IMG/VR virus record: IMGVR_UViG_3300049001_000080
Coordinates: 1 to 64,000 of that record
DNA length: 64,000 nt
DNA from: a virus
Reading direction: 5' to 3' (one strand)
Made by a program: the position numbers and the translations under genes. Below, one piece after another: positions 1 to 64,000 of this stretch. How positions within the stretch are numbered: the first letter of the stretch is position 1; each line of letters starts with the position of its first letter. A model generated the notes under the pieces. That model was not told the origin of the DNA, did not search any database, and saw nothing but the letters and a program-made list of their open reading frames with translations.

Positions 1-145
1 CGTAGACCTCCTTGCGACGCCGGTCGACGATCTTCCAGGGCGTCATGATGTCGTGGTCGCGGGCGGGGGTCTCCTTGAGGTGCAGGCGCAGCAGCTCGTC
101 GGCGACGGCCTCCAGCTCCTCGCACACCCCGTTGCGCAGCCGCAC
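1..145 (-). CDS. Hypothetical protein, 5' part (runs off the window start)
   Basis: Open frame from GTG at 145 (MRLRNGVCEELEAVADELL...), GC3-rich, directly after the stop of the 147-812 gene. Confidence 0.6.
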   Translation of the reverse strand, partial: MRLRNGVCEELEAVADELLRLHLKETPARDHDIMTPWKIVDRRRKEVY

Positions 146-146
146 C

Positions 147-812
147 TCAGGCCGCCCTCGCCAGCAGGCTGCCCGACCACCGCTGGCAGGCGCAGCCGGC
201 GGCCCAGCACATGCCGCGGTCGCGCCCGTGCAGGCTGAGCGGGTGGTTGCAGGCCCCCGCCTCCGGCCGGCACAGCGGCTGCCGGCCCCGCGGGTAACTG
301 GCCGGCACCAGGTCGACCTCGAACTCGAACCGGCAGCCGGGTAGCTCGCCGGCCCGGGCCAGCGCCAGCAGCTTCGTGAGGCCGACGGTGGCGTACACGC
401 CTACCGGGTTGGTGCCGGAGATCCCCATCTCCTCGGCCACCTGCCGCTCGAAGTGGCCCTGGTACAGGAACAGGTCGATGGCGTCGCGCATCCGGGTGGG
501 CAGCAGCGACCGGTAGCCGAAGAACCGCTCGACGTCCCAGAGCACCCACTCGCGCCCGGGCGGGGACGGCTCCCGGATGCTCTCGGGCGCCTCCTGAGCC
601 TCGAAGGCCGAGCGCCAGGGCTGGAGGTTGCGGATCAGTCCCCTGAACACGGCGACGGTCTGGGTGCAGCTCGGACAGGTCCACCTGCCGCCGTTCTCGC
701 CCCCGCAGACGGGGCAGCACCTCGAAGCCAACTGGCCCAAGTGCGCGACTGCTCGCTCTCCCCGGCCTCCGGCGGGACCCCTGTAGGCGGGGTAGAGGTC
801 GTCGACCTCCAA
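147..812 (-). CDS. Sigma-70 region-4-like transcription factor with Cys-rich termini
   Basis: LPTRMRDAIDLFLYQGHFERQVAEEMGIS resembles the sigma r4 HTH; N-terminal CPVC...CPSC. Confidence 0.6.
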   Translation of the reverse strand: MEVDDLYPAYRGPAGGRGERAVAHLGQLASRCCPVCGGENGGRWTCPSCTQTVAVFRGLIRNLQPWRSAFEAQEAPESIREPSPPGREWVLWDVERFFGYRSLLPTRMRDAIDLFLYQGHFERQVAEEMGISGTNPVGVYATVGLTKLLALARAGELPGCRFEFEVDLVPASYPRGRQPLCRPEAGACNHPLSLHGRDRGMCWAAGCACQRWSGSLLARAA

Positions 813-856
813 GAAAGACTAGCTCTGCGCGAGCCCTAGCGGCAAGTAATCGCAGG

Positions 857-1558
857 TCAGCGGGGTGTCGTGCTGACCAGCAGGCGGGCGATGCGGTCCA
901 TCGACTTGACCAGCGCGTCGGCCTGCCGGCTGAGGTAGGAGGCGAAGACGGCGAAGTAGCGGCTCTCCGCGGAGCGCATCGTGGCGTCGGCGTTGCAGGC
1001 GTCGATGGTCGCCTTGCTCTTGCCGTTCCGGTCGTCGAAGTAGTGCGCGAACTCCTCCGCCCAGAGCGCCTTGGCGAACATCGCCTCGCCCCAGGCGTCG
1101 CTGGCCCGTTGCTCCCACTCGAACATCAGCGTCGTGATCTTGAACAGCGTCTGCTCGCGCTGCGCCGTCCCGAACAGCGCCCAGTTCTCCACGTACGCCC
1201 CGCCGGCCGTCTTGCGCCACCGCGGCAGCCCGTACTCATCCACCATCAGCTCCCCGCTCTTGGGGTCGACAGCCTGGACGCGGACCGTCCGCCAGACCTC
1301 CTCCATGATCGAGAAGGCGTCGGGGAAGAGGTCGAACACCCGGCCGTGCACGGTCTGGCGGATGCGCTGCATCATGCCGGAGTGGTCATCGGACCACGAG
1401 GTCCGCATCCGAGCGAACCCGAGCCGCTCGAACACCTTGACCCGCTCCTCGGGCAGCACGGCCTCCTCCAGCGGCTCGGTGGCCTCCTGCGCGGCCACCT
1501 CGGCCGCCTCGGTGCCCGGCGTCTTGCCCGACGCCCTGACGACCGCGCGGGCGGTCAC
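857..1558 (-). CDS. Hypothetical phage protein
   Basis: GTG start overlaps the upstream stop (GTGA); helical composition; GC3 bias. Confidence 0.65.
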   Translation of the reverse strand: MTARAVVRASGKTPGTEAAEVAAQEATEPLEEAVLPEERVKVFERLGFARMRTSWSDDHSGMMQRIRQTVHGRVFDLFPDAFSIMEEVWRTVRVQAVDPKSGELMVDEYGLPRWRKTAGGAYVENWALFGTAQREQTLFKITTLMFEWEQRASDAWGEAMFAKALWAEEFAHYFDDRNGKSKATIDACNADATMRSAESRYFAVFASYLSRQADALVKSMDRIARLLVSTTPR

Positions 1559-2037
1559 GAGGCGTCCCGGATGATCGCGAGGATGTCCTCGGTCGCCGGC
1601 CGGAAGTCGGGCCCCTTGAGCACCTTGCCGTCGTCGCGGAGCACGGGCCGGCCGTCGACGAGGCGGCTGAGGTTCGCGCGGTGCTTGGCCTCGAACACAG
1701 GGAGGTGCGGGATGCCCCAGTTGAGGAGCGCGCCGTCGACCACGAACTCTAGGTCGACGGACTCCCCGGCCATCCGGGCCGGGCACGGCTCGGCGGGTAT
1801 CCCGTCGACACCGTCCGCGAAGAGGGTGGCCAGCAGCATGTAGTGGTCGGCCGCGTCAGGCAGGCCGGCCAGTAGCTCCTGGACCAGCTCCAGCGCCTCC
1901 TCCACGACCAGCGTGGCTCGAACCCGGCGCACATCGGCCGGCGGCACCGAGGGTCGGTCGGCGATGTGCGCGACGGACGCCTCGTGGAACTGGCGCACCA
2001 TCGCCACGGTGGGCGAGTCCGCCGTGTTGTCATGCAT
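1555..2037 (-). CDS. MazG-like / all-alpha NTP pyrophosphohydrolase (DR2231/dUTPase-like)
   Basis: EEALE...ESVDLEFVVDG...HRANLSR...RDDGKVLKGPDF motif pattern. Confidence 0.8.
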   Translation of the reverse strand: MHDNTADSPTVAMVRQFHEASVAHIADRPSVPPADVRRVRATLVVEEALELVQELLAGLPDAADHYMLLATLFADGVDGIPAEPCPARMAGESVDLEFVVDGALLNWGIPHLPVFEAKHRANLSRLVDGRPVLRDDGKVLKGPDFRPATEDILAIIRDAS

Positions 2038-2566
2038 ATCTAACACCCTCCGTCGGGGCGCCTAGCCGGCGCACCACGATCCACGCGCCCGGGCGCGGCA
2101 GCGCCTCGGAGTCCTCGCCCACGTACACCTTGGCCGCCCGCTCGTACTCGACCACGCGTGAGTCGTCGCGCCAGATCGTGTGGGTGAGCGCGTCCTCGGT
2201 GGAGCGCACCAGCTTGGAGAGGTCGGGGTACACGGCCGGCCGCAGCGGCGAGGAGGCCTTGAGGACGCCCGCGTTGCGGCCGGACCCGTAGTGCCCGGCG
2301 GGCCGGCAGAACGAGAAGACCATCCGCACGACCAGCGGGCCGTCCAGCAGCACCCAGTCCAGGCCCTCTATGGCGGTCTCGGCCGCCAGCTTGACGTCCT
2401 GGCGCCACGGCTTGACCTTGTCGCTCGACTCCTTCATGACGACCCGTCCTCGGGCCGCTGGGTTCTTGGACTTGATGACGAAGCCGGTCTTCGAGCCCTG
2501 CGGGCCCGGCGTCCCGTACACCTCGATCGCCAGCTCCGGGCGCGCCATGGTGACCAGGTCGGTCAT
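2030..2566 (-). CDS. rusA: RusA-family Holliday junction resolvase
   Basis: GTPGPQGSK...VKPWR...PDLSKLVRSTEDALT..IWRDDSRVV. Confidence 0.9.
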   Translation of the reverse strand: MTDLVTMARPELAIEVYGTPGPQGSKTGFVIKSKNPAARGRVVMKESSDKVKPWRQDVKLAAETAIEGLDWVLLDGPLVVRMVFSFCRPAGHYGSGRNAGVLKASSPLRPAVYPDLSKLVRSTEDALTHTIWRDDSRVVEYERAAKVYVGEDSEALPRPGAWIVVRRLGAPTEGVRYA

Positions 2567-3600
2567 GGTGCCCGCCTCTCAACTCGTCCATCCGGCCAGA
2601 CGGTCGTGATCGGCCGGCGTAGCTGCCTCGCCCTGCGGACCGTGCTCCACGTCCCCGACCTCATCGACTCGGGGCCGCTCGGGCAGGCCACCAGCTCCTC
2701 GGTCTCGCGGAGGATGTCCTCGTTGCGCACCAGGTACGGCCGCGGCTCGCGCCGCTCGTCACCAGCCCTGCCGGCGGCCAGCGACGACTCGGTTGGCGGG
2801 TGCACCACGACTCGGTAGCCGAGGCTCTCGGCGACGTCGTGGGCCTGGTCGTCGAACCCGACGCAGTCCCCGTGGTGCAGCTCGCGGCCCGGCAGCTCGC
2901 GCAGGACCTGGCGCAGCGCGGCGAGCTGCTCGGGCGTGCAGCCGTGCCGGGTGCCGGTCGACCCGACGCGCATGGTCCTGGTCGGGCGCAGCAGCAGGCC
3001 GAGCATCGCCAGGTCCTCGCGCAGCTCCTGCTCGCCGTCGGCGGAGCGAAGGGCGTACGAGGGGTGGTAGGCCGGCAGGTGCACCAGCCCCGAGTCGAGC
3101 GCGCGGGCCATGCCGTGGCACCGGGAGATCGTCGTCCCGCCGGGGTGCAGGACGCGCAGCGGCGTGTTGCCCAGGGTGACCACGACCAGGGGCGCCAGCA
3201 GCTCGACCTCGCGCAGCAGGTACGGCGCCGACTCCCGGACCTCCTCGCCGGTAGGTGTGCGGTTCTTGCCGGTCTCGTCGGGCGGCCGGCGCTTGACGAC
3301 GTTGGTGACCCAGCAGTCCAGCTCGCGAGAGACGCCGGACTCGGCCAGCAGCCGGTCGAGGAGCTGACCGGACCGGCCGACGAACGGCATCCGCTCGCGG
3401 TCCTCGTCCTCGCCGGGCGCCTCGCCCACCAGCACGACGCGCGGGCGGAGCGAGCCCCAGCCCATCACGAACTTGGAGCCCCGGGCGGCCAGCGCGCGCC
3501 ACGTCGGGAGCGCGTCGGCCTCGTGCCACACCTCGCTCAGCGCGGTGATCAGGCCCTGCTGCTCGTCCTCGCTGATCTGCGGGCTCCAAGCGGCGGTCAC
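2563..3600 (-). CDS. Family-4-like uracil-DNA glycosylase fused to a C-terminal SLOG (DprA/YspA-like) domain
   Basis: UDG motifs VGEAPG.DED...PFVGRSG, TNVVK.RPP, YHPSY; then GSTGTR, HHGDCVGFD, YLVRNEDI, SGTWSTVRRA (SLOG). Confidence 0.85.
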   Translation of the reverse strand: MTAAWSPQISEDEQQGLITALSEVWHEADALPTWRALAARGSKFVMGWGSLRPRVVLVGEAPGEDEDRERMPFVGRSGQLLDRLLAESGVSRELDCWVTNVVKRRPPDETGKNRTPTGEEVRESAPYLLREVELLAPLVVVTLGNTPLRVLHPGGTTISRCHGMARALDSGLVHLPAYHPSYALRSADGEQELREDLAMLGLLLRPTRTMRVGSTGTRHGCTPEQLAALRQVLRELPGRELHHGDCVGFDDQAHDVAESLGYRVVVHPPTESSLAAGRAGDERREPRPYLVRNEDILRETEELVACPSGPESMRSGTWSTVRRARQLRRPITTVWPDGRVERRAP

Positions 3601-4421
3601 GGGCACCCCGCCGCGCCGGGGCAGGTCGCCCGCTGCGGTCGCGGACAGGCGCACCGCGGCGGCTGCTGGTCGGCGTACGCCTGTCGCACGTCGAGGTACC
3701 TGGCGGTGATCTCCTCGGCCAGCTCCTCGTCGTAGTCGATGTGGAACTCCCGCATCTCCCAGGGGTTGCCGAGTATCCCGATGGTGACGATGGTGCGCCG
3801 TATCCCGGTCAGGTGCTGGCACCGGATCGCCTGCGCGTAGTAGCCGGGGTAGATCCGTCGGAACTCGTCGGTGTCGAGGTCCTGCAACGCCCTGAGCCGC
3901 TTGATCGCCGGCCAGGTGTGCTCGGCCGCGGTCTTGCCCTCCCACAGGTCCAGGCCGTACCGGTCCGGCAGTGCCAGCACCGCGTCGACGTGGGTCCGCT
4001 CGCCGGTCCGCTCGTCCACGAACCCGGCCTCCTCGCCCCGCGACGAGCACCGGTCGGGAGGGCAGACCTGGCAGGTGTTCAGCTCGGGTGGGCGCAGCCC
4101 CAGCTCGTTCAGGACCCGCTGCTCGAACCGGTGCCACGCGCTGCCGAAGGTGACGCTGAGCCGGGACTCGTAGGTGAGGTGCTCCACCTCGATCCGCTCG
4201 GGATGGGCCAGGTAGGTGTAGAGGGCGCGCTCGGGCCACAGCGGGTGCTGCGACGGGTGGAAGTAGCCGTCGGGCGGGCGGCCCGCCAGGTCGCTGCCGT
4301 CGATCCCCGGCCAGGACAGGTGCGAGGTCGTCTGGATGTAGTTGCGGATGAGGGGCTTGATCAGCAGCCCCTGGGCCGACTGCCGCATCACCGACCCGAA
4401 GTCGATCTCGACGCTAGCCAT
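3597..4421 (-). CDS. PD-(D/E)XK exonuclease, Cas4/RecB-like
   Basis: HPSQ, GSAWH, HVDAVL...WEGKT, YYAQ; C-terminal Cys cluster. Confidence 0.7.
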   Translation of the reverse strand: MASVEIDFGSVMRQSAQGLLIKPLIRNYIQTTSHLSWPGIDGSDLAGRPPDGYFHPSQHPLWPERALYTYLAHPERIEVEHLTYESRLSVTFGSAWHRFEQRVLNELGLRPPELNTCQVCPPDRCSSRGEEAGFVDERTGERTHVDAVLALPDRYGLDLWEGKTAAEHTWPAIKRLRALQDLDTDEFRRIYPGYYAQAIRCQHLTGIRRTIVTIGILGNPWEMREFHIDYDEELAEEITARYLDVRQAYADQQPPRCACPRPQRATCPGAAGCP

Positions 4422-4920
4422 CGAGGCCGTCCCCGCGGGTCGCGCTCTTGCCGTCGAGGACGTCCGCCAGGTCGGCGGCCAGGTCGCCCGTGCCGACGTC
4501 GCCGTACCGGTCCGGGTACTGCACCTCACCATCACGCACGCGCCTCAGGAGCACCCTGGCGGCGTCCACGGCCCGGGCGGTCTCCAGCAGCCCGCCGAGG
4601 TCGTAGAGGCGCACCACGACGAGGTCGAGGCCCACGGTGAGGCGCTGGTCGTCGTAGAAGCAGAGCGGCACGGCCGGTCGGGCGCCGTGGGCCTGCTCGA
4701 CCAGCTTCGCCCACATCTCGCGGCTGACGCCGATGCTCTTGCCGAGGGTGCTCTTGCCGTCCCAGGCGAACTCGAACTCGCCCCCGTCGTGCGGGGTGCG
4801 GCCGTCCGTCGGGTCGTTGAACTGGTTGCCGCTGCCGCGCGTCTGGCGACCGCCGAGGACCCCAGCGATGCGCTCCTCATGTGCGTCGGACATCCTGCGG
4901 GTGGTGGGTGGCCTCATCAC
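4414..4920 (-). CDS. Hjc-like PD-(D/E)XK endonuclease/resolvase
   Basis: HEERIA..LGG...GSG....D......DGKST pattern. Confidence 0.6.
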   Translation of the reverse strand: MMRPPTTRRMSDAHEERIAGVLGGRQTRGSGNQFNDPTDGRTPHDGGEFEFAWDGKSTLGKSIGVSREMWAKLVEQAHGARPAVPLCFYDDQRLTVGLDLVVVRLYDLGGLLETARAVDAARVLLRRVRDGEVQYPDRYGDVGTGDLAADLADVLDGKSATRGDGLDG

Positions 4921-5150
4921 TCACCGACCCAGGAGCCGATGGCGCGGGCGTGCTCTGCGGCGTGACCCCAGTCCCTGCCGGCCTGGCCTCGCGAGGCCAG
5001 CCACTGGATCGTCTCGACGCGCTCCCACCAGTCGCCGCCGTTCTCGTCCAGCCCCGGGCCGGCGGCGGCCACCAGCTCGATCACCTTGAGCAGGTCCTCG
5101 TCGGCGGCGGCCATCACCCAGAAGTCGCTGTCCTGCGCCCAGCTAGCCAC
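4917..5150 (-). CDS. Hypothetical protein
   Basis: Fills the gap, overlapping both neighbours. Confidence 0.5.
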   Translation of the reverse strand: MASWAQDSDFWVMAAADEDLLKVIELVAAAGPGLDENGGDWWERVETIQWLASRGQAGRDWGHAAEHARAIGSWVGE

Positions 5151-5613
5151 GGGGCAGCACCCAGACGCAACCCGGCTCCTCGGAGTCGAGCCAGGACAGC
5201 GCGGCGGTCAGCGCCCGGTCGCAGGTGTCGGCGTTGCCGACCATGTACGGCACCACGACGCCGATCTCGCCCTCGGGGTCGAGGCCCACGAGGCGGGCCC
5301 GCAGCACGCGGTCGGCGTCCCAGACGTTCCAGCGGAACCGCATCGAGCTCGGCTCGTGGTCGGCGCCGAAGTCTACGAGCTGCACCTCGAACCGCCGGCC
5401 GCCCGCACGCACCTCGCGGAGAACGTCCTGGAGGACGCAGGTCGCCCACGCGTCCGAGACCAGGTCTCTCCCTCCACCGGGGGGCGCCGGGTCCGCGCGC
5501 CGCACGAGCTGCCGGTGCACCGTGACTATGCGGCCCACCACGTAGCCGACGCCGAACGTCAGGAGCAACGCGACGACGAGGACAGCCTGCTGCTCAGTCG
5601 AGGTCATCTGCAC
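5143..5613 (-). CDS. Membrane-anchored hypothetical protein
   Basis: N-terminal TM helix AVLVVALLLTFGVGYVVG. Confidence 0.6.
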   Translation of the reverse strand: MQMTSTEQQAVLVVALLLTFGVGYVVGRIVTVHRQLVRRADPAPPGGGRDLVSDAWATCVLQDVLREVRAGGRRFEVQLVDFGADHEPSSMRFRWNVWDADRVLRARLVGLDPEGEIGVVVPYMVGNADTCDRALTAALSWLDSEEPGCVWVLPRG

Positions 5614-6760
5614 CCTGCATCACCTCCAGCAGTCCCTGTGGGTCGGGGTCCTCGTCGCCGCTGCCGTCCACCAGCGCAGCCACAGAGGCCAGCGCGCGGG
5701 CCCGGATCTCCTGCACGAGGTCGGGGTGCTCCCGCAGGTGCCTGAGCAGCGCCGGCTTGCCGTGCAGCTTGGTGCCATCGGAGACGATCAGGTAGCGGCC
5801 GGCGCTGGTCTGCTCGATGAGGCCCGTCTTGTCGCCGAAGTGGGCTGCCTCGTCGACCAGCCCGACGCCGGCTGGGCCGTATGTGTCGGTCCCTCTGTTG
5901 TAGATCCAGAACAGCGCGGTCGGGCCGGCCGGCGCGCACTTGTTCTTCTCGACGCGGGCCGCGACCTCGAAGGCCACGACCTCCTCCTCGCCGTCGATCT
6001 TCATCTTGATCGGGTCGCTGCCACCGCGCCGGAGCCCGACCCGCACGCTGCCCATGTGCGACTGGGCGAACCCGCCAGGGCGGTTGGTCTTCGCGGCCCG
6101 CGGGTTGCCGCCGGCCGCGATGTTCGCGCGCTGCTGGTTGATCAATAGCGTGGTGGTGCCGTTGCGGGCTCCCATCGCGCAGACCTGCTTGACCAGCCGC
6201 GTCATGATCTTCGCGAGGAGGCCGACCGTGGCGTCGCTGGCCCCGTTGTCGATCTCGGCCTGGGGCACCATCGCACCGACCGAGTCGAGGACGACGAGGG
6301 AGCAGAAGCCGCCCTCGACCAGCATGCGGGTCGCATCGGCGACGTTCTCCGCGGAGCCGGGCTTCGACACCACGAGCAGCCGGCCCAGGTCGACACCCAG
6401 GGTGACGGCCCAGCCCGTGTCGAGGGTGCCCTCCGGGTCCACCCAGCCGGCGACCTGCTCCGGGTAGGCCCGCTGGGCGGCTGCGACCGCGAGTAGGGCG
6501 AGCGTCGTCTTGCCAGCCTGCTCCGGCCCGTGGTACTCGATCAGCCGGCCGCGATGGAGGCCGCCGGTGCGCAACGCGTAGTCCAGCGAGATAGACCCAC
6601 TGGAGATGTAGCCGTGGGTCTCGACCTTGTCGGCGTGCACGAGCGCGTCAGCGCCCATGACCTTGGCGAAGTTGGCCTCGAACGCGGCCAGCGCCTTAGG
6701 CGCGGCGCTGTGCGCCTGCCACAGCGACGTGTTGGTGGTCGGCTTCTTATCGGACGCCAC
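5594..6760 (-). CDS. recA: RecA-like recombinase
   Basis: ISSGSISLD, Walker A GPEQAGKTT, LVVLDSVGAM, LINQ.R, VEKNK. Confidence 0.95.
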   Translation of the reverse strand: MASDKKPTTNTSLWQAHSAAPKALAAFEANFAKVMGADALVHADKVETHGYISSGSISLDYALRTGGLHRGRLIEYHGPEQAGKTTLALLAVAAAQRAYPEQVAGWVDPEGTLDTGWAVTLGVDLGRLLVVSKPGSAENVADATRMLVEGGFCSLVVLDSVGAMVPQAEIDNGASDATVGLLAKIMTRLVKQVCAMGARNGTTTLLINQQRANIAAGGNPRAAKTNRPGGFAQSHMGSVRVGLRRGGSDPIKMKIDGEEEVVAFEVAARVEKNKCAPAGPTALFWIYNRGTDTYGPAGVGLVDEAAHFGDKTGLIEQTSAGRYLIVSDGTKLHGKPALLRHLREHPDLVQEIRARALASVAALVDGSGDEDPDPQGLLEVMQGADDLD

Positions 6761-6808
6761 GAGGGCTCCTTCCGGCGGGGTGTGTCAAGGCAGCTTAACG
6801 CAGCTCGG

Positions 6809-9800
6809 CTAGATGGGGGAGGCGTCGGTGATCGTCACGCCGCGGTCGTCCTTGACCACGACGGCCACCACCAGCGCGTCGGTGCGCAGGTCGCGCTTGA
6901 GCCGCTCCCACGCCGAGGACCAGCAGGACGCGTCCAGCTCGCCGTCCTGCGCGTTGAGCCCGACCCAGGCGTAGTCGCGCCCGCTGCGGTCCACCTTGAC
7001 GGTGGCGCGGGTGACGACGCCGACCACGATGTACCGGCCTGTCGCCCCCTCCTCGACGTCGCTAGCCTTGTGAGCCGCCGCCAGCTCGCGCTCCGGCACG
7101 CGGTCGAACGGCGTGGCGGTGAGGCTGACCCCCAGCAGCGCGCGCTCGCGGGCGCCGATGTCGTCGCGGGTGTAGGGCACGACGGTGGCCGGATCGAGCG
7201 GCGGCGGCTTGAGGTACTGCCGGCAGGCCGTGGTGCACCGTGCCGGCGGCGGCTTGGGCGTGGACGTCCTGGCCTCGCCGCGGCCCTTGGTGACCATCGG
7301 CGGGTCGGGCTCGTGCGCCCAGTCGAAGCCGCAGGGCAGGCCGCCGGGGCCGAGCGCCGACTCGTCCTTGTGCACGCACCTCAGCGCGTCGCCGGTGGTC
7401 TCTCGCTGGAGCTGCTGCTCCAGCGCGCGGCGGTGCGGGTGCATCGAGTCGAACGCCCCCACCGCCACGAGGACGGCCAGGTGGCCGGAGTTGACCTTGC
7501 TCCCCTTCGGCTCCACCAGCCGCGCCGTGAAGTCCTCGACGCCGCCGAAGGGCTGGGCGGCCACGATCAGCGGGCCGCTCTTGGGGCCGAGGCCCTTGAT
7601 GGAGCCGAGCCCGTAGCGGATCACCCCGCCGCCGTCGGTGTCGACGGGCGTCCAGCCCAGCTTGGACTCGTTGACGTCTGGCGGCAGCACGTCGAACCCC
7701 CGCTTCTTGGCCTCGGCCACGAAGTCGGGGACGCGCTCCTCGTCCAAGATGGACAGCGCCGCGGTGATGAACTCCAGCGGGTAGTGGTGCTTGATCCACG
7801 CCGACCAGTACGCCAGCGTGGCGTACGCCCAGGAGTGGCCCTTGTTGAAGGAGTACTGGGCGAAGGTGCGCATCTCGGCCCAGAGCTGGTCGGCCACGGC
7901 TCGGTCGGTACCGCACTCCACGGCGCGCCGCACGAACTCCTCGCCCGCAGCACCGACCTTGTCCACGAGCTTCTTGCCCAGCACCTTGCGCACCTTGCTG
8001 TCGGCCTCGCCGAGGCTGTAGCCGGCGAGCACCACGCAGATCCGCATGATCTGCTCCTGGTAGACGATCACCCCGTAGGTCTCGCCGAGGATCGACTCCA
8101 GCCGTGGGTCGGGGTAGCTGACCTCCTCGACGCCGTGCCGGCGGCGCATGTAGGTCTCGTCCAGCTTGCTCTTCTTCGGCCCGGGCCGGTTCAGCGCCAT
8201 GATCACGCTGAGGTCGGCGACCGACCGCGGCTTGAGGGCGCGGGTCACGTCGCGCCCGGCCTTGGTCTCGATCTGGAAGACGCCCGTCGTGTCGCCCCGG
8301 CAGAGGTCATCCCAGACCGCCCCGTCGAGGTACTCATCGCGCCAGTCGGCCGGCTTGATCTCGATCGCACGACGCTCCCGCACCAGGTCGATGGCCTTCT
8401 GGAGCATGTCCAGCGTGGTCAGCGTCAGGAAGTCGTACTTGAGGTAGCCGAGCATGTCGAGCTGGCGGTAGTCGAACTGGCAGACCTTGGACCCGTCCTT
8501 GTCGAGCCGCTGGGGGAGGTAGGCCAGCGACTCGTCGGTGCTGACGACGACGCCCGACGGGTGCGTCCCGTAGGTGCGCAGCCGGCCGCAGATCCGCTCG
8601 GCCATGTCGAAGATCTCGGGGTTCGCCTTGCGTATCGGGTCCAGCACGTCCGCGTAGAGGCGGAAGAGGTCGTCCCACTTCGGCGGCTGGCCGGCCAGGC
8701 CGGCGGCGTAGGAGTCGACCACCGCCGTGAATCGGTAGAAGTCCGCGTAGTCCGGGACCACGCCCCGCAGCGCGAGGCGCGGGGTGAGCACCCGCCTGGC
8801 GTCGTTGACGGCGCTCTTGACGCGCTCGACCTGGTGCGTCGAGATGCGCAGCACCCGGTCGTCACCCCACCGATCGCGCAGGTAGCCGAGGATGCGGTCG
8901 CGCCATGAGGCAGGGAAGTCGATGTCGAAGTCGGGCATGTCCTTACGCTCGGGGGTGAGGAACCGCTCGACCGGGAGGTCGGCCTCGACCGGGTCGGCGT
9001 CGGTGATGTCGCTGAGGTAGGCCACCAGCGAGGCGACGCAGCTCCCGCGCCCCGGCCCCACGAGGCAGCCCTGGCCCTTGGCCCACCTCACCGCGTCGCT
9101 GGTGACGAGGACGAACCCGCAGAGCTGCTGGGGCACGTACAGCTCGTTCAGCTCGTACAGCAGCCGGTCGACGTACACCTGCTCCGGGAGGCGCTTGCCC
9201 TTGACCTTGCGCTCCCAGTTGGACAGGCAGAGGTCCGTGAGGCGCGCGACGTCGGCCGGCACGGCCTCCTCGACCGGACCGCGGCTGTAGACGGGGTAGG
9301 AGTCCTTCTTGACGATCTTCGCGGCGCACCGCTCGGCCAGCTTGAGCGTGTTGGCCATCGCCTCGACCACCACGTCCTCGCCCAGGTAGGCCAGCGCGGC
9401 GGCCACCTCGTCGGCGGTGTGGTAGTGGTAGAGCTGCTCGCCTCCGAACATGCCGGTGTCCTCGCCCAGCGTCTTGCCAGTCTGGAGAGCCATCCAGGCT
9501 TCGTGCAGCTCGGCGTCCGACCTGTCGGTGTAGTGGCTGTCCGCCGCGGCGATCATCGGCGTACCGGTCTCGCGGGCCAGCGCGGCGAGCTGGCGGTTGA
9601 CGTCCATCTGCTCGGGCAGGTGGTTGACGTGGATCTCGATGTAGAAGCGGTCACCGAAGATCGCGAGGAACCGGCCTAGGAGCTGGCGGGCCTCGTCGAC
9701 GCGACCTTTGAGGATGGCCTGCGACAGCGGGCCGCCTAGGCAGCCCGACGAGGCCATGATGCCGTCGCCGAGGCGCTCTAGGACGTCCCAGTCGATCCGA

Positions 9801-10543
9801 GGGTTGTGGTAGAACCCCGAGACGTGGCCCTCGGTGCTGATCGCCCACAGGTTCTTGAGGCCCTGGTCGTCCATGGCCCAGAGGCAGATGTGGTTGTAGA
9901 GCTTCTCGCCCGGCTTGGCGGGCTCCTTTACGTGGCGGTCGTGGACGAAGTAGGCCTCGATCCCGAAGCCCGGCCTGATACCCACGCGCTCGCACTGGAC
10001 GGCGAGGTCCGGGTGCCCGGTGACGAAGCCGTGGTCCGTCAGCGGCAGGAACGGCGACCCGTCCTCCGCAGCCCGGTCAGCTAGGCCGGCGACGGTCGAC
10101 AGGCCGTCGAGCGGTGAGAACTCCGAGTGCACATGGGTCGGGGCACATATGAGCAGGCCGAGCTGGGCGGCCTCCGGGCGATCAGGCTCCAGCGCGCGGA
10201 GCACGACGTCCTCGTAGGAGGGCGGCTCGCCGAGCCAGGTGGACCAGCCGCGCGGGACCAGGACGCCCTCGTCCGGGCGCTCCTCGCGGTGGGCCTCGAA
10301 GTCGGCGTCGGTGAGGACGCGGTACCGGCCTGGACCGTCCACCACGACCAGCAGGCTGGCGGAGCCCATGCTCGCCTGCGCCCAGGTGCGCAGGCGGATC
10401 GAGCCGGCCTGGTCGGGGTGCAGGAGCAGCACGCCTGCGTCGTCGACGTCCCGCGCCAGGCAGGGCGCGGGGAAGGACCGGCCGGCCACCTCGACGGTGG
10501 TCTGGTCGATCGAGAGGTCCTCGGAGTACTCGTAGCCGGGCAT
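6809..10543 (-). CDS. dnaE: DNA polymerase III alpha subunit (DnaE)
   Basis: PHP motifs HVHSEFSPLDG, LTDHG, ADSHY; GPGRGS; catalytic PDFDIDF; GVFQIE; FAQYSFNKGHS; C-terminal OB fold. Confidence 0.97.
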   Translation of the reverse strand: MPGYEYSEDLSIDQTTVEVAGRSFPAPCLARDVDDAGVLLLHPDQAGSIRLRTWAQASMGSASLLVVVDGPGRYRVLTDADFEAHREERPDEGVLVPRGWSTWLGEPPSYEDVVLRALEPDRPEAAQLGLLICAPTHVHSEFSPLDGLSTVAGLADRAAEDGSPFLPLTDHGFVTGHPDLAVQCERVGIRPGFGIEAYFVHDRHVKEPAKPGEKLYNHICLWAMDDQGLKNLWAISTEGHVSGFYHNPRIDWDVLERLGDGIMASSGCLGGPLSQAILKGRVDEARQLLGRFLAIFGDRFYIEIHVNHLPEQMDVNRQLAALARETGTPMIAAADSHYTDRSDAELHEAWMALQTGKTLGEDTGMFGGEQLYHYHTADEVAAALAYLGEDVVVEAMANTLKLAERCAAKIVKKDSYPVYSRGPVEEAVPADVARLTDLCLSNWERKVKGKRLPEQVYVDRLLYELNELYVPQQLCGFVLVTSDAVRWAKGQGCLVGPGRGSCVASLVAYLSDITDADPVEADLPVERFLTPERKDMPDFDIDFPASWRDRILGYLRDRWGDDRVLRISTHQVERVKSAVNDARRVLTPRLALRGVVPDYADFYRFTAVVDSYAAGLAGQPPKWDDLFRLYADVLDPIRKANPEIFDMAERICGRLRTYGTHPSGVVVSTDESLAYLPQRLDKDGSKVCQFDYRQLDMLGYLKYDFLTLTTLDMLQKAIDLVRERRAIEIKPADWRDEYLDGAVWDDLCRGDTTGVFQIETKAGRDVTRALKPRSVADLSVIMALNRPGPKKSKLDETYMRRRHGVEEVSYPDPRLESILGETYGVIVYQEQIMRICVVLAGYSLGEADSKVRKVLGKKLVDKVGAAGEEFVRRAVECGTDRAVADQLWAEMRTFAQYSFNKGHSWAYATLAYWSAWIKHHYPLEFITAALSILDEERVPDFVAEAKKRGFDVLPPDVNESKLGWTPVDTDGGGVIRYGLGSIKGLGPKSGPLIVAAQPFGGVEDFTARLVEPKGSKVNSGHLAVLVAVGAFDSMHPHRRALEQQLQRETTGDALRCVHKDESALGPGGLPCGFDWAHEPDPPMVTKGRGEARTSTPKPPPARCTTACRQYLKPPPLDPATVVPYTRDDIGARERALLGVSLTATPFDRVPERELAAAHKASDVEEGATGRYIVVGVVTRATVKVDRSGRDYAWVGLNAQDGELDASCWSSAWERLKRDLRTDALVVAVVVKDDRGVTITDASPI

Positions 10544-10554
10544 GACACCTCCTC

Positions 10555-10603
10555 GCCCGCGGCGCCCACTGAGGCAGGGGAGTCCTCAGTGGGCGCCGCG
10601 GGG
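10555..10603. terminator. 20-bp perfect inverted-repeat hairpin between ssb and dnaE
   Basis: gcccgcggcgcccactgagg (10555-74) / cctcagtgggcgccgcgggc (10584-603). Confidence 0.65.
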
Positions 10604-10623
10604 CTAGCGCATCGAGTCGGGTG

Positions 10624-11877
10624 TCAGCCGATGATGACGGCGGGGGCTTCGGACTCGGGCTTGCCCTTGCCCTTGGCTCCGGCCGGTGACACGCCCTTGA
10701 CCACGCGGTCGCGCACGGCCGCCAGGTCGACCTCCGCGGAGGTCGAGGTCGCCGGCTCCTCTGCGGGCGCCTGCTGCGCTGCCGGCGTGTCAGCGTCCGG
10801 CGGGCGGTGCGCCCACGGCGGCTCGTCGTCATCGGCCGGCTTGGGGTCGGGCGCGTCCATCGGCTCCACGCGGGCGCGCAGGGCCTCCAGAGCAGCGCTG
10901 GGCAGGGTGGTGTCCCCGGACGGCGCTGCCGGACCACTGGAGCCGCCTGAGGTCTCGCCCTCACCCGGCACGAAGAAGGTGTTGTAGTAGTCGTCGCTGG
11001 CCAACCGGGTCACGATCGTGCGCAGGTCCGGCAGGTCCGGCAGGTACTTCTTGACGATGCGGGGGTCGGCCAGGTCGAAGAGGATCGGCTGCACCGGCTC
11101 GCCCTCCGGGGTCTCCGGGTTGGGCACGAACTGCTTCGCCTGCTGCGGGCTGACCTTGTACTCGGTGTCGTTCATGCCGGTGCCGGACCGCGTCACCAGG
11201 AACACGGTGTCGGACAGCGACCCCCAGTCCTGGCCCATGCCCCAGAAGGTCGAGTAGAAGTTCTTCCAGGACAGGCTGCACTGCCGGATGTCGGGGACCT
11301 GCGTCGACTCGCCGGTCTCGTTGCCGTCGGCGTCGGTGCGCTTGATCTCCTTCATCTGCGGTTTGAACGACACGACGCGGCCGACCTGGTGCGCGCCGAT
11401 CTGACCGGCCGCGACCATCTCCTCGGTGCCGCGGACGGGCTCCATCACGAGCACCAGCGAGTAGGTCTGGTCGAACGGCCGGACCGACTTCCCCTTGTAC
11501 TTGCCCTCGGCCTCCTTGACGTTGGCGCAGATCCAGCAGTCGCCGAAGGCCAGCTTGAACGGCCCCTCGTTGCGGCACACCGCCGACATGTTGGGTGGCC
11601 ACTTCTTCCCGCTCTTGTAGTCCTTCGGCGCGCGCTTGGTCGGCACGAAGCTGTGGGACTTGACGGTGATCCAGGCCGTCGGCACGCCGGGGTTCGACGC
11701 CACGTCGTTGACGAACATGAAGTACGCGCTCTCCTGGTCCTCCAGCTTGAACGTCCCGAGCCGGTCGAACCCCTGCTTGCGCGCCTTGGCCGCCTGCTCG
11801 GCAGCCGCCCCGCCCATATGTCCGCCGAAGTCGATCTCGACCTCGGCCTCGGCCGTCGCGCCCTGTGTTGATGTCAT
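10624..11877 (-). CDS. ssDNA-binding protein (gp32-like) with acidic/Pro-rich tail
   Basis: H...C...CWIC Zn ligands; VTRSGTGMNDTEYKV; acidic C-terminus; next to dnaE. Confidence 0.65.
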   Translation of the reverse strand: MTSTQGATAEAEVEIDFGGHMGGAAAEQAAKARKQGFDRLGTFKLEDQESAYFMFVNDVASNPGVPTAWITVKSHSFVPTKRAPKDYKSGKKWPPNMSAVCRNEGPFKLAFGDCWICANVKEAEGKYKGKSVRPFDQTYSLVLVMEPVRGTEEMVAAGQIGAHQVGRVVSFKPQMKEIKRTDADGNETGESTQVPDIRQCSLSWKNFYSTFWGMGQDWGSLSDTVFLVTRSGTGMNDTEYKVSPQQAKQFVPNPETPEGEPVQPILFDLADPRIVKKYLPDLPDLRTIVTRLASDDYYNTFFVPGEGETSGGSSGPAAPSGDTTLPSAALEALRARVEPMDAPDPKPADDDEPPWAHRPPDADTPAAQQAPAEEPATSTSAEVDLAAVRDRVVKGVSPAGAKGKGKPESEAPAVIIG

Positions 11878-11885
11878 CGCTGCTC

Positions 11886-12896
11886 TCATCCTGTTGTCTG
11901 GTGCGCCATCGGCGCTGCGCTCGGTGTGATCACCGCGACGAGGTCGATAGCCCGCGTCGCGTCGTGCTGGTCGGGCCAGTGGTGCTCGTCGACGAGGAGG
12001 ACGTCGACCCGGCCGACCCGTGCGTGCACCCAGGGGTGCGGTGTCTCCCCCTTGATCCCGACGGCCAGTCGGGCGTGGAGCCCCCTCTCGCTGGCGGCGG
12101 AGACGAGGAGCCGCTGCCACAGGGCCAGCAGGCGCTCATCGTCGGAGTCGCTCCGCCACCGGTAGTAGCCGTAGGGGTACCTGGCGGGCGGCGGGGCCTC
12201 ATCATGATGCTCGCAAGCATCCTTGGAGTCAACGGCCTGCGGGCCGTGCAGGCGCACGTCATCTGGACCCCAGCCCATCTGCTCGCCGACCACCGACGCC
12301 AGCTCGCCGTCGGTGAGCCCGACCTGACCGTGCCGGGTCCGCAGCACCCAGCCGGCGAACATGAACTCGGAGTAGTCGGCCTGCTCCTGCGCCTGACGCT
12401 GCTCGGCCAGGTAGGTGTCCTCGAAGCGCTCGTCCGGCGGGGTCCGGTCGTACCGGCGCCGGGTCTCGGGATCCAGGAGCTGGGCCAGGACGTACGTCAG
12501 GCGGGGGGAGGACGGGCCGTCGAGGGCCAGGTAGGCGCGCCGCAGCTCGTCCTTGCCGGCGCGCCAGCCCACCCCCAGCTCGCGGTAGTAGCCCTCGACG
12601 TCCCAGGACCACGGCGGTTCGTAGTGGCCGAGGGGCACGAGGTCGGTGCAGGTGCTGAACAGCACCGGGCCGTCGCCCACCCGCCAGGGGCGCTCAGGGT
12701 CGCGGCTGCTCTCGATCGCACCGCGGGTCGGGCTGGCCGTCACGACGCGGCTCTCCCGCGTCCTCGGCGTCTCGATCGTCGCCCCGCCGGTCGTCTGGGT
12801 CCGGCTGGTCGGGCAGGACCTGGCCGGTACCGTGCTTGACGATCGCCACGTCTCCTCCTCGGGTCGCTGATCACGGGCAGTGTCCATCGTGGACAC
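11886..12896 (-). CDS. J-domain (DnaJ-like) protein; start uncertain
   Basis: YYRELGV...DELRRAY...LLDPETRRRYD; no HPD motif. Confidence 0.6.
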   Translation of the reverse strand: MSTMDTARDQRPEEETWRSSSTVPARSCPTSRTQTTGGATIETPRTRESRVVTASPTRGAIESSRDPERPWRVGDGPVLFSTCTDLVPLGHYEPPWSWDVEGYYRELGVGWRAGKDELRRAYLALDGPSSPRLTYVLAQLLDPETRRRYDRTPPDERFEDTYLAEQRQAQEQADYSEFMFAGWVLRTRHGQVGLTDGELASVVGEQMGWGPDDVRLHGPQAVDSKDACEHHDEAPPPARYPYGYYRWRSDSDDERLLALWQRLLVSAASERGLHARLAVGIKGETPHPWVHARVGRVDVLLVDEHHWPDQHDATRAIDLVAVITPSAAPMAHQTTG

Positions 12897-13971
12897 TCTT
12901 GCAGAACCAGCAGCTCAGCGCCTTCGGTGGCTGCCAGAGGCAGGCCGGCACGGCGCCCGCGTACAGCTCCGCGACCGTCAGGTCGTCCATGTCGCCTGGG
13001 TCGGCCGCCCAGGGGCTGTCGACCACCCAGACGTCGGTGTAGGGAGTCAGGCGGTCGATCAGCCCGGGCCTGCGCTGGCGGCCCTCCTGGGCGCCCTGGA
13101 CCGCCTTCCAGCCGGCGTCGTCGTTGTCCATCCACAGCACGACCCGCTTGTGCTCGGCGATCAGACGGACCTGGGCGTCGGTCACCTCGCTGCCGAAGGT
13201 CGCCTCGATGGGCAGGTGGTGCGTGTGCCGCAGCACGCTCATCGGCGACTCGACCACCACGGCGATCCGACGCGCGGGGTCGTAGTTGTAGATCGTGCGC
13301 CCGGCCGGGAACTCGCCGGTGCTGAGGTACTTGGGGCTGCCGTCGTCGTAGAGCCGGCGGGACTGCCAGCCCACCAGGTCGCCGCGCCAGAAGTGCGGGA
13401 AGACGACGCGCTCCCCCGTCCGGCCCTGGTCGTCGAGGGGGAACCGCTCGGCGTACCCCACCCGCAGCGCCCGCACGTTCTCCCTCGGCACACCGCGACC
13501 CTTGGGCACGGCGTCGACGGGGTCGGTGAGGTAGGGGTGGATGAGCATCCACGGCGCGATGGCCCGCTCGCTCATCCTCGGGATCGGCGTCAGCCCGCGG
13601 CGGGGCGCGGCCTCCATCGCGTCGATGATGGACAGCAGCGTGCCGGCGTCCCAGTCCGGCCCTGTACAGGACTTCTGCTTCAGCCACTCCCGGGCCGCCG
13701 GCCCCGGGATGCCGCGGCACGCGGCGATGAACCAGAGCAGACCACCATAACTATTACAACTAAGACAATTGTAGACAAGCTTCTTATAATTTAGGGAGGC
13801 GGACGGTCGGCTCTCGTCATGCCAGGGCAGCACGCAACAGTGCTCCAGCTCACCCTTCTCGTGCCTGACCCTGATCCGCGTAGCGCCGAACTCGGCCAGC
13901 AGCCCGCGGCACATCTCCTCCTTGACCGCGTCCGGCAGGAGCGCGGTCTCGAAGATCGAGGTCTCGGTCAT
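12871..13971 (-). CDS. DNA primase (Zn-finger + TOPRIM)
   Basis: C..PWHDE..PS......YNCLSC; VVFP; KYL; VVVESPMS; WMDNDDAG. Confidence 0.9.
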   Translation of the reverse strand: MTETSIFETALLPDAVKEEMCRGLLAEFGATRIRVRHEKGELEHCCVLPWHDESRPSASLNYKKLVYNCLSCNSYGGLLWFIAACRGIPGPAAREWLKQKSCTGPDWDAGTLLSIIDAMEAAPRRGLTPIPRMSERAIAPWMLIHPYLTDPVDAVPKGRGVPRENVRALRVGYAERFPLDDQGRTGERVVFPHFWRGDLVGWQSRRLYDDGSPKYLSTGEFPAGRTIYNYDPARRIAVVVESPMSVLRHTHHLPIEATFGSEVTDAQVRLIAEHKRVVLWMDNDDAGWKAVQGAQEGRQRRPGLIDRLTPYTDVWVVDSPWAADPGDMDDLTVAELYAGAVPACLWQPPKALSCWFCKSVHDGHCP

Positions 13972-14297
13972 GACGCCCGCACCCTGGCGCCGTCGTCGTC
14001 CAGCCGACGGCGCGACCCGTCGCGCCACGAGCCGTTCCGCTCGCCCGTGGGGGCCCCGCCGCGGCTCGGCTGGTAGCTAGCGCGCCAGGAGAGCACCTCG
14101 TCGGGGTCGAACAGCCAGGTCGTCTGCCCGCCGACCTCGACTCGCACGCCGCCTGGGAAGCCGTTCGTGGCCCTGCGGCTCAGCCAGGCGTCGGCCTGCC
14201 TGCGGGTGACGCCCAGGAGGGCGGCCACGCTGGAGGTGCCGCGCAGGTAGCGCTCGCCGAGCACCTCGACGTACCTGACGACCTCGGGCGGCCTCAC
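13968..14297 (-). CDS. HTH DNA-binding protein (excisionase/AlpA-like)
   Basis: GTSSVAALLGVTRRQADAW...FP...LFDPDEVLSW. Confidence 0.7.
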   Translation of the reverse strand: MRPPEVVRYVEVLGERYLRGTSSVAALLGVTRRQADAWLSRRATNGFPGGVRVEVGGQTTWLFDPDEVLSWRASYQPSRGGAPTGERNGSWRDGSRRRLDDDGARVRAS

Positions 14298-15601
14298 GCC
14301 GGGGCCACCGAGCAGCGCACGGACATCTTGCCGACGTCGATGTGTCGGTTCAGCTCCCAGGCCGCCCCAGGGGGGACGCGACGACCAGCGACCTGCTCGA
14401 ACGTGCACAGGTTGTTGGCCTGCTGCATCCGGTTGGCGTGCAGCGCGAAGGCGAAGGAGCAGGTCCGCTCCACGCCGGAGCCCTCGGCGGCGTGCCGGGC
14501 CTTCGCGTGGCCGTGCTTCTCGATGTACTCCTCGCCCTCGCGGTTCACCTGGTGGATCAGGAGGCAGGGCAGCAGGTGCCGGCCGGTGGAGACGAGGACA
14601 GCCAGCTCCTTGATCGTCCGCCAGATCTCGTCCGGCTTGGTGCCCGCCTTGCGCTCCGTGGTGGGCGACATGAAGGTGAGCTGGTCCAGGATGATCGAGT
14701 CGGCGCCGTAGGCCCTGGCCTGCTGGACGAGCTGGGCCGGCGTCCGCATGTCCTCGTCGGGGTGGAAGATGTGCAGCGGCACGTCGCTCGCGTCGAGCAC
14801 GTCGTGCACCCACGTCTTGAGCTTGTCGTAGTCCTCGGCGTCGAGCTTGCCGTCCTGTAGCTCCTGGATCGAGAGGCCCAGCGCGACGCAGGCGAGCCGG
14901 AGCTGGGTCATCTCGATGCTGTTCTCCATCGTGTAGAGCGCCACCACGCGCCCGCGCTCCCACTCCCTTACCGCCACGAAGTCCGCGAACCATGACTTCC
15001 CTTGCTTCGGAGGAGCCATCACGACAGCGACCTCGCCGTCCCAGACGCCGCGCGTGTGGGCGTCGACCTCCGGCAGGCCGAAGGTCAGGCCGCGGATCGG
15101 GTTGCCGGAGGCGGCCACCCGGTCGTACTCGGCGAGCATGTCCAGGGCGCCGGTGCGCAGGTCGACCGCCGTAGTCCCCGGCTCCAGCTTGGTCGAGATC
15201 ATCGCCAGCTCGGCCGAGTGCGCGGCGATGACCTGACGCCGCTCCTCGGGGGCGCACTCGGCGATCCCGTGCACGAGGCTCCGGGTGAAGCGGGACACCT
15301 CGGAGCGGCCGAAGTCGGCGCGCAGCTCCTCGACCGCCGACTCCATCGTCTCCTCGGGCGGGTGGTGGACGTCGACCTCATGGTCGGACAGGACGTGCCG
15401 GTCGGTCTCCCACCGCCGCACGATCACGTCGGCGGTGGGCGCCCGGTTGCCCTGGCGCAGGTAGCCCAGCGCCCACTGGACGACGGGCCTCAGCCCGGGG
15501 CTGGGCAGCAGCTCCAGCTCCAGCCCCTCGCGGGCCAGGCTCTTAAGGCTCTCGGTGTCGGTGAGCAGGCCGACCACGACCCGCTCGGCCGCAGTGCTCA
15601 C
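14294..15601 (-). CDS. DnaB-like replicative helicase
   Basis: Walker A APPKQGKS, YTMEN, IILDQL, IHQVNREG. Confidence 0.9.
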   Translation of the reverse strand: MSTAAERVVVGLLTDTESLKSLAREGLELELLPSPGLRPVVQWALGYLRQGNRAPTADVIVRRWETDRHVLSDHEVDVHHPPEETMESAVEELRADFGRSEVSRFTRSLVHGIAECAPEERRQVIAAHSAELAMISTKLEPGTTAVDLRTGALDMLAEYDRVAASGNPIRGLTFGLPEVDAHTRGVWDGEVAVVMAPPKQGKSWFADFVAVREWERGRVVALYTMENSIEMTQLRLACVALGLSIQELQDGKLDAEDYDKLKTWVHDVLDASDVPLHIFHPDEDMRTPAQLVQQARAYGADSIILDQLTFMSPTTERKAGTKPDEIWRTIKELAVLVSTGRHLLPCLLIHQVNREGEEYIEKHGHAKARHAAEGSGVERTCSFAFALHANRMQQANNLCTFEQVAGRRVPPGAAWELNRHIDVGKMSVRCSVAPA

Positions 15602-16437
15602 TCGATCACCACGGGGCGCACCAGCCGGAGGTCCCGCTCCTTGAGGCGGCGCAGCCGGACCTCCTCGCGGCGGTCGGGGCCGGAGAACTCCACCAGCTCG
15701 GAGCACTCGTACAGGACCGACATGGTGTGGCCGCCGTACCCCGTCCGGATCTCCTCGGGCGTGAGGTTGGTGGTCAGGATCGTCGGCATGCTCTGCTGCA
15801 CCCGGTGCCGGATGACCTCCTCCAGGGTGGAGTCGGCGATGCTCCTGACCCCCTTGTGCTCGCGGCCCAGGTCGTCGATCAGCAGCACCCCGGCGTTGCG
15901 CACGCGTCGCACGAACCAGGCCCGCTCCGCCTTGTCGGTCCAGCCGCCGGAGAACGAGGAGAGCAGGCTCGCGAAGGTGGTCGAGTACCCGTCGAACCCG
16001 GAGGACACGAGCCGCTTGAGCAGCAGCTCGGCGAACATCGTCTTTCCCGTCCCGCGGCCCTCGCCGTGCAGGATCAGCCCGAGGCCGGAGTCGATGTACT
16101 CGGCGGCGCTCGCGGTGTACCGCTCGGCGAGGTCGAGGTGGGCGACGTTGACGCTGAACTGGTCGACCCAGCTCAGGCGCTGGTAGGCCAGCCCGATGCC
16201 CGAGTAGAGGAAGCGCAGGTGCAGGTACCCCTGGTTGCCCGGCGGGCACTCGTACTCGCCCACCTGCTCCCGCTGGGTCATCGGCGCGTACCAGCGGAAG
16301 GAGCCGGTGCCCCGGCAGGTCACGCAGTGGTCGTGGTCGACGGCCAGCCCGGGGTAGCGACTCTCCAGCTCGTCGAGCTGCTCGTCGGGCAGCGAGAGGA
16401 CGGTGCTGGGAACGGGCGGTAGCTGGAGGAGCGGCAT
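15598..16437 (-). CDS. DnaC/IstB-like helicase loader ATPase
   Basis: GRGTGKT, LLIDDLGRE, PTILTTNL, FSGPDRR. Confidence 0.9.
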   Translation of the reverse strand: MPLLQLPPVPSTVLSLPDEQLDELESRYPGLAVDHDHCVTCRGTGSFRWYAPMTQREQVGEYECPPGNQGYLHLRFLYSGIGLAYQRLSWVDQFSVNVAHLDLAERYTASAAEYIDSGLGLILHGEGRGTGKTMFAELLLKRLVSSGFDGYSTTFASLLSSFSGGWTDKAERAWFVRRVRNAGVLLIDDLGREHKGVRSIADSTLEEVIRHRVQQSMPTILTTNLTPEEIRTGYGGHTMSVLYECSELVEFSGPDRREEVRLRRLKERDLRLVRPVVIE

Positions 16438-16482
16438 GCGCGTCGACCTCTCTGGCGGTGTGCTGGCGGTGGCGGTGACGAG

Positions 16483-16908
16483 CTAGCGGCGGAGGCGCTC
16501 CGCGATGGGGCCGGCGAAGTCGACGTCAGCGGCCCTACAGAACCTGGTGATCCCCACGGCGCCGGCCCAGTGGCCGTCCTGCGGAGGCGCGAACGCGAAG
16601 CGGGCGATGGGCACCGCCAGCTCGCCCCACTGGCGCAGGAACCGCTTGAATATCGCGGCCTCCCGGGCCGGGTCGCGGCCCTGGATCGGCCCGCGGCGGG
16701 CCTCGACCTCTGCCACCACGTAGTCGCGCAGGTCGCTCCAGGTCCACTGGTCCTGCGGGCGGGCCAGGTAGGAGGCGGCCGTGGACATCGGCGCGCGGCG
16801 GGGGGTGACGGTGACCCGCTGGACGACGCGAGGCACCTCGGTCGTGATCACCAGGCGGACGACCCCGGATGCATCCCGGGCCGTCGTCACCGACTCAGCG
16901 CTCGACAC
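16483..16908 (-). CDS. Hypothetical protein
   Basis: ORF in the operon, GC3 bias. Confidence 0.6.
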   Translation of the reverse strand: MSSAESVTTARDASGVVRLVITTEVPRVVQRVTVTPRRAPMSTAASYLARPQDQWTWSDLRDYVVAEVEARRGPIQGRDPAREAAIFKRFLRQWGELAVPIARFAFAPPQDGHWAGAVGITRFCRAADVDFAGPIAERLRR

Positions 16909-17203
16909 CGACGACCTCCTCCTCGACGCGGCCGAACTGGTCGCGGAGCACGCTCTGGCGGAACGCCGCCACCACCGGCTCCACCCGGGCGCGGACGCCC
17001 TCCGGCTCGGCCTCTAGGTCGCCGTCGTGGCCGATCACGACGGTGCTCGACTTGTGCACCAGGCAGACCTGGCCGTCCGGCCGGACGAGGGCCCAGTGGT
17101 AGCTGTCGGACCCGCAGACGTAGCCGGCGACCTCGTGCCCGGCCACCAGCGCGGTCACCCTACGGCCCTCGCGGACCGCCCACCCGATCTGACGGTCGGA
17201 CAT
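16895..17203 (-). CDS. Hypothetical protein (small beta-rich, Sm/SH3-like?)
   Basis: ATG at 17203 after AAGG; beta-strand pattern. Confidence 0.55.
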   Translation of the reverse strand: MSDRQIGWAVREGRRVTALVAGHEVAGYVCGSDSYHWALVRPDGQVCLVHKSSTVVIGHDGDLEAEPEGVRARVEPVVAAFRQSVLRDQFGRVEEEVVGVER

Positions 17204-17442
17204 CCTTGACCCGGCGTGGGGGACCTGCCTTCGAGCACCTGACACGCTGACGCGCCCCCTCACGAAGGAGAGGCCCCGGCACAGCTCGGGCCGGCTGAGT
17301 CGAGCCGGGGCCGGCGGTACGGGGGGCACCACAGAGCTGCCGGTGGAGCTGAGACGTCCTAGCGTGGCGGTCCCGTACCTGCTCCCCGGACCGTAGCACG
17401 ACGAGCCGCTGACCAGCAGTTTCCCGTCGAGGGTGGTCGCCC

Positions 17443-18333
17443 TCATAGCCACGATCCTGCCCGGTCGCCCCACAGCGTCCCCCGCGCGAGGTGCTCCTCG
17501 ATCCGACGCAGCTCGTACCGGCGCAGGAAGCTCACGAGGTGCGGGTAGAGGGCGTCGCCCGGGGCCGTCAGGCGGGTCGGGGGCGGCGTGACGTGCAGCA
17601 GGGTGGACTCCGCCCGCAGGTCCACCAGGCGCAGGCTCAGCTCCACCAGGGCGCGCTCCGCGGCCTCCAGCCCACCCAGCACCTCGGGCCAGCTCCAGCC
17701 GGCGGCCTGGAGCATCTTGGCGGCCCGCTTCGGCCCTACCCCGCGCAGCCCCGGCACCGAGTCGCCGGGGTCGCCCTGGAGGGCCATCGCCATGGCGAGG
17801 TGCTCGGGGCGACAGCCGAGGGCCGTGTACACCCGGGCCTCGTCCCAGCGCTCGGTCGCGTTGCGCCCGGTGCCCACCTTGACCTGCGTGGTGCCCGGAT
17901 CGACGAGCTGGAGCAGGTCGTGGTCGCCAGACACGATGACCACGCGCCCATCATGGGCGCGGACGGCCCGCCAGTACGAGGCGATCAGGTCGTCGGCCTC
18001 CCAGCCGGGCACCTCCGTGTGGAGGATGCCGGAGAGGGTGAGGAACTCCTTGGCCATCGCGAAGGGCGAGTGCTCGCCGTGCTCGCGGCGTCGCTCGCGG
18101 TCCTCCTTGTAGCGGGCGTAGAGGGCGGTCCGGAACTCCGACCGGCCCCCGTCCCAGCAGACCACCACGGACGCCGGCTGCTCCTCGCGGACGTGCCGCG
18201 CGACGCTGTTGATGAACGTCATCACGGCGCCGGTGGGCGCCCCGTCACCGACGAGCCCGGCGTGCTCCATCCCCTTGACCGCCCGCATGAGCACGTTGTT
18301 TCCGTCGATGAGCAGCGTGGGTCCATCGGCCAT
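17443..18333 (-). CDS. 5'-3' exonuclease / flap endonuclease (PolI N-terminal-like)
   Basis: LLIDGNN, WDGG, YK..R, EADDLI, SGDHDLLQL, GDPGDSVPG..GVGPK.A. Confidence 0.93.
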   Translation of the reverse strand: MADGPTLLIDGNNVLMRAVKGMEHAGLVGDGAPTGAVMTFINSVARHVREEQPASVVVCWDGGRSEFRTALYARYKEDRERRREHGEHSPFAMAKEFLTLSGILHTEVPGWEADDLIASYWRAVRAHDGRVVIVSGDHDLLQLVDPGTTQVKVGTGRNATERWDEARVYTALGCRPEHLAMAMALQGDPGDSVPGLRGVGPKRAAKMLQAAGWSWPEVLGGLEAAERALVELSLRLVDLRAESTLLHVTPPPTRLTAPGDALYPHLVSFLRRYELRRIEEHLARGTLWGDRAGSWL

Positions 18334-18339
18334 TTCTAC

Positions 18340-18774
18340 CTAGCTCCACATCTCTGAGTACGGCTCACGGGACCGCAGGGCGGCCAGGGTGTACGGGACC
18401 ATGCCGGATGCGGGGAGCAGCAGGAGGGGGAACCAGCGGAGACCATCACACTTCTCGGGCTCGCGGTTGACCGGCTCACCCGTCCACCGAGTGGCCTCGA
18501 AGAACAGAGCCACCCGACTGCCGTCGTCGGTTTTGTGGTGCATGGTATGCACGAGCCGAGGCTCGTGCACGATGATCCCCAGCTCCTCGTGAGCCTCGCG
18601 AACCAGGGTGTGGCTCGCCATCTCGCCGGCCTCTAGGTGCCCGCTGGGCAGGTGCCAGAGCCCAGCCCCGAACGGCAGGTCGCGGGCTCGCAGCCCGAGG
18701 AGCACGGCGCCGTCGCGGCGGAGGACGAGGTGGACGCCCACGACGACCCGGTGCCTCGTGGCGACGGTGCTCAC
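18340..18774 (-). CDS. Nudix hydrolase
   Basis: Nudix box GHLEAGE......REAHEELG; NREPEKC. Confidence 0.9.
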   Translation of the reverse strand: MSTVATRHRVVVGVHLVLRRDGAVLLGLRARDLPFGAGLWHLPSGHLEAGEMASHTLVREAHEELGIIVHEPRLVHTMHHKTDDGSRVALFFEATRWTGEPVNREPEKCDGLRWFPLLLLPASGMVPYTLAALRSREPYSEMWS

Positions 18775-19160
18775 TGAGGGGCCTCGATCTCGGGGATGTC
18801 CAGGTCCTCGTCGGGGGACGGAGGCACCTCGTAGTTGGCGGCGCAGGCGTAGACGACGGCGAGGCAGCGAGCCGCCCGCTGGCCGTCTATCTTGCCCCGG
18901 TCGAGGAGGGCGTAGATCATCCGCTCGACGTCGGCGAAGTGGTAGACCCGGGCCTTGTTCCGCCGGGCCGGCACCTCGCCGAACAGACCGGCCCTCTCGC
19001 GCCAGCGGACCCAGTAGACCTTTCGGGCGAAGAAGACCGTGGCTACCTGGCCGATCTTCCACTCCGGCCCGAAGTCCGGTCGCCCGGCAAAGCGCATCCG
19101 GTCGGGGTCGACGCCCTCGGGGGTCACCACGACGGTCGGGAACGGGTCCCCGGTGGCCAC
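18771..19160 (-). CDS. MerR-like HTH DNA-binding protein
   Basis: WKIGQVA...WVRWRERAGL...R....RVYHFADVERM. Confidence 0.65.
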   Translation of the reverse strand: MATGDPFPTVVVTPEGVDPDRMRFAGRPDFGPEWKIGQVATVFFARKVYWVRWRERAGLFGEVPARRNKARVYHFADVERMIYALLDRGKIDGQRAARCLAVVYACAANYEVPPSPDEDLDIPEIEAPQ

Positions 19161-19167
19161 GACCCTC

Positions 19168-19944
19168 CTACCGGAGGTAGATGGAGGTCGTCGGCGCGGG
19201 GGCGACGACGGCGTGCTCCTGGAGGCGGGCCAGCAGGGACGGGTCCTTGCGCACGGCCTCGGACGCCTTGGCCTTGTCGAAGACGCGGGCGACCACGGGC
19301 AGCGAGGTGAGCGCGAGGTACTCGGCGCGGTCGAAGACGCCGGCCTCATGCGCGGCCAGCAGCCGCGCCGAGTCGACACGCGGCTCGCCCGAGCTGGTAG
19401 TACGCGCCCACCGCTTGCCGCTCTCGGGGTCGACGTGCTCGGTCTTGTCGAGGTAGTGGCCGTCCTTGTCCCGCAGGCTCGCCTTCGCGACCAGCACGCG
19501 CTCGCCGTCGACCTCCTGGTAGACGTCCTCGGGCGTGACGCGGCCGGTCCGCTCGGCGAGGTGGTCCAGGTGGTGCGCGGCGACCTCGCGGACGCCCACC
19601 TCCTTGCGCTCCTTGACCAGCTTGGCCACGAGGTCGAGGACCAGCCGCTCGGCGACCAGCTTGGCGACCTCGTCGTCCGACAGCTCGCGCGAGGTCGCGG
19701 GGGCGACGCGGCCGTAGACGGTGGGGAGCGCCACCAGGGCGGCACGCTGGGCGTCAGTGAGCGGCTTGACCGGCGGCGGGGCGGCCTCGGCCGGCGCCAC
19801 CGAGGAGGACGGCAGGCCGGAGTCGATCAGGTCCTGGAGCATCTGCTCGAAGGTCCGGCCGTCGCGCGCCACGGCGCTCTTGGCCCGGCTGAGCAGGTCC
19901 TGGATGGCGGGGTCCCGGCGTGCGACCTCGTTGCTGGCGGTCAT
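19168..19944 (-). CDS. Hypothetical phage protein
   Basis: ATG with GAGG upstream; GC3 bias. Confidence 0.65.
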   Translation of the reverse strand: MTASNEVARRDPAIQDLLSRAKSAVARDGRTFEQMLQDLIDSGLPSSSVAPAEAAPPPVKPLTDAQRAALVALPTVYGRVAPATSRELSDDEVAKLVAERLVLDLVAKLVKERKEVGVREVAAHHLDHLAERTGRVTPEDVYQEVDGERVLVAKASLRDKDGHYLDKTEHVDPESGKRWARTTSSGEPRVDSARLLAAHEAGVFDRAEYLALTSLPVVARVFDKAKASEAVRKDPSLLARLQEHAVVAPAPTTSIYLR

Positions 19945-19990
19945 GAGGACTACCTCTCGTCGTTCGTACTGGCTCCTGGCTGGGGCGTCG

Positions 19991-20022
19991 GTAGTGTATA
20001 GAATCCTTAGCACTACACGCAA
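19991..20022 (-). promoter_or_regulatory. Putative promoter/operator of the replication operon
   Basis: Minus strand TTGCGT-N16-TATACA; inverted repeat GTAGTG...CACTAC; AT-rich intergenic. Confidence 0.5.
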
Positions 20023-20024
20023 GA

Positions 20025-20072
20025 CACCGCCCCGGCGCCGGAGGCTGGTCCGGGGGTCGCGCCGGGGCGGTG
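20025..20072. terminator. Hairpin after holin
   Basis: 14-bp IR caccgccccggcgc / gcgccggggcggtg. Confidence 0.55.
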
Positions 20073-20084
20073 CCGCTCGATGGG

Positions 20085-20471
20085 TCAGGCGGCGGCGCGG
20101 TGGGCCACCGGCCGGGAGGTGCCGACTCCGACGTCCGCCGTGCGCCGCTCGATCGCCAGCACGGCGGTGTAGCGCAGGGCGCCGAAGTACGCGACCACGT
20201 CGGCCACCAGGGCGTTGATGAAGGCGTTGACGAAGCCGGCCAGGTCGTAGCCGCCGGTGTCGCGGGCCAGGTAGACGATCGAGGCACCGAGGGCGAGGGC
20301 CACGAGGTTGGTGGCGACCTTGACCCAGGGCTCGGCGTAGCGCTTGGTGACCAGGGCGACCAGCAGGGGCACCAGCGCACCCACGAGGTGGACGAGCTGG
20401 AGCGGCTGGAGGGCCACGACCCCCGACTGGAGCGGCTGGAGGACCATAACCCCCGAGCTGAGCACGTACAT
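20085..20471 (-). CDS. Holin-like membrane protein
   Basis: Three TM segments (VGALVPLLVALVTK...); preceded by the late-promoter motif. Confidence 0.65.
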   Translation of the reverse strand: MYVLSSGVMVLQPLQSGVVALQPLQLVHLVGALVPLLVALVTKRYAEPWVKVATNLVALALGASIVYLARDTGGYDLAGFVNAFINALVADVVAYFGALRYTAVLAIERRTADVGVGTSRPVAHRAAA

Positions 20472-20610
20472 CAGGACTCCTCTCCCCCGACCCCGCCGGG
20501 CGCGGGCTCGGACGACCTCGGCGGTCGGCGCGGGGTGGCGGGCGCAGCACAGAGCGAGGCCCCGCGCCTCACCCCTTAGGGCGGCGACGCGGGGCCTCGG
20601 GCAGGTGGGC

Positions 20611-22683
20611 TCAGATGCCGGCCAGGTACTCCAGCGCGGCATCGCGGTCGACCCGGGTCATGGACGGCATGTCCCGGATGAGCTGGTGCCGGTAGCCCTT
20701 CTTGGCCATCCGGGAGTCGAGGATCGCGACCAGCCCCCGGTCCTGCTTGGACCTGATGAGGCGCCCGGTCCACTGCTGGAGCGTCAGCGACGCGATCGGC
20801 AGGCTGTACTTCCCGAACGAGGCACCGTCGCCGTGGTCGCGGTCGATCCGCTCGCACCGGGCCTCGACCAGCGGCTCCTTGGGCATGGGGAACGCCAGCT
20901 TGGTGACGACCAGCAGGGACAGCGCCTCGCCCTGCACGTCGAACCCGGTGCCGAACGAATTGCTGCCCAGGAGCACTGAGTCCGCCTCGGCCTTGAACCG
21001 GTCGCCCAGGACCTTGTTCTCCAGGTCGCCCTGGACGAGCAGCGGCTGGGTGATGGTGCGCCGGAGGACGGTGGCGGCCCGCTGCATCTGCTTGAGGTTG
21101 GAGAACAGCACGAGCGCGCGCCCGCGCGAGGCACGCACGAGATCCTCGATCTCGGCCACGACGGCGGCCTCCCACTCCTCAGCCTCCGGCCACAAGCTGC
21201 CGTCCCGCCTGGTGCCGCCACCCGGCGGCAGCGGCAGGTCACCGGCGATGTAGAGCCGGCTCTGCGTCGCGTAGTCGAACGGGGTGCCGACGTCGAGGGA
21301 TCGGTGCTCATCGATCCCGAGGCGCCCGGTCACGTAGTCGAACCGCCCGCCCGTCGCGAGCGTCGCGCTGACCAGCGCGACCGGCGTCCTGGCGAACAGG
21401 TGCTGGGCCAGGAAGGGCGCCAGCGAGACGGGGCACGTGTTGATCACCTTGACCTTGCCGCTCCGTGCCGGCTCCGTGCTCACCCAGCGGACCAGGTCCG
21501 GGTCCTCCAGGAACAGTGCCTCGTAGCGCTTGGTCGTGCTGACGACCCGGCCGCTGAGGTACCCGTGCCGGTTCTTGGCCCGGTAGTAGTCCTCGGTCGC
21601 CACCGTCTCCAAGGTCGTGGTGCGCCAGGCCGCGTGGAGCTGCCGGAGGGCCGCGGAGAGCTTCGAGATCATGTCGAGGTTCTCCTCCAGCGTGGCCAGC
21701 CGGACGCGGCCGACCGGGAGGCCGAGTCCGTCGGGGTGGCCACGGGTGGGGGTTGCGTCGAACAGCTCGGCGGCGGCGGCGGTCACCAGGCCGCCGGCCC
21801 GCTCCACGGCCTCGACCACGTCCTCGTCGTCCTGGTAGCGCCGCACCCACGAGCGGGTCTCGTTGGCCAGGGACCGGAAGGTGCCCTCCCGGAGCTGGGT
21901 ACCGATCGTCTCGCCCGCGATCTTCTCGAACTCGTGCGCCTCGTCCAGGACGATCAAGTCGTACGCCCCGAGCATGCCCGCGAAGCGGGCGCCAGCCTCG
22001 GCACGGATCGAGAGGTCGGTGCACAGCAGGGCGTGGTTCACCACGACGATGCTGGAGGCCAGCGCCTTGCGCCGGGCGCGCTCGGCGTAGCACGAGTCGT
22101 CACCGCTGGCGGCCCGCGACTTGCAGCCGGACTCCCGGCACGCGTCGGCCTCCGAGCAGATGCGCGACCACTCGGAGCCCGAGACGTGGATCGGCAGGTC
22201 CTCGCGGGAGCCGTCCCAGTCGGGGTTCTCCTTGGCGTAGGCCAGGATCGACGGGAGGACCAGCGGGACGTCCGAGCCGGCCACCGCCTGCGTGAGGCAC
22301 AGGTACGCGGCCCTGCCCTTGAGCACGGACCAGGTGAACGGGACGCCGAGGTTCTCCTCCAGGAACGGCAGGTCCTTGTTGGAGAGCTGGCCCTGCAAGT
22401 TCTTCGTGGTGACGCTGATGATCACGCGCTTGCCGGACAGCACGGCGGGGATGGCGTACCCCAGCGCCTTACCGGTGCCGGTACCGGCCTGCCCCAGCAG
22501 GTGGGTCGGCGGCCCCTGCTCCGGGTCGTCGGGGTCGAACTCGGCGTGGTCGGCGATGAACCGCTCGATCGCCTCGGCGAGGACGGCCTGCTCGGCGCGC
22601 TCCTCGTAGCCAGGCAGCGTCTCGGCGAGGCGCCGCTGGGCGTCCGCGAAGGTCCGTATGGTCGTCGTGGCCTCAGTAGACAA
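20611..22683 (-). CDS. DinG/XPD-family helicase
   Basis: QAGTGTGK, LKGR..YLC plus Fe-S Cys, VVVNHALL, DEAH, SATL, LF, Q..GRLIR...DRG...ILDSR. Confidence 0.93.
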   Translation of the reverse strand: MSTEATTTIRTFADAQRRLAETLPGYEERAEQAVLAEAIERFIADHAEFDPDDPEQGPPTHLLGQAGTGTGKALGYAIPAVLSGKRVIISVTTKNLQGQLSNKDLPFLEENLGVPFTWSVLKGRAAYLCLTQAVAGSDVPLVLPSILAYAKENPDWDGSREDLPIHVSGSEWSRICSEADACRESGCKSRAASGDDSCYAERARRKALASSIVVVNHALLCTDLSIRAEAGARFAGMLGAYDLIVLDEAHEFEKIAGETIGTQLREGTFRSLANETRSWVRRYQDDEDVVEAVERAGGLVTAAAAELFDATPTRGHPDGLGLPVGRVRLATLEENLDMISKLSAALRQLHAAWRTTTLETVATEDYYRAKNRHGYLSGRVVSTTKRYEALFLEDPDLVRWVSTEPARSGKVKVINTCPVSLAPFLAQHLFARTPVALVSATLATGGRFDYVTGRLGIDEHRSLDVGTPFDYATQSRLYIAGDLPLPPGGGTRRDGSLWPEAEEWEAAVVAEIEDLVRASRGRALVLFSNLKQMQRAATVLRRTITQPLLVQGDLENKVLGDRFKAEADSVLLGSNSFGTGFDVQGEALSLLVVTKLAFPMPKEPLVEARCERIDRDHGDGASFGKYSLPIASLTLQQWTGRLIRSKQDRGLVAILDSRMAKKGYRHQLIRDMPSMTRVDRDAALEYLAGI

Positions 22684-22749
22684 CTCGGGGTCCTCTCTGG
22701 CGGGGTACGAGGGTGCAGCCTAGCACGCTACTGCCAGGGATCTCTAACA

Positions 22750-23835
22750 CTAGCCGACCGGCTCAGCACCACCTAGCGGCAGCGGCGGCTCCAGCGCGGC
22801 CCGGCACCGCTCTACGGCCCTCTCGATCACGCCGGCTGGGTCCTTGGCCCACAGCTCGCCCTGGTCCTCGGTCAGCCCCAGCCACTGGTCCAGCGAGACG
22901 CCAAAGCCGCCACCGAGGTGCCAGCGCTCCACCCAGTCATCCTCGTCCTCGACCTGGGCGTTGCCCAGGACCACCTCGGACACCAGGTCGGGCACGCCGT
23001 CGGGGTAGCCGGCGGCCCAGTCACCGACGGCGCCGGAGAGCGGCCGACCGGGCAGGAGCAGCCCCAGCAGGTGCCGGTAGCCGTCGCCACGCGGCAGGTC
23101 GGCGCGGTGGCGCACCCGGCGGCGGGTCGCCTCGACGTCCTCGCCCGTGATCGGGTTGTGGCCGACCTTGACGTGCTCCTCCCACCACAGGCCGACGCCT
23201 CGGCGCTGCCAGGCGGGCACGTCGTTGATGTTGACCCCGAGGTCGTGCAGCATCTCGTTCTTCTCGCTGGTCGAGGTCCCCTCCAGCGTCCCGGTGGCCC
23301 TGGCCGCACTGGCGCCCCTCCCGCGCAGCGTCCAGTAGGCCCAGCCGTTCAGGCAGCAGCGGAACGCGTCGTCCTGCCGCCACCGGAAGTAGTCGAGCAC
23401 GTCCTCGTCGGTGGCCGCCATCCAGACCCGCGAGTCGAAGGTCGGGTAGTCGGCCGGCGCCGTCGCGTGGATGAACGCGGCCGTGGCGGTGGCGGCCGTC
23501 AGCGAGACGATCTTCTCCAGCTCACGGTCGAACATGTCCCAGCCGCGCGGGAGCAGGATCGAGATCTCGTCGGACTCGGTGTAGGCGTAGACGCCGCCGA
23601 ACTCGGTGAGCAGCCTGGCCGCAGTCGCCTGCATCGCGCTGGCGAACCGCTCGTCGAACGGGCGCTCGTACCCGCGCGTCTCGACGAGCCGGGTGAAGGA
23701 GCGCCCGTCCACCCGAACGATGGTCCACATGCCCTTCGGCACGGTGAGCGAGTGCCACCACTCGCCGGCCCGCATCCGGCGCTCCAGGTCGCTCGCGCCC
23801 TCGCGGCGCGGGATCGGGCTGTAGTCGACGACCAT
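22750..23835 (-). CDS. Thg1-like 3'-5' polymerase (tRNA-His guanylyltransferase) with C-terminal extension
   Basis: IVRVDGRSFTR, YTESDEISIL, FDSR, YFRWRQ.D, PAWQRRG. Confidence 0.92.
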   Translation of the reverse strand: MVVDYSPIPRREGASDLERRMRAGEWWHSLTVPKGMWTIVRVDGRSFTRLVETRGYERPFDERFASAMQATAARLLTEFGGVYAYTESDEISILLPRGWDMFDRELEKIVSLTAATATAAFIHATAPADYPTFDSRVWMAATDEDVLDYFRWRQDDAFRCCLNGWAYWTLRGRGASAARATGTLEGTSTSEKNEMLHDLGVNINDVPAWQRRGVGLWWEEHVKVGHNPITGEDVEATRRRVRHRADLPRGDGYRHLLGLLLPGRPLSGAVGDWAAGYPDGVPDLVSEVVLGNAQVEDEDDWVERWHLGGGFGVSLDQWLGLTEDQGELWAKDPAGVIERAVERCRAALEPPLPLGGAEPVG

Positions 23836-24311
23836 CAGGACCCCTCTCCGGCGGGGAGCGCGAGCAGCCGGGGCGGGGCGACACCGGCACGCCAGGCCCG
23901 CTCCACCTCCGCCACCACGCGTGGCCCCACCACCGTGTCGTCAGGCAGGACGAGGTGGGCGAGAAACTCCTCCTCGAACGTGGTGATGCCGGTCTCGACG
24001 GCCTCCAGCTTGGCCTTGATGGCCAGCGCCAGGGCGCGCCACCGGCGCCGGATCTCGCCCTCCCAGGCCGCCTTGCGCGCGCCCTTGTCGGTTCGGACGC
24101 GCCCGCCGGGGGTCGTGGCGAACTGCGAGTCGCCCTCGCTCGGGAGGTCCAGCTCGAAGCGCACCTTGCGCTCGGCGACGATGAACGTGATCATCGCCCG
24201 GTCGCCCTCCCAGCCGTACCCGAACCCACTGGCGCCGTAGCGCCGCAGCGTCTTGGAGATCTCCATCTGCGACTGCTCGGGGCTCACGGTGGTGCCCTCG
24301 GCGTAGCTCAT
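23835..24311 (-). CDS. Conserved-type hypothetical protein
   Basis: YAEGTTV..EQS..EI...L.RYGA; WRALAL.IKAKLEAVE.GI. Confidence 0.75.
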   Translation of the reverse strand: MSYAEGTTVSPEQSQMEISKTLRRYGASGFGYGWEGDRAMITFIVAERKVRFELDLPSEGDSQFATTPGGRVRTDKGARKAAWEGEIRRRWRALALAIKAKLEAVETGITTFEEEFLAHLVLPDDTVVGPRVVAEVERAWRAGVAPPRLLALPAGEGS

Positions 24312-24472
24312 ACTCGTCCCCCACTCGCTGGCGGTCAGGTCCTCAAGGCTGGCACGGCCGCCAGCCGGCTGTCAACTTTCCTTGATACCCCACTCGATGT
24401 ACGTTGCGCGAGCTGGGCCGAAGGTGGTAGGCCTCCCTGCGTCCCTGCTCCAGACGACGTATGGAGGTCCCC

Positions 24473-24739
24473 ATGCTCCGCAAGCTCGCGCTCCGCGCCA
24501 CCGTCGCCCTCGGGCTCACGGCCGGGCTGATCGGTGGCCCCGCGCTCGCCGCCTCCGCGGCCCCCTCCGCACCCGCATCAGCGGTGGCTCCGGCCGTGGA
24601 CGTGTGCGGCACGGTACGGGCCCTGGCGGCCCCGCTGCTGGCCCTCGGCCTGCCGGTCAACACGGTGGTCCAGATCGTGTTCGGGCTCCTGGGCGGCACG
24701 GTCCAGATCCCCGAGATCCGGGCCTGCCTCGGCCTGTAG
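24473..24739 (+). CDS. Small secreted hydrophobic peptide (only clear plus-strand gene)
   Basis: GGAGG RBS, Sec signal peptide, two Cys flanking a hydrophobic core, downstream hairpin. Confidence 0.75.
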   Translation: MLRKLALRATVALGLTAGLIGGPALAASAAPSAPASAVAPAVDVCGTVRALAAPLLALGLPVNTVVQIVFGLLGGTVQIPEIRACLGL

Positions 24740-24783
24740 CCTGGCCGTAGGTCTTCCCCTCGCGGCACCAGAGCCGCACGCAG

Positions 24784-24824
24784 GAGCAGGGCCGTACCGG
24801 GTGGGTGACGGTACGGCCCTGCTC
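24784..24824. terminator. Bidirectional terminator between convergent genes
   Basis: 15-bp perfect IR gagcagggccgtacc / ggtacggccctgctc. Confidence 0.7.
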
Positions 24825-24851
24825 GTCTTGCCGGGATACTTCTATCTTGCC

Positions 24852-24983
24852 CTACCGGGTGGTGGCGGTCTTCGCTCCGCGGTGCACCTGGCGGTCGTGG
24901 ACGGCGGCGAGGAACTCCGCCTCCTTCGGGGGGTGCTCTGCGCTCCCATTGGTCTTGCACGGCTCGCAGTTGACGGTGGCCAT
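24852..24983 (-). CDS. 43-aa C2H2-type zinc-finger microprotein (not in the ORF track)
   Basis: AGGAGG RBS; MATVNCEPC...HDRQVH...; upstream TTGACA-N17-TAGCGT promoter. Confidence 0.7.
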   Translation of the reverse strand: MATVNCEPCKTNGSAEHPPKEAEFLAAVHDRQVHRGAKTATTR

Positions 24984-25025
24984 GGGTCCTCCTGGCGGTC
25001 TGGCGGGTGCTGGCGGTCGACCCTG

Positions 25026-25054
25026 ACGCTAGGCCGTCTACGGGAGGGTGTCAA
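25026..25054 (-). promoter_or_regulatory. SigA-type promoter
   Basis: TTGACA-17 nt-TAGCGT on the minus strand. Confidence 0.65.
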
Positions 25055-25068
25055 GTTTCTCTGGCAGT

Positions 25069-25120
25069 ATCGGCCGGTCTGGCGGCTAGTCGTCATCGGC
25101 CGGTCTGGCGGCTAGTCGTC
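25069..25120. repeat. Perfect 26-bp tandem duplication
   Basis: atcggccggtctggcggctagtcgtc x2. Confidence 0.95.
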
Positions 25121-25864
25121 GCCGAGCAGCAGCGACCGCTCGCCCTTCGGGGTGGCGCGCACCTCGTCCCAGTCGACGTCCTCGCGCCGCAGGAGCGCGT
25201 CGACGTCGGAGAGCCGGTACATCGGCACCCGTATCGTGCGACCCCTGGCCATGCCCCGCCCGGAGACCTCCTGGTGCTCGGCGGGCTCGATCCAGCCGCG
25301 CCGCACGACGTGGTCCCAGTCGCTCTTGCGGATGCCCAGCCGGCGCCGGCACTGGCCGGGGTGCAGCAGTGTGCGGGCGGCCCGGCGGTGCGGTCGTTCG
25401 GCCACCACCTCGGCGACGAGGGTCGCCTCCAGCGCGTCGACGTCGGGGGCCGCGAACGCCGGTCGGGCGCCCTCGCGGCGGGGCGGGATCGGCGCCAGCG
25501 CCCCGCGGCGCACCAGCTCCTCGACGTCCTCTGTCCACGCGTCCACGCCCAGCCGCTCGTACAGCCGACGGGAGGCCCAGTAGGCCGTCATCGGGCGGTC
25601 GCCGCCGGCCGCCTCGGGGACGACCTTGGCCAGGATGCCGGCGTGGCCCTCGGCCAGCTCGATCGACCACCGCTCCAAGACCTGACCACTCCGGGCCAGC
25701 GTGGTGCTACGGTCCGGCTCCGGCACGACCCCCGTCCGCCGTCGGGCGGCGGCGAGCTGCCAGCTCGGTACGTCGAGGAGCATCGCGAGCGTGCCGGGGG
25801 TGTAGTAGCCCCGCTCGCGGGCGTGCAGGCGCGCCAGCTCGGGGTCGGTGAGGTCCTCGGTCAC
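25112..25864 (-). CDS. Putative DNA-binding protein with repeated MerR-like HTH units
   Basis: Three units of type A..LG/DV...W..L...G....P. Confidence 0.5.
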   Translation of the reverse strand: MTEDLTDPELARLHARERGYYTPGTLAMLLDVPSWQLAAARRRTGVVPEPDRSTTLARSGQVLERWSIELAEGHAGILAKVVPEAAGGDRPMTAYWASRRLYERLGVDAWTEDVEELVRRGALAPIPPRREGARPAFAAPDVDALEATLVAEVVAERPHRRAARTLLHPGQCRRRLGIRKSDWDHVVRRGWIEPAEHQEVSGRGMARGRTIRVPMYRLSDVDALLRREDVDWDEVRATPKGERSLLLGDD

Positions 25865-26364
25865 GGGCTCGTCCTGGCTGCCACGCGGGCCGGCGACGCC
25901 GTGACGGGACGCGGCGTGGGCACGAGGGCGGTGGACACCCTGACCCGCCGCTCACGCAGGCTGCCGCGCAGCTCAGCGCGGCACTCGCGACCGATGAAGT
26001 GGTCGACCAGCGCGAGGTAGATGCCACAGAACTCCGGACCGTGGGCGGCGTACTGGTGGTGCCAGGCGAAGACGTGGGCGACCTCGTGCAGGACGATCAG
26101 TCGGTTCCAGGCGAAGGGAGGCAGCACGATGCGGCCGTCTGGCCACGCCGTGGCCGACACCCTCGTCCGCCTCTCGGCGACGGGTACGACCTGCTGGCTC
26201 CACCGGGCCCGCACCCACCTGGACCGGTTGACCTTGGCGACGAACTCCTCGACCTGGGGCCACTCCATGGGCTGGTGCCAGCAGTCGCCGAGGGCGTCCT
26301 CAGCCTCGTAGACACGCTTGCACATGGTGTCACGCGGTGGCTTGCCGTCGAGGGTGGTCACCAC
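25861..26364 (-). CDS. HEXXH metallohydrolase (Rv0185/SprT-like), paralog 1
   Basis: VYEAE...LIVLHEVAH...HGPEFCGIYLALV. Confidence 0.8.
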   Translation of the reverse strand: MVTTLDGKPPRDTMCKRVYEAEDALGDCWHQPMEWPQVEEFVAKVNRSRWVRARWSQQVVPVAERRTRVSATAWPDGRIVLPPFAWNRLIVLHEVAHVFAWHHQYAAHGPEFCGIYLALVDHFIGRECRAELRGSLRERRVRVSTALVPTPRPVTASPARVAARTSP

Positions 26365-26582
26365 GGGCCGTCCTTCGTCATCAGGTGGTCCGCGACCTGG
26401 GCGGCCATCCCCAGGCCAGGCATGTTCGCGCCGAGTCGGGCGTGCTCGGCGTGCAGGCTCTCGCCCATGAGCCAGTCCGCGACCTGCGACGCGGGCAGCG
26501 TCAGAGTCACCTCGGAGCTGGAGCGGCGGAGCAGCCGCGCGACGTGGGCGAGCCGCTCGGTGTCGACCCCGTTGACGATCAC
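26358..26582 (-). CDS. Hypothetical protein
   Basis: Overlapping junctions with both neighbours. Confidence 0.5.
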   Translation of the reverse strand: MIVNGVDTERLAHVARLLRRSSSEVTLTLPASQVADWLMGESLHAEHARLGANMPGLGMAAQVADHLMTKDGPW

Positions 26583-27076
26583 GCCGCCCGCCTCGCCGGG
26601 TGGTCGACCACCAGGGTGTCGACCGGGTGGATGCCTCGCCTCTCCAGCTCCCTGCGGAGCAGGCGCTCGGCGGGGGCGCCGACGAACTTGCGCAGCAGCG
26701 CGAGGTAGACCCCGCAGAACTCGGGGCCGTGCGGCTCGTCGGCGAACTTCGAGGTCGCTCGGTGCGCGATCTCGTGCAGCAGGTAGACCGGACCCCGGGC
26801 GCCGGGCGACAGGTGTATCTCGCCCTTGCCCGTGACGTAGGCGCCCCGGCCGTGCCGCTCCCTCACGGGGGTGGCGTCCAGGCCGGGCCAGCGCTCCTGC
26901 ACCCAGGGGCTGCTCAAGACGTTGTAGACGTACGCCACGACCTCGGGCCAGTCGAGCTGGATCAGCATCAGGCCGCGGACCGTGCCGGGCCGGCCGAGCC
27001 AGAACGCCTCCCGCTCGGCCTCGTACATCCGGGCCTGGACTCTCCCCGGCGCCACCTCCGGCATGGCGGCGGTCAC
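26579..27076 (-). CDS. HEXXH metallohydrolase, paralog 2
   Basis: MYEAE...YLLHEIAH...HGPEFCGVYLALL. Confidence 0.8.
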   Translation of the reverse strand: MTAAMPEVAPGRVQARMYEAEREAFWLGRPGTVRGLMLIQLDWPEVVAYVYNVLSSPWVQERWPGLDATPVRERHGRGAYVTGKGEIHLSPGARGPVYLLHEIAHRATSKFADEPHGPEFCGVYLALLRKFVGAPAERLLRRELERRGIHPVDTLVVDHPARRAA

Positions 27077-27363
27077 CGGGCCGCCCGCCTCTCGCGCAGC
27101 CACAGGCCCAGCTCGCCGCCACCGCGGCCGGTGCAGTACGTGACGAGGGCCAGCACCGGCGGCCAGCCGTACCATCCCGGCAGGCCCAGCGTGGACGCTC
27201 CGACGCCCACCCCCATGAGCAGCGGGAACCACCTCACGTACAGCCGGGCTTCCCTCGTTCGATCCTCTGCGCTCCCTGGCTGACGGTAGGCCACGTAGAG
27301 CATGACGAGCGACGACACCGGCACGCTCCAGAGGAGGGCCAGGAGCACGAGCGGCGGCATCAC
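27073..27363 (-). CDS. Small membrane protein
   Basis: Three hydrophobic segments. Confidence 0.55.
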   Translation of the reverse strand: MMPPLVLLALLWSVPVSSLVMLYVAYRQPGSAEDRTREARLYVRWFPLLMGVGVGASTLGLPGWYGWPPVLALVTYCTGRGGGELGLWLRERRAAR

Positions 27364-27614
27364 GCCTCCCCGTCCGGCGCGAACAGGCGGTCCTGGCACG
27401 CCTGGCACGTGCCGGTGATGCCGTACTCGCGTCGGCTGGCGTCGTCCCTGAACGCGCCCGCCGGCAGGGTCTGTCCGCAGCCGATCGGGGGCGAGACGCA
27501 GCGGCCCTCCGCGGTGGCGACGGGCACCTCGGCCCTGGCGTCCCGCATCTCGGCGAGGACCTGGTCCATCGTGGCCACCATCCAGGCCGGCGCCCTAGGC
27601 TCCACGGCGCTCAC
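27360..27614 (-). CDS. Small Zn-binding hypothetical protein
   Basis: CVSPPIGCG...EYGITGTCQACQD. Confidence 0.6.
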   Translation of the reverse strand: MSAVEPRAPAWMVATMDQVLAEMRDARAEVPVATAEGRCVSPPIGCGQTLPAGAFRDDASRREYGITGTCQACQDRLFAPDGEA

Positions 27615-28027
27615 GGCCGACCTGCCAGCACGAGCGCCGTGAGCGCGAGGGACAGCGCGCCAGCGAGGTAGGAGGCCTGCGTGAGCCGGTACTTCCGCAT
27701 CGCCAGGCGCGACATCAGCCGCAGCGCCACCGTGGCGGTCGCGCCAGCCCGGGCTACGGTGTCCTGCGTCTCGTGGTCGTCCCGAGACGCGGCGTAGGCG
27801 ACGAAGCCGAAGTCGCCGCCCAGCCGGGGGTAGAGCACGGCGCCGGCCAGGACGGCTGTTAGCGCCCAGGCGCAGCCCGCTGCCAGCGCGAGGGGGCCGT
27901 GCGCCGTGCCGGCGAGCACCGTCACGGCCACCGTGGAGAAGCCGACCGCCACCTCCGCCTTGTGGTCGGCGCGGCCGTGCTCGGTCAGCACCCGGGCCAG
28001 CTCGCTGGTGACCGTGATCTCGGACAT
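27611..28027 (-). CDS. Pycsar-effector-like (DUF5706) membrane protein
   Basis: RAD.KA, TM-TM, L.PR...G.F, SRLA.RKY then TM. Confidence 0.65.
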   Translation of the reverse strand: MSEITVTSELARVLTEHGRADHKAEVAVGFSTVAVTVLAGTAHGPLALAAGCAWALTAVLAGAVLYPRLGGDFGFVAYAASRDDHETQDTVARAGATATVALRLMSRLAMRKYRLTQASYLAGALSLALTALVLAGRP

Positions 28028-28389
28028 CAGCAGCCACACTCCAGGCTCTCGCGCATCCGGACCGAGTCCGACAGCGAGTGGTCACCCAGCACGGCGGAGG
28101 CTATGCAGGGGGCGCACTGCTGGTCGGCGCCGTAGTGCGCGGTGGCGGACCGGCCGTCGTGGCAGGTCCCGGCGTAGTACTTCTCGCACCCCTGGGACGC
28201 CAGCAGCACGGCGAGCTGGTGGGGAGTGGTCGGCCGCCAGCCGTGCTCTGTCTCCGGCGCGACGCCCTCCCACCCGCACGAGCAGCCGAAGTGCGGACGG
28301 CCGCCAGCGGCGTGGTGGTAGTGCAGGAGCCGGACCAGGTGCTCGGTGTCTTCGTCGCCGGGTGCGGGCGTGGCGGGTTTGTCGTCCAT
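28027..28389 (-). CDS. Cys/His-rich hypothetical protein
   Basis: GAGGAG RBS; CSCG..H..H and C..C..CAPC. Confidence 0.6.
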   Translation of the reverse strand: MDDKPATPAPGDEDTEHLVRLLHYHHAAGGRPHFGCSCGWEGVAPETEHGWRPTTPHQLAVLLASQGCEKYYAGTCHDGRSATAHYGADQQCAPCIASAVLGDHSLSDSVRMRESLECGC

Positions 28390-28458
28390 GTCATCTCCTC
28401 TGGCGGGGTGCTACTCGCCGCCCCAGTCTAGCAGCGAGTGTCAAGGAATCTATAGAGC

Positions 28459-29772
28459 CTAGCTGACGTCGATGACGCGCACGCGGTCCGGCGTGCGGGG
28501 GTTGACGAGCTGCACCTCCTGGCCGGCAGCCTGCGCGTCGACCAGCCGGTTCAGGAGCGCGACGGCCCGGCGGACGACGTCGGTCTGGCTGGCCTCGAAG
28601 GCCGAGGCCAGCTTCGTCAACGACTCGTGGGTGGTCTCGGAGATGTTGATGGTCAGGCGGCGGGTGCCCTGCGGTCGAGCAGGGCTGCTGGCGGTCTTGC
28701 TACTGACTGGCTGGCGGAGGCTGACACGCCCCGTGAAGGCGTCCAGCTCGACCCGGCCGGCGTGACTCAGCTCGTCCAGACGCACGCTGAGATCCTCGCG
28801 GCCGAGCGCGACGTCCCCGTCAGCCGCGCGGCGAGCCAGCCGGAGCACGACCTCGCCGTACAGGTTCTCCAGGGCGACCCAGGTGCCCCCGGCGGTCAGG
28901 TAGCTGGTGAGCACGCCGAGGATCGCGTCGTCGAGAGCCTCGGGGGAGGGCTTCCCGCCGGGGTACTCGGGCGGCACGAGACGCACCGAGTGCTCGCTGT
29001 CGCCGTGCTGGATGGCGCCGGAGCCGACCAGCACGGCGAGGCGCGCGTAGACGGACGACACGCGGCTACCCAGCCCGTGCAGCTCGTCGAGGACCTCCTC
29101 GACGACCACAGCCGTGCCACGCCAGGTTGGCCCGGCGGCCTCACGGCGTCGCCCGAGGACCTCCAACAGCTTCGCGTCGATCTGCTGGGCCGTGCTGGCG
29201 GCCTCGGGCCTCGGGGACACCCGCTGACGGGCGCGCTCCGCCTGGTCCGTCAGCTGGCGCATCTTGGCGAGGGCGGCGGACGGCTCGGCCTCCTGCGCCG
29301 GGGGGTCGACCATCTTGTAGCCGCCGCCGTGTGGGAGGTCCTTGTCGTAGACGATCCGCCCGGCCGAACCGCGGCGCAGGAGGCCGATCAGCACGTCCTC
29401 GTCGATCTGATCGAAGTCGACGTAGTCCTCGCCACCGTGCTCAGCCAGCCACGCGAACGCGCCGGTGCGCAGCTCGGGGAGCAGGTCGTACGCGGTGATG
29501 GCGTCCGCGCCAGCCCTGATCAGCAAGGCCTGCGTCTTGCGCGTCAGGTAGGCGGCCAGGCTCTGGACCCGCTCGACGCGCTCGGCCACGCGGTGGACCT
29601 CGATGAGCACGGCGTTCGGCGTGGCCCGCTTGGCCAGGAGTCCGGCGGCCTGGTGCGCCAGCACCTCGACGGTCTTGCCGTCGTAGGCGGCGTCGCTCAT
29701 GACCATCAGCACGGCGTCGTCGATCTGAGCGACCGTCGGCACGCCTCCGGTGTAGGGCGGGGTAGCGGGCAT
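28459..29772 (-). CDS. Multi-winged-helix protein with C-terminal ribbon-helix-helix
   Basis: Repeats IDDAVL/IDEDVL/IDAKLL/LDDAIL; RLTINIS...SQTDVVRRAV. Confidence 0.6.
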   Translation of the reverse strand: MPATPPYTGGVPTVAQIDDAVLMVMSDAAYDGKTVEVLAHQAAGLLAKRATPNAVLIEVHRVAERVERVQSLAAYLTRKTQALLIRAGADAITAYDLLPELRTGAFAWLAEHGGEDYVDFDQIDEDVLIGLLRRGSAGRIVYDKDLPHGGGYKMVDPPAQEAEPSAALAKMRQLTDQAERARQRVSPRPEAASTAQQIDAKLLEVLGRRREAAGPTWRGTAVVVEEVLDELHGLGSRVSSVYARLAVLVGSGAIQHGDSEHSVRLVPPEYPGGKPSPEALDDAILGVLTSYLTAGGTWVALENLYGEVVLRLARRAADGDVALGREDLSVRLDELSHAGRVELDAFTGRVSLRQPVSSKTASSPARPQGTRRLTINISETTHESLTKLASAFEASQTDVVRRAVALLNRLVDAQAAGQEVQLVNPRTPDRVRVIDVS

Positions 29773-29829
29773 GGCTCCTCCTCGTACAGATATCGTCTGC
29801 ACGATTACCGCACGATCCGCGCACACTCG

Positions 29830-30345
29830 TCAAGCCCGCGTGCAGGCGGCCAGGAGCAGGCCGGCATAGTGCCAGGCCAGCGCCCACTCAGTGGCCGACC
29901 TAGGCGCCCAGCGCTGGATCTCGCGCACCCACTCGGCCTGGTCCCGGCGACTCAGGGCCTGCACGCGGTACGGCCCGTGCTCCGGCGCCTCCCGCTGGAT
30001 GACCGCGCACACCTCGGCGTCGGTCCGGAGCCCGTCGACGTCCAGGCAGCCTGCGGGGGTGACGACGACCGCGTGCACCCAGTCGACCGCCTCCTCGGAG
30101 CGGTACAGCACGCCGTCCCGCCCGCGGACCATCCGCCCCATCGGGACCGAGCTGCACACCAGCCCGACGGGGTGACTGGAGCGCTCGGACAGCGCCAGCG
30201 CTAGGGCGGCGCACTGGCCGTGCCGGTAGAGCGCGAGCACCTCGTCGTCGATCAGCTCGGGCGACACACGGAGCTGGCCGTCCGGGTCGCGTACGTCGGC
30301 GAAGGCGTCGACCTCGGGCCGGACTGGCGGGATCGCCTCGGTCAT
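29830..30345 (-). CDS. Hypothetical protein (Y..GQC..LA.AL...HAVV...D.DG family)
   Basis: GAGGAGG RBS; Cys-His-Asp pattern. Confidence 0.6.
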   Translation of the reverse strand: MTEAIPPVRPEVDAFADVRDPDGQLRVSPELIDDEVLALYRHGQCAALALALSERSSHPVGLVCSSVPMGRMVRGRDGVLYRSEEAVDWVHAVVVTPAGCLDVDGLRTDAEVCAVIQREAPEHGPYRVQALSRRDQAEWVREIQRWAPRSATEWALAWHYAGLLLAACTRA

Positions 30346-30360
30346 CGTGATCCTCCTCGG

Positions 30361-31311
30361 TCAGGCGCTCCAGCTCGCGACGGCGCCGCAGCCGACGGGT
30401 GTGCGGGCTGCCTCCTCGACGATCTCGGCGATGCTCAGGTCCTGACGGAAGGTGTGCCCGACGGTCTGCTCGACGGCGAGGTACTCCTGGGCCAGCTCGG
30501 GGTTGAGCTGGGCAGCTCGCACGAGGGCCGGCTTCGATGACAACACGCAAAAGCAGCAGCTCAGGCGAGGCATGCCGGCGGCGTACGCGGGGTGCACCTC
30601 CAGCTCGCGCGAGCGCAGCCGGTCCCAGACCTGCGCGTCGGTCCAGTCGTGGATCGGCAGCCAGCGGGTGACCTCGCGCTTGCTGTTGCTGGCCGAGTCC
30701 AGGCTCAGCGCCGACTTCTTGGCCCGAGCCGGCGACTCGGCCGCCCGGATGCCGAGGCAGTTGAGGATGCGCACCGGGCGGTCCAGGGCCAGTTCGGCCA
30801 CCAACCGGGTGAGCAGCTTCTTGACCTGGGAGGTCTTCTGGTCGCTGGTGCAGTACCGCGCGGTACTACTCGGCCAGGCAGGCGTGTTGCGCTTCCGAGC
30901 CGCCTGATCCAGCAGACGGTCGTGCTCGGCCCGCTGCCGCTGCGCGGCATCGAGGCTCACGTCGACAGCCGGGACCAAACAGTCCGCCTCGGCCACGTAC
31001 GCAGCGGCTTCGGCGTCCAAGGTGACCCGACGCTGCACGATCTGGTCGAGCAGGTCGCCCTGCGGCCGGCGCACGACCTCGAACCGAATCGGTCCGCCGG
31101 TGGCGTCGTAGCGACGGACCTGCCGCTCGGCCAGCTCGCGGGTGCCCTCCCACTCAACTCGGCCTAGGTCGGCGTGCACGGCGACGATCCGGGACCGCTC
31201 CACCCCCGCGGCGTCGCACCGCTCGACCAGCCAGTCCAGCATCGCCAGAGAGTCCTTGCCGGCGCTGGTGTTGATCAGGACGTAGTCGTAGCTGGTCAGG
31301 TCGACGGTCAT
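30361..31311 (-). CDS. PAPS-reductase-family (PP-loop) protein
   Basis: SAGKDS, RYCTSDQK, GIRAAESPAR, PIHDWT, HPAY, RLSCCFC. Confidence 0.9.
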   Translation of the reverse strand: MTVDLTSYDYVLINTSAGKDSLAMLDWLVERCDAAGVERSRIVAVHADLGRVEWEGTRELAERQVRRYDATGGPIRFEVVRRPQGDLLDQIVQRRVTLDAEAAAYVAEADCLVPAVDVSLDAAQRQRAEHDRLLDQAARKRNTPAWPSSTARYCTSDQKTSQVKKLLTRLVAELALDRPVRILNCLGIRAAESPARAKKSALSLDSASNSKREVTRWLPIHDWTDAQVWDRLRSRELEVHPAYAAGMPRLSCCFCVLSSKPALVRAAQLNPELAQEYLAVEQTVGHTFRQDLSIAEIVEEAARTPVGCGAVASWSA

Positions 31312-31361
31312 CGCTCGCGGCTCCTGTCTGGCGGTAAGAGATATCTTACAGCAAGGGTCGG

Positions 31362-32537
31362 TCATCTGGCTAGCTGCGGGCGAGCCAGCTCGACTAGGAC
31401 CTGCTGGCTGAGCAGCGCCAGCTCCACGATGACCTCGTCCACGCGGGCAGGTGGCGCGGCGACCTGGGTGGGCACGGCCTCGCGGGGCGCCTCCTGGGCC
31501 CAGCACTCGGCCAGCAGCGCGGCCATCTGCTCGGCGTTGGCCTTGCGGGCCGCCTGCATGCGCTCGAACCACTCGTGGAGCTGCCGCCGGCCGCGGGACG
31601 GGTCGTGCTCCGCCGCCCAGGCCAGGAAGCCCCTGCGCTCGAACTTGAGCCGGGGGTCCCGGAAGTCCCTGACCTCGCGGGCGACGCGGCGCTCGCGGTC
31701 CTGAGCACGGTCCCGGCCGGCGACGAGGGACGGCTCCAGGATCTGCCCCATCAGCCGCAGGACGCCCCTGCCACGAACGGCCAGGCCGGCGCGCTCCATC
31801 CGCTCGGCCAGCCGGCGGGCGGTGGCCTCCGACACGCACAGCAGCTCGCGGACCACCGAGAGCGGGACGTCCAGGAAGTCGTCGTCGGGCAGCTCGCCGA
31901 GGTGGCCGGCCAGGGCCAGGGCCGCCAGCGCCCACCCGTCGGTCCCCACGCACCTCAGGTCGTCGCGCCTGCCCTGGGGCTCCGACCAGACGTCCAGCGA
32001 GGGGTCCAGCACCTGCAAGTCCTCACCGCTCAGAGGTGCCCCAGTAGCATCTTCGCCCCGCTTTTCGCAAGCTTGACCAGGGAGTTCTCTCGCCTCCCCG
32101 CCCTGACAAGTGCTAGAACCCCTACTAGTTAAGATCATCTTGTTAGGCCTAGGAGAGGTACTAGAGGGGGAGATGATCTTCGTCGAGCGGCTGAGAACGT
32201 AAGAGCTACTAGAGGTAGTAGATGTTCTACTGGGGCACCTCTGAGCGGTCGTCGTTATAGACCACTTTGTGAGCCTTGGATCGTCGACGTCGACGCCCTG
32301 GGTGCCCTGCTGGTCGCAGCTCAGCAGGCCTGTGACCTCGCCCGTGGTCCACGGGGCCCAGCGCTGGACGGTGCGCTCGTGCAGGCCGCTGGCCACGGCC
32401 AGGTCGCGCTTGCCCTGGAGGGTGGGGTCGAGGGCGACCGCGGCGGCGATCCTGGCCTGGACGCGCTGCTCCGAGTTCGAGCCAGCGGAGAGGGTCGCGA
32501 TTATGGACCCGAGGGGTGCGCCTACGTTATCCTGCAT
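31362..32537 (-). CDS. Putative replication initiator-like HTH protein
   Basis: N-terminal HTH (RDLAVASGLHERTVQR), Ser/Thr linker encoded by an IR cassette, second wHTH (ELLCVSEATARRLAERMERAGL). Confidence 0.5.
   Translation of the reverse strand: MQDNVGAPLGSIIATLSAGSNSEQRVQARIAAAVALDPTLQGKRDLAVASGLHERTVQRWAPWTTGEVTGLLSCDQQGTQGVDVDDPRLTKWSITTTAQRCPSRTSTTSSSSYVLSRSTKIISPSSTSPRPNKMILTSRGSSTCQGGEARELPGQACEKRGEDATGAPLSGEDLQVLDPSLDVWSEPQGRRDDLRCVGTDGWALAALALAGHLGELPDDDFLDVPLSVVRELLCVSEATARRLAERMERAGLAVRGRGVLRLMGQILEPSLVAGRDRAQDRERRVAREVRDFRDPRLKFERRGFLAWAAEHDPSRGRRQLHEWFERMQAARKANAEQMAALLAECWAQEAPREAVPTQVAAPPARVDEVIVELALLSQQVLVELARPQLAR
32025..32249. repeat. 225-bp cassette with 23-bp perfect terminal IRs, an inner 10-bp IR and TACTAG repeats (candidate ori)
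   Basis: accgctcagaggtgccccagtag 32025-47 / reverse complement 32227-49; aagatcatct 32131-40 / agatgatctt 32171-80. Confidence 0.85.
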
Positions 32538-32560
32538 GCAGCAGATCGCCTTCTGCTCAC

Positions 32561-32591
32561 GGCCTCGGGGTGTTCTCGCACCCGCGGGGCC
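32561..32591. promoter_or_regulatory. Leader hairpin upstream of the Rep-like gene
   Basis: ggcctcggggtg...cacccgcggggcc imperfect stem. Confidence 0.4.
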
Positions 32592-32670
32592 TTCATCTTG
32601 CCTGGCGGACGTCAGGCTACCCCACGGGTCGCGATCTTCGGAAGGGCCGCGCAGGGATGCTTGACAGGCC

Positions 32671-32952
32671 TCAGCGTCGCGGGGAGTCGATCTCGCGCAC
32701 CGCCGCCGCGCACGGCACGCAGAGGTCCAGCCAGCGGTAGCTGGGCGCGCCTGGCCGCTCGATCTCAGCCACGAACACCACCTCGGCCGCCGCCGGGCAG
32801 CCTAGGCAGGCGTGCTCCCCGGGGCGTCGCTCCACTACGCCGACCACCCAGCGGGTCACCTCGTGGCGCTCCAGCTCGGACAGCAGGGACGGCTCGGCCT
32901 CGATGAGCCGCAGCAGGTCGGTGGCTCGCTCAGGGGTCAGCGGAACGGCCAC
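32671..32952 (-). CDS. Small Zn-ribbon protein
   Basis: CLGC...RWLDLCVPC; GAGGAG RBS. Confidence 0.6.
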   Translation of the reverse strand: MAVPLTPERATDLLRLIEAEPSLLSELERHEVTRWVVGVVERRPGEHACLGCPAAAEVVFVAEIERPGAPSYRWLDLCVPCAAAVREIDSPRR

Positions 32953-33039
32953 TCTCCTCGCCGTCTGTAGCGTCCCGGCCCACGGTATCCGAGCCCGAGG
33001 CGGGCCGGATCTCGTCGCGGGGATAGAAGTATCTGGGCG

Positions 33040-33354
33040 TCAGGCGGCGACGGGCTCGCTGAGGCCGACGACCCAGCCCAGGTCGACGCCGTGCTCGGTG
33101 GCCGGCGGCGGGCCGACGTAGCGGACCTGGACCAGCTCATCGCGGCACCACAGCTCGGCGTACTCGCCGTCGCCCTGGTGGTCGGCGGGGAACGAGGCGG
33201 AGAAGGCGACGGAGGTCGCGCCCACCTGCCGCTCGGCGGGGACGGTGGTGTCGGCCCACCGGACGGACCAGGGGCCGTGGTCGTGCAGGGAGCGCTCAAG
33301 GAGCCGGGCGTCCGCTACGGCCCCGGCTACCAGGGTGTCCAGCGGCGGTGCCAC
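33040..33354 (-). CDS. Hypothetical protein
   Basis: GAGGAGG RBS before GTG. Confidence 0.55.
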   Translation of the reverse strand: MAPPLDTLVAGAVADARLLERSLHDHGPWSVRWADTTVPAERQVGATSVAFSASFPADHQGDGEYAELWCRDELVQVRYVGPPPATEHGVDLGWVVGLSEPVAA

Positions 33355-33440
33355 CGGCCCTCCTCTAAAGGATGCTTGCATCCCGAGGATGGCATACCGC
33401 ACGGAGCGTGTCCAGCTAGTCGGCCTCGTCCGTATAAAGA

Positions 33441-35174
33441 CTAGGCCAAGAGCCCGAACGCCTGGAGGTCGTCGAGCAGCGAGTTGAGGACCTGCATCGT
33501 CGCCTCGTGCGAGGTGCGGAGGTTCTCGTAGGCCACCCGCAGCGAGTTCAGGTCCGCGAGCTTCGCCTGCCCGTCGGCGGCCCCGGTGTAGGCGCTGGAC
33601 TCCGGGTCGCTGGTGTACGCCGGCAGCACCCGCGCCGCGGTCGAGTAGGTCTGGGTGTAGCCGGCCGGCCGGCTGACCGCCGTCGCCCCGAAGAAGCCGA
33701 CCTGCCCGGAGAGGTGCCGCAGGTTGCCGGCCACCGACACGGCCCCGGTGAAGGCCGCGCCGGCCAGGGCGGCCCGCAGCGCCACGTCGGCGCCGGTGGC
33801 CAGCGTGACCCACGCGCCGCCGTCGTACAGCTCCGCCTGGCCGGTGTCGGTGGCGAACCCGACCGAGCCGCCCACGGCCCGCGGCCGGTCCGTGGTCTCC
33901 CACTCCGGCAGCACCAGGGCCAGGCGCGGGGTGCTGATGGACGGCTGGTAGTTCGAGAGCCACCCGTCCACGCCGCCGTAGGTCGGGCCGCCGGGGTGGT
34001 CGGCGTCGATCGAGCCGCCGTGCCAGGAGAAGAAGTTCGTGTGCTCCAGCCACAGGCCGTACTTCGGGTGCAGGTAGTCGGGGCCGGCGCCGTCGTCGCG
34101 GGCCAGCCCGTAGGCGGTCGCGCACCCCATGAACGAGACGTTGTCGATGGGGGCGCTGCTGGTGCCGCGCACCCGGACCGACGCGTAGGTGGGCGTCACG
34201 GACCCGGCCATGCTGCCGAACCCGTCGCGCCGGAACCGGCACCCCACGAACTGGAGCAGGTAGATCGAGCGGGCGGTGCTGGTCCGGTCGATGTCCACGC
34301 CGTGGCCGCTGTTGGCGTCGGTGGTGACGTCGGTGAACGTCGAGGAGCTGAGGTTGCCCTTGATCCTGATCCCCGGCGACCCGACCGCGATGGGCGTGTC
34401 CTGGTCGGTCGTGTTCCAGCCGGAGCGCTCCACCCGCACGGAGGTGAGGTGCACCTCGCCGCTGTCGGTGCCGCTGTCGAACAGCACGCCGCCCAGGGCG
34501 TTGCTGGCGATCAGGGTGCTCGATATCCAGGTGTCCGACCAGCTATGCGGGTCCAGGCAGCTCATCCCCCAGCCGCCGTTGCCGCCGATGAAGCAGTCGC
34601 TCCAGCGCTGCACGAACAGCCGGCCGGTGACCCCGTCGCCGGAGAACCCGACGACCCCGACCCCGCGCATGATCGCGTTCTGCTCGCCGTCCGGGTCGTC
34701 GAACCGCATCCCGACCTTGCCGACGCCGAGGTGCCCGCCGATCAGGGTGACGTCCTGGACCGACCCGGCCGTGTAGGCCGCCGTGAAGCGCAGCATCTCC
34801 GTATGGGTGGTGCCGGTGCGCAGCACCAGGGCGCAGAGCGCGGGGGGCGAGGAGGCGACGTAGCCCCAGTACCGGCCGGCTGGCTCCGACCCGCGGATGT
34901 GGCAGTACGGCGGCGGCTGGTGCCCCCCGTCGGTCAGGTACCGGCCCGGCGGGAGGAAGAGGACCCCGCCGCCGGCCACCGTGATGGCGCTCAGGGCGGC
35001 CTCGATCGCCGCGGTGTCGTCGTTGACGCCGTCGCCGATCGCTCCATACGCGCGCACGTCGAACACCGGGACGTCGACGCGTGCGCCCAGGCGCTGCACC
35101 TCGGCCACGACGGCGTCCATGTCGCCGGCCGGGTCCGGGTCGCCGGGCCGGCGGAACGGGATGCTCAGCGCCAC
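33441..35174 (-). CDS. Tailspike/depolymerase, pectate-lyase-3-like beta-helix
   Basis: FDVRAYGAIGDGVNDDTAAI...GGVLFLPPGRY; beta-helix repeats. Confidence 0.85.
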   Translation of the reverse strand: MALSIPFRRPGDPDPAGDMDAVVAEVQRLGARVDVPVFDVRAYGAIGDGVNDDTAAIEAALSAITVAGGGVLFLPPGRYLTDGGHQPPPYCHIRGSEPAGRYWGYVASSPPALCALVLRTGTTHTEMLRFTAAYTAGSVQDVTLIGGHLGVGKVGMRFDDPDGEQNAIMRGVGVVGFSGDGVTGRLFVQRWSDCFIGGNGGWGMSCLDPHSWSDTWISSTLIASNALGGVLFDSGTDSGEVHLTSVRVERSGWNTTDQDTPIAVGSPGIRIKGNLSSSTFTDVTTDANSGHGVDIDRTSTARSIYLLQFVGCRFRRDGFGSMAGSVTPTYASVRVRGTSSAPIDNVSFMGCATAYGLARDDGAGPDYLHPKYGLWLEHTNFFSWHGGSIDADHPGGPTYGGVDGWLSNYQPSISTPRLALVLPEWETTDRPRAVGGSVGFATDTGQAELYDGGAWVTLATGADVALRAALAGAAFTGAVSVAGNLRHLSGQVGFFGATAVSRPAGYTQTYSTAARVLPAYTSDPESSAYTGAADGQAKLADLNSLRVAYENLRTSHEATMQVLNSLLDDLQAFGLLA

Positions 35175-35193
35175 CTCAGGCCTGCTCTCTGGC

Positions 35194-36954
35194 TCACTTG
35201 GCCACCCACCCGGTAGCGGCGCTGCCGGTCTCCTTGACGTAGATCGCGGTGCCGGCCCCGCCGTCCCGGCGCAGCGCGAGCGACCCGACGGGCGCGGTCA
35301 CCTGGGCCTCGGGGGTCCCGGTGCACTCCCAGATCTCCACCCCGCCGGGGCTCCCGCCCACCCGCACCGGGCCGGTCGCGGCCCCGCCAGAGCCGCGGGT
35401 GACCGAGCCGCCCGAGGCGTCCGTGCCGACGTGGGTCGGGTTGACCAGCCACTGGAGGTTCAGCGGCGCCCCGCCGCGCAGCCGGGTGTCTCGGATGATC
35501 ACGTTAGCCGGCGTCGCGCCGAAGGAGGAGACGCCCGACCCGCCCGGGAAGGTGGCCGACCCGAAGTCCACCGTGTTGCCGTCGTAGGTGACCCCCGCCG
35601 CGCCCAGGTAGATCGGGATCTCCACCAGCGGGCCGACCGCCGCGGTCGTGTACTGGACCGAGCACCCGGAGACGACCCCGTCGGCGTTGCAGGCGATCCC
35701 GATCCGTGCTCCGGAGCCCGTGGAGGCCAGCTCCTGCCGTAGCAGGCAGCCACGCGCCTGGTTGGAGTAGACGTCGGTACCGGTGTTCGAGAGGTCGAGA
35801 CCCCGTGTCACCCAGTCGTGCACCCGGCACCCCTCGGCCAGCACCATGCCGGTGTTGGCGTTGGCGCTGCGGATGCCGTACTGCCCACCCCAGACCTCCG
35901 TGCCGATGATCGTCCCGCCGCGCGCCGGGTCGCCGCCCGCGATGCCCGCGTAGCCGTTGCCGTCGCAGATGATCCCGCTGGCGGTGGTCGCCGCCACCTG
36001 CACCTGGCCGCCGATCACCACCGACCCGTTGGCGGACAGCTCGATGCCCGCGTAGCTGGGGCTCCCCGAGATGCTGGCCCCGACGATCAGCGGCCGGACC
36101 GACACGGCCGAGATCCCCATCAGCCCCGGTCCGGACACCCGGACCGAGCGCATCTGGGTGCCGCGCATGTGCGTCCAGTCCTCGATGCCGATCCGGGCGG
36201 GCGAGACGATCATGACGTCGTCGAGCAGGCAGTCCTTGCCGACGTCGGAGGTGTTGCCGTACCCCGAGAGCCCGTTGCGTGGCGAGCTGTAGCAGGAGAC
36301 GTCCCGGACCACGGTCCGACAGGCCCCGTAGTACGAGTAGAGGGCCGCCTCGCACCCGGTGGCGCGGAGTCGCTCGATGGTGTTCCGGTCGGAGAGCGCG
36401 CCCTTGACGAGCACCACGCTCGCCGTCCGCTGGTACCCCTCGCCGTCCACTGTGGACGGCGGGAAGAGGTTGGTGTAGTTGGCGACGATGTCGGCGAACC
36501 GGCAGTCGGTCGAGTCCTCGACGTGGATGATCGCCGACTCGTCCGCCGGGGTGCCGACGAGGGGGGTGGCCGGCGCGAGGAAGGAGGCGCCGGTGATGGA
36601 GACGCGGCTGCGGCCGTGCACCTGGAAGACGCGGCCGGTCGTGGCGATCGTGCCGGTCGGCGCGGTGCCGACCTGGACGGTGGCGCCGGGCCGGAACTCG
36701 ATCGAGAGCCCGTCCACGCCCACGACGTGGGTTCGGTTCACCACGTAGGCCCGCGCGGGCAGCACGATCCTGCTGCGCCCGCCGGTCAGGGCCGCGTCGA
36801 TCAGGTCGTCGTCGCTCGCGCCGGAGGCGGGCACGACCCAGGTGGACTGGCCGTCGACCAGGCCGCCGACGCGGTTGACCTCGGTCACGATCGCATTGAC
36901 GTCGGCCGCGGGGTCGGCCTCGTCCACGTGCCGGGTGGGGATCGTCAGCGCCAT
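35194..36954 (-). CDS. Second beta-helix tailspike
   Basis: Shared N-terminal anchor; beta-helix; C-terminal GTPEAQVTAPVGSL..R.DGG....YVKE.G....GW. Confidence 0.8.
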   Translation of the reverse strand: MALTIPTRHVDEADPAADVNAIVTEVNRVGGLVDGQSTWVVPASGASDDDLIDAALTGGRSRIVLPARAYVVNRTHVVGVDGLSIEFRPGATVQVGTAPTGTIATTGRVFQVHGRSRVSITGASFLAPATPLVGTPADESAIIHVEDSTDCRFADIVANYTNLFPPSTVDGEGYQRTASVVLVKGALSDRNTIERLRATGCEAALYSYYGACRTVVRDVSCYSSPRNGLSGYGNTSDVGKDCLLDDVMIVSPARIGIEDWTHMRGTQMRSVRVSGPGLMGISAVSVRPLIVGASISGSPSYAGIELSANGSVVIGGQVQVAATTASGIICDGNGYAGIAGGDPARGGTIIGTEVWGGQYGIRSANANTGMVLAEGCRVHDWVTRGLDLSNTGTDVYSNQARGCLLRQELASTGSGARIGIACNADGVVSGCSVQYTTAAVGPLVEIPIYLGAAGVTYDGNTVDFGSATFPGGSGVSSFGATPANVIIRDTRLRGGAPLNLQWLVNPTHVGTDASGGSVTRGSGGAATGPVRVGGSPGGVEIWECTGTPEAQVTAPVGSLALRRDGGAGTAIYVKETGSAATGWVAK

Positions 36955-36957
36955 CTG

Positions 36958-39900
36958 CTACTCCGGCTGGTAGGTGGGCTGGTAGGTGGCGGTGTAGACC
37001 GTCGCGGCCGGGGGCTCCGGCGAGCCGGGGTAGGTCGTGCCGTAGGTGGTGCCGTAGACGCCCTCGACCGGGGGCTCCGGCTCGGGGGCGGGCGGCGGCT
37101 GGGCGACGACGTCGGACCGCAGCGACCCGAACCACCAGCTCGGCACCGGCTGGTGCCACTGCCGCCACATCGGGTCCTGGTGGATCGGCGGGTACCGGTC
37201 GACCGGCGAGGTGTTCGGGCCGACCGGCTCCATCCCGTGCCCGGGCGGCTGCCCGCCCAGCAGGCCCGCGTACCAGGGCCGGATCGCCAGCGCGCTGATC
37301 GAGGCCCCCTGCGCGTAGACGGTGGCCCGCCACCTGAGCTGGCGCCCGGGCTCGGGGAAGGTGAGCACCCCGTCCGGGTCGTTCTTGATGTCCAGCGCGT
37401 CGTACCAGGTCGTGCCGCCGTCCACCGAGAACGACCAGAGGATCGGGTCGTCGAACAGGCTCAGCCTCGTGACGGTGAAGTCGTCGTTCGAGGGCAGCAC
37501 CTGGGCCGCGCGGACGTACACGGCGCCGGTGATCGCGACCGACTCGTGGCTCTCGTAGCTGGTGCCCTCGATGGCCCCGTAGGTACCCAGCGACTCCATG
37601 TCCGCGTAGGTGAGCGTCGAGTGGGCCGAGCCGGGGGTGTACCCGACGTAGAACCGGGCCTCCTCCCCCGGGACCAGCATCCGCCCCTCCTGCGCGAGCA
37701 CGACGTCGCCGTGCGTGGAGACCACCTGGACCACGACGGGCGCAGTGGTCGGGCGCGACGAGCTGACCCGGACCGCGGCGTAGATCCGCCCCCCGTCCGA
37801 CGGCGTGACCGGCAGGGACTGGACGCCGCCACCGGCGACCCCGTCTGACTGCGCGCCCTCCAGCTCCCCGTAGAGGCGGCCCTCCAGCGCGGCGTAGGTG
37901 CCGTACCCCGCGTCGGCCTCCAGCGCCCCGTAGGTCCGCGGGTACCAGCCGCGCACGACCGTCACCGAGCCGGGCTCGTGGGCGAGCTGGGCGTCCCCGT
38001 AGGCCGACCAGTTCGGGGCGAGGTCCGCAGCCAGGAACTGGTCGTCGGGCAGCACCTGGGCGGGGTCGGACTGCTGCGTGGCCACCTGGACGGCCCGGAC
38101 CTGCACCGCGCTGCCGAAGGTCTTGGACGTGGCCGTGCTGACCGCGCTAGCGGCCACCAGGGCGCCGCTCGCGAGGGACATCGCGGACGTCGACTGGACC
38201 CACTGGAGGTCGTCGAACAGGTCGACGTACTGCTCGGTGTCGTCGTCGGTCAGGTAGTCGACCCGCAGCGCCTGGAGCTGGCGCAGCCCGACGAAGAAGG
38301 CGACCCGCGTGCGGTGGTCTACCGTGACGGTCTCGTAGACGTGCCGGGTCGTGGTGGTGAACCGCGGCGCGACCGAGCCGGCGTGCCAGGGCTGGAACCC
38401 CCAGACCCAGCCGAAGCCGGCCACCCGCTCGGCCTCGCTCGGGCTGCCGGAGTACAGCGCCTCGGTGGCCGTGTGCCTCGTGGTGTCCGGCAGCCCGTGC
38501 AGCGCCCCGACGGCGTCCGCGTACCGGCTCACGTCGGCCAGCGCCAGCGCGGTCGGCAGCCCGCCGACGTCCTGCGGGGTGGACGCGCCCGAGGTCATCT
38601 GGGAGAACCTGGCGACCGTGTCGGTGGTGAAGACGCTGACCTGCCTGCGTACCGGCACCAGGCTCTCGTACGGCTCCATGGACAGGCCGGTGAACTCGAA
38701 CTTCCAGAACCGGGCCCTGGTCGGCGGGAGGTGCAGGTACCCCCGACGCAGCACGTAGTCGCGCGCCACCGGGGTCCAGGCCATGTCGGCGTAGCAGTCG
38801 CACGGGCCGCCGAACAGCCCGACGGGCGACGTCTGCGGGTCCGACCGCCAGGGCTCCATCCGCAGCACCGAGTCGTCCGTGGTGCCGGAGTCGTCGGCGG
38901 CGAGCGGGGCCCGGCGCACGTACGCCTGCGGGTCCGCCATGAAGACGCCCAGGTCCGCCGCGGAGGCTGCCACCGCCTTGAGGACGAGCGCCCGCACCGA
39001 GATGCCGGAGACGCCGGGGTCGCCGTCGTCCGGGTAGCCGCCGATCCTGATGACGCCCGGCCGCGTCGTGTCCGGGCGGGCGGCCGTCGTGACCTGCACC
39101 GGCTGGAGGTCGCCGAGCTGGTAGGTCAGCGTCACGCCGGCCGGGAAGTCGTCGGTGTCCCGCGGGGTGTACCCGACCATCACACGCCAGCGCGCGCCGC
39201 GCAGGTGCAGCGGGTCGAGCGGCACCTGCGTCACGACGCCGCCGGCCGTGGTGAACTGGACGGCGCCGGGCACCAGCCTCAGCGTGGCGTCGCCCAGCGA
39301 GAGGATCGGGTGGTCGGTGTCGGCGCCCACGCCGACGTAGCCGTCCGCGGAGTACCAGGGGGTCTCCAGGTCCAGCGCGACCCACCACGGCCCGGCGGTG
39401 TCGAGCTGGACGAAGGCGTTGTCGACGTCCACGTAGGACGGCGTCGTGTGCCCGAAGGCGACGGCCTCGGCGCTGGTGCGCTGCGGCGGCTGCTGCGGGC
39501 TCGGGCTCTCGCCGTGCTGCTGGACGATCGGGTACCCCAGCGGCTGGTCGCGGGCCGGGTAGGAGCCGGCCGGCTCGTCGTCGCTGTAGTAGAGGTTGCA
39601 GTGCACCCCGACGGTGGTCGGGTCGACGAACCAGCGGTCCACCACCTGCCCCTGGCCGTCCGCGTCGCGCAGGTCCGCGTAGTAGCACACCACCGCGTAC
39701 CCGACCGGCTGCGGGTCGCAGCGCCACGCCCGCCCCGGCGCCGGGTCGATCGCGTACCGCGGCGAGTCCTCCTGGATCGAGTAGACGACGCGCGACCCGA
39801 GCAGGTCGGTCGAGCTGGCGAAGTCGTCCTCGTAGGTGGTGACGTCCCCGTACCGCGGCGCGTCGGCGCGCGAGTTGATGCGGTACCCGACCTGGAGGGT

Positions 39901-40434
39901 GCGCGCCCCCAGCGAGTAGGCGGCCGGCGCGCCGAACGGGTCGAGGGGCGCCCCGGTGCTGCCGGCGCGCTGGAGCACGAGCCGGACGGTCCGGGCCACC
40001 ACCGGCAGCACGCGCCAGGAGGTGGGCAGCCAGTGGCCCGGCCCGTGGTGCTGCGCGTGCTCGCCCGGTCGCGTGCTCGCCCGGTCGACGCGCTGCGGTG
40101 TGGAGTCGCCCACCGACCGGACGGCGTCGACGCCGCGCTCCACCTCGAAGGCGACCCACGCCCCCGTGCTCTCGTCCTGGTGCTCCACCCAGGCGTCGTG
40201 GGGGAAGTGCGCCAGCTCCAGCGAGAGGTAGTTGACCAGGCGGGCCTCGCCGAGCCGGACCTGGAGCACCTCCTGCACCTGGCTCGACTGCGGCCGGGCG
40301 GGGGTGGACCAGTACCGGTCGGTGCTGTCGCGGGACGTGCCCAGCGCGCTCGGCTCCCCGAGCCCGGCCGCCTGCGCCTGCGCGGCGACGACCGACGCGA
40401 CGGGCAGCCGGTCCACGAACAGGGGCGAGGTCAC
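36958..40434 (-). CDS. Large baseplate/minor tail protein
   Basis: About 1158 aa, beta-rich, tail-module position. Confidence 0.7.
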   Translation of the reverse strand: MTSPLFVDRLPVASVVAAQAQAAGLGEPSALGTSRDSTDRYWSTPARPQSSQVQEVLQVRLGEARLVNYLSLELAHFPHDAWVEHQDESTGAWVAFEVERGVDAVRSVGDSTPQRVDRASTRPGEHAQHHGPGHWLPTSWRVLPVVARTVRLVLQRAGSTGAPLDPFGAPAAYSLGARTLQVGYRINSRADAPRYGDVTTYEDDFASSTDLLGSRVVYSIQEDSPRYAIDPAPGRAWRCDPQPVGYAVVCYYADLRDADGQGQVVDRWFVDPTTVGVHCNLYYSDDEPAGSYPARDQPLGYPIVQQHGESPSPQQPPQRTSAEAVAFGHTTPSYVDVDNAFVQLDTAGPWWVALDLETPWYSADGYVGVGADTDHPILSLGDATLRLVPGAVQFTTAGGVVTQVPLDPLHLRGARWRVMVGYTPRDTDDFPAGVTLTYQLGDLQPVQVTTAARPDTTRPGVIRIGGYPDDGDPGVSGISVRALVLKAVAASAADLGVFMADPQAYVRRAPLAADDSGTTDDSVLRMEPWRSDPQTSPVGLFGGPCDCYADMAWTPVARDYVLRRGYLHLPPTRARFWKFEFTGLSMEPYESLVPVRRQVSVFTTDTVARFSQMTSGASTPQDVGGLPTALALADVSRYADAVGALHGLPDTTRHTATEALYSGSPSEAERVAGFGWVWGFQPWHAGSVAPRFTTTTRHVYETVTVDHRTRVAFFVGLRQLQALRVDYLTDDDTEQYVDLFDDLQWVQSTSAMSLASGALVAASAVSTATSKTFGSAVQVRAVQVATQQSDPAQVLPDDQFLAADLAPNWSAYGDAQLAHEPGSVTVVRGWYPRTYGALEADAGYGTYAALEGRLYGELEGAQSDGVAGGGVQSLPVTPSDGGRIYAAVRVSSSRPTTAPVVVQVVSTHGDVVLAQEGRMLVPGEEARFYVGYTPGSAHSTLTYADMESLGTYGAIEGTSYESHESVAITGAVYVRAAQVLPSNDDFTVTRLSLFDDPILWSFSVDGGTTWYDALDIKNDPDGVLTFPEPGRQLRWRATVYAQGASISALAIRPWYAGLLGGQPPGHGMEPVGPNTSPVDRYPPIHQDPMWRQWHQPVPSWWFGSLRSDVVAQPPPAPEPEPPVEGVYGTTYGTTYPGSPEPPAATVYTATYQPTYQPE

Positions 40435-41702
40435 CGGTCCGCCCCCGGTCGCGCCCCGGCGTAGGGCGCGGACACCATCACGGCGTCGGAGACCGCGCGC
40501 CCGCGCATGATGGCCTCGGGGTCGGCGATGGCCCGGTCCGGGGTGAGGTCGACCGGGCGCCCGTCCGCCGCGGTGACCCGCTCGTAGTCGACGGCCGAGA
40601 TGACCGCGCCCTGGGTGGACTGAGTGTACGCGGTGACCGACTGGATGTCGGAGTTGTAGGACCACGCCTCGCCCTGGTAGGCCGTGAACGCCGGGCGCGC
40701 CCGGTCGACGGGCGTGGCGGAGGCCTGCGGGTAGTACGCCGCCAGCGACGGCCTCGGCACCACCCGGGTCCGGACCTCCCAGTACGTGGAGCTGGCCGAC
40801 GCGTCGCGGATGTGGGCCGGCGAGTGGACCGCCACCCCCTGGGCGTCGACGGTGAGCAGCGCGCCGGCCGGCTTGAGCCGGTCCAGCACGCGGGTCAGCC
40901 GGTACGCCTCCTCCAGCGTCATCGACCGCAGCGGACGGACCACGAACTCGGCCCGGTTGGACGTGGTGGTCCGACCGAATGACCCGGTGCCGCCCTCGAC
41001 GTCGGCGTAGGTGCCGCCGTCCATCGCCCCGTAGGTGACGAAGTGGGTCTCCACCTCGCCGTAGGTCCGCCCCGCCACCGCCGGTGGGGCGCCGCCAGGG
41101 TTGCCGCCGCCGTTCTCGTCGACCAGCGCCCAGGTCTCGTAGACGCGGCAGTCGACGCTCAGCAGCGCGCGGGCCACCGCGGCCATGCCGGCCGGCGTGC
41201 CCGCCATCGGGATGGCGCGCGAGAACTCGCTCACCCGCGACCGGTAGGCGGCGTCCCTCGCGTCCAGCTCGGCCCACTGCTCGGAGGTCGCGGCCTCGGT
41301 GTAGGGCGACAGGTCGAGCCGCTCGCCGGACAGGCGGGGGAAGCCCAGCAGCGCGCCGTAAAGGCGGTCCAGGTCCAGGTACCTCGTCGTGCTGACGACC
41401 GACCCCATGTGCGCGACCAGGTAGCGGCGCCGGAGCTGGCCGGCGCCGGAGTCGCCGAGCACGGCCTTGAGCAGCCGCGAGAGGTGCGACTCCGGCCGCG
41501 TGTCGTAGAGGTCGGGGAACAGGTGCGCGAGCTGCTCGGCCGAGGGCCGCGCCGGCAGCAGCGGGTCGGTGGTCGTGTCCAGCCGGGTCGAGCGCGGCGC
41601 GCCGCTGGTGGGCGCCTGGAGGGCCAGCAGCACGGCGTCCTGGAGGTACCGCCCGCCCGCGCCCTGGTCGAGCGCGGCCGGGTCGCCGTCGAGGGAGGCC
41701 AT
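40431..41702 (-). CDS. Baseplate wedge protein (P2 gpI-like position)
   Basis: LDRLYG...D..YR.R...GT..G...RLKPAG; follows baseplate J. Confidence 0.65.
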   Translation of the reverse strand: MASLDGDPAALDQGAGGRYLQDAVLLALQAPTSGAPRSTRLDTTTDPLLPARPSAEQLAHLFPDLYDTRPESHLSRLLKAVLGDSGAGQLRRRYLVAHMGSVVSTTRYLDLDRLYGALLGFPRLSGERLDLSPYTEAATSEQWAELDARDAAYRSRVSEFSRAIPMAGTPAGMAAVARALLSVDCRVYETWALVDENGGGNPGGAPPAVAGRTYGEVETHFVTYGAMDGGTYADVEGGTGSFGRTTTSNRAEFVVRPLRSMTLEEAYRLTRVLDRLKPAGALLTVDAQGVAVHSPAHIRDASASSTYWEVRTRVVPRPSLAAYYPQASATPVDRARPAFTAYQGEAWSYNSDIQSVTAYTQSTQGAVISAVDYERVTAADGRPVDLTPDRAIADPEAIMRGRAVSDAVMVSAPYAGARPGADR

Positions 41703-44479
41703 CAGGACACGCCGAACGAGTTGGCGGCCTTGGCCACGTAGTTGATCGAGTAGAGCGCGGGCACCTCGTTGTCGCCGAGCTGCACGTCCGCGGCCCGGGC
41801 CGGCGAGGACCCGGCGGTGATGAAGGAGATGCGGGTCCCGGCCGCGTCCACCCGCTCGATGGCGTAGGCGCCGCCGGTGGTCGGCTCGGCGCTGGTGAGG
41901 AGCCGGATGTTGTCCACGCCCGTCACCTCGTGCGCGACCTGGATGACGTCGGACACCTGCACGGGCGAGCCGAAGTCCTTCGCCGCGAGGAAGACGGCCA
42001 GGGAGGCCTGGAGCGCGGTGGCCACCTGGGCCGGGTCGTAGCCGGGGACGAACATGATCGCGAAGTTCAGCCGCAGTAGCACGCGCTTGGCGGCGTGGGC
42101 CCGCACGTCGGTCGCGACCAGTCGCCACCGCTCGACCCGCTCCTGGACGTCGCGTGGGATGGCGTTGTAGGAGTACTGGAGCGACGCGGCGGCGTTGTTC
42201 GCCGGGTGGTGGGCGGCCAGCCACTCCAGCCCGAACAGCGACCGCGGGCTGTACCCGTACGCCGTGTCGTCGTGGACGACCCAGTAGTCGGTGCCCTTGA
42301 CGTAGGTGTTCCCGCCGATGATCAGCGGGGAGGGGAAGACGTCGATCGGGCCGAACGCGAGCTGCATGAAGATGTTGGCCGCGGTCGGGTGCGTGGAGAC
42401 GGTGCCCTGGCGGACGAACTTGCCGGTGAACAGCGCGTCGGTCGAGCCCGACGTGAACACCCGGGCGGTCCGCATGTACGTCGTCTCGCTGGCGTCGACC
42501 GGCCGGTCCCCGTCCACCCAGACGTCCACCCGGTTGGTGATCCCGGCGGCCGGGTCGTTCCTGCTGGCCGAGCTGTTGTACTCGAAGTCGAGGTCGTAGA
42601 TCGCCCCGTCGGTCAGGCCCACGCCGATCGTGTGCACCTCGGGCGGGATCACGGTGGCGTCGAACGAGTTACCTGTGAAGTAGGTCCGACCGCCTCGGCG
42701 AGCCAGGAAGGTGCCGTTCCGAGTGGTGGGACACCAGATCGGTCCTGCGTAATGACGCAGGCTCTTCTTCATGGGGGCGACGCTTACGTGGCGTACCTTT
42801 TTAATGTTGACGTGATGCATCTGTACGCGGCCAAATGGAGTGTCAAGGACCTTACGGCCTTGGCGTGTCGGGAGGCCAACTAGTGCGCAAAGTGCCTGGA
42901 ATACATCTGCCTGATCGGCACTCGCAGTGCAGAAATACCGAGTACCCGTGCCTGCCCCTCTGACCCCTCCTCCTTGCATTCCCCCGTCACCCTTGATCAA
43001 GGTGTCGATCAACATCTCGCGCTGATGGACAGGTAGGACTGAGATCAGCTCGTAGGTCAGCTTCTTGTCGGGCAAGGCTGATCGGACTTGCCGGGCTAGT
43101 TCACGTGAAAAGGCAAAGATCGTGATGTCGTCGTCGATGTAGGTCTGATACGGATGCCCCAGCCTCTTGAGGAGGAGTCGGATCTCCTCCACCTTCTCAG
43201 GATTGGCGAGGTGACTCTGTCCGATTTTGACTCGAAGCTTCCTTGGCTGCGAGTCGAAGGAGCCGTCGCTAGCGACCCACCCCAGTAGTCGTACAAAATC
43301 ATCGGTATAAATAGATTCGATGGACTCTTCGAGGGGAGCCGTAACCACGATGCCGTCCGACGGCCGCAAGTCATGAGTCTCTCGTAGTATGGCGGGCTGG
43401 CTCGTGCGAATCCGGTGAGCGTTTGTGACCGGCCAACGGTGGTTCGTCGTCACCAAGGCCGAGATGGACCTCCCCTCCATCGATACGAGGGGCTCGTCTA
43501 CTTCCGCTCGGTAAAGATCTGTCACCGGCGTCCATTCAGCGACGCCGCGATCCAGATTCAAGGAGAGAATCTCATCGCCGATCTGGATCTGTCGATGGTC
43601 TACCCAGCCACTGTGTGACAGGGCCTGCGTGTTTTTGTCCACGCAGTAATGTACCCCCAGGGTTAGGATCTGGCCGGCATCGAGGTCGGCGCCCAGGGCC
43701 GGGTTGTCGGCGTAGATGTAGGTCGCGCTGGTGGCGGGGATGGAGCTGGTCGCGTCGCCGGACCCGTCGATCTGGACCTGCTCGCGCCAGTGCGAGGAGG
43801 AGCCGATCACCCTGGCCCGGGTGGCCACCCCGTCGTCGGTGGTGTCGGGGGTGCTGTCCTCCAGCGAGAGGCCCAGGAACATGTCCTCGGTGCCGGCCAG
43901 GCTGCGGAACACCGTCCGCTTGAACCGGTCGATGAGCGCGAGGTCGTCCTCGGAGCTGGTGCCGCCGGTCGTGGGCGAGGAGTTGGTCACGCTGGCGACC
44001 CCGCTGGCCGGCGAGGCGAGCCTGACCAGGGTGTTGGCCGCGAGGTTCCCGGACTGGCCCCCGACGATCGCCTGCACCGGGACGTCCACGCTCGACACCC
44101 CGCGCTGGAGGATCGCGGGAGAGACGGTCGCGAACACAGCGGGGACCGAGGTGGCCGTGGTGACCTGGGTGCCGGCGGCGATCGGGTAGTCCTGGTCGGC
44201 CGGCGTCGGGCGGGCGAACGTGACGACCCCGGTGCCGCGCTGCGCGGCGAACCTGGTGAAGCCGAACACGGCCACGAAGTCGTCGAGGTCGGCGCCGCGC
44301 TTGGAGTCGATGTCGAGCTGGTAGTTCAGCAGGTGCTGGTCGACGTACGCGGCGGCCACCGACTCGGCCACCACGTCGAGGATCTTGCGCACCGGCGTGC
44401 CGACCGAGGTGTCCAGCTCGGGCTCGGAGACGGCCAGGGCCGCGACCATCTGGGCGGCGACGTCGGCGGCGCTGGCCAT
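41702..44479 (-). CDS. Baseplate J-like protein interrupted by an intein
   Basis: G.DLD..FGFTR..A..GTG.VTF, I.AGT.V, G..GN..A, TGG...EDD.L..R. Confidence 0.9.
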   Translation of the reverse strand: MASAADVAAQMVAALAVSEPELDTSVGTPVRKILDVVAESVAAAYVDQHLLNYQLDIDSKRGADLDDFVAVFGFTRFAAQRGTGVVTFARPTPADQDYPIAAGTQVTTATSVPAVFATVSPAILQRGVSSVDVPVQAIVGGQSGNLAANTLVRLASPASGVASVTNSSPTTGGTSSEDDLALIDRFKRTVFRSLAGTEDMFLGLSLEDSTPDTTDDGVATRARVIGSSSHWREQVQIDGSGDATSSIPATSATYIYADNPALGADLDAGQILTLGVHYCVDKNTQALSHSGWVDHRQIQIGDEILSLNLDRGVAEWTPVTDLYRAEVDEPLVSMEGRSISALVTTNHRWPVTNAHRIRTSQPAILRETHDLRPSDGIVVTAPLEESIESIYTDDFVRLLGWVASDGSFDSQPRKLRVKIGQSHLANPEKVEEIRLLLKRLGHPYQTYIDDDITIFAFSRELARQVRSALPDKKLTYELISVLPVHQREMLIDTLIKGDGGMQGGGVRGAGTGTRYFCTASADQADVFQALCALVGLPTRQGRKVLDTPFGRVQMHHVNIKKVRHVSVAPMKKSLRHYAGPIWCPTTRNGTFLARRGGRTYFTGNSFDATVIPPEVHTIGVGLTDGAIYDLDFEYNSSASRNDPAAGITNRVDVWVDGDRPVDASETTYMRTARVFTSGSTDALFTGKFVRQGTVSTHPTAANIFMQLAFGPIDVFPSPLIIGGNTYVKGTDYWVVHDDTAYGYSPRSLFGLEWLAAHHPANNAAASLQYSYNAIPRDVQERVERWRLVATDVRAHAAKRVLLRLNFAIMFVPGYDPAQVATALQASLAVFLAAKDFGSPVQVSDVIQVAHEVTGVDNIRLLTSAEPTTGGAYAIERVDAAGTRISFITAGSSPARAADVQLGDNEVPALYSINYVAKAANSFGVS
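42668..43645 (-). mobile_element. Intein (326 aa) with LAGLIDADG homing endonuclease
   Basis: Block A CVDKNTQAL, block B TTNHRW, LLGWVASDG / LIKGDG, blocks F/G IWCPTT...YFTGN|S; lower GC than the host gene. Confidence 0.93.
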
Positions 44480-44907
44480 CAGCCGCCGGTCCGGGAGGTG
44501 AGGGCGACCTGCTGGCCGTCGACCGTGCGCAGCAGGATGGAGACCTGGACGGTGTCGAAGGTGGCGACCACCTGGACGTCCTGCACCTCGGCCACCACGT
44601 CGGCGGTCTGGTAGCGGCTGCGGGTGGCGGTGAGGGTGTCGCGCTGGATCTTGTCGCGCTGCACCGCGACGTAGTTGGTGATGACCCGCTGCGCCTCCTG
44701 CTCGACCGCGAACCGCGTCGCCTCGTCCAGCGGCACGCCCACCATGTCGAGCAGCCGGGACCCCCAGCCGGGGTGGAACCGGTCGTTGCCCAGCGGCTCG
44801 CCCAGCGCCATCCGCAGGTCCTGGGCGACCTTGGGCGCGCCGTCCAGCATCGCGTACGAGGCGCCCGCCAGCGCCAGGTCACCGTCCACCACGGCCAGCG
44901 TCCGCAC
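44479..44907 (-). CDS. Baseplate wedge gp25/GPW-like
   Basis: QDL..AL.EPLG...FHP.WGS.L. Confidence 0.8.
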   Translation of the reverse strand: MRTLAVVDGDLALAGASYAMLDGAPKVAQDLRMALGEPLGNDRFHPGWGSRLLDMVGVPLDEATRFAVEQEAQRVITNYVAVQRDKIQRDTLTATRSRYQTADVVAEVQDVQVVATFDTVQVSILLRTVDGQQVALTSRTGG

Positions 44908-44956
44908 CCCGCCCACCTCCACCTCTTCCGGCGCCCGGCGCGGGGCCGGGACCGGG

Positions 44957-45292
44957 CTACGTCGTGCCGTCCTCGACCAGCCCGAGGGCCACCAGGGCGT
45001 CCAGCACGGACAGCGTGACGGCGTCCGCGCCCGCCCTGGCCCCCGACACCACCGGCGGCCGTGGGGCGTCAATCATCGCTGACAGCACCCAGGTGTCGCC
45101 GGTCATCCTGGACACCACCCACAGCTCGTCGACGGCCGGCGGCGGGTTCCCCTTGGGGCGGGTCGAGTAGCGGACGACCCGCTCGCGCCCGAGCGTGTCC
45201 CGCACGATGCAGGTCCCGTCCTCCAACACCGAGGTGACCCGGGCACGGGTCGTCTCCAGGCCGGCGGGCGGGCGTCGCGGGTCGAGCGTCAC
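44957..45292 (-). CDS. Baseplate spike-like OB-fold protein
   Basis: ARVTSV...P.VDELWVV; position between hub and gp25. Confidence 0.5.
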   Translation of the reverse strand: MTLDPRRPPAGLETTRARVTSVLEDGTCIVRDTLGRERVVRYSTRPKGNPPPAVDELWVVSRMTGDTWVLSAMIDAPRPPVVSGARAGADAVTLSVLDALVALGLVEDGTT

Positions 45293-47697
45293 AGCGCCGC
45301 CCCCCGGGGGAGGCCCTTGATGCCGTCGCGCGGGCCGATCGTGGACCAGCCGATCACCCTGGCCGTGGTGGCGAAGCCGCCGCCGGTCCGGAGGTCGAAG
45401 GTGTGCTCGACCTCCTGGACGTACCCCTGGATGCCGTAGGTCGGCAGCACCACGAGCATGCCGGGGTACAGCTCGGGCATGAAGGTCAGCGGCAGCGACG
45501 CGCTGTACTGCGAGGCCCAGTTGAGCATGAACCGGCTCACGGCGAAGAAGAACTCCTGCCGCGGGCCGGTGATGTCGTCCATCGGCTCCCAGACCGGCCG
45601 CGCGCCGTATCGGCGCAGGAACGCCTTGCCGTTCTCGCGGAACTCGGCCCGGTCGACCTTGAACAACGCGCGCATCAGCGGCGCGAACTCCACGCTCGCG
45701 ATGCCGGCGGTCGAGTACTGCTGGTAGATCGCGGTGGAGTCGCCCAGCCCCTCGACGCCGGTCGTCGAGGACGTCACGAACCAGTGCGTCTTGAGGTTGG
45801 CGTCGCCCTTGGCGACCGAGAAGCCCTGCTGGATCTCGATCGGCTGGATCACCATCTTGGCCGCGGTGCCCCACCAGCCGAAGTAGTCCGGGAACCAGGC
45901 GATGAAGTCGCCGTTGGGCGCCGAGCAGTAGCTACGCAACCCGGCGGCCATCAGCGCGGCGACCGTCTCCATGATCGGCTTGTCGTTCATCAGCGCGCGG
46001 ATGCCGCCGAGCAGGTCGCCGCCGAAGTCGGCGCTGCCGATCCACTGGAAGACGTTGAACAGCGACGCGCCCAGGCTCGGGCTCGACCCACCTGAGCCGG
46101 AGGCCGACGTCGGGTCGCCACCCGCACCCGTGCCCGCAGTGCCGGCGTAGTCGAGGTCCGGCACCAGCCCGGCGTGTGTCCAGTGGTTGGAGGCGAACGC
46201 GAAGATCCCGCACCCGTCCTGGGTGCCGCGCGCCTCCGCAGTGGTGCCGTTGCCCATCGAGACGCCGACGTGGTGGATGGCGCGCGGGTCGCCGTTGTCG
46301 GTGACGAAGACCAGGGCGCCCTTGGTGGTCTGCGCCTGCGAGACGGGGATGGGGCGGCACGCCGCGTACTGGTACTTCGCGCCGTCGACGAACGCGCCCG
46401 CCCCGATCCTGCTATGTGCCCATTTGACTAGCTCACTACAGTCCAAGGCGTCGGGGTCCGGGTCGGCGGCGGAGGCGGTGGCGCCGAAGAGGTACGGGTG
46501 CCCGAGCCGGCACCAGGCCGCCGCGACGTCGGCGAGAGAGGCCGCCGAGCGCTGGTTGGCCAGCGCGGCCCCCAGGCCGGTCGCCAGCGAGGCCCCGGAG
46601 GTGGAGCCACCAGAGGTGACCAGCGAGCCGGTGGCGGTGTCCACGGGCCCCACGGGCATGCCGGAGGGCGCGAAGGCGACGCTCACCTGCCCGCCGCCGG
46701 CCGGCAGCCCGAGCGCCTTGAGCGCGGCCGGGCTGGTGTCGGCGATGTGCGCGGTCGAGGCGTCGTAGTCGACCGGCCCCCAGCCGAGGCCGGCGAGGCA
46801 GACCGCCTTGTTCGTCTTGGGGTTGACGATCAGCATCCGCCGGCCGGTCCACCACGCCCGCGCCCGGCCCTGGTCCACCCCCGGCACGGGGGAGAGCTGC
46901 TGGTCGCCCGGGAACCGGTGCTGGCGGCTCAGGTAGGGCCAGCGCATGGCGACGTAGTACGGGCTCGCCCCGGGGTTGGCCGAGCGCGCGTCGAGGTGGT
47001 CGACCCGCGGGCTGTAGGCGCCGATGGTCCCCGAGATGTCCGGCAGCGCGCCGGTGCCCGGGCCGTCCCCGGCGATGAGCTGGGTGCCGCGCTCGACCGG
47101 CGAGATGCCGGACACGTAGCCGTGGCTGCCGACGTGCGCGACGAGCTGGAGCTTGGTGGCCTCGCCGATCAGGTCCCGCGCGACGCCGGCCACCACGGTG
47201 AACCAGTCGTCGGGGATCGCGCCGATGTGGACCTGGGCCCTCGGCCAGCCGGCGACCTCGGTCAGCAGCCGGAGCGCTCGCTTGGCCAGCCCGCCGTCGG
47301 TGATGTCCGCGCGGTTGGCGACGTCGCCGAGGTAGAGCATCTGGTAGGCGGCCTCGGTGCTCGGGTCCCACTGCCAGTACTGGAGCCGCTTGAGGGTGCA
47401 GCTCGCCGTGAGCACGACGGCGCCCGGCACCGAGGAGAACGCCGGCACCGAGTCCAGGTAGCCGGTGAGGCACAGCAGCCGCTTGATCCTGGTCAGGTAG
47501 ATCACGATCCGGTCCATCGTGTCGAACAGGCCGTCGTACTTGCGGCCGGTGTTCTGGAGCGTCAGCGTGGCCGAGGAGACCCCGTCGACGACACGGGTCG
47601 CACCGCCCATCGTGATGTCGTCGCTGACGTCATAGATCTTGCCGTCGGACGCGGCGATGTGCGCCTCTACCCTCGGCGAGTAAACGAACGTTGACAC
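45289..47697 (-). CDS. Baseplate hub with inserted DPBB (RlpA-like) and NlpC/P60 peptidoglycan hydrolase domains
   Basis: PY.FG...LDCSELV.W...G.LVF...HVG; YVAMRW...V.NP.T.K.V...WGP...D.SP.A...LG. Confidence 0.8.
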   Translation of the reverse strand: MSTFVYSPRVEAHIAASDGKIYDVSDDITMGGATRVVDGVSSATLTLQNTGRKYDGLFDTMDRIVIYLTRIKRLLCLTGYLDSVPAFSSVPGAVVLTASCTLKRLQYWQWDPSTEAAYQMLYLGDVANRADITDGGLAKRALRLLTEVAGWPRAQVHIGAIPDDWFTVVAGVARDLIGEATKLQLVAHVGSHGYVSGISPVERGTQLIAGDGPGTGALPDISGTIGAYSPRVDHLDARSANPGASPYYVAMRWPYLSRQHRFPGDQQLSPVPGVDQGRARAWWTGRRMLIVNPKTNKAVCLAGLGWGPVDYDASTAHIADTSPAALKALGLPAGGGQVSVAFAPSGMPVGPVDTATGSLVTSGGSTSGASLATGLGAALANQRSAASLADVAAAWCRLGHPYLFGATASAADPDPDALDCSELVKWAHSRIGAGAFVDGAKYQYAACRPIPVSQAQTTKGALVFVTDNGDPRAIHHVGVSMGNGTTAEARGTQDGCGIFAFASNHWTHAGLVPDLDYAGTAGTGAGGDPTSASGSGGSSPSLGASLFNVFQWIGSADFGGDLLGGIRALMNDKPIMETVAALMAAGLRSYCSAPNGDFIAWFPDYFGWWGTAAKMVIQPIEIQQGFSVAKGDANLKTHWFVTSSTTGVEGLGDSTAIYQQYSTAGIASVEFAPLMRALFKVDRAEFRENGKAFLRRYGARPVWEPMDDITGPRQEFFFAVSRFMLNWASQYSASLPLTFMPELYPGMLVVLPTYGIQGYVQEVEHTFDLRTGGGFATTARVIGWSTIGPRDGIKGLPRGAAL

Positions 47698-47700
47698 CGG

Positions 47701-48330
47701 CTACCTCGGGACGTCGCGGCCCGGGCGGGCCGGCTGCTCGTAGGGCGGCACCTCGGTGACGTCCGGAACCGCGCCGGCCGGGGTCGGGTCGTAGAAGGTG
47801 CCCTCCAGGCTCTCCGCGCCGGCCCGCTGGGTGCCGGACGGGTAGAAGTACGGCGCGTCGGCCAGGTCCTTGCTCGCCGGCCGGTAGTACGAGACGCCGA
47901 CCCCCGGCACCGGGTCCTGCGCGCCCTCGAAGCCGAGGTCGACGTGGTAGGCCAGGTCTCCCACCGAGGCGCCGTACACCAGCGGGCCGACGAGGACGCC
48001 GTAGCGGGCGAAGCGTCGGTCGGGCACCTCGACGTAGGCGTACCCGCTCGTGCCGCGCGCCGCCGTGGCCCGCGCCATGTACTCGGTCGCCCAGGCGTTG
48101 AACGCCTCGCGCAGCGACCAGGAGGCGAAGACCGCGGAGACGACGAAGCTGGGCGAGGCCCGGTACATCGGGTAGAGCGACCGGGAGCGGGCCGCCTCGT
48201 CGTCGCGGGCGCTGACCTCGACGCCGTACGACAGCCGGGTGCACATGAGGACCCGGGACCCGTAGCCGCGGACGCTGAGCCGGCAGTTGTAGCCGACCGC
48301 CGCCCCCGGGAACGTCGCGGCCTCAGCCAT
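47701..48330 (-). CDS. Tail module protein
   Basis: Position, GC3 bias. Confidence 0.6.
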   Translation of the reverse strand: MAEAATFPGAAVGYNCRLSVRGYGSRVLMCTRLSYGVEVSARDDEAARSRSLYPMYRASPSFVVSAVFASWSLREAFNAWATEYMARATAARGTSGYAYVEVPDRRFARYGVLVGPLVYGASVGDLAYHVDLGFEGAQDPVPGVGVSYYRPASKDLADAPYFYPSGTQRAGAESLEGTFYDPTPAGAVPDVTEVPPYEQPARPGRDVPR

Positions 48331-48532
48331 CGAGGCCCCCGGGCGGTCCGTAGCCGCGGCTGAGCAGCTCCTCGCGGTCGACCTCGGTCAGGTCGTGCAC
48401 CAGCCCAGTCGCGATGAACGCCAGCCCGCCCAGGTCGGCCTTGGCCCCGGGGTCCGCGTCGATGGGCTGCGGCATGGAGATCGGCACGTCGGCGCCCCAC
48501 TGGTCCTCGCTCGATCGCCCTGGCGCCGTCAT
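48323..48532 (-). CDS. Small hypothetical tail-module protein
   Basis: TGATG coupling to the upstream gene. Confidence 0.5.
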   Translation of the reverse strand: MTAPGRSSEDQWGADVPISMPQPIDADPGAKADLGGLAFIATGLVHDLTEVDREELLSRGYGPPGGLDG

Positions 48533-49530
48533 CAGTACCCCACGTAGCGCCGGCCGGCGCGCACCGCGACGACGCCCGGGACCTGGTCGTAGGAGTCGTA
48601 CTTGCTGGTCACGTAGCCGTAGTCGGAGACCAGGTTGTCGACTGGGTCGAGGATGTTGCCGTGCCCGAGCAGCGCGTGCGCGGCGAAGGTGTCGTCGCGC
48701 ATCTGCATCAGGCCCTTGGTCGGGTGGCCGGCCCGGGCGTTGCTGTCGCTGTTGTTGACGGCCTGCGGGTTGCCGCCGGACTCGTGGTCGATGATGATGC
48801 CGATCGCCTGGCGCTCGCTGGCGGTGAACGTGACGCCGAGGACCCGCTGCGCCTCGTCGACCCACCCCTCGACGCCGTTCGGCTGGCTCACGGTCGCCCC
48901 CGATCCCTGCGTCGTAGGCGGGGCGCTGGACACGCCGGCCGCCTGGTTGAACTGCTCGGCGAGGTAGCCGTGGAGGTCGCCGCCGAACGGCGCCAGGGTC
49001 CTGTCCACCTCGGCCTGCGTCATCGGGCCGTTGTAGGCCGACTGCTTCCAGCCGACCCCGCTCATCAGCCGTGAGATGTAGAGGTCCCGGATCCCCGAGA
49101 CCACGCGGCGGGTCGAGTCCTGCACGACGAACAGGACGAGCGTCCAGCTCGGGTTGAACGTCGTGCTGTCGTGCGTGACGGCGGGGCCGTCCGGGCCGGT
49201 GTAGGCGCGCACCAGCACCTGGAGGTCCCACCGGCGGGGCGGGTAGAGGAACCGGATCGGCCGCCCGCCCGACGTCCGCACGGAGGCGTCCACCCAGGAC
49301 TCCACCTGCCGCCGGAACCGCTCCTGGTCCTGCCAGCCGGCGACGTCGCCCCGGGCCCGGTCGCCGTACCCGAACACCCCTGTCACCGTCATGTCGCCGA
49401 GCTGGGTCCCGTACACCTGGACCACGTCCCCGCCGACGGTCCGCTGGTGCGACACCTTCATCTGGAACTGCCAGGAGACCGACCGCGGGTCGATGCGGAA
49501 CAGCAGGTTGCCGAGGCTGGCGATCCCCAC
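48532..49530 (-). CDS. Tail tube-initiator-like protein with SLT lytic transglycosylase domain
   Basis: HESGGNPQAVN..D.NA..G.P..GLMQ...TF...DPVDN. Confidence 0.85.
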   Translation of the reverse strand: MGIASLGNLLFRIDPRSVSWQFQMKVSHQRTVGGDVVQVYGTQLGDMTVTGVFGYGDRARGDVAGWQDQERFRRQVESWVDASVRTSGGRPIRFLYPPRRWDLQVLVRAYTGPDGPAVTHDSTTFNPSWTLVLFVVQDSTRRVVSGIRDLYISRLMSGVGWKQSAYNGPMTQAEVDRTLAPFGGDLHGYLAEQFNQAAGVSSAPPTTQGSGATVSQPNGVEGWVDEAQRVLGVTFTASERQAIGIIIDHESGGNPQAVNNSDSNARAGHPTKGLMQMRDDTFAAHALLGHGNILDPVDNLVSDYGYVTSKYDSYDQVPGVVAVRAGRRYVGY

Positions 49531-49531
49531 C

Positions 49532-51988
49532 TCAGTTGCCGGTCGCGTTCGGGTATTCGTAGGGCGTGGACGGGAACGGGGCCGCGGGCACGCCCTGGCG
49601 CCGCGCCTGGTCCACCGTGACGCCGCCGGAGGTGACGATGCCGAGGATGCGCCGCAGCTCGTCGGTGGCGTAGATCGTCACGGTGCCGGTGACGCCGGCC
49701 TGGCTCGGGTCCTTGGAGCCCTTCGGCGCCGCCCTGCCCGACGACGTGACCGCGGCGCCACGGTCGCCCATCTGGCCGGTGGCCTGCGCGACCGTCTCGC
49801 CCGTCTGCTGGATCACCACGTCGCCGCGGCTGAGCTGGTCCTCGAAGCTCTTGAACGCCTCCTCGAAGCTGACGGCCTTCGAGCCATCCTTGGTCTGCAC
49901 GACGAACGACTTGTCCCTGAGCCCCTTCTCGTCGCGCAGCAGCGCCTCCAGGATCGCGCTGCGCTGGCCGGTGCCCGGGTCGGTGACACGCATGTGCGCG
50001 TCCGTCGAGCCCTCCACCCGGCCGAGGTAGGCCTGCCCCGCCTTGGAGAGGTCGCCGACGCTCGACGCGCCCAGCTCCTTGGCGATCTGCCGCTGCTGCC
50101 CGCCGATGGCCCTGGCCGTCTCGCTGTCCCCGCCCTTGACCTGGCGCTGGTCGCGCACCGTCAGGATCTTCTGCCCACCGATGGTCGAGCCGCCCCCGGG
50201 GAGCTGCGGGGTGGACAGCGCCTTGTCGAACCGGAACCCGCCGAGCGCCACCTTGGCGGCGACCTCGTAGACGTTGGCCGGCGTGACGCCGCCGATGCCC
50301 ATGGCCTGCGCGACCGCCATGAACTGGGTCGGGTTGAGCATCCCGCGCTCGGCCATCGTCCGCCCGATGCTGGCCGCGTCGCTCTCGGTGAGCTGGCCGC
50401 CGGTCTGCGCCATCGCGCGCTGGGCCTCGCCGTGCGCGAACTGGAGCGCCGACCCGCCGAACACCGAGTCGCGCACCCGGTCGACCTGGCTCTGGAGGCC
50501 GCGGCCCAGCAGCGACGGGTCGTCCTGCGCCTTGGCCGCGTAGGCCATGGGGCTCATCCCGAGCTGGGAGGCCTGCATCATCATGGCCGGCTGGCTGAGC
50601 ATGCCGGTGAAGTCGAGCTGGCTGCCGAGCAGCCTGCCCTGCTTGCTGACCTCCTGCTGGATGCCGGCGGCGATGGCCGGCGCGGAGCTGCCGCCGGTCA
50701 CCTGCGCCTGGACGGTGCCCAGGGTGTTGGCGAAGGCGCGCTGCACGGTCTGCACGTTCTGGCCGGTCTCGCGGGCGGTCTTCGAGACCTTGTCCAGCGC
50801 GCCGGTCAGCGAGGAGAACTCGGTGACCCCGTTGCGGACGCTGGCCTCGATCAGGGCCAGCGAGTCGGCCACGTCCATGCCCGTCTTGCGGAACTGCTGG
50901 GTCGCGAAGTCCAGCGCCCCCTGGCGCTCACCGCCCTGGAGCCCGGCGGCCGTGGTGCCCAGGTAGAGCGACCGGGCCTCCTCGCCCTGCATGACGCCGA
51001 ACTGGCTCAGCTCGAACCCCATCTGACCGACGCGCTGGCGGAAGCCGGAGGTCGGGTTGGTGAGCGAGAAGTTGTCGCCGCCGGTGATCTGCTGGTAGGT
51101 GCGGTTGGCGTCGCGCTGGCGCTCCAGGAAGCGCGCGCCCAGCATCGCCCCGCCGGCCGCGAACCCGACCGGGCCGGCCACCCGCCCGAGGCCCGGCAGC
51201 GCCGCGCCCAGCGACTCGCCACGCGCCACCGCGCCGGCCGCCGCGAGAGCGTTGGCCCGCGCGTTGAGCACGCGCCCGCGCAGCGGCCCGGCCTGCTCCG
51301 CCGTCGCCTGCCGGCCCTTACCGGACCAGCGGACCCAGGTGTCCTCGCCCTCGACCTGCTCCCAGCCGGACTGGGCCTGCGCGTCCTGGAGCCCCTGCGC
51401 GAGGTGGCCGGCGGCGCGCTGGCCCATCTCCGCGAGGCTGAACGAGCGGAAGGCCTCGCGGGGCGACAGCGAGGACAGCGGGCGCGGGCCCTCCGGGACG
51501 CCGGGCGCCATCTGCTCCAGGGTCGGCGCGTGGCCGGCCGAGACCTGCGACGCTGTGATCGACTCGGGGGCGTCCAGCGGGTGCGGCATCCCCGGCCGGC
51601 CTGGCGCGGCGCCCCGCATCGCGGCGGTGATCTGGGCGGCGGCCTGCTGCACCGAGGCGGCCAGCTCGCGCATCCCGACCCTGATCTCGCGGAAGGACTG
51701 CTCGATGCCGCCGCCCATCATCTGTCCGTGCGTGGACAGGTCGTAGGCCTGGCGCATCTGCTGGCGGATGATCGCCTGCGCCACCGGGTCGCCGGTGATC
51801 TGCGGGGTGAGCCCCGGCACCGTGCCGGCGCCGTAGAGGCCGCTGTCCTGGGGCGAGGGCATCATCAGGCCCGGCGGGAGCAGCGGCAGCCCGCTGGGGG
51901 ACAGTGGCTGCGAGGTCGAGGACTGCACGGTGTTCGGGACCATCGGCTGCCCGTCGGGGCCGGTGGCGTAGGGGCCGGTCACACCCAC
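49532..51988 (-). CDS. Tape measure protein
   Basis: 818 aa, A/G/Q-rich helical; follows the chaperones. Confidence 0.8.
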   Translation of the reverse strand: MGVTGPYATGPDGQPMVPNTVQSSTSQPLSPSGLPLLPPGLMMPSPQDSGLYGAGTVPGLTPQITGDPVAQAIIRQQMRQAYDLSTHGQMMGGGIEQSFREIRVGMRELAASVQQAAAQITAAMRGAAPGRPGMPHPLDAPESITASQVSAGHAPTLEQMAPGVPEGPRPLSSLSPREAFRSFSLAEMGQRAAGHLAQGLQDAQAQSGWEQVEGEDTWVRWSGKGRQATAEQAGPLRGRVLNARANALAAAGAVARGESLGAALPGLGRVAGPVGFAAGGAMLGARFLERQRDANRTYQQITGGDNFSLTNPTSGFRQRVGQMGFELSQFGVMQGEEARSLYLGTTAAGLQGGERQGALDFATQQFRKTGMDVADSLALIEASVRNGVTEFSSLTGALDKVSKTARETGQNVQTVQRAFANTLGTVQAQVTGGSSAPAIAAGIQQEVSKQGRLLGSQLDFTGMLSQPAMMMQASQLGMSPMAYAAKAQDDPSLLGRGLQSQVDRVRDSVFGGSALQFAHGEAQRAMAQTGGQLTESDAASIGRTMAERGMLNPTQFMAVAQAMGIGGVTPANVYEVAAKVALGGFRFDKALSTPQLPGGGSTIGGQKILTVRDQRQVKGGDSETARAIGGQQRQIAKELGASSVGDLSKAGQAYLGRVEGSTDAHMRVTDPGTGQRSAILEALLRDEKGLRDKSFVVQTKDGSKAVSFEEAFKSFEDQLSRGDVVIQQTGETVAQATGQMGDRGAAVTSSGRAAPKGSKDPSQAGVTGTVTIYATDELRRILGIVTSGGVTVDQARRQGVPAAPFPSTPYEYPNATGN

Positions 51989-52365
51989 TCACCTACCTCG
52001 GTCGCCATGACGTCCCCGGTGCTGTGCGTGGCGATCCACCGCTCCAGCTCGGCCCGCTCGGTCTCGGACGCCGGCACCCGCCACTCGACGTCGGGCTCCG
52101 CCCGCGGGTCGTCCTCCTCGCCGCCCGCGGGGAACCAGCGGGGGAACAGCGCGCGGACCCGGTCGGGGTGGTTGGCGGCGATCCGCGACCGCAGCTCGTC
52201 GAGGAAGCCGCGGGCCTGGTCACGACGCTCGACCATCATCAGCATCTGGAGCCCCAGCTCCTGCACGCGGGACAGGCTCGCTCCCCGTAGGACGCCGCGT
52301 CGGTCGGCTAGGCGGAGCTGGACCTCCAGCCACGGGTCCACCTCCCCTAGCCGGAAGCTTTTCCC
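51979..52365 (-). CDS. Tail assembly chaperone, -1 frameshift extension (gpGT)
   Basis: -1 frame open from slippery GGGAAAA (52359-65). Confidence 0.8.
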   Translation of the reverse strand, partial: GKSFRLGEVDPWLEVQLRLADRRGVLRGASLSRVQELGLQMLMMVERRDQARGFLDELRSRIAANHPDRVRALFPRWFPAGGEEDDPRAEPDVEWRVPASETERAELERWIATHSTGDVMATEVGEWV

Positions 52366-52862
52366 ATTGCCTCCAGCACCCTGCGCACGAGCAGCTCCAG
52401 CTCGATGTACTCCTGGTAGACCCGGTCCAGCACCGGCGGGAACCACCGGTCCATCACGTACTGGAAGTTGGTCTCCAGCACGCCCTCCGCCCCGGCGTCG
52501 GAGAGCAGCGGGACACCGGGCAGCGGCCGGCCGTCGGCCGAGACCACGCAGGCCGCGACGATGGCCCCCTGGCAGGCCTTGAGGTACCCATCGGTCTCCG
52601 CGTACCGCTTCGTGATCAGGGACGTGGCCACCAGCTCGCCGCTGCGCAGCGTGCGGATCTTGAACCGGTGCCCGAGCCAGGTGAACTCCTTGGCCAGCGC
52701 GCCCAGGTAGAGCAGCCCGGCGAACTCGTCGCGCCAGCGAGGGTCGAACTCCGGCAGCGGCGGCCCGGGCGTCGGGTCCTCGCTGGCCGGCTCGGTCGGG
52801 CGCGCGGCCTCGGGCGGCTCGTAGCCGGAGTAGAGGGCGTCCTCCAGCGGGTCGTCGCTCAA
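52347..52862 (-). CDS. Tail assembly chaperone (gpG)
   Basis: Between tube and tape measure; ends MGKASG. Confidence 0.8.
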   Translation of the reverse strand: MSDDPLEDALYSGYEPPEAARPTEPASEDPTPGPPLPEFDPRWRDEFAGLLYLGALAKEFTWLGHRFKIRTLRSGELVATSLITKRYAETDGYLKACQGAIVAACVVSADGRPLPGVPLLSDAGAEGVLETNFQYVMDRWFPPVLDRVYQEYIELELLVRRVLEAMGKASG

Positions 52863-52884
52863 CCGGCCCTCCTAGGAGGATGCG

Positions 52885-53385
52885 TCATAGCTTCGTTGTG
52901 TGCGTGTATGCGACCTGGATCTGCTTCTGTACCGATAGAGCACCGATTGATACGGTGTCGCCCGACTGGATGTTGACGACGGTGCAGCGGTGGAACACGG
53001 TCCCGTACCGGGCGCCGTTGGGCGGGTCGATGATCTTCGTGCAGGTGACGTACTGCGGGGTCTGCGCGAGGCGGTCGAAGATCTCGACGATGGTCTTCGT
53101 CCCGGTGAGGCCCTGGAGCTGCTCCCAGACCTGCTGGTTCCACAGCTCGCGGATGCCGAGGGTCAGCACGCCGCCGTCCAGCACGCGCGAGGTGACGATG
53201 TCGATCGGGTGCCGCGAGCCCAGCGGGGTGATGAACTCGAACCCCGGTCCGCCGTTGCTCACCGCGGCCTGGCCGGTGTCGTTGATGATCTCCAGGTAGG
53301 CGATGGCCTTGCCGGCGTAGGTGAAGGTCGTGTAGCCGCTGCCGACGACCCTGACCTTGGCGGTGGTCTCGCTGGGGGACGTCAT
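52885..53385 (-). CDS. Tail tube protein
   Basis: 166 aa beta-rich protein directly after the sheath. Confidence 0.75.
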   Translation of the reverse strand: MTSPSETTAKVRVVGSGYTTFTYAGKAIAYLEIINDTGQAAVSNGGPGFEFITPLGSRHPIDIVTSRVLDGGVLTLGIRELWNQQVWEQLQGLTGTKTIVEIFDRLAQTPQYVTCTKIIDPPNGARYGTVFHRCTVVNIQSGDTVSIGALSVQKQIQVAYTHTTKL

Positions 53386-53410
53386 CGGCTCTGCGGTCCT
53401 CCTCTGGCCG

Positions 53411-54901
53411 TCACGCGGCCACCGTGGCGCTCAGGTCCTCGGTGGTCCCGGTCGCCACGTTGATCGAGAAGCTGACGACCAGGTAGTTCAGGGGGTACGC
53501 CGGCTGGTAGGCGAACTTGACCTCGACCACCGACGGGTCGATGCTGCGCTGTCGGACGGCCAGCCCGGTGTAGCCGACGATCGTGCCGACGATGACCGCG
53601 TGCTCCAGCAGGCCGGAGACCACCGACTTGACCGTCAGCGTGGTGGTCGTGTCGATCGGCTGACCGATCAGGCCGGAGTTGTTCAGGCCGGTCTCGCACA
53701 GCGCCACCAGGGCGTCGCGCGCCCGCACCACCGACAGCTCCTTGGTGTTGATCGAGGTCGTGTCGGTGGTCAGGCTGTGGCGCACCACGAGCTGCCCGGC
53801 CCGGTCGACCTCGACCAGGAGCACGCCCGCCGCGGCGTACTGGTTCTTCGCGCTGGTCGACGGAGCAGTGCCGGACAGGCCCGTGAAGGAGCGCACCAGC
53901 TCGCGCGTCAGCGCCTTCTGCACCGGCAGCGCGGCGGCCCGCCCGGCCAGCGCCGCAGCCAGGTACTGGTGGCCGAGCGAGAGGTACTGGAGCGAGCCGC
54001 CGTTGTAGTAGCTCATCCCCTGCGAGCCGGCGTAGACGAGCGCGAGCCGCTTGCTGCGGAACCCGCCGCCGGAGACCAGGGTGTCCGGGGTCGTGCCCAC
54101 GCCCGCGTCGAACCCGAGCATGCCGGTGCGGAAGTAGCCGTCGGCGGAGGCGGCCGTCAGGTGCGTCGACAGGTCGACGCCGACCCCCGCCGCGTCGGCG
54201 GCGATGACGTCGTCGGTGAGGGGCACGACGACGCTCACCGAGTAGTCGGTCGCGACCTTCGCGTAGGCGGCGCTCAGGGCCGTCTTGCGTGCCGTCGAGA
54301 TGGCCCCAGAGGTGGTCGCGCCGGACCCCGGCGGGGTGGTGGCGCACAGGACCAGCTCGCCGGACCCGTTCTCGAACGCGATCTTCGCGGCCAGGCTGAG
54401 GGGGGAGGTGACGCCCTTGTACCCGACCTGCCCGAGCGACGGCGGCGTGAGGTTGAGCGGCTCGCCGTAGGCGTCCTTGACGTCCTCGTAGCTGCTGTAC
54501 CTGGTCGGGTCGTAGTAGGTCGGCTCGGCGTAGTGGTAGGTCGCGAAGACCGGCGTGTCGCCGCTGAGCGTGCCGCCACCGGCGCGGGTGATGTCGGTGT
54601 AGTAGTCCTGGTTCGTCGACGGCGAGCTGGTCGTGGTGACCACGTAGTCGGACGAGACCACCACGGCGCCGGTGTCCACCCGCGTGATCACCAGCGTGGC
54701 GCCGTCGAGGCCCTTCTTGGCGAACCGCCAGGCCGGCGAGGTCGCCAGCGTGAACTGCTCGCTGCCGGACCGGTAGCCGACCGCGGGTCCGACGATGGCC
54801 ACCAGGGTCGGCGGTAGCCCGGAGGTGGATGCCAGGGGCGTCACGACCTCTTCGATGTACACACCGGGAGCCGTGTACCCATGCGCGAAGTCCTGGACCA
54901 C
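53411..54901 (-). CDS. Tail sheath protein
   Basis: PGVYIEE N-terminus; ELSVVRARD; V.F.Y.PAYPLNY C-terminus. Confidence 0.92.
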   Translation of the reverse strand: MVQDFAHGYTAPGVYIEEVVTPLASTSGLPPTLVAIVGPAVGYRSGSEQFTLATSPAWRFAKKGLDGATLVITRVDTGAVVVSSDYVVTTTSSPSTNQDYYTDITRAGGGTLSGDTPVFATYHYAEPTYYDPTRYSSYEDVKDAYGEPLNLTPPSLGQVGYKGVTSPLSLAAKIAFENGSGELVLCATTPPGSGATTSGAISTARKTALSAAYAKVATDYSVSVVVPLTDDVIAADAAGVGVDLSTHLTAASADGYFRTGMLGFDAGVGTTPDTLVSGGGFRSKRLALVYAGSQGMSYYNGGSLQYLSLGHQYLAAALAGRAAALPVQKALTRELVRSFTGLSGTAPSTSAKNQYAAAGVLLVEVDRAGQLVVRHSLTTDTTSINTKELSVVRARDALVALCETGLNNSGLIGQPIDTTTTLTVKSVVSGLLEHAVIVGTIVGYTGLAVRQRSIDPSVVEVKFAYQPAYPLNYLVVSFSINVATGTTEDLSATVAA

Positions 54902-54968
54902 GTCGCCCCCTCCGCGCTCGGACAGCCCCTCTACCTCTTCACGAGGGGCCGCCCGCCGCGCGGACAGG

Positions 54969-55580
54969 TCAGACCCAGGGGTCCGGCTCGCCCGGCGCCT
55001 GGCTCTGCACGACCACGCTGGAGATCGGGATCAGCAGCCCGTGCGAGCCGCCGCTGACGAACTCCCCCTGGCAGTCGACCGAGACGGTCATCTCGTAGAC
55101 GACCTCGTCGGTCCCCCACGGGGTCCCCGGCGTCTCGCCCTTCGCGCCCAGGGTGAACTTGTCCCACTGCGCCTGGCAGGGGATCAGGTCGTTCGTCTCG
55201 ATGGTCGTCCGGAACACCGCGGTCTCCGGCAGCTCGCGGCCGAACGCCATGACCCGGACCAGCTCGTCCACCAGCCGGTCGCGCTCCAGCGAGGTGAGCG
55301 CCACGCAGGTCATCTGGAGCACCCCGGCGTAGCGCCACCTGCCCACCCGGTGGAGCTGGCCGGCGATCGTGGCGTCCTCGACGTACTCGGCGTGCCCGAT
55401 CCCGGCCGTCTGGAGGTCGGCGGTGGGCAGGAAGTCGACCCAGACGCCGGGGTAGTTGGCCTTGGCCAGCGGGTACTCCATCGACACCCAGATGCCGCGG
55501 AAGTCGACCTGGGGGTAGTCGGCGTCCAGGGTGGCGCGCCACGCCTCCACCACCAGCGTCTTGAGCGGGACGAGGAACAC
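54969..55580 (-). CDS. Tail terminator/neck protein
   Basis: YP.V.V...ALTSLERDRL.D; upstream of the sheath. Confidence 0.6.
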   Translation of the reverse strand: MFLVPLKTLVVEAWRATLDADYPQVDFRGIWVSMEYPLAKANYPGVWVDFLPTADLQTAGIGHAEYVEDATIAGQLHRVGRWRYAGVLQMTCVALTSLERDRLVDELVRVMAFGRELPETAVFRTTIETNDLIPCQAQWDKFTLGAKGETPGTPWGTDEVVYEMTVSVDCQGEFVSGGSHGLLIPISSVVVQSQAPGEPDPWV

Positions 55581-55582
55581 GG

Positions 55583-56227
55583 CTACTCCCCGCCCAGCTT
55601 GATGAGCACCTGCGGGGTGCCGAGGCCGGCGCCCGAGGCGACCTCCAGCACGGCCCGGTTGATGAACCCCCGCGGCGCCAGGCCGGGGTGGCGCCACCGG
55701 ACCCCGACGTGGCCGGACACCGGGTGCGCGGAGCTGATCCGGCCGCCGTCTCCGCGGGTGGCGATCCGGCCGGGTGCGCCGGGGTAGGAGGCCGGCACCG
55801 AGACCGACGTCTCCTGGCCGGCGACCCGGCGGCGCACGCTCTCGCGCTGCCCGATCCGGGCCGCGCGGCGGAAGATGAGGACCAGCACCCGCCCGTCCGC
55901 GGCCACCTTCGTCTCCGCCTTCGCGTCGTCCCTCCGCAGCTCGCCGGAGGGGTCCGGCACCCACATCGGGATCGTGCGGCCGGCCAGGGACGTCATGGTG
56001 CGCGGGCGCGTGCCGGCCTCCTGGTACCAGACCCTGGCGTCCGCCCAGCGCACGCCGAAGAAGCCGGCGCCCCAGTACGGCCTTATCCGGCGTGCGCTGT
56101 CCCCCGACAGCTTGGGCGCCCGCCGCGCGGCCAGCTTGGCGGCCTGGCGGGCCAGCAGGTGCGCGGACGCCTCGGGCAGGTCCTTGGCGAGCACGTAGGC
56201 GACGCCGGGGCCGGGCGCGCTAGACAA
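55583..56227 (-). CDS. Neck/tail-completion protein
   Basis: APKLSG...QEAGT.P...WRHPGL.PR.F. Confidence 0.6.
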   Translation of the reverse strand: MSSAPGPGVAYVLAKDLPEASAHLLARQAAKLAARRAPKLSGDSARRIRPYWGAGFFGVRWADARVWYQEAGTRPRTMTSLAGRTIPMWVPDPSGELRRDDAKAETKVAADGRVLVLIFRRAARIGQRESVRRRVAGQETSVSVPASYPGAPGRIATRGDGGRISSAHPVSGHVGVRWRHPGLAPRGFINRAVLEVASGAGLGTPQVLIKLGGE

Positions 56228-56918
56228 GGAGCGGCCCCCTGACGCTCTCCCAGGCCGACGGCGTGTCCGACACCAGGTGCGTCCCCGGCGGGACCGTCAG
56301 CGCGACCTGGACGTTCGCGGGGGACGGCGGGATGAGGTACGCGACGCTGGACGGGTCCTCCAGGGTCGCCTGGCTGACGACGCCGGAGATCGTCACCGCC
56401 GCACCAGGGGACTCGAACCCGGAGCGCACCGGCAGCACGTTCATCTCCGCGACCCGGTAGCGGGCGCCGCCGAGCCGGAAGGCGTAGTCGCCGGTGTGCA
56501 GGGTGAAGTCCGAGGTGGTCTCGATGCTCATCGTCGAGTTGACGACCTCGCCCCGCGGCGAGTCGGCCGAGTCCTGCTCCAGGTCCGTCCAGAGCGCGGG
56601 CCGGACGATCCTGGCCCGGTAGCCGCCCTCGAACGTGGTGCCGTAGCAGTCCGGGCACCGGCGTCGGGTGGGCTGGTCGTAGGCGTCGAACGCGCGGCTG
56701 TCCTCGGCCGTGCAGGTCGCGCAGAGGGTGACCAGGCCGGCCAGCAGGTCGTCGGCTCGCCACATCAGCACGAAGATCGAGTACTCGCCGTAGGCGTAGA
56801 TGACGTCGAGATGGGAGTTCAGCACCTGGGCAACCGCCCAGTCCTCGGTGCGGCGCACCCAGAGTGGCTGCTGCCGGCCCGGGTGCGGCTCCTGCGACGG
56901 CGTGAGCGGGGTGGACAC
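56220..56918 (-). CDS. Head-tail adaptor/stopper
   Basis: CATC...CPDCYGT.F.GGY motif typical of large actinophage adaptors. Confidence 0.65.
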   Translation of the reverse strand: MSTPLTPSQEPHPGRQQPLWVRRTEDWAVAQVLNSHLDVIYAYGEYSIFVLMWRADDLLAGLVTLCATCTAEDSRAFDAYDQPTRRRCPDCYGTTFEGGYRARIVRPALWTDLEQDSADSPRGEVVNSTMSIETTSDFTLHTGDYAFRLGGARYRVAEMNVLPVRSGFESPGAAVTISGVVSQATLEDPSSVAYLIPPSPANVQVALTVPPGTHLVSDTPSAWESVRGPLLV

Positions 56919-56924
56919 GCCGGC

Positions 56925-57797
56925 CTACCCCAGGATGGCGACGGGGAAGTAGCCCCGCGCCAGCGCCTGGCCGCCGCCGGGCGTGTAGTAGCCCAGGTAC
57001 TGCCCGTACACGCCGCCGGAGACCAGCACCTTGGCCTGCCCCAGCCCCATCGACGCGATCTTGAAGCTGTCGAGCTGCGAGTCGAGGTCCCGCTGCTCGA
57101 TCGCGAGCATCTCCTGCCAGCGCTGCATGTAGTCGCGCCGGTCCAGCCTGGACACCGCGGTGGCCAGGACCACGTCCGGCTGCTCGACGTAGGACCGGAC
57201 CAGGTGCTTGATCACCTCGACGTAGAGCGCCTGCTCGACCAGCGGCCCCCACTGGTCGAACGGGAAGTCGGCGTTCACGGCGTAGCCCTGGTGCGGCTGG
57301 CTGATCGTGTTGAGCCGCCCGACGGCCTGGCGCAGGAGCTGGGCCATCCGGTTCCGGCCGAACCGGGTCTGGGCGTAGACCTGGAGGTTCGGCCCGCCCA
57401 GCGGGCTGTCGAACAGGTCGGCGAAGCGCACCCAGGTCGCCTCCACCACCGCGCGCCAGGACGGGTCCAGCGCGTCGTAGTCAGGCGCGGACGGGCCGAC
57501 CTGTAGCTCGACCACGTAGATGCCGGCGACGCCGGCCACCGCGAAGTTGAACCGGAGGTCCAGCAGGCGTGGCGTCGCGGTGTCGGCGCTGCTCAGCGCG
57601 AGCCCGTACTGGCCGGTGGCGAGGTGCGCCGCGGCGGCGGTCCGGATCGTGCTGGCGGTGGTCGCGTCCAGCAGTGACACGGCGACGCTGTTGCCGTCCA
57701 CGTCGCCGGGGGCGCCCCCGATCATCGCGACGAACCCGACCGTCTCCGCCGCGTACCTGGACAGGTAGCGGCGGTCGAGCGGCAGCGGCGCGGTCAC
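56925..57797 (-). CDS. Head-tail connector protein
   Basis: Position; GC3 bias. Confidence 0.6.
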   Translation of the reverse strand: MTAPLPLDRRYLSRYAAETVGFVAMIGGAPGDVDGNSVAVSLLDATTASTIRTAAAAHLATGQYGLALSSADTATPRLLDLRFNFAVAGVAGIYVVELQVGPSAPDYDALDPSWRAVVEATWVRFADLFDSPLGGPNLQVYAQTRFGRNRMAQLLRQAVGRLNTISQPHQGYAVNADFPFDQWGPLVEQALYVEVIKHLVRSYVEQPDVVLATAVSRLDRRDYMQRWQEMLAIEQRDLDSQLDSFKIASMGLGQAKVLVSGGVYGQYLGYYTPGGGQALARGYFPVAILG

Positions 57798-58468
57798 AGC
57801 TCGATCGCGACTATCCGGCAGACGTTGGTGGCGTCGGCCCTGACGTAGCTGGTCCCGCCGTAGGTGGCCGAGGAGCGGAGCTGGAAGGAGTAGTTGTAGG
57901 TGCCGGGGCTGACGCCGGTGGGCTCCCAGCCGGCGTAGGAGGCGCCCGGGCCCTGCGCGCCGGCCGACGGGCTGGAGCTGTCGCCGACGATGCCGAAGTT
58001 GCCGACCTGCGGGCCGGTACTGGCGGTGGCCGAGCGGAAGATGCCGCCGACCGCCGCGCCGGAGGTGTTCTCGCCCTTGCCGAAGCTGACGACGATCATC
58101 AGGACCCGCAGCCCGTCGGGGACCACGACGTTGGTCAGGCTGAGGCACACCACGAAGGTGGTCGAGGCGGTGGAGAAGTCCGTCGTGCGCGTGGCCACGG
58201 CCGGGGTACCGTCGGAGCGCCTCAGCACCCCCGCCGGCCCCACCCTCTTAAAGTTCGTGCCGTCCCAGCGCCAGACGAGGCCCGTGTCCGTCTCGGAGAT
58301 CAGCATGCCGGTCTGCGCGGCACCCCAGGCCGGCCGGGTCCCGGCGGTGCAGATCTTATAGCCCGGGTTGTCGTCGATCTTCTGCCAGTTCGACGCGATG
58401 TCAGCCGTCACGTAGGCGTCGCTGGTGCTCGGCTTGAGCAGCCCTAGGCGAGCTGAGGGGGTCGGAAT
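57794..58468 (-). CDS. Minor virion protein; probable AUU start at 58468 (first canonical start is GTG 58411)
   Basis: AAGGAG-7nt-ATT; PTPSARLGLLKP...NWQKIDD; G.L..ETDT...RWDG. Confidence 0.65.
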   Translation of the reverse strand: MPTPSARLGLLKPSTSDAYVTADIASNWQKIDDNPGYKICTAGTRPAWGAAQTGMLISETDTGLVWRWDGTNFKRVGPAGVLRRSDGTPAVATRTTDFSTASTTFVVCLSLTNVVVPDGLRVLMIVVSFGKGENTSGAAVGGIFRSATASTGPQVGNFGIVGDSSSPSAGAQGPGASYAGWEPTGVSPGTYNYSFQLRSSATYGGTSYVRADATNVCRIVAIEL

Positions 58469-58610
58469 GGTGGGGCTCCTTCCCTGTCACCAGCTCGGCC
58501 TGGCGGTACTCACCTCTTCCGCCGGGGCCATCCGGAGGCCGGCAGGGCGGAGGGGCGGGTGCCCTCCCACCGCGCTGGGTGCCCCGCCCCTCCTGGATCG
58601 CCCGGTGGCG

Positions 58611-59027
58611 CTAGCTGCCCCTGCTGCCTGAGCGCCGACGTCGAGCGGTGGCCTGTGCCTCGTCATCCGGGTCGGCCGGCTGTGCTGTCCCGCCGGCAGG
58701 CCCCGCGCCGCGCCGCAGGGCGTCCTCCTGCACCTCGGTGGAGGTGGAGACGCCGCCGTCCCTCAGGTCGTCGGCGCGCCTGTGCAGCGCGGCCTCGGCG
58801 GCCTCCCGCTCGGCCGGGTCGTCGGGCAGGATCACCCGGCTCTGGTCGCCGTCCCGCAGCGCCTGCGACGCCTCCACGGCCTCCCGCTTGGCGGCCACGT
58901 CGAACACGTCGGAGACCTGCCGGGGGCTGCTCGGGCCACCCAGCCCCGTGGTGTCGATCTGCTCGACCATGTCGGTCGGGCTGGGCACGTGGTCGTCGGA
59001 CTCGCGGTACCGCTTGTTGTCTCCCAC
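58611..59027 (-). CDS. Acidic hypothetical protein
   Basis: GAGGAG RBS before GTG. Confidence 0.6.
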   Translation of the reverse strand: MGDNKRYRESDDHVPSPTDMVEQIDTTGLGGPSSPRQVSDVFDVAAKREAVEASQALRDGDQSRVILPDDPAEREAAEAALHRRADDLRDGGVSTSTEVQEDALRRGAGPAGGTAQPADPDDEAQATARRRRSGSRGS

Positions 59028-59038
59028 GACTCTTCTCC

Positions 59039-59587
59039 TCAGCTCTGGACGACCTGGGCCTGCTGCGCCCAGATCTGCTTGGTCTGGCCGTCGCCGGACG
59101 GCACGCTCACCAGGACCAGGGAGGGCGCCAGGTGCTCGTGGGCCTTGCACAGCGGCGGCGCCTGCGGCGCGCCCCGCGGCGGTGCCGGCGAGATGACCTG
59201 GGTGCCGCACTCGCCGGCCCGGCCGCGCTGGCCCGGCCCGACGCAGGCGGCGGCGAGCAGGTCGCGCTCCTGGCGGCGGTCGATGGTCGACTCCACCGCC
59301 AGCAGCGCGGCGGCCCGCTGGGCGTCGCGGATCAGCGGCGGGGTGACCTCGACGCGCAGCTTCGCCAGGTGCGCGGTGACCTCGTCGTCGGGGTCCTCGA
59401 TGGCGATCGACCCGTGCTGGAGCGCCCGGATGAAGCGCAGGTCGTCCAGCACGGTCGAGGGCATGAGCTGGACGTCCTCGCCGTCCTTGGCGCCGGCCGG
59501 CTGCCAGATGAACAGCTCCCGGTCGCTGAGCTGGAGGATCGTCGGCCCCGCCTCGCGGTTCCGCACGCTCAGCATCTGTAGCTCCAC
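59039..59587 (-). CDS. Virion-module hypothetical protein
   Basis: AGGAGG RBS; late-promoter motif upstream. Confidence 0.65.
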   Translation of the reverse strand: MELQMLSVRNREAGPTILQLSDRELFIWQPAGAKDGEDVQLMPSTVLDDLRFIRALQHGSIAIEDPDDEVTAHLAKLRVEVTPPLIRDAQRAAALLAVESTIDRRQERDLLAAACVGPGQRGRAGECGTQVISPAPPRGAPQAPPLCKAHEHLAPSLVLVSVPSGDGQTKQIWAQQAQVVQS

Positions 59588-59618
59588 GCCATGCCCTCCT
59601 CCGGGGCACGCGGCGCCC

Positions 59619-59657
59619 CTCTACCCCTTGGGTGCGCGCGGTGGTCCTGGAGACAGG
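59619..59657 (-). promoter_or_regulatory. Putative late promoter CCTGYC-N22/23-AAGRGGT(A/G)GAG; other copies at 58509-46, 54929-68, 44917-55, 20568-605
   Basis: Five copies with fixed spacing, all upstream of virion or lysis genes. Confidence 0.75.
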
Positions 59658-59732
59658 TCAGGGGCCGCCGTAGCGGCCCCTGTCGCCCTCCGCCGGCCCG
59701 GGCTCAGGTGGAGCGCCGGGTGGGTCCGAGCC

Positions 59733-60116
59733 TCAGGCGAGGCGGCCCTCAGGACCGGGAGCGACCCGCGAGGTGTCCGCCGCCACGCCAGCGTACCGCC
59801 GACCTAGAGCGTTGCCCGGCGACGGCATACGCGACCAGCGGCTCGTCGGGTCGTTGTCGTACACCTCGCGCATCAGCGGGATGAGCGGCCGGTACCTGGC
59901 CAGGACACGTGGCGGGAGCGGCTCGCTCGACCTCGCGTTCGGGTGGCCCCAGTGCCAGAGGTCGCACAGCTCGCACCGGAAGCTCTGGCCTCCGGCATCG
60001 GCCGCCTCCAGCTCCAGGCGTGCCGTCTCAGCCAGCTCGCACGTGGGGTACTGCCTCTTCTTGACGCAGCCCCAGACGACGTGCTGCTTCCAGGACTTAC
60101 GGGGCCTCCTGGTCAC
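59733..60116 (-). CDS. Small Zn-binding protein
   Basis: C.KK..Y...A...FRCELC..WH. Confidence 0.65.
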   Translation of the reverse strand: MTRRPRKSWKQHVVWGCVKKRQYPTCELAETARLELEAADAGGQSFRCELCDLWHWGHPNARSSEPLPPRVLARYRPLIPLMREVYDNDPTSRWSRMPSPGNALGRRYAGVAADTSRVAPGPEGRLA

Positions 60117-60682
60117 AGCAGCTCCAGCGGGGCGTCGGGCTCCAGGCAGCGTCGCAGCACCGCGGAGGCGGCCCGGACGTTCAGCGGGTCGTTGTAGGCC
60201 CGGTTGAGGCCCGACGGGTGCGGGATCACGGCGTACTCGAACTCGGTGCCGAGCCGGAGCACGTACCCGTCGCCCTCCATCGGCAGGGTGTTCGCCGGGA
60301 TACGACGCGGCGAGGTGCGCCACTCGAACATCGGCGCCGGCCACGGCAGGCTCAGCGCCGCGGGCAGCCTGGTGCCGAGCAGCACCACCCGGCGCCCGTC
60401 CAGCTCCGCCTCCAGCTCGGCGGCGGCCTCGCGGGCCGGGCCCATCGGCAGCGCGGCGCCCTCGCCCTGCGGCCCGGGGTAGCGCTCCAGCAGGTTGCGG
60501 CACTCGAACGCGGCGACCAGAGGCCAGTACCACTGCCCGTAGCGGGTGCCACCCGGCTGGGGCTCCAGGCCGGCCCAGCGGGCCAGGCGCTCGCCTACGG
60601 CTCCTGAGAGCGGGCACATGAAGTACCTGTCGCCGCTCCTGCTGGGCGCCTCGCCGAGGATGAGGGGGCGTCGGTCAGACAC
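60113..60682 (-). CDS. Divergent UDG-superfamily protein
   Basis: ILGEAPS, PLSG..G.RL, NLL, VVLLG, PHPSGLNR.YN. Confidence 0.75.
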   Translation of the reverse strand: MSDRRPLILGEAPSRSGDRYFMCPLSGAVGERLARWAGLEPQPGGTRYGQWYWPLVAAFECRNLLERYPGPQGEGAALPMGPAREAAAELEAELDGRRVVLLGTRLPAALSLPWPAPMFEWRTSPRRIPANTLPMEGDGYVLRLGTEFEYAVIPHPSGLNRAYNDPLNVRAASAVLRRCLEPDAPLELL

Positions 60683-61091
60683 CGTCCGTGCCCTCCAGCG
60701 GCGCGTCGAGCGGGAGGGCGTAGTCGGCGCGGCGGCGGTACTCGTCCAGCAGCCCGTCCAGCGCGCGGTGCACCTCTGAGCCCCGCGGGACCCACTCGTC
60801 CCGCCGCCGCTTGAGCCACGCCTCGACGTCGCTGCCACGGCGCGGCCGGTGCTGCTCGACCTGGTACATGCCCTCCGGCGCGACCGTGATGCGCGCGTAC
60901 CGCATCTCTCTGTCTAGCGCCTGCCCCAGCGCCTCCGCCTCCGCGTCGGTGGGGGTGCGGAGTATCAGGAGTGGGTGAGCCTCCTGCTCCAGGCGTAGCG
61001 CCTCGACCTCGTCGGCGGAGACGACGCGAGCCGGCCTCTCGACCAGCGTGACCAGCTCGTCTCGCTCTGGCGGGATAGAAGTATCTTCCAC
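60675..61091 (-). CDS. Hypothetical protein
   Basis: AAGGAG RBS; PRRGSDVEAWLKR.RD...LD.LLD.YR..AD. Confidence 0.6.
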   Translation of the reverse strand: MEDTSIPPERDELVTLVERPARVVSADEVEALRLEQEAHPLLILRTPTDAEAEALGQALDREMRYARITVAPEGMYQVEQHRPRRGSDVEAWLKRRRDEWVPRGSEVHRALDGLLDEYRRRADYALPLDAPLEGTDGV

Positions 61092-61159
61092 AGTGACTCC
61101 TTCTGGCAGGGTTCCTTGATAGAGGCTAGCACCGCGCCCGGGTAGACCCTAGACGCGAG

Positions 61160-61190
61160 GGCGCCCCCGGAGGCGTGCTCCGGGGGCGCC
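61160..61190. terminator. Hairpin
   Basis: 13-bp IR ggcgcccccggag / ctccgggggcgcc. Confidence 0.55.
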
Positions 61191-61223
61191 GACGTGCCGC
61201 TGTGGTGTCTAGCTGAGTGGTGC

Positions 61224-62498
61224 CTAGCTGACGCGCGTCGTGGAGAGCCGGACGGACGGCGCGACCTTGACCGCCCCGAGCTTGCTCTGGTTGGTCGCCA
61301 CCAGGTCCGCGCCCTTGGCCCACGACAGCGCGCCCGTGGACAACGTGGAGTGCGGCGCGACCGTCAGGGTGGCCAGGACGTGGCCGCCCGTCGTGAAGGT
61401 CAGGACGTGGGTGTAGCGGGTCGTGTTGACGTCCTCGTACCGGCCGGACAGCGTCCCGCGGCACGGGCAGTCGATCGTCATGGTCAGGTGCGGGATCGGC
61501 GGGCAGTTCAGGACGTAGTTGCCGCCGACGCCCTTGTCGACGCTCCAGTTGACGAACCCGACCCGGTAGACGAAGTGGTACTGCTGGCCATCATTGAGCC
61601 CGACGGTGATCGTGCCGCTCTTGCGCGGGCCGACGGTCAGCCCCGGCAGCTTGGTGGTACCGGCGACCAGCCAGCACTGGATGGTGGCGTACGGGTTGAG
61701 GTTGGAGCAGGTGTAGGTGACCGACCCGTGGCCGTCGCAGTCGCCCTTGCACTTCGCGACGACGTGGATGGCCGGCGGGGACAGGCACCCGTGGTTGTCG
61801 CCCACGTAGAAGGCGATCTCGTACGGCTGCGGCTGGCCGGGGCCGCCGAGCACGGCCGGCCAGGCGCCGTTCCAGCCGTTGGAGCGCAGGCCGACGTCGA
61901 ACTGCGCGCAGGGGTTGGTGACGGCCGGGAACCGGAACCGGTGGTGACCGGCGGCTGCGGAGAGCCCCTGCCACGCCGTGGTGGAGACGCGGCGCTGCGG
62001 CCACAGCGGCACGCTCGGGTGGCCGGCGCCGTGCGGGGTGGCGCCGAGGTAGAAGGCGTACGCCGCGCCGGCCCCGGCGAGGCCGACGCCGCGGCACAGC
62101 GGCAGCCGGGTCACGAAGTCCGCGACCCCGTGCGCCCAGTCGACCGCCGTGCCGACGTAGGCCGGGTTCTTGAGGTCTGCCACGGCAAGGCAGGTCTTCG
62201 CCGCCGCGGCGTGCGCCGTGGCACGCCGGACGAGCGCGTGCGGCATGAGGGTCGCGTGGCCGCCGCGCACCGGGCTGGTGGCGCGGTGCACCTGGATCAG
62301 GCGGCCGGCCCGCGTCGGGGTCACCGGGATCAGTGCGCCGATCGCCGTGATGGGCGACGACTTGCTGGTGTGGGCGCCCTGCGCCGCGGAGGCGGAGGAG
62401 TCGCTCGCGGTGGCCGCGATGGTCAGGGCCGCCACGGACGCGGCGACCGCTGTAGTGAGGGCCACACGCAGCGCGCTGGCCAGCTTGATCTTCTTCAT
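61224..62498 (-). CDS. Secreted Cys-rich beta-sandwich protein
   Basis: MKKIK signal peptide; paired Cys; Ig-like C-terminal repeats. Confidence 0.7.
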   Translation of the reverse strand: MKKIKLASALRVALTTAVAASVAALTIAATASDSSASAAQGAHTSKSSPITAIGALIPVTPTRAGRLIQVHRATSPVRGGHATLMPHALVRRATAHAAAAKTCLAVADLKNPAYVGTAVDWAHGVADFVTRLPLCRGVGLAGAGAAYAFYLGATPHGAGHPSVPLWPQRRVSTTAWQGLSAAAGHHRFRFPAVTNPCAQFDVGLRSNGWNGAWPAVLGGPGQPQPYEIAFYVGDNHGCLSPPAIHVVAKCKGDCDGHGSVTYTCSNLNPYATIQCWLVAGTTKLPGLTVGPRKSGTITVGLNDGQQYHFVYRVGFVNWSVDKGVGGNYVLNCPPIPHLTMTIDCPCRGTLSGRYEDVNTTRYTHVLTFTTGGHVLATLTVAPHSTLSTGALSWAKGADLVATNQSKLGAVKVAPSVRLSTTRVS

Positions 62499-62811
62499 GC
62501 CTCTCCTATCGTTCGGGACTGAGTCGTGCCCGGAGCGCGTGGTATCGCTGGACTTATCCAGGGGCGCGGCGGGGTCTGCCTCGTGATCGTAGTACGAGGG
62601 ATGCTTGACGGCTACGCCGCTCTGGCACCTCTGCCCTCCCGGTGCGGGTTGACCTCCTCCAGCCCCCTCCCGCGCCCCCATCGGCTGACGCCCCTCCAGC
62701 TCGTGGCGGTCTGGCGGCGAGACTTGTCCTAGGACAAGGTGCGGCGGGCGATAGCTGACGACGAGGCCCCGACCCCCGTAGTAAGCGGGGCCGGGGCCGG
62801 GTGGGCGAGGG

Positions 62812-63144
62812 CTAGCTCAGCGCGCCGACGATCGCGCCAAAGAGGTCGTCCTTGCGCCGCTGCGCCAGAGACAGCTCGGCGTACGGCACCAGGTTCGGGT
62901 GCGTCCGAGCGCCCTCGTCCTTGACGGGCCCCGGCACCCAGTCAGCGGCCTCGCGGCGACGGCGCCACGCCTCGTGCCTGTCGGCCGCAGTGGCGCCGCT
63001 CTGGGCGACCCGGACGCCCTCCAGCGCCGACTCGCGGTCCCACTCGGGGGCGTCGTCCCAGGCGGGGGAGACGGGGTCGCCGATCGACTGCTGGTAGGCC
63101 CGCATAGCTGCTCGCGCCACGCGGGCGATCTCCTCGTTCGTCAT
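62812..63144 (-). CDS. RyR-domain protein
   Basis: HEAW.......W.PGPVKD...RTHPNLVPYAELS..QR.KD. Confidence 0.85.
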   Translation of the reverse strand: MTNEEIARVARAAMRAYQQSIGDPVSPAWDDAPEWDRESALEGVRVAQSGATAADRHEAWRRRREAADWVPGPVKDEGARTHPNLVPYAELSLAQRRKDDLFGAIVGALS

Positions 63145-63209
63145 GCCCTGAGCCTGCCCGCGCCCCCGGTCGAGCGGCAGGGGTTGACCGTTGACCACGT
63201 AGACCGGGC

Positions 63210-63857
63210 CTAGGTCGACATGACCCAGGCGCCACCCGCGGCTGCGCCCACCGAGACCACGAGGAACAGGCCGCGCCAGAACCACGCCTGAGCGACCGAG
63301 AGGCGGGCCAGGGAGTCGGCGTCCTGCTCGCCGCCGCGCTGGTACTGCTCGATCGCCGCGCGCACCCCGCCCAGCAGCAGGAGCCACGCCAGCGACCAGA
63401 GCGCCAGCGGTCGCCAGCCGGCGGGCGCGTACCAGGTGAAGGCGCCCAGCGCGGCCACCACGCCGAACGCGAAGCCGAGGCCGAACCAGTTGCGCATCAG
63501 CAGCAGGACGGCGACAAGGCAGGCCACCGCGGCCCACAGCCCGGCGGTCGTCCAGCCGTGGTGCGCCGCCTCCACGGCGGCCAGGCCGAGCAGCGGCGGG
63601 GTGGGGTAGCCGGCGAGCAGGAACAGGACGCCCGTCTGGCCGTCCTCGTCGTCGCGGGCGTCGGTGGTCCCCCCGCCGTTGGCGTGCACGCGGATCGCGA
63701 CCACCCGGCCCGGCGTGAGCCACGTGATCGCGGCGTGGCCGAACTCGTGCAGCGCGGTGACCAGCAGCCCGGCGCCGAGCCACAGGGGGGTGCCGACCAG
63801 TAGGGCGCCGATGGCGAGCCCCACCAAGCCGGTCCCGATGCCCCAGGTCGTACCCAC
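63210..63857 (-). CDS. Peptidase M50B-like membrane metalloprotease
   Basis: TALHEFGHA, GG.T, AGY..PP, DAD.LA; multiple TMs. Confidence 0.85.
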   Translation of the reverse strand: MGTTWGIGTGLVGLAIGALLVGTPLWLGAGLLVTALHEFGHAAITWLTPGRVVAIRVHANGGGTTDARDDEDGQTGVLFLLAGYPTPPLLGLAAVEAAHHGWTTAGLWAAVACLVAVLLLMRNWFGLGFAFGVVAALGAFTWYAPAGWRPLALWSLAWLLLLGGVRAAIEQYQRGGEQDADSLARLSVAQAWFWRGLFLVVSVGAAAGGAWVMST

Positions 63858-63919
63858 TCGTCCGCTCCTCTGCTCGGTTTCCTTGACAGATGGTAGCGGA
63901 GAGGTACGACAGAAAGACA

Positions 63920-63960
63920 GACCGAGCTGCCTCGCGTGGGGATCGCGAGGCAGCTCGGTC
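63920..63960 (-). terminator. Intrinsic terminator
   Basis: 17-bp IR gaccgagctgcctcgcg / cgcgaggcagctcggtc followed by TGTCTTTCT on the minus strand. Confidence 0.75.
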
Positions 63961-64000
63961 CTGGGGGAGGTGGGTCGACGGCTGGCGGGGGTGCTCAGGT

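Follow-up and report, generated by a model that had tools for sequence, protein, structure and literature searches.

The closest described systems are the LAGLIDADG inteins of actinobacteriophages (PMC5050341; bioRxiv 10.1101/2025.01.02.630785), whose host proteins include, as in the phage genome described here, a DnaG-like primase, the portal and the baseplate wedge, and also the terminase. Phage intein endonucleases cleave the intein-less alleles of related or partner phages, and for the terminase inteins it was the intein-less alleles of partner phages that were cut (PMC5050341). Mutation of the target site has been raised in these surveys, for future work, as a possible resistance of phages that have not been invaded (PMC5050341; bioRxiv 10.1101/2025.01.02.630785). 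The surveys describe occupied sites, whereas the primase gene considered here contains an empty site that is heavily recoded.

The free-standing Seg and Mob endonucleases of the T-even phages provide a second point of comparison, as they act in intronless homing and marker exclusion, conflicts of phage against phage in which sequence differences within a conserved target settle which genome is cut. These nucleases are encoded by free-standing genes beside their targets, unlike the situation here, where there is no endonuclease gene near the primase. In Torulaspora yeasts the WHO elements, which are engaged in an arms race with their target FBA1, are likewise of the LAGLIDADG family and change is likewise focused in the recognition site; natural target alleles are either sensitive or resistant, and one third of single synonymous changes lead to resistance (bioRxiv 10.64898/2026.08.13.744650). 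LAGLIDADG enzymes recognize asymmetric sites of 24–31 bp, in which they are less affected by synonymous than by non-synonymous changes (10.64898/2026.08.13.744650). The resistant sequence of the WHO system is carried by the element, together with positively selected amino-acid changes (bioRxiv 10.64898/2026.08.13.744650), whereas the phage patch is purely synonymous, spans about 54 bp, lies in an element-free allele and is known from sequence alone. Finally, the group I intron of angiosperm mitochondrial cox1 is likewise associated with a run of synonymous third-position changes beside its homing site, which can persist in element-free genes (PMC3192709). That tract is 3–21 bp long (or, in extended form, covers up to 9 marker sites), is confined to the 3′ side, derives from the donor, and is nearly always found together with the intron (PMC3192709); in the phage primases, by contrast, the sampled intein-bearing alleles have ordinary flanks and it is the empty allele that is recoded.

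The window analysed here, 64,000 nucleotides in length, is the first 64 kb of the 102,445-bp IMG/VR virus record IMGVR_UViG_3300049001_000080, a phage record of 72% GC with an estimated completeness of about 70%, in which nearly all of the genes are carried on the minus strand. The gene of interest (Table 1) is a DnaG-type primase: its product matches both the CHC2 zinc ribbon (Zn_ribbon_DnaG, PF01807, 25.6 bits) and Toprim_2 (PF13155, 25.9 bits) above the Pfam cut-offs, as well as the PHROG DNA primase family phrog_47, and an identical 366-residue protein is already catalogued as P0156. Its ATG overlaps the stop codon of the upstream ORF (ATGA), and it sits in a block that encodes a DnaB-like helicase, a DnaC/IstB-like loader, a 5′-3′ exonuclease, Pol III alpha and RecA. 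Pfam comparison of nine neighbouring ORFs revealed replication proteins only, and no free-standing endonuclease beside the primase. The nearest cultured relatives are about 30% identical and belong to Bixzunavirus-type phages (the genus of phage Shnickers) and related mycobacteriophages, and to phages of Gordonia and Rhodococcus.

Table 1. Positions of the features discussed. Coordinates are those of the window except for the portal gene; a slash between residues marks an insertion junction.
Feature	Position	Strand	Details
DnaG-type DNA primase gene	12871..13971	-	366 aa (translation), MTETS...HDGHCP; ATG at 13971, stop at 12871-12873
Recoded patch	13741..13794	-	18 codons, residues 60-77; 14 end in A/T; 30% GC; amino acids conserved
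Intein insertion junction, empty	13767..13768	-	AAT N68 (13770-13768), then TGT C69 (13767-13765)
Sigma-70-like promoter match	13762..13790	+	AAGACA, 17-nt spacer, TATAAT; 10/12; antisense to primase
Resident LAGLIDADG intein, 326 aa	42668..43645	-	Inside baseplate J/wedge gene (41702-44479, minus)
Hub rare-codon island	46408..46446	-	Catalytic DC/SE of NlpC/P60 hub protein (gene 45289-47697, minus)
Portal gene	G000:C1 92133-94274, outside the window		Two islands: residues 141-157 and 402-418

A reading of the sequence alone had drawn attention to a sharply A/T-rich synonymous patch over the zinc finger of this primase, and this observation is confirmed, apart from a minor point on one edge. 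The 18 codons, which on the minus strand encode LNYKKLVYNCLSCNSYGG, read exactly as had been listed, with 13 ending in T and one in A and with a G or C at 16 of 54 positions, and they specify conserved protein sequence, as an alignment of 17 sequences has invariant N, K, C..C and GG residues in this segment. On the plus strand ACAA does occur at 13756, 13765 and 13775 (spacings of 9 and 10 bp) and TATAAT at 13785-13790. The patch was also called sharp, and this holds for the 3′ edge; the 5′ edge is less sharp, with the rare codons CAT and CGA lying up to nine codons upstream. No other 54-nucleotide segment is as low in GC, either in the window or in the whole 102,445-bp record, the runner-up being at 41%. 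Given the amino acids and the codon usage of the genome, the probability of this codon choice is about 1e-22. Twelve of the 18 codons each account for less than 10% of the usage of their amino acid in the genome, and three of the eight AAT codons counted over 74 candidate ORFs fall within the patch; both lysine codons are AAG, and leucine is never encoded by TTA. A frame-aware scan for rare codons across 83 called genes ranks the patch first at both window sizes used, and it scores 56.5 bits relative to a 99.9th percentile of 44.8 bits among 26,542 windows of 18 codons.

The patch is centred on a position at which homologous primases are interrupted. Seventeen homologs (P0094 and P0122–P0137), which are 40–54% identical to the primase, all align with an insertion at the equivalent of N68/C69, in the context ..Y[NKR]/C..C.., and nine codons of the patch lie on either side of this junction. 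C69 is both the +1 nucleophile and the first cysteine of the zinc-finger CxxC. Sixteen of these proteins were recovered in a search for longer primase homologs and are 677–715 residues long; 15 of the 16 have precomputed matches to LAGLIDADG_3 (PF14528), and three of the 16 to Intein_splicing. The seventeenth, P0094 (522 aa), has a mini-intein between ..TYK and CLGC.., and shows the decay stage of the homing cycle. The insertion is not confined to distant homologs, as P0158 (688 aa), a member of the 90%-identity cluster of the 98% identical relative P0002, also contains an intein at the N68/C69 junction; its C-extein is 95% identical to the corresponding part of the window's protein, and the flanking residues VYN/CLSCNSYGG are identical. 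The 322-residue intein of P0158 matches LAGLIDADG_3 above the Pfam cut-off and Intein_splicing below threshold. The acidic residues of both LAGLIDADG-type motifs (..GDG.. and ..AADG..) are retained in every one of the 16 full-length inteins and also in P0158, and the endonuclease of the primase intein thus looks active, as predicted from these conserved motifs. The primase of the window, at 366 residues, has no insertion, and the host motif is intact with C69 directly following N68. From these alignments we firmly assign N68/C69 as a vacant intein site. Among the origins that had been offered for the patch was a recoded target of a homing endonuclease or intein; the intein part of that proposal is supported, both by the LAGLIDADG intein that relatives have exactly where the patch is centred and by the absence of the patch itself from the homologs.

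Comparison at the nucleotide level, with homolog DNA gathered from viral and metagenome contigs, shows that, among the alleles sampled, the codon choice is peculiar to this phage. The nucleotide alignment of homologous primases that had been suggested as a check finds the patch in none of the 54 intein-free alleles sampled. Subtracting the GC3 of the gene from that of the site gives -0.68 in the window, and values between -0.20 and +0.35 in the 54 distinct alleles that are free of the intein; by itself, the site has a GC3 of 0.22, as compared to 0.39–1.0 in those alleles together with five intein-bearing ones. The five intein-bearing alleles read as DNA have ordinary, G/C-rich extein flanks (GC3 of 0.78–0.94), and even in phages of 46–48% GC the Asn, Tyr and Cys codons at this site still mostly end in C. 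There are 14 wobble mismatches to the family consensus in the window, the highest number among 35 alleles, with six being typical; it has 22 mismatches in total, as do each of two other alleles. No second copy of the nucleotide patch was found in scans of viral contigs with degenerate and exact patterns, and a near-identity DNA search of a phage collection gave no match.

Three weaker rare-codon islands elsewhere in the genome show a similar correspondence with insertion junctions. The hub island (Table 1) scores 25 bits, which is in the top 0.7% of windows and the highest in its 802-codon gene, and it spans the empty junction C420/S421, which falls between 46438 and 46437. The hub homolog P0150 (1162 aa) contains an intein between this cysteine and serine, with a LAGLIDADG_3 match above cut-off and an Intein_splicing match just below it. 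The viral contigs contain hub relatives of just 34% identity, in which the residues differ. The portal family, as sampled in a search of 1.84 billion representatives, has insertions at about nine positions. At R144/C145, on which the first portal island lies, P0171, P0173 and P0213 are interrupted, and at G401/T402, on which the second lies, P0169, P0174 and P0182 are interrupted; these insertions fit the expectations for inteins in their size of about 155–395 aa, in starting with Cys and in being followed by Cys, Ser or Thr. The four clean islands (primase, hub and two in the portal) all thus lie at the insertion junctions of homologs, with the three outside the primase corresponding to insertions of about 155–395 aa, and among those three it is for the hub only that intein identity is established. 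The joint chance of this coincidence is of the order of 1e-5, a rough figure that assumes 14 possible positions of the junction in each 13-codon window, a single site in the primase and in the hub, and about nine in the portal; because of these nine or so insertion sites the portal coincidence is cheap, at about 0.2 per island. The correspondence does not extend to every intein site, and we reject that generalization, as the portal junctions W115/C116 and W176/C177 are in normal codons; of these, three IMG/VR relatives and phage Shnickers are occupied at the first, and a relative that is 88% identical at the second. The genome also contains a resident LAGLIDADG intein in its baseplate J gene, an occupied site that serves as an internal control, with an intein GC3 of 0.66 as compared to 0.985 in the extein. 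The N-terminal flank of this intein has four rare codons in its last 12, but the C-extein flank has normal codons, and A/T-rich flanks are therefore not a mere companion of inteins.

The explanation that we favor, and think somewhat probable, is that the patch is an empty homing site in which wobble positions have been recoded such that it would resist the intein endonuclease. The placement of the patch, its purely synonymous character, its uniqueness among the sampled alleles and the apparently intact endonuclease of a near-identical allele are all in keeping with this. According to this model, a LAGLIDADG intein seated at N68/C69 circulates among the primases of this family of phages, and its endonuclease would read approximately 24–31 bp around the junction while tolerating single wobble changes; because single changes are tolerated, only many silent changes together would abolish cutting. 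Alleles that are cut less would escape invasion and be favored, and nine codons on each side of the junction may in this way have been rewritten to synonymous, A/T-ending codons without change to the protein, with resistance to cleavage and selection for it as the presumed cause. In a genome with G/C at nearly all third positions, the divergence would take the form of A/T-richness because the synonyms available for Asn, Tyr, Cys and the AGY codons of Ser end in T and because GC-to-AT transitions are the commonest mutations; A/T-richness itself need not be under selection. Stepwise change in place, or a one-step acquisition through a short break-induced conversion tract, would both be compatible with the model. 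Of the 37 rare codons in the four islands, 35 can be reached from a common codon by a single GC-to-AT transition, and these include C>T as well as G>A changes, although this discriminates weakly as almost any A/T-ending codon has the same property. Several observations count against the model. The 54 bases of the patch exceed the 24–31 bp sites of characterized LAGLIDADG enzymes; all nine of the codons on the C-terminal side are changed, which is more in keeping with one event than with gradual selection; two portal intein sites, W115/C116 and W176/C177, show no recoding; and the lead of the window within the family is in wobble mismatches only and not in total mismatches. The broader proposition, that silent rewriting under attack by intein endonucleases has affected no fewer than four homing sites, one each in the primase and the hub hydrolase and two in the portal, and that intein-bearing and recoded intein-free primase alleles coexist in a population that is more than 90% identical, is more tentative, and we place it a little below an even chance.

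The main alternative is that the patch is a donor-derived conversion tract without a selected function, which we consider unlikely. Such a tract could have been imported by co-conversion along with an intein from a phage of lower GC content, with the intein later being precisely lost, or the repair of a break made by the endonuclease could have copied it, in a single step, from a divergent homolog lacking the intein. The sharp 3′ edge of the patch, the change of every codon on the C-terminal side, the symmetry of the tract about the break point and its 54-bp length all speak for such a tract, and the cox1 homing intron provides a precedent for a short synonymous third-position tract beside an insertion site that can outlast the intron (PMC3192709). 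Within this genome, the resident baseplate J intein is also lower in GC and has the four rare codons in its N-extein flank, and in P0158 there is a cluster of five N-extein substitutions at residues 33–54, beside the intein, that is probably a result of co-conversion. Precise deletion could perhaps be assisted by microhomology, since the intein and the C-extein both start with Cys-Leu; however, precise loss is hard to achieve because inteins cannot be lost via RNA, and the five substitutions of P0158 are absent from the window, which is therefore not a simple deletion derivative of the P0158 allele. None of the 59 sampled alleles approaches a GC3 of 0.22 at the site, those of the 46–48% GC phages included, and there is no copy of the patch in the viral contigs searched. 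The occupied alleles that could be read as DNA lack the expected flanks, which are G/C-rich in five intein-bearing primase alleles and normal on the C-terminal side of the baseplate J intein. The retention of AAG for both lysines and the lack of TTA for leucine are unlike the coding sequence of a low-GC donor, and the variable residues within the patch (V66, S71, N74 and Y76) match those of the 90% cluster to which the primase of the window belongs; V66 occurs in P0003–P0005 as well, P0003 being 83% identical.

Other explanations are in our view considerably less probable, and for the most part they share the difficulty that the coincidence with intein junctions is left unexplained. It is improbable that the patch reflects escape from some other sequence-directed nuclease, such as CRISPR (especially a mismatch-tolerant system), a free-standing homing endonuclease or a restriction system; its length is of the order of a protospacer, and escape from a nuclease typically shows as synonymous change alone within an essential motif, but neither the location of four clean islands on insertion junctions nor the centering of the primase patch on the intein junction is accounted for, and the neighbors of the primase are helicase, loader, Pol III alpha and RecA genes with no endonuclease gene among them. 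A CRISPR target had been proposed together with the intein target, and a single scan with the degenerate site pattern gave no matches in 185,579 genomes, one per species of bacteria and archaea; this is a weak test of that part of the proposal because a genome collection is not a spacer database. We attach a similarly small likelihood to an embedded signal selected for its A/T content, whether an antisense promoter, an unwinding element or origin, or a site for a silencer protein. The patch is the lowest-GC spot of the genome, it has the ACAA repeats 9 and 10 bp apart, and its plus strand has a consensus match to a sigma-70 promoter at 10 of 12 positions, for which 0.1 matches are expected per 800 bp. 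However, the patch is absent from 54 of 54 intein-free relatives, almost all of the genes are on the minus strand, and the coincidence with the intein junction is again unexplained. On the opposite strand the recoded Asn-Tyr-Lys codons read TATAAT, and since T-ending Asn, Tyr and Cys codons create both the hexamers and the ACAA repeats, these are by-products; the antisense promoter match as a whole is thus probably a by-product of recoding. The plus-strand ORF downstream of the match, at 13819-14076, lacks the G/C-rich third positions typical of genes in this genome because its third positions fall on the first codon positions of the primase. Of the antisense promoter that had been suggested from the sequence, the consensus match therefore survives, without a gene for it to serve or conservation, and with the intein-site coincidence unaccounted for. 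The suggestion of an origin or unwinding element found no support: there are no repeats or iterons beside the patch, the cumulative GC skew does not turn at 13.7 kb, and relatives lack the patch.

A translational pause at rare codons, aiding the folding of the zinc finger or its loading with zinc, seems doubtful in the extreme. Although 12 of the 18 codons are rare and the patch lies on the metal-binding knuckle, it is conserved in no relative, and the other islands are in unrelated folds but always at insertion junctions. A pause that assists folding is expected 30–40 codons downstream of a domain rather than on it. We regard as equally doubtful a local hypermutation by cytosine deaminase, filtered by purifying selection and unrelated to the intein. 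Each of the 13 T-ending codons is one C-to-T change from a common synonym (our tally scores 11 of them, as the two TGT codons fall outside its rarity threshold), another codon is one G-to-A change away, and both of the AAG lysine codons are untouched. The excess of C>T in the patch is nonetheless forced by its two-fold codons, and the three other islands together contain 11 C>T and 12 G>A changes. There is no shared 5′ context at the changed cytosines, which are preceded by A, T or G, and the coincidence with the intein junction is once more unexplained; the one-strand C-to-T footprint that had been put forward for the patch is thus not supported, given its sequence context and the mixture of changes in the other islands. 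A variant in which the resected ends of a break are deaminated can be rejected, since it would place the C>T changes downstream of the junction on the other strand. The least probable explanation of all is an assembly chimera or sequencing artefact. The record is a metagenome assembly and no second copy of the nucleotide patch is present in the collections searched, but an artefact would not keep 18 codons of a conserved motif in frame, and it is unlikely because the independent assemblies of P0002, P0157 (which like P0002 is a 98% relative) and P0158 encode exactly these residues.

Endonuclease-resistant target alleles are predicted by the theory of the homing cycle, but the phage intein literature cited above raises them as a possibility only. 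A 54-bp, purely synonymous rewrite of an essential zinc finger with an intein junction at its centre, alongside an intein-bearing allele that is more than 90% identical, provides a concrete pair with which to ask whether silent recoding blocks homing, what number of wobble changes this takes, and how far along its target the enzyme reads. If our interpretation of a recoded, vacant homing site is correct, this pair of alleles would be a natural phage example, open to direct test, of an arms race between an intein and the site it targets, and rare-codon islands would serve as a sequence-only detector of endonuclease conflict, either present or past. Sharp islands of this type, where they fall in a conserved motif of a high-GC phage, can point to vacant homing sites, and annotating them as promoters, origins or assembly errors should therefore be avoided; they may also reveal the silent changes that nature uses to shield essential genes from selfish nucleases. 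We note that there are further high-scoring islands in the genome that we have discarded, these being artefacts of a wrong frame or of start regions, a poly-Asp run, the resident intein itself, and a 225-bp cassette at approximately 32.0–32.25 kb. Two modest islands are also present, one at the C-terminus of the major head protein and the other in a 1012-residue head-protease-like protein.

Rare-codon islands, that is, stretches scoring high in bits in a frame-aware scan of codon usage in the phage's genes, also lie on junctions that are interrupted in homologs of other proteins. The island in the gene for the NlpC/P60 hub protein covers the catalytic DC|SE, and P0150, a 1162-residue homolog of this protein, has an intein located precisely between the C and the S of that motif. 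Two islands in the portal gene coincide with junctions R144|C145 and G401|T402, at both of which homologs have insertions that are most likely inteins; across the portal family there are about nine insertion positions in total.

Coordinates of the resident intein and of the rare-codon islands at junctions interrupted in homologs
Feature	Position	Strand	Gene
LAGLIDADG intein, 326 aa, full-length	window 42668-43645	minus	baseplate J / wedge, 41702-44479
Rare-codon island (catalytic DC|SE)	window 46408-46446	minus	NlpC/P60 hub protein, 45289-47697
Two rare-codon islands	G000:C1 (whole record) 93804-93854 and 93021-93071, outside the window	minus	portal, 92133-94274

One intein is resident in the window itself, in the baseplate J / wedge gene. 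It begins with a cysteine and ends in TGN, and is followed by a serine in the extein. With a GC content of 57%, and a GC3 of 0.66 versus 0.985 in the extein, its composition suggests a recent arrival from a source of lower GC.

Several other regions scored in the same scan. An in-frame segment of about 225 bp (window 32025-32249) within gene 31365-32537 has a lower GC content and is among the top-scoring rare-codon regions, and the third-ranking stretch is a long Asp/Glu run at about 97020-97110 in gene 96636-98534 (G000:C1, minus strand), written mostly in GAT codons, which looks like a composition effect rather than a homing site. Modest islands of 23 bits each occupy the final 16 codons of the major head protein gene (G000:C1 71517-72524) and codons about 636-652 of a gene encoding a 1012-residue protein with a head-protease-like N-terminus (G000:C1 74002-77037).

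Four lower-GC primase homologs, of 48-56% GC (L047, L055, L057 and L106), have a GC3 in the 18 codons around the intein junction that is 0.2-0.3 above that of the remainder of the gene, which may mean that the homing site has been homogenised in nucleotide sequence across the family. In P0158, the intein-bearing sister of the window primase, five of the 20 extein differences fall within the 22 residues immediately upstream of the intein (residues 33-54; window about 13810-13875), and three of these five agree with P0003, a primase relative of 83% identity; the cluster looks like an N-side co-conversion tract derived from the intein donor. At the start of the window primase gene, the start codon overlaps the stop codon of the upstream ORF (ATGA, window 13968-13971), suggesting translational coupling of the two within a replication operon.

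Follow-up and report, generated by a model that had tools for sequence, protein, structure and literature searches.

Runs of A/T-ending codons at intein insertion junctions in three intein-free genes of a phage with extreme GC3

The phage genome in IMG/VR record IMGVR_UViG_3300049001_000080 has an extreme GC3, with nearly all codons ending in G or C, which raises the question of why short, dense runs of A/T-ending codons occur in some of its genes and whether they mark places where mobile elements have acted. The window analyzed here is the whole stretch of 64,000 nucleotides from position 1 to 64,000 of that record, and whole-genome AT scans covered 102 kb. All genes lie on the minus strand, as do the gene features described below.

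Clustering of A/T-ending codons and the resident intein

A/T-ending codons make up 949/20177 of the total (4.7%) and are strongly clustered, with 136 ten-codon windows containing at least five of them vs. about 7 in within-gene shuffles. Most of these windows fall within an intein that resides in the baseplate-J gene, and a per-gene permutation scan found a cluster at p ≤ 0.05 in 26 of 105 genes. A sequence-only reading had proposed that such patches sit, as a genome-wide rule, on conserved catalytic motifs. This rule did not hold, as the A/T-ending rate per single codon was 3.96% at fully conserved vs. 3.58% at unconserved positions, and the within-gene conservation percentiles of nine internal patches ranged from 0.19 to 0.99. 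Many patches are hosted by gene ends, low-complexity runs or generally AT-richer genes, and the patches as a whole have no single common cause. The same reading fared better on individual places, since codon counts confirmed all four of its main clusters (the primase zinc finger, the DnaB Walker A motif, the NlpC/P60 catalytic Cys, and the end of the tail-tube gene), while the weaker ones that it listed turned out to be background rather than patches, namely the regions of RecA ISSGSIS (6563–6637, 2/25 A/T-ending, 2/5 in ISSGS), DnaE PDFDIDF (8885–8965, 0/7 in the motif), and PAPS-reductase RLSCCFC (30523–30597, 0/5 in RLSCC).

The baseplate-J gene (41702–44479, Pfam Baseplate_J) encodes 925 aa vs. 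approximately 605 aa in relatives and contains a LAGLIDADG intein at aa 279–604 (42668–43645), which starts with CVDKNT, ends with YFTGN, and is followed by a +1 Ser. Its GC content is 57%, and 34% of its codons are A/T-ending vs. 1–2% in the exteins. The last 12 N-extein codons (43646–43681) include four A/T-ending ones (GAT, CTA, GTA, and CAT) vs. a background of 2.2%, as had been noticed before, and the C-extein side has 0/40. This tract matches the resident intein by composition only (33% vs. 34% A/T-ending) and looks like an ordinary co-conversion tract beside it.

Intein junctions in homologues of the primase, helicase, and tail hydrolase

The DnaG-type primase (12871–13971, 366 aa) was recognized by its CHC2 zinc finger and Toprim domain (Pfam Zn_ribbon_DnaG and Toprim_2) and by its homologues. 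Its patch covers codons L60–G77 (13741–13794), 14 of 18 being A/T-ending (15/23 over 13741–13809), and includes the 40-nt window with the highest AT content in the 102 kb genome (30/40 vs. a mean of 11.1 ± 2.7). In the locus L030, which is 84% identical over 2.9 kb at the nucleotide level, only 1/18 codons at the same site is A/T-ending. Comparison of the two showed 22 substitutions in 69 nt, 17 of them GC to AT in this phage, vs. 95 GC to AT and 111 AT to GC changes in the 2814 nt outside; the patch is recent and directional. Besides the silent changes it contains four amino-acid changes, and the CxxC motif is intact. A small HTH protein is encoded next to the primase gene, and no free-standing endonuclease gene was found beside the patch sites.

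An exhaustive HMMER search recovered primase homologues of 520–766 aa with two matched stretches each, and at least 10 homologues, together with three DNA loci, have LAGLIDADG inteins whose insertion point is exactly N68|C69. One alignment (A1) places an intein of the form CL[AS]GET...LTGN precisely between the two residues, an insertion point supported by the loci L034, L035, and L036, and inteins at this position were found in P0074 and L036 too. The splicing blocks read CLAGET...ATxxHRW...LTGN|C. LAGLIDADG_3 (PF14528) scored above the Pfam cut-off in the inserts of P0021 and P0007 and was missing in P0005 and P0020, which are endonuclease-less mini-inteins, so that a single primase family holds full inteins, mini-inteins, and empty sites in a sporadic distribution. 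In this phage the junction falls between 13768 and 13767, with 27 nt (9 codons) of patch on each side. In the intein-bearing L034 and L035, the C-extein flank is GC-ending as far as the junction itself; on the N-extein side L034 is GC-ending and L035 has 10/22 A/T-ending codons. The L034 flanks closely resemble the corresponding sequence in L030 and G004, both intein-free, and 22 of 51 nt differ (counted by hand) between the patch and the L034 flanks when joined. In intein-free relatives, 18/90 codons (20%) at the junction are A/T-ending vs. 14/252 (5.6%) at three motifs of this gene taken as controls, and the primase zinc finger is alone in having a mild A/T-ending excess common to relatives.

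The patch on the Walker A motif of the DnaB-like replicative helicase (14294–15601, 435 aa, Pfam DnaB_C) extends over A192–S203 (14993–15028) with 5/12 A/T-ending codons, and is the weakest of the four confirmed (gene-wise p ~0.015). Compared with L030, the site in this phage shows four additional silent substitutions from GC to AT. The only intein-bearing homologue found, that of phage G005, is encoded in a single 1085-aa open frame, where residues 2–204 and 202–396 are about 990 nt apart and a 334-aa LAGLIDADG intein lies between ...GPKVGK and SFFLDL..., matching K202|S203 of this phage (between 14996 and 14995; a further A/T-ending codon, GTA, stands at +9). The blocks of this intein are AEAVT...HDW...VCIQV...THN|S, its junctions GPKVGK|A and THN|SFF, and PF14528 scored above the cut-off. 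The G005 flanks are GC-ending and dissimilar to the patches. At the DnaB junction, 14 intein-free relatives had no general A/T-ending excess (1.03x). Within a non-conserved segment, L030 carries a lower-GC divergent micro-tract of its own (at 15230–15290 in the coordinates of the present phage).

The third gene encodes an 802-aa tail protein with an NlpC/P60 peptidoglycan hydrolase domain (45289–47697, Pfam NLPC_P60, alignments A4 and A7). Its patch, C420–H428 (46414–46440, 6/9 A/T-ending), begins at the catalytic Cys and spans codons −1 to +8 around C420|S421 (between 46438 and 46437). In the homologue P0157 (59–62% identical), an intein separates the catalytic Cys from the following Ser (alignment A7), reading ...SSDC|CLTGD...VAHN|SELV... 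and with PF14528 above the cut-off; P0157 is the only intein-bearing homologue found, none being present among 79 IMG/VR relatives. The DNA of relatives is GC-ending at the patch site, the local A/T-ending frequency in 51 of them was at background (0.135 vs. 0.128), and intein-free relatives had no excess at the junction (1.24x).

Homing-endonuclease conflict and its rivals

Three of the six intein sites mapped in the five proteins searched fall inside patches that cover about 78 of 2483 codons (~3%; binomial P(≥3) ~5e−4), the junctions N68|C69, K202|S203, and C420|S421 being inside or at the edge of patches. The inserts at these sites are in-frame in a conserved protein, with the host sequence resuming on both sides, and scored 25–35 bits with Pfam Intein_splicing, at or just under the cut-off; judging by insertion, splicing blocks, and endonuclease domain, they are putative LAGLIDADG inteins. 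The expectation that relatives would carry mobile elements at the patches was thus borne out for primase, DnaB, and NlpC/P60, and failed for the tail tube. In all three genes the silent-site divergence lies within ~30 nt of the intein junction. The patches are 24–54 nt long. At 42–78% A/T-ending vs. 10–34% in the inteins and flanks seen, they are far too rich in A/T-ending codons to have been copied from the intein-bearing alleles observed. No donor, AT-rich or otherwise, was found for any patch. Co-conversion does not fit either, as the flanks of L034, L035 (C-extein side), and G005 do not match the patches, which appear to be diverged targets rather than copies of observed intein-bearing donors.

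We give somewhat better than an even chance to the interpretation that the primase, NlpC/P60, and DnaB patches represent intein-free alleles with silent divergence caused by homing-endonuclease conflict. It is also favored by the similar N-extein flank of the resident intein (4/12 A/T-ending) and by the A/T-ending excess of intein-free relatives at the primase junction. An earlier suggestion of immunity or co-conversion scars hence survives as the best reading at these three sites, and lapses at the tail tube, which has no intein counterpart. By junction location, diverged DNA, and kept protein motif, the three patches are candidate endonuclease-resistant empty homing sites. LAGLIDADG inteins would circulate among GC-rich, cluster-C-like actinobacteriophage myoviruses, and during co-infection their endonucleases would cleave alleles lacking an intein, at a target that straddles the junction. 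The GC-rich version of the site would be cleaved, and an allele with a sufficiently different, AT-rich version would resist, escape cutting, and be retained. A synonymous change at a two-fold codon would yield an A/T-ending codon, so that divergence would appear as an AT-rich patch, visible because almost all codons here are G/C-ending. The divergence itself could have come from one short gene-conversion or break-repair event with a lower-GC relative as template, from step-by-step selection, or from former intein occupancy followed by loss, three origins that are equally compatible with the present data.

Short gene-conversion tracts from lower-GC relatives could also have produced the patches with no homing endonuclease involved; tracts would arise anywhere and survive where the peptides are nearly the same, i.e., in the conserved motifs that inteins prefer, making the coincidence with intein sites indirect. 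The wider family does have members with 46–57% GC (L124, L125, L138, and L167), the L030 micro-tract lies in a non-conserved segment, the four amino-acid changes in the primase patch are expected of a foreign tract, and A/T-ending codon clustering is widespread in the genome. We nevertheless consider this unlikely, since in three genes the junction coincides with patch edges and centers at single-codon precision, far tighter than a shared motif would give, the binomial probability is low, no donor was found, and the patches as a class have no preference for conserved windows. Even less probable is escape from host defence by recombinational replacement of segments targeted as CRISPR protospacers or restriction sites: the CRISPR possibility was raised in the sequence-only reading, and the patch sizes are similar to those of protospacers, but a codon-exact match to intein junctions is not predicted, and we see hardly any likelihood in it.

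Two further explanations, both very improbable in our view, concern what the patches might do. One holds that they are embedded DNA signals (promoters, an unwinding element or sites for AT-seeking proteins), with the primase patch acting as a promoter of antisense transcription or as an AT island like that of an origin. Besides being the AT-richest 40 nt, this patch contains on the plus strand (13762–13790) the best sigma-70-like match of the genome, AAGACA-17-TATAAT (10/12), one of three such sites in 102 kb, the second of which (12204–12232) is also in an A/T-ending codon patch. This evidence is circular, as an AT-rich consensus can be matched by AT-rich DNA only and the peptide NYK...CL written in T-ending codons yields promoter hexamers automatically; moreover, the match is missing from L030 and all relatives, the NlpC and DnaB patches have none, the TGTAGTG motif is not enriched, and the intein-junction coincidence in three genes is left unexplained. 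The other, to which we assign a marginally smaller likelihood, is that selection favored rare-codon clusters because they delay the ribosome at catalytic motifs, allowing co-translational folding or metal loading, or because they keep primase expression low. It is favored by the position of the patches over a zinc finger, a P-loop, and a catalytic Cys, by the zinc-finger excess of intein-free primase relatives over the control motifs, and by a weakly positive sharing of A/T-ending positions across relatives (Mantel-Haenszel OR 1.3–1.7). It is contradicted by the closest relative L030, which has no patch at the primase or DnaB site, by the 51 NlpC/P60, 14 DnaB, and 17 tail-tube relatives that are locally at background, by the common codons at the site in intein-bearing alleles, and by the altered amino acids in the primase patch.

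Intein homing is known to involve co-conversion of the flanking extein and a cycle of invasion, endonuclease decay, loss, and re-invasion. The present case resembles it in the P-loop K|S/T site, the sporadic distribution, and the foreign-looking N-extein flank of the resident intein, and differs in that the feature is a dense, silent-site-diverged patch in empty alleles, unlike intein-bearing flanks. The free-standing seg and mob endonucleases of T-even phages carry out intronless homing and cause marker exclusion; they share with our case phage-phage conflict, cleavage-driven local gene conversion, and target polymorphism leading to immunity, whereas the elements here are inteins and no free-standing endonuclease gene adjoins the sites. 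Conserved rare-codon clusters, i.e., position-specific synonymous rare codons, similarly form local runs in otherwise optimally coded genes, but our patches are lineage-private, missing in the closest relative, and not kept across homologues. P-loop K|S/T is a classic intein site, and, as among mycobacteriophage inteins (PMC5050341), LAGLIDADG inteins occur here in conserved replication and virion motifs of cluster-C-like phages; inteins at the primase zinc finger and the NlpC/P60 catalytic site are not listed in that study (PMC5050341). Targets of LAGLIDADG endonucleases diversify and thereby evade cleavage, one third of single synonymous changes giving resistance, and in the Torulaspora WHO elements a ~28 bp coding target in FBA1 is selected to change while function is kept (bioRxiv 10.64898/2026.08.13.744650). 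The likeness lies in a diverging protein-coding target, where in FBA1 synonymous changes alone can confer resistance; that system concerns nuclear genes of yeast and elements other than inteins, which replace half of the gene, with resistance shown experimentally, in contrast to the phage genes and inteins considered here, for which resistance is inferred and the signal is a codon-usage anomaly arising from extreme GC3.

Patches and intein sites outside this explanation

No intein corresponds to the C-terminal tail-tube patch (52930–52953, 6/8 A/T-ending) in any of 21 IMG/VR relatives and 223 homologues from cultured phages, and in 17 relatives the local A/T-ending frequency was about background (0.11 vs. 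0.10). This patch probably has a different cause, either an effect of the 3′ gene end or a conversion private to this phage. A patch in the portal gene (93021–93074) has no intein counterpart either, and these two, together with many others, fall outside the homing-endonuclease explanation. It is a tentative and rather doubtful generalization that, in genomes with extreme bias, off-bias codon runs in intein-free genes are a general footprint of homing-endonuclease conflict. If true, such runs would reveal where homing sites are or once were, even with no intein in place, and the tail-tube, portal, and other patches would be homing sites of unsampled elements or of precisely lost inteins.

Neither are intein sites marked as a rule. 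Among intein-free relatives the portal junction had no general A/T-ending excess (1.10x), and in this phage the further primase site S217|T218 and the portal site W115|C116 are fully GC-ending, while the portal site S487|M488 has a mild excess only (5/18 A/T-ending).

Codon background and inventory of A/T-ending patches

The window spans the first 64 kb of an IMG/VR viral contig of 102,445 bp (GC 72%), in which the minus strand carries all real genes (73 gene calls in the window, 118 in the contig) and whose kin, cluster-C-type myoviruses of Mycobacterium, Gordonia, and Rhodococcus, are distant (~30–38% protein identity). Pfam agreed with the gene names of the sequence-only reading, i.e., CHC2/Toprim primase, DnaB, RecA, PAPS reductase, NlpC/P60 tail protein, and a baseplate J protein with an insertion. 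Codons ending in A or T accounted for 4.7% of 20,177 codons and were clustered: five or more of them were found in 136 10-codon windows vs. ~7 in within-gene shuffles, the majority of the 136 being inside the intein resident in baseplate J, and 26 of the 105 genes scanned by per-gene permutation had significant clustering.

Leaving aside low-complexity runs and the intein itself, the sharpest patch (a short run of A/T-ending codons in an otherwise GC-ending gene) covers the primase zinc finger (L60–G77, 13741–13794, minus strand; 14 of 18 codons A/T-ending) and holds the most AT-rich 40 nt of the genome, exceeding every intergenic region. Next in ranking are the catalytic Cys of the NlpC/P60 protein (46414–46440, minus strand; 6/9), a sharp patch outside the window in the portal gene (92130–94274), which covers the invariant portal segment GETYAADALNRDL (genome positions 93021–93074, L218:9190–9243; 9/18), and the end of the tail-tube gene (52930–52953, minus strand; 6/8). 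The patch at the DnaB Walker A motif (14993–15028, minus strand; 5/12) ranked 16th (p ~0.015). The primase, NlpC/P60, tail-tube, and Walker A patches of the sequence-only reading are thus present, whereas its 'weaker' sites in RecA, DnaE, and PAPS reductase are at background level.

The statistically second strongest 'patch', a 17-codon Asp/Glu run written nearly entirely with GAT (L218:13056–13106, genome 97056–97106), is low-complexity sequence with no motif, and other patches are low-complexity runs as well (poly-Asp GAT) or belong to generally AT-richer genes, e.g., a C5-methylase. Numerous patches are the final few codons of genes abutting or overlapping the start of the next gene (e.g., 2033–2065, 2566–2592, 5606–5635, 11889–11918, 22765–22776, 52356–52370, 58629–58667); ribosome-binding-site or low-structure constraints fit these better than homing does, and the tail-tube patch may be a member of this class. 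A TGTAGTG motif shared by the NlpC/P60 patch and an intergenic AT island was rejected (5 matches vs. 2.35 expected, not significant). The proposed genome-wide tie of A/T-ending codons to conserved motifs was absent from alignments of 29 genes with their counterparts in the related phages G001, G002, and G004: the rate per single codon was 3.96% at invariant and 3.58% at variable positions, and nine internal patches spanned within-gene conservation percentiles of 0.19 to 0.99.

Inteins of relatives at the primase, DnaB, and NlpC/P60 patches

The patches had been taken for scars of homing-endonuclease (or CRISPR) attack or of precise intein loss, and relatives do carry mobile elements at those in the primase, DnaB, and NlpC/P60 genes. 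For the primase, an exhaustive HMMER search returned many homologues of 520–766 aa matching in two stretches. In at least nine of them (alignment A1), the insert starts with CL[AS]GET, contains a TxxHRW block and two LAGLIDADG motifs, ends with LTGN, and lies exactly at the equivalents of N68|C69, where C69 is the first Cys of CxxC; LAGLIDADG_3 scored above the Pfam cut-off in these inserts. The same junction is intein-occupied in the homologue P0074 and in a 57%-GC locus (L036), and the patch in this phage reaches 27 nt to either side of it. Two further homologues (P0005, P0020) have endonuclease-less mini-inteins of ~150 aa at the junction used by the full inteins, and this one primase family therefore presents full, degenerate (mini-intein), empty, and diverged empty sites side by side, i.e., every stage of the homing cycle.

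The closest intein-free relative in this region, a metagenome contig (L030) with 84% nucleotide identity across 2.9 kb from primase to DnaB, has only one A/T-ending codon among the 18 at the position of the primase patch. Between 13741 and 13809, the two differ by 22 substitutions in 69 nt, 17 of them GC→AT in this phage and four altering the amino acid, while the remaining 2814 nt contain 95 GC→AT and 111 AT→GC differences. The comparison shows the primase patch to be recent and directional.

Compared with L030, the Walker A site of this phage carries four additional silent GC→AT changes, the peptide being otherwise identical. A first search for 'longer' DnaB homologues found none, which is weak evidence, and among 19 IMG/VR relatives, one, G005 (151 kb), later proved to have an intein-bearing DnaB, in which a LAGLIDADG intein of 334 aa separates ...GPKVGK from SFFLDLVALREWE..., at the equivalent of K202|S203 in this phage. 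This P-loop intein (L116), with its initial Ala, Trp in block B, Cys in block F, and terminal Thr-His-Asn, carries the class 3 intein signature, which was first described from the DnaB intein of mycobacteriophage Bethlehem (PMC2807308). Opposite 15230–15290, L030 has a short lower-GC tract of its own, divergent from this phage in DNA and protein (VTSISDAEPEG vs. VHGIAECAPEE), where DnaB is not conserved; foreign-looking micro-tracts of this kind therefore occur away from intein sites too.

No insertion was present at the NlpC/P60 catalytic Cys in 79 IMG/VR loci, which had linker insertions only (residues ~522–563 of this phage). A search of 5.8 billion proteins recovered P0157 (1162 aa, 59–62% identity; domains NLPC_P60, LAGLIDADG_3, and Intein_splicing), with an intein between the catalytic Cys and the following Ser (...SSDC|CLTGD...VAHN|SELV...); its DNA was not found in IMG/VR. 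In this phage, the codon of that Cys is the first of the patch. Closer homologues of the protein are P0151 (99%), P0152 (76%), and P0153 (73%).

The search of five proteins yielded six mappable intein junctions, three of which fall inside patches that together make up ~3% of the codons of these proteins (binomial P ~5e−4, own calculation). Patches and junctions agree with codon precision: the primase patch is centred on its junction, that of DnaB ends at +1, and that of NlpC/P60 starts at −1. The mycobacteriophage intein catalogue (PMC5050341) includes the P-loop K|S/T site, whereas the N|C site in the primase CHC2 zinc finger, the C|S site in the catalytic centre of the NlpC/P60 tail hydrolase, and the baseplate-J site are not among its entries and represent new phage intein insertion points.

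Unmarked junctions, intein-bearing alleles, and the resident intein

The primase family has another intein site, S217|T218 (occupied in P0013 and P0015), which is wholly GC-ending in this phage. The portal intein site W115|C116, used in six of 80 IMG/VR relatives and the point (residue 116) at which matches break in several cluster-C records, lies in a region with no A/T-ending codon among 40, and the Gizmo-type portal site S487|M488 is mildly enriched (5/18). Both portal patches lie away from these sites, and none of the 80 relatives has an insertion at the one covering residues 402–418 (93021–93074). The expectation of an intein at the tail-tube patch failed, as no interrupted tail tube was found among 21 IMG/VR loci, 223 cultured-phage records, or in the 'longer' search. 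In intein-free relatives, A/T-ending frequencies at the junctions were at background (DnaB 1.03×, portal 1.10×, NlpC 1.24×), with a shared excess only at the primase zinc finger (18/90 vs. 14/252 at three control motifs).

Among intein-bearing alleles, the flanks of the primase locus L034 and of G005, as well as the C-extein side of the primase locus L035, have G/C-ending codons up to the junction; the N-extein flank of L035 has 10 A/T-ending codons in 22, and the flank of L034 is close in sequence to the intein-free L030 and G004. On this evidence, the probable homing target is the GC-rich version, and the AT-rich version of this phage is a diverged target and not a copy of the L034, L035, or G005 flanks.

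The resident intein occupies aa 279–604 of baseplate J (42668–43645, minus strand), with 34% A/T-ending codons vs. 1–2% in the exteins. The A/T-ending codons reported just before it are real (four of the 12 codons that end the N-extein), and the C-extein has none in its first 40 codons. Pfam intein and LAGLIDADG models had no match in the four nearest relatives (G001–G004). The C-terminal end (42668–42740; ...IWCPTTRNGTFLARRGGRTYFTGN|S) closely resembles that of the P0013/P0015 inteins from the second primase site (...WCPQTVDGTWVARRxGxVFITGN|S); a single intein lineage has apparently spread from one host gene to another, unrelated one.

Origin of the patches and rival readings

Co-conversion during homing, the homing cycle, and 'marker exclusion' by phage endonucleases are established, and detection of inteins and homing endonucleases usually depends on the element still being present. 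The best reading of our data is that the primase, DnaB, and NlpC/P60 patches are a record of conflict between empty sites and the homing endonucleases of inteins, with silent divergence showing as A/T-ending codons because nearly all codons end in G/C; we infer that such AT-rich sites may resist cleavage. Resistance could have been selected stepwise, the intein could once have been resident and later lost, or a single short conversion or break-repair event could have used a lower-GC relative as template, which is conceivable because the family includes members at 46–57% GC (e.g., those represented by L124, L125, and L167). We lean towards a single foreign tract, favoured by the 42–78% A/T-ending content and by the primase patch altering four amino acids, but donor searches were negative: when the primase patch was compared by blastn with 50,697 phage records, nothing beyond a chance 25-nt Staphylococcus phage match emerged, and its exact degenerate pattern had no match in IMG/VR. 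A megablast of DnaE against phages also had no match. Reading by hand revealed no strand-switching C→T signature (resection-linked deamination) around the primase junction, a negative that codon constraints render uninformative.

Target-site diversification against LAGLIDADG enzymes was demonstrated experimentally for the yeast WHO elements (bioRxiv 10.64898/2026.08.13.744650), and the papers searched did not describe patches of codon bias as marks of empty intein sites in phages. If empty alleles retain a codon-usage scar at the junction, the conflict between selfish element and phage gene would be readable from one genome, homing sites could be predicted together with the sequences that the endonucleases are likely to recognise, and resistance would be directly testable.

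Other readings are weaker. An antisense sigma-70-like promoter within the primase patch is suggested by AAGACA-17-TATAAT (10/12, plus strand, 13762–13790), the top such match in the 102-kb genome, but these hexamers arise automatically when the peptide is written with T-ending codons and are absent from all relatives; the match is probably a by-product, although transcription antisense to the primase 5' end and DnaB may occur. Its upstream AT tract would span −56 to −3. The patches are not conserved in relatives, which contradicts translational pausing, and CRISPR escape ranks with these weaker readings. A different case is the patch at 12201–12233 (VDSKDACEHHD) in a gene of no assigned function (11886–12896), with a sense-strand promoter-like TTGACT-17-CATCAT: relatives, too, have A/T-ending codons at the aligned positions (GTT in all three; CAT/CAA/CAA), making the patch a better candidate for an internal promoter than for a homing scar.

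Follow-up and report, generated by a model that had tools for sequence, protein, structure and literature searches.

An inverted repeat with perfect 23-bp arms was found inside the coding region of P0001, a protein of a large high-GC phage, where it delimits a 225-bp segment (the cassette) that is predicted to encode the linker between two domains. A complementary palindrome is conserved in distant relatives of this gene, which argues for a working DNA signal, most likely an origin of replication or the binding site of P0001 itself. Very probably the cassette is a nucleic-acid signal, of whatever kind, that has a function and is under selection. Our preferred and more specific reading, with a probability of roughly 0.4, is that of an origin or initiator site of an uncharacterised family, embedded in linker-coding DNA.

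The cassette and its gene

The window, i.e. the whole stretch of 64,000 nucleotides that was analysed, forms the beginning of an IMG/VR record of 102,445 bp with 72% GC, estimated by CheckV to be about 70% complete. P0001 (391 residues) is encoded on the minus strand by the sole long ORF spanning the cassette region, and the GC3 coding signature of this gene is present on either side of the cassette. The relevant features, in the direction of the gene, are listed below.

31362..32537, minus strand: P0001, with an N-terminal HTH/winged-helix domain, a predicted disordered linker and a C-terminal winged helix with long helices (from ORF, translation, GC3 and AlphaFold model)
32250..32537, minus strand: DNA coding for the N-terminal domain (residues 1–96), with a weak HTH_23 match and modelled helices and strands; conserved in P0002–P0004 and P0008–P0014
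32227..32249, no strand assigned: gene-proximal arm of the 23-bp perfect inverted repeat, encoding TAQRCPS; residues invariant in four full-length close homologues
32048..32226, no strand assigned: low-GC cassette interior of 179 nt, encoding a Ser/Thr-rich linker that is predicted to be disordered; GC minimum, loss of codon bias, in-frame indels in homologues
32131..32180, no strand assigned: nested 10-bp inverted repeat AAGATCATCT / AGATGATCTT (32131–40 / 32171–80), which carries the word AAGATCAT
32123..32212, plus strand: three TACTAG words in the same orientation (32123, 32159, 32207) and a 24-nt imperfect direct repeat
32025..32047, no strand assigned: gene-distal arm of the 23-bp perfect inverted repeat, encoding TGAPLSG; TGAxxSG motif, core common with locus L005
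31362..32018, minus strand: region coding for the C-terminal domain from a possible internal start (TTG 32018 / GTG 32012), directly past the distal arm

The two arms (ACCGCTCAGAGGTGCCCCAGTAG at 32025–32047, and its counterpart at 32227–32249) are exact reverse complements over 23 of 23 positions and lie 179 nt apart, and beyond a 2-nt bulge they are lengthened by CATCT/AGATG. They constitute the longest perfect inverted repeat of the 102,445-bp record. With up to three mismatches allowed, the two arms are the only matches to the arm sequence in the window, and none of 100 shuffles gave any match; the next arm-like sequence in the full record has seven mismatches. A search of about 185,000 genomes with arm 19-mers gave 18 exact matches, all in one unrelated conserved host gene and all lacking a partner arm. 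The complement of this host gene reads ..YWGTSEW.., and it does not represent a repeat family.

The cassette begins on a codon boundary and corresponds in frame to codons 97–171 of P0001 (75 codons), with the arms pairing codon against codon. When read in the inverted orientation it contains a single stop, a TAA at codon 36. Its GC content is about 52–55%, versus about 75% in the flanks, and it is the lowest-GC 200-bp window of the 102-kb record, while third-position GC drops from 0.93–1.00 to 0.43–0.73 over about 32020–32290. Three of the five TACTAG copies of the whole record fall in the cassette, and the imperfect direct repeat (32142–65 / 32199–222) is 75% identical. A first-pass annotation of the window had described the arms with their bulged extension, the nested repeat, the three TACTAG words, the low-GC core, the 75-codon in-frame cassette and the stop in the inverted frame, and all of these elements were found as described.

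In an AlphaFold model of P0001, built on the family alignment, the folded parts comprise residues 7–94 and residues 198–263, the latter followed by long helices up to residue 349, and the pLDDT is about 30 for residues 97–181. The cassette is therefore predicted from the model to code for a disordered linker joining two DNA-binding-type domains. Of the cassette-encoded residues 33% are Ser or Thr, in agreement with the Ser/Thr linker between two HTH domains that had been annotated. The linker peptide is probably dispensable.

The designation of the gene as "Rep-like" in the same annotation is not supported. Pfam searches with P0001 gave sub-threshold matches alone, to HTH_23 (residues 26–61) and HTH_29 (residues 231–253), and PHROGs gave no match. 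For all 16 members of family alignment A2, the Pfam and PHROGs searches likewise returned generic HTH/MarR matches alone, all of them sub-threshold. No initiator was found in a profile search of the family against PDB sequences. Both fold searches returned generic MarR/ArsR/CRP winged helices, with a best Z of 7.3, so that an initiator fold can be neither claimed nor excluded. Atlas clusters with HTH_36 score 0.86, which is to be regarded as a lead only. When P0001, P0014 and the protein of L007 were compared by tblastn with isolated phages and plasmids, nothing was found, and neither Pfam and PHROGs nor the records of isolated phages and plasmids hold an annotation for the family. What can be said of P0001 is that it combines two generic winged-helix/HTH domains.

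Conservation in close homologues

Full-length homologues with 75–88% identity to P0001 (P0002–P0004) were identified in Logan assemblies; the cassette is retained in each of them, and all indels are in frame. The arm peptides TAQRCPS and TGAPLSG are invariant in the close full-length homologues and the interior varies. For P0002–P0005, as for the branch P0008–P0013, arm conservation was assessed at the peptide level. No full-length close homologue lacking the cassette was found, nor any protein consisting of the N-domain only among the shorter database proteins. In all relatives compared, i.e. the close homologues and three Streptomyces loci, the interior is colinear and none shows a flipped orientation.

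Arm turnover and complementarity in distant relatives

More distant relatives, with 31–54% identity, were found by exhaustive HMMER search. Their two-domain layout matches that of P0001, and a linker of variable length (30–70 residues) is aligned in the place of the cassette. The peptide of the left arm (32025–32047) recurs as TGAPPSG, TGAITSG and TGVVRSG, and the pattern TGAxxSG is found in proteins of about 30–36% identity. This recurrence in relatives implies that at least the left arm represents ancestral coding sequence, rather than the end of an insertion.

Scans of viral, genome and metagenome collections with A1, A2, A4 and P0012 identified only L004–L007 and L026–L031, of which L004 is without the cassette. 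The relatives at about 25–35% protein identity, from a large phage and Streptomyces prophages, have a long inverted repeat at the homologous place, with different arm sequences. In these distant loci it lies directly upstream of a conserved LDPSLDxW motif:

L005 (another large phage): 38-nt arms, 97%; 66-nt spacer
L006: 26-nt arms, 88%; 78-nt spacer
L007 (identical to L026, Streptomyces cyaneofuscatus): 56-nt arms, 73%; 1-nt spacer
L027 (S. tibetensis): 26-nt arms, 92%; 80-nt spacer

The comparison at DNA level comprises five loci in three lineages, in which the spacers between the arms measure 1, 66, 78, 80 and 179 nt. Such a range argues against a dimer site of fixed geometry and in favour of intrastrand pairing or a symmetry that is independent of distance.

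When the window and L005 were anchored on their common Cys-Pro and Gly-Ala codons (core TGCCCCAG/CTGGGGCA), 23 paired positions could be compared, of which 14 are identical, nine have changed in a compensatory manner and none is broken. In the Streptomyces alignment (A3) a helix of 28 pairs is 88% paired, and nine of the 28 pairs have changed on both sides. None of 500 shuffles reached this number of double-changed pairs, and sliding the partner by 1–3 columns gave at most two; L028, a truncated variant, was excluded from the pair counts. Inverted repeats that are aligned to each other will always differ "compensatorily", and the real inference is therefore that the repeat has been kept at homologous codons despite turnover of its sequence. 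Judged from these alignments, selection appears to have preserved complementarity itself, and not the sequence of the arms. The first-pass annotation had suggested examining homologues for conservation or covariation of the inverted repeat, and had named its absence from close homologues as evidence against its proposals; the repeat is kept, and its arms covary.

In the lineages with an unrelated N-domain (L006 and L007) the arms are unrelated too. The hairpin was not singled out by sliding DNA identity and synonymous-site identity between L007 and L027. A protein-only search for hidden repeats, in the form of antiparallel codon-complementary peptides, was of low power, with 9 of 100 shuffles matching or beating the true P0001 repeat.

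Repeats in the interior

The interior of L005 contains a direct repeat of 2 x 21 bp at 95%, and those of L006 and L027 show a direct-repeat period of 20 nt at 75–78%. A period of about 20–21 bp corresponds to about two helical turns; there are only two or three copies of the repeats, and those of the window are weak. The A/T-rich word GAAGATCA/AAGATCAT is present in the window (on both strands), in L005 (twice) and in L027, and L006 has GAAGATCT. This word occurs in different codon frames across the lineages, and nowhere else in those genes. Since GAAGATCA has seven copies in the 102-kb record, the sharing of this word is suggestive only. As with the cassette in the 102-kb record, GC is lowest over the 12.8 kb of L005 at the hairpin, which is not so in L006, L007 and L027.

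Genomic context

Upstream of the P0001 gene are genes resembling tail fibres of the beta-helix and pectate-lyase type. Downstream are a gene with a PAPS-reductase domain, Thg1 and then a replication module, which encodes a DinG-like helicase, a 5'-3' exonuclease, an IstB/DnaC-like loader, DnaB, DnaG primase, Pol III alpha and RecA. Pfam searches confirmed both the PAPS-reductase gene and the primase. The P0001 gene lies about 15 kb away from this module. No origin-binding protein is annotated in the phage. The curve of cumulative GC skew stays level over roughly the first 36 kb before it climbs, shows no sharp turn at the 32-kb cassette and is uninformative as to an origin. Neither a serine recombinase (Resolvase, PF00239) nor a tyrosine recombinase (Phage_integrase, PF00589) could be identified in the 102-kb record, which is about 70% complete. 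A retron-like reading of the locus was dropped, as the 102-kb record contains no reverse transcriptase.

A putative origin in linker-coding DNA

We propose that a conserved cis-acting palindrome, capable of forming a hairpin or cruciform, doubles as the linker-coding DNA of a two-domain protein. The palindrome would be the site where P0001 itself acts, and site and protein together would form a self-contained module of origin and binding protein, comparable in type to lambda O/ori or pSK41 Rep/ori. P0001 would bind to the arms, to the short repeats of the interior or to both, and the GC-poor interior of the two large phages (that of the window and that of L005) could provide an easily melted region. 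We infer that binding of P0001 to the palindrome would serve to start replication, and not to control its own expression.

This proposal is based, firstly, on the combination of a conserved, covarying palindrome, a GC minimum, interior direct repeats and a linker position as in lambda O and pSK41 Rep. Secondly, the phage has DnaB, a DnaC/IstB-like loader, primase and Pol III alpha, and no annotated origin binder, which its pair of helicase and loader would require. Thirdly, unrelated N-domains go with unrelated arms, as in L006 and L007. Of the three explanations offered in the first-pass annotation, an origin with palindromic initiator sites fits the data best, albeit with a protein that has no detectable relationship to initiators. 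Several observations argue against it: P0001 has no sequence, profile or fold link to known initiators; its gene is distant from the replication genes, and the GC skew does not turn there; low GC is not seen in the versions from Streptomyces prophages; there are few direct repeats, and those of the window are weak; the DNA-level evidence comes from only five loci in three lineages; and a MarR-like fold would suit a transcription factor equally well. In addition, origins of the lambda type and the RepA_N type rely on iterons, and long perfect hairpin arms are atypical for them.

Comparison with known origins within genes

Phage lambda carries ori-lambda inside gene O, and a similar arrangement is found in P22 gene 18 and in SPP1 gene 38/oriL. 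The lambda origin consists of four 19-bp iterons and an AT tract. The likeness to the present locus lies in a cis site within the DNA coding for an interdomain linker, in a candidate meltable region (GC-poor in the two large phages) that adjoins the (here putative) binding sites, and in the movement of the whole as a unit. In contrast, P0001 has no homology to Phage_rep_O or to replisome organisers, a pair of 23–38-bp arms takes the place of the iterons, and the phage supplies its own DnaB, loader, primase and Pol III alpha.

In the Rep protein of plasmid pSK41 the N-terminal 120 residues bind to Rep boxes that lie centrally in rep, and residues 121–199, which are encoded by the ori, function as a linker only and can be deleted in frame (PMC5703833). 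P0001 resembles this RepA_N protein in having an N-terminal winged helix, a central linker of about 75–80 residues coded by the cis site and a C-terminal helical domain (all as predicted), at near-equal size. Another similarity is the co-inheritance of the cis site with the protein that presumably recognises it. However, no RepA_N (PF06970) or other initiator signature was found in P0001 and 15 relatives. Moreover, pSK41 relies on four direct Rep boxes, in contrast to the long covarying inverted repeat that dominates here and is accompanied by two or three weak direct repeats. pSK41 is also a firmicute plasmid, as opposed to the high-GC actinophage and prophages of the present family, in which a role in replication is putative.

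In plasmid pT181 and its family a cruciform-forming double-strand origin is located inside repC (PMC5703833). The parallel here would consist of an origin in the coding region of its initiator, of an encoded peptide that is dispensable and of a cruciform-forming palindrome as the working feature. RepC is, however, a nicking enzyme of the Rep_trans type with a catalytic tyrosine. A Pfam search of P0001 revealed neither a Rep_trans domain nor a rolling-circle Rep domain of another type, and nothing points to rolling-circle replication.

Alternative roles of the palindrome

The palindrome and the interior repeats could alternatively represent operators, or a roadblock, for P0001 or another regulator. 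Such a site would control transcription through the gene, or it would be associated with an internal promoter or start that gives rise to a short isoform consisting of the C-domain only. Winged-helix matches of the MarR/ArsR/CRP type are usual in transcription factors. Directly past the distal arm, the close homologues have a start-capable codon (TTG/ATG/GTN, at a position occupied by L/L/M/V), and the contig's own database gene call, P0006 (218 residues), begins there, at TTG 32018. P0007 begins with MEILDPSLD, and L028 resembles a C-domain-only variant with just the second arm. From these gene starts, TTG 32018 or GTG 32012 may be used as the start codon of a C-domain product. A parallel is provided by the repressor gene of Streptomyces phage phiC31, which has in-frame shorter isoforms and inverted-repeat operators inside the gene. 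Nevertheless, we consider autoregulation or isoform control unlikely, as no sigma-70-type promoter was found by scanning the cassette and its surroundings, the candidate internal start lacks a conserved counterpart in L005 and the Streptomyces loci, and arms of 23–38 bp with free spacing are unlike ordinary operators. The lack of other arm copies in the phage is also contrary to what a regulon would predict.

Another possibility is a hairpin in the sense-strand mRNA, acting as a target for RNase III or as a brake on translation that sets the level of the full-length protein or uncouples expression of one domain from that of the other. Transcription of the element is a given, its RNA has a predicted fold of -105.5 kcal/mol (z = -4.6), and covariation around a loop of unconstrained length is classically taken as the mark of an RNA stem. 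A few T.G pairs are also present on the sense strand, at the ends of the helices. However, along the palindrome axes of the sense strand G.T (G.U in RNA) is not preferred over A.C (27 versus 28), and antisense strands fold as stably as sense strands, so that structure in the sense RNA receives no positive support. Mismatches within the arms are mostly of non-wobble types, and an Rfam search gave no family at E <= 1. Direct repeats with a period of 20–21 bp have no obvious role in a stem-loop, and cleavage within an ORF without stops would ruin both halves of the message. A function at the RNA level is, in our estimation, not probable either.

It is very improbable that the cassette is a relic of a palindromic mobile element, either a domesticated MITE, as suggested in the first-pass annotation, or an in-frame insertion resembling the Rickettsia palindromic elements, that has lodged in a tolerant linker and is now functionless. 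Rickettsia palindromic elements and in-frame MITEs are multicopy and patchy among orthologues. They share with the cassette a hairpin-capable segment of about 100–230 bp that is translated in frame at a tolerant position, and terminal inverted repeats, a foreign-looking composition, the loss of codon bias and the tolerance of linkers to insertions would all be in keeping with such an origin. The cassette, in contrast, is present in a single copy in the 102-kb record and has no matches in viral contigs, and there is no genuine copy in the roughly 185,000 genomes. It occupies one position in all relatives, a linker with the arm motifs is present in every full-length homologue without any empty site, and its flanks CAAGTCCTC and CGTCGTTAT show no common target-site duplication. 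Moreover, the family inherited the arm peptide TGAxxSG from its ancestor, and the arms are still complementary after 9 + 9 double changes, an outcome that is incompatible with neutral decay and suggests selection for complementarity.

The least probable explanation is an invertible ON/OFF switch, in which a recombinase flips the 225-bp segment and the TAA at cassette codon 36 truncates the protein past the N-domain. As in intragenic invertons, a perfect inverted repeat encloses a short segment wholly within a gene and the flipped state adds a single stop, corresponding to the "premature stop" class (PMC10028968), but here no invertase of the Resolvase or Phage_integrase type was identified in the 102-kb record, which is about 70% complete, the close homologues and the three Streptomyces loci all have the same orientation, short N-terminal products are absent from the protein database, the 1-nt spacer leaves nothing to flip in L007, where the arms are adjacent, and the core site of a recombinase would not need covariation over the whole arm. 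The absence of other copies, of a target duplication, of a recombinase in the record and of any flipped relative thus disfavours both the mobile-element and the inversion-switch interpretations.

Implications

The locus represents a single stretch of DNA under two constraints, as it must be translatable into a (predicted) disordered linker and its ends must be complementary. Because of the complementarity of the arms, the peptides TAQRCPS and TGAPLSG are forced to co-evolve, codon against codon. Genes of this kind get split by gene callers, as seen from the contig's own gene call, which starts past the cassette.

To our knowledge, for most actinophages neither the replication origin nor the protein that binds it is known. 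A more tentative extension of our preferred reading is that the P0001 family constitutes an unrecognised class of origin-binding proteins in high-GC actinophages and Streptomyces prophages, carrying a cruciform-forming origin with few iterons as its own linker and without recognisable homology to lambda O, RepA_N, DnaD or further initiators. If true, this would be an independent invention of the design in which the origin resides in the linker of its initiator, built from hairpin arms instead of an iteron array. If the palindrome is an origin, origin and binding protein would also make up a compact, portable module for use in hosts of the Streptomyces type, and would offer a starting point for annotating a dark gene family.

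Replication context and arm symmetry

Between positions 5594 and 22683, the minus strand of the window encodes a complete phage module for replication and recombination, comprising the following genes:

5594-6760, minus, RecA
6809-10543, minus, Pol III alpha with a PHP domain
12871-14028, minus, DnaG-type primase
about 14519-15091 onward, minus, DnaB helicase
15598-16437, minus, IstB/DnaC-like loader
17443-18333, minus, 5'-3' exonuclease
20611-22683, minus, DinG-like helicase

No origin-binding protein is annotated.

In two Streptomyces loci encoding relatives of P0001, the two-HTH-domain protein whose gene contains the cassette, each arm of the inverted repeat is itself a small palindrome, GCGGT-N4-ACCGC (at 5810-5823 and 5914-5927 in L006, and at 5795-5808 and 5890-5903 in L007). 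Small palindromes of this type are candidate sites for a dimeric HTH protein. This internal symmetry has been lost in a third Streptomyces locus, L027.

Exact matches to the arm 19-mer CTCAGAGGTGCCCCAGTAG in the genome collection (L008-L025) were rejected as related elements. They reflect a chance identity with a strongly conserved segment of a single host gene that is widespread across many phyla, the complement of which encodes ..YWGTSEW.. and which we take to be aldo-keto-reductase-like. A near copy of the cassette interior word GAAGATCA (7/8 matching) was found as CGAAGATCG at 32631-32641, in the 133-bp intergenic spacer upstream of the P0001 gene; it may be due to chance, because GAAGATC is found 25 times in the record. 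Perfect stems of 16-19 bp, with loops of 7-9 nt, are located at gene ends (10556-10602, 24784-24824 and 63920-63960), and look like terminators without long T tails.

Internal start and codon usage

A possible internal start of the P0001 gene (minus strand, 32010-32018; TTG at 32018, GTG at 32012) directly follows the distal arm of the cassette and is preceded by GGTGAGGA. The contig's own gene call begins here, and close P0001 homologues have L, L, M or V at this position.

In a Streptomyces sp. relative (L028:2700-3140), the N-terminal domain is apparently missing. Its reading frame starts inside a remnant of the second arm, after a TGA and a segment that is low in GC and looks intergenic, which suggests a C-domain-only or decayed variant.

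One leucine of the cassette (Leu in NKMIL) is encoded by TTA (32127-32129, minus strand), at a position where the close homologues P0002 and P0004 have Phe, and the cassette is also rich in other A/T-ending codons (AGT, AGA, ACA, TCT and ACT). Such codons are very rare in a genome of 72% GC, and those of the cassette could slow or gate translation of full-length P0001.
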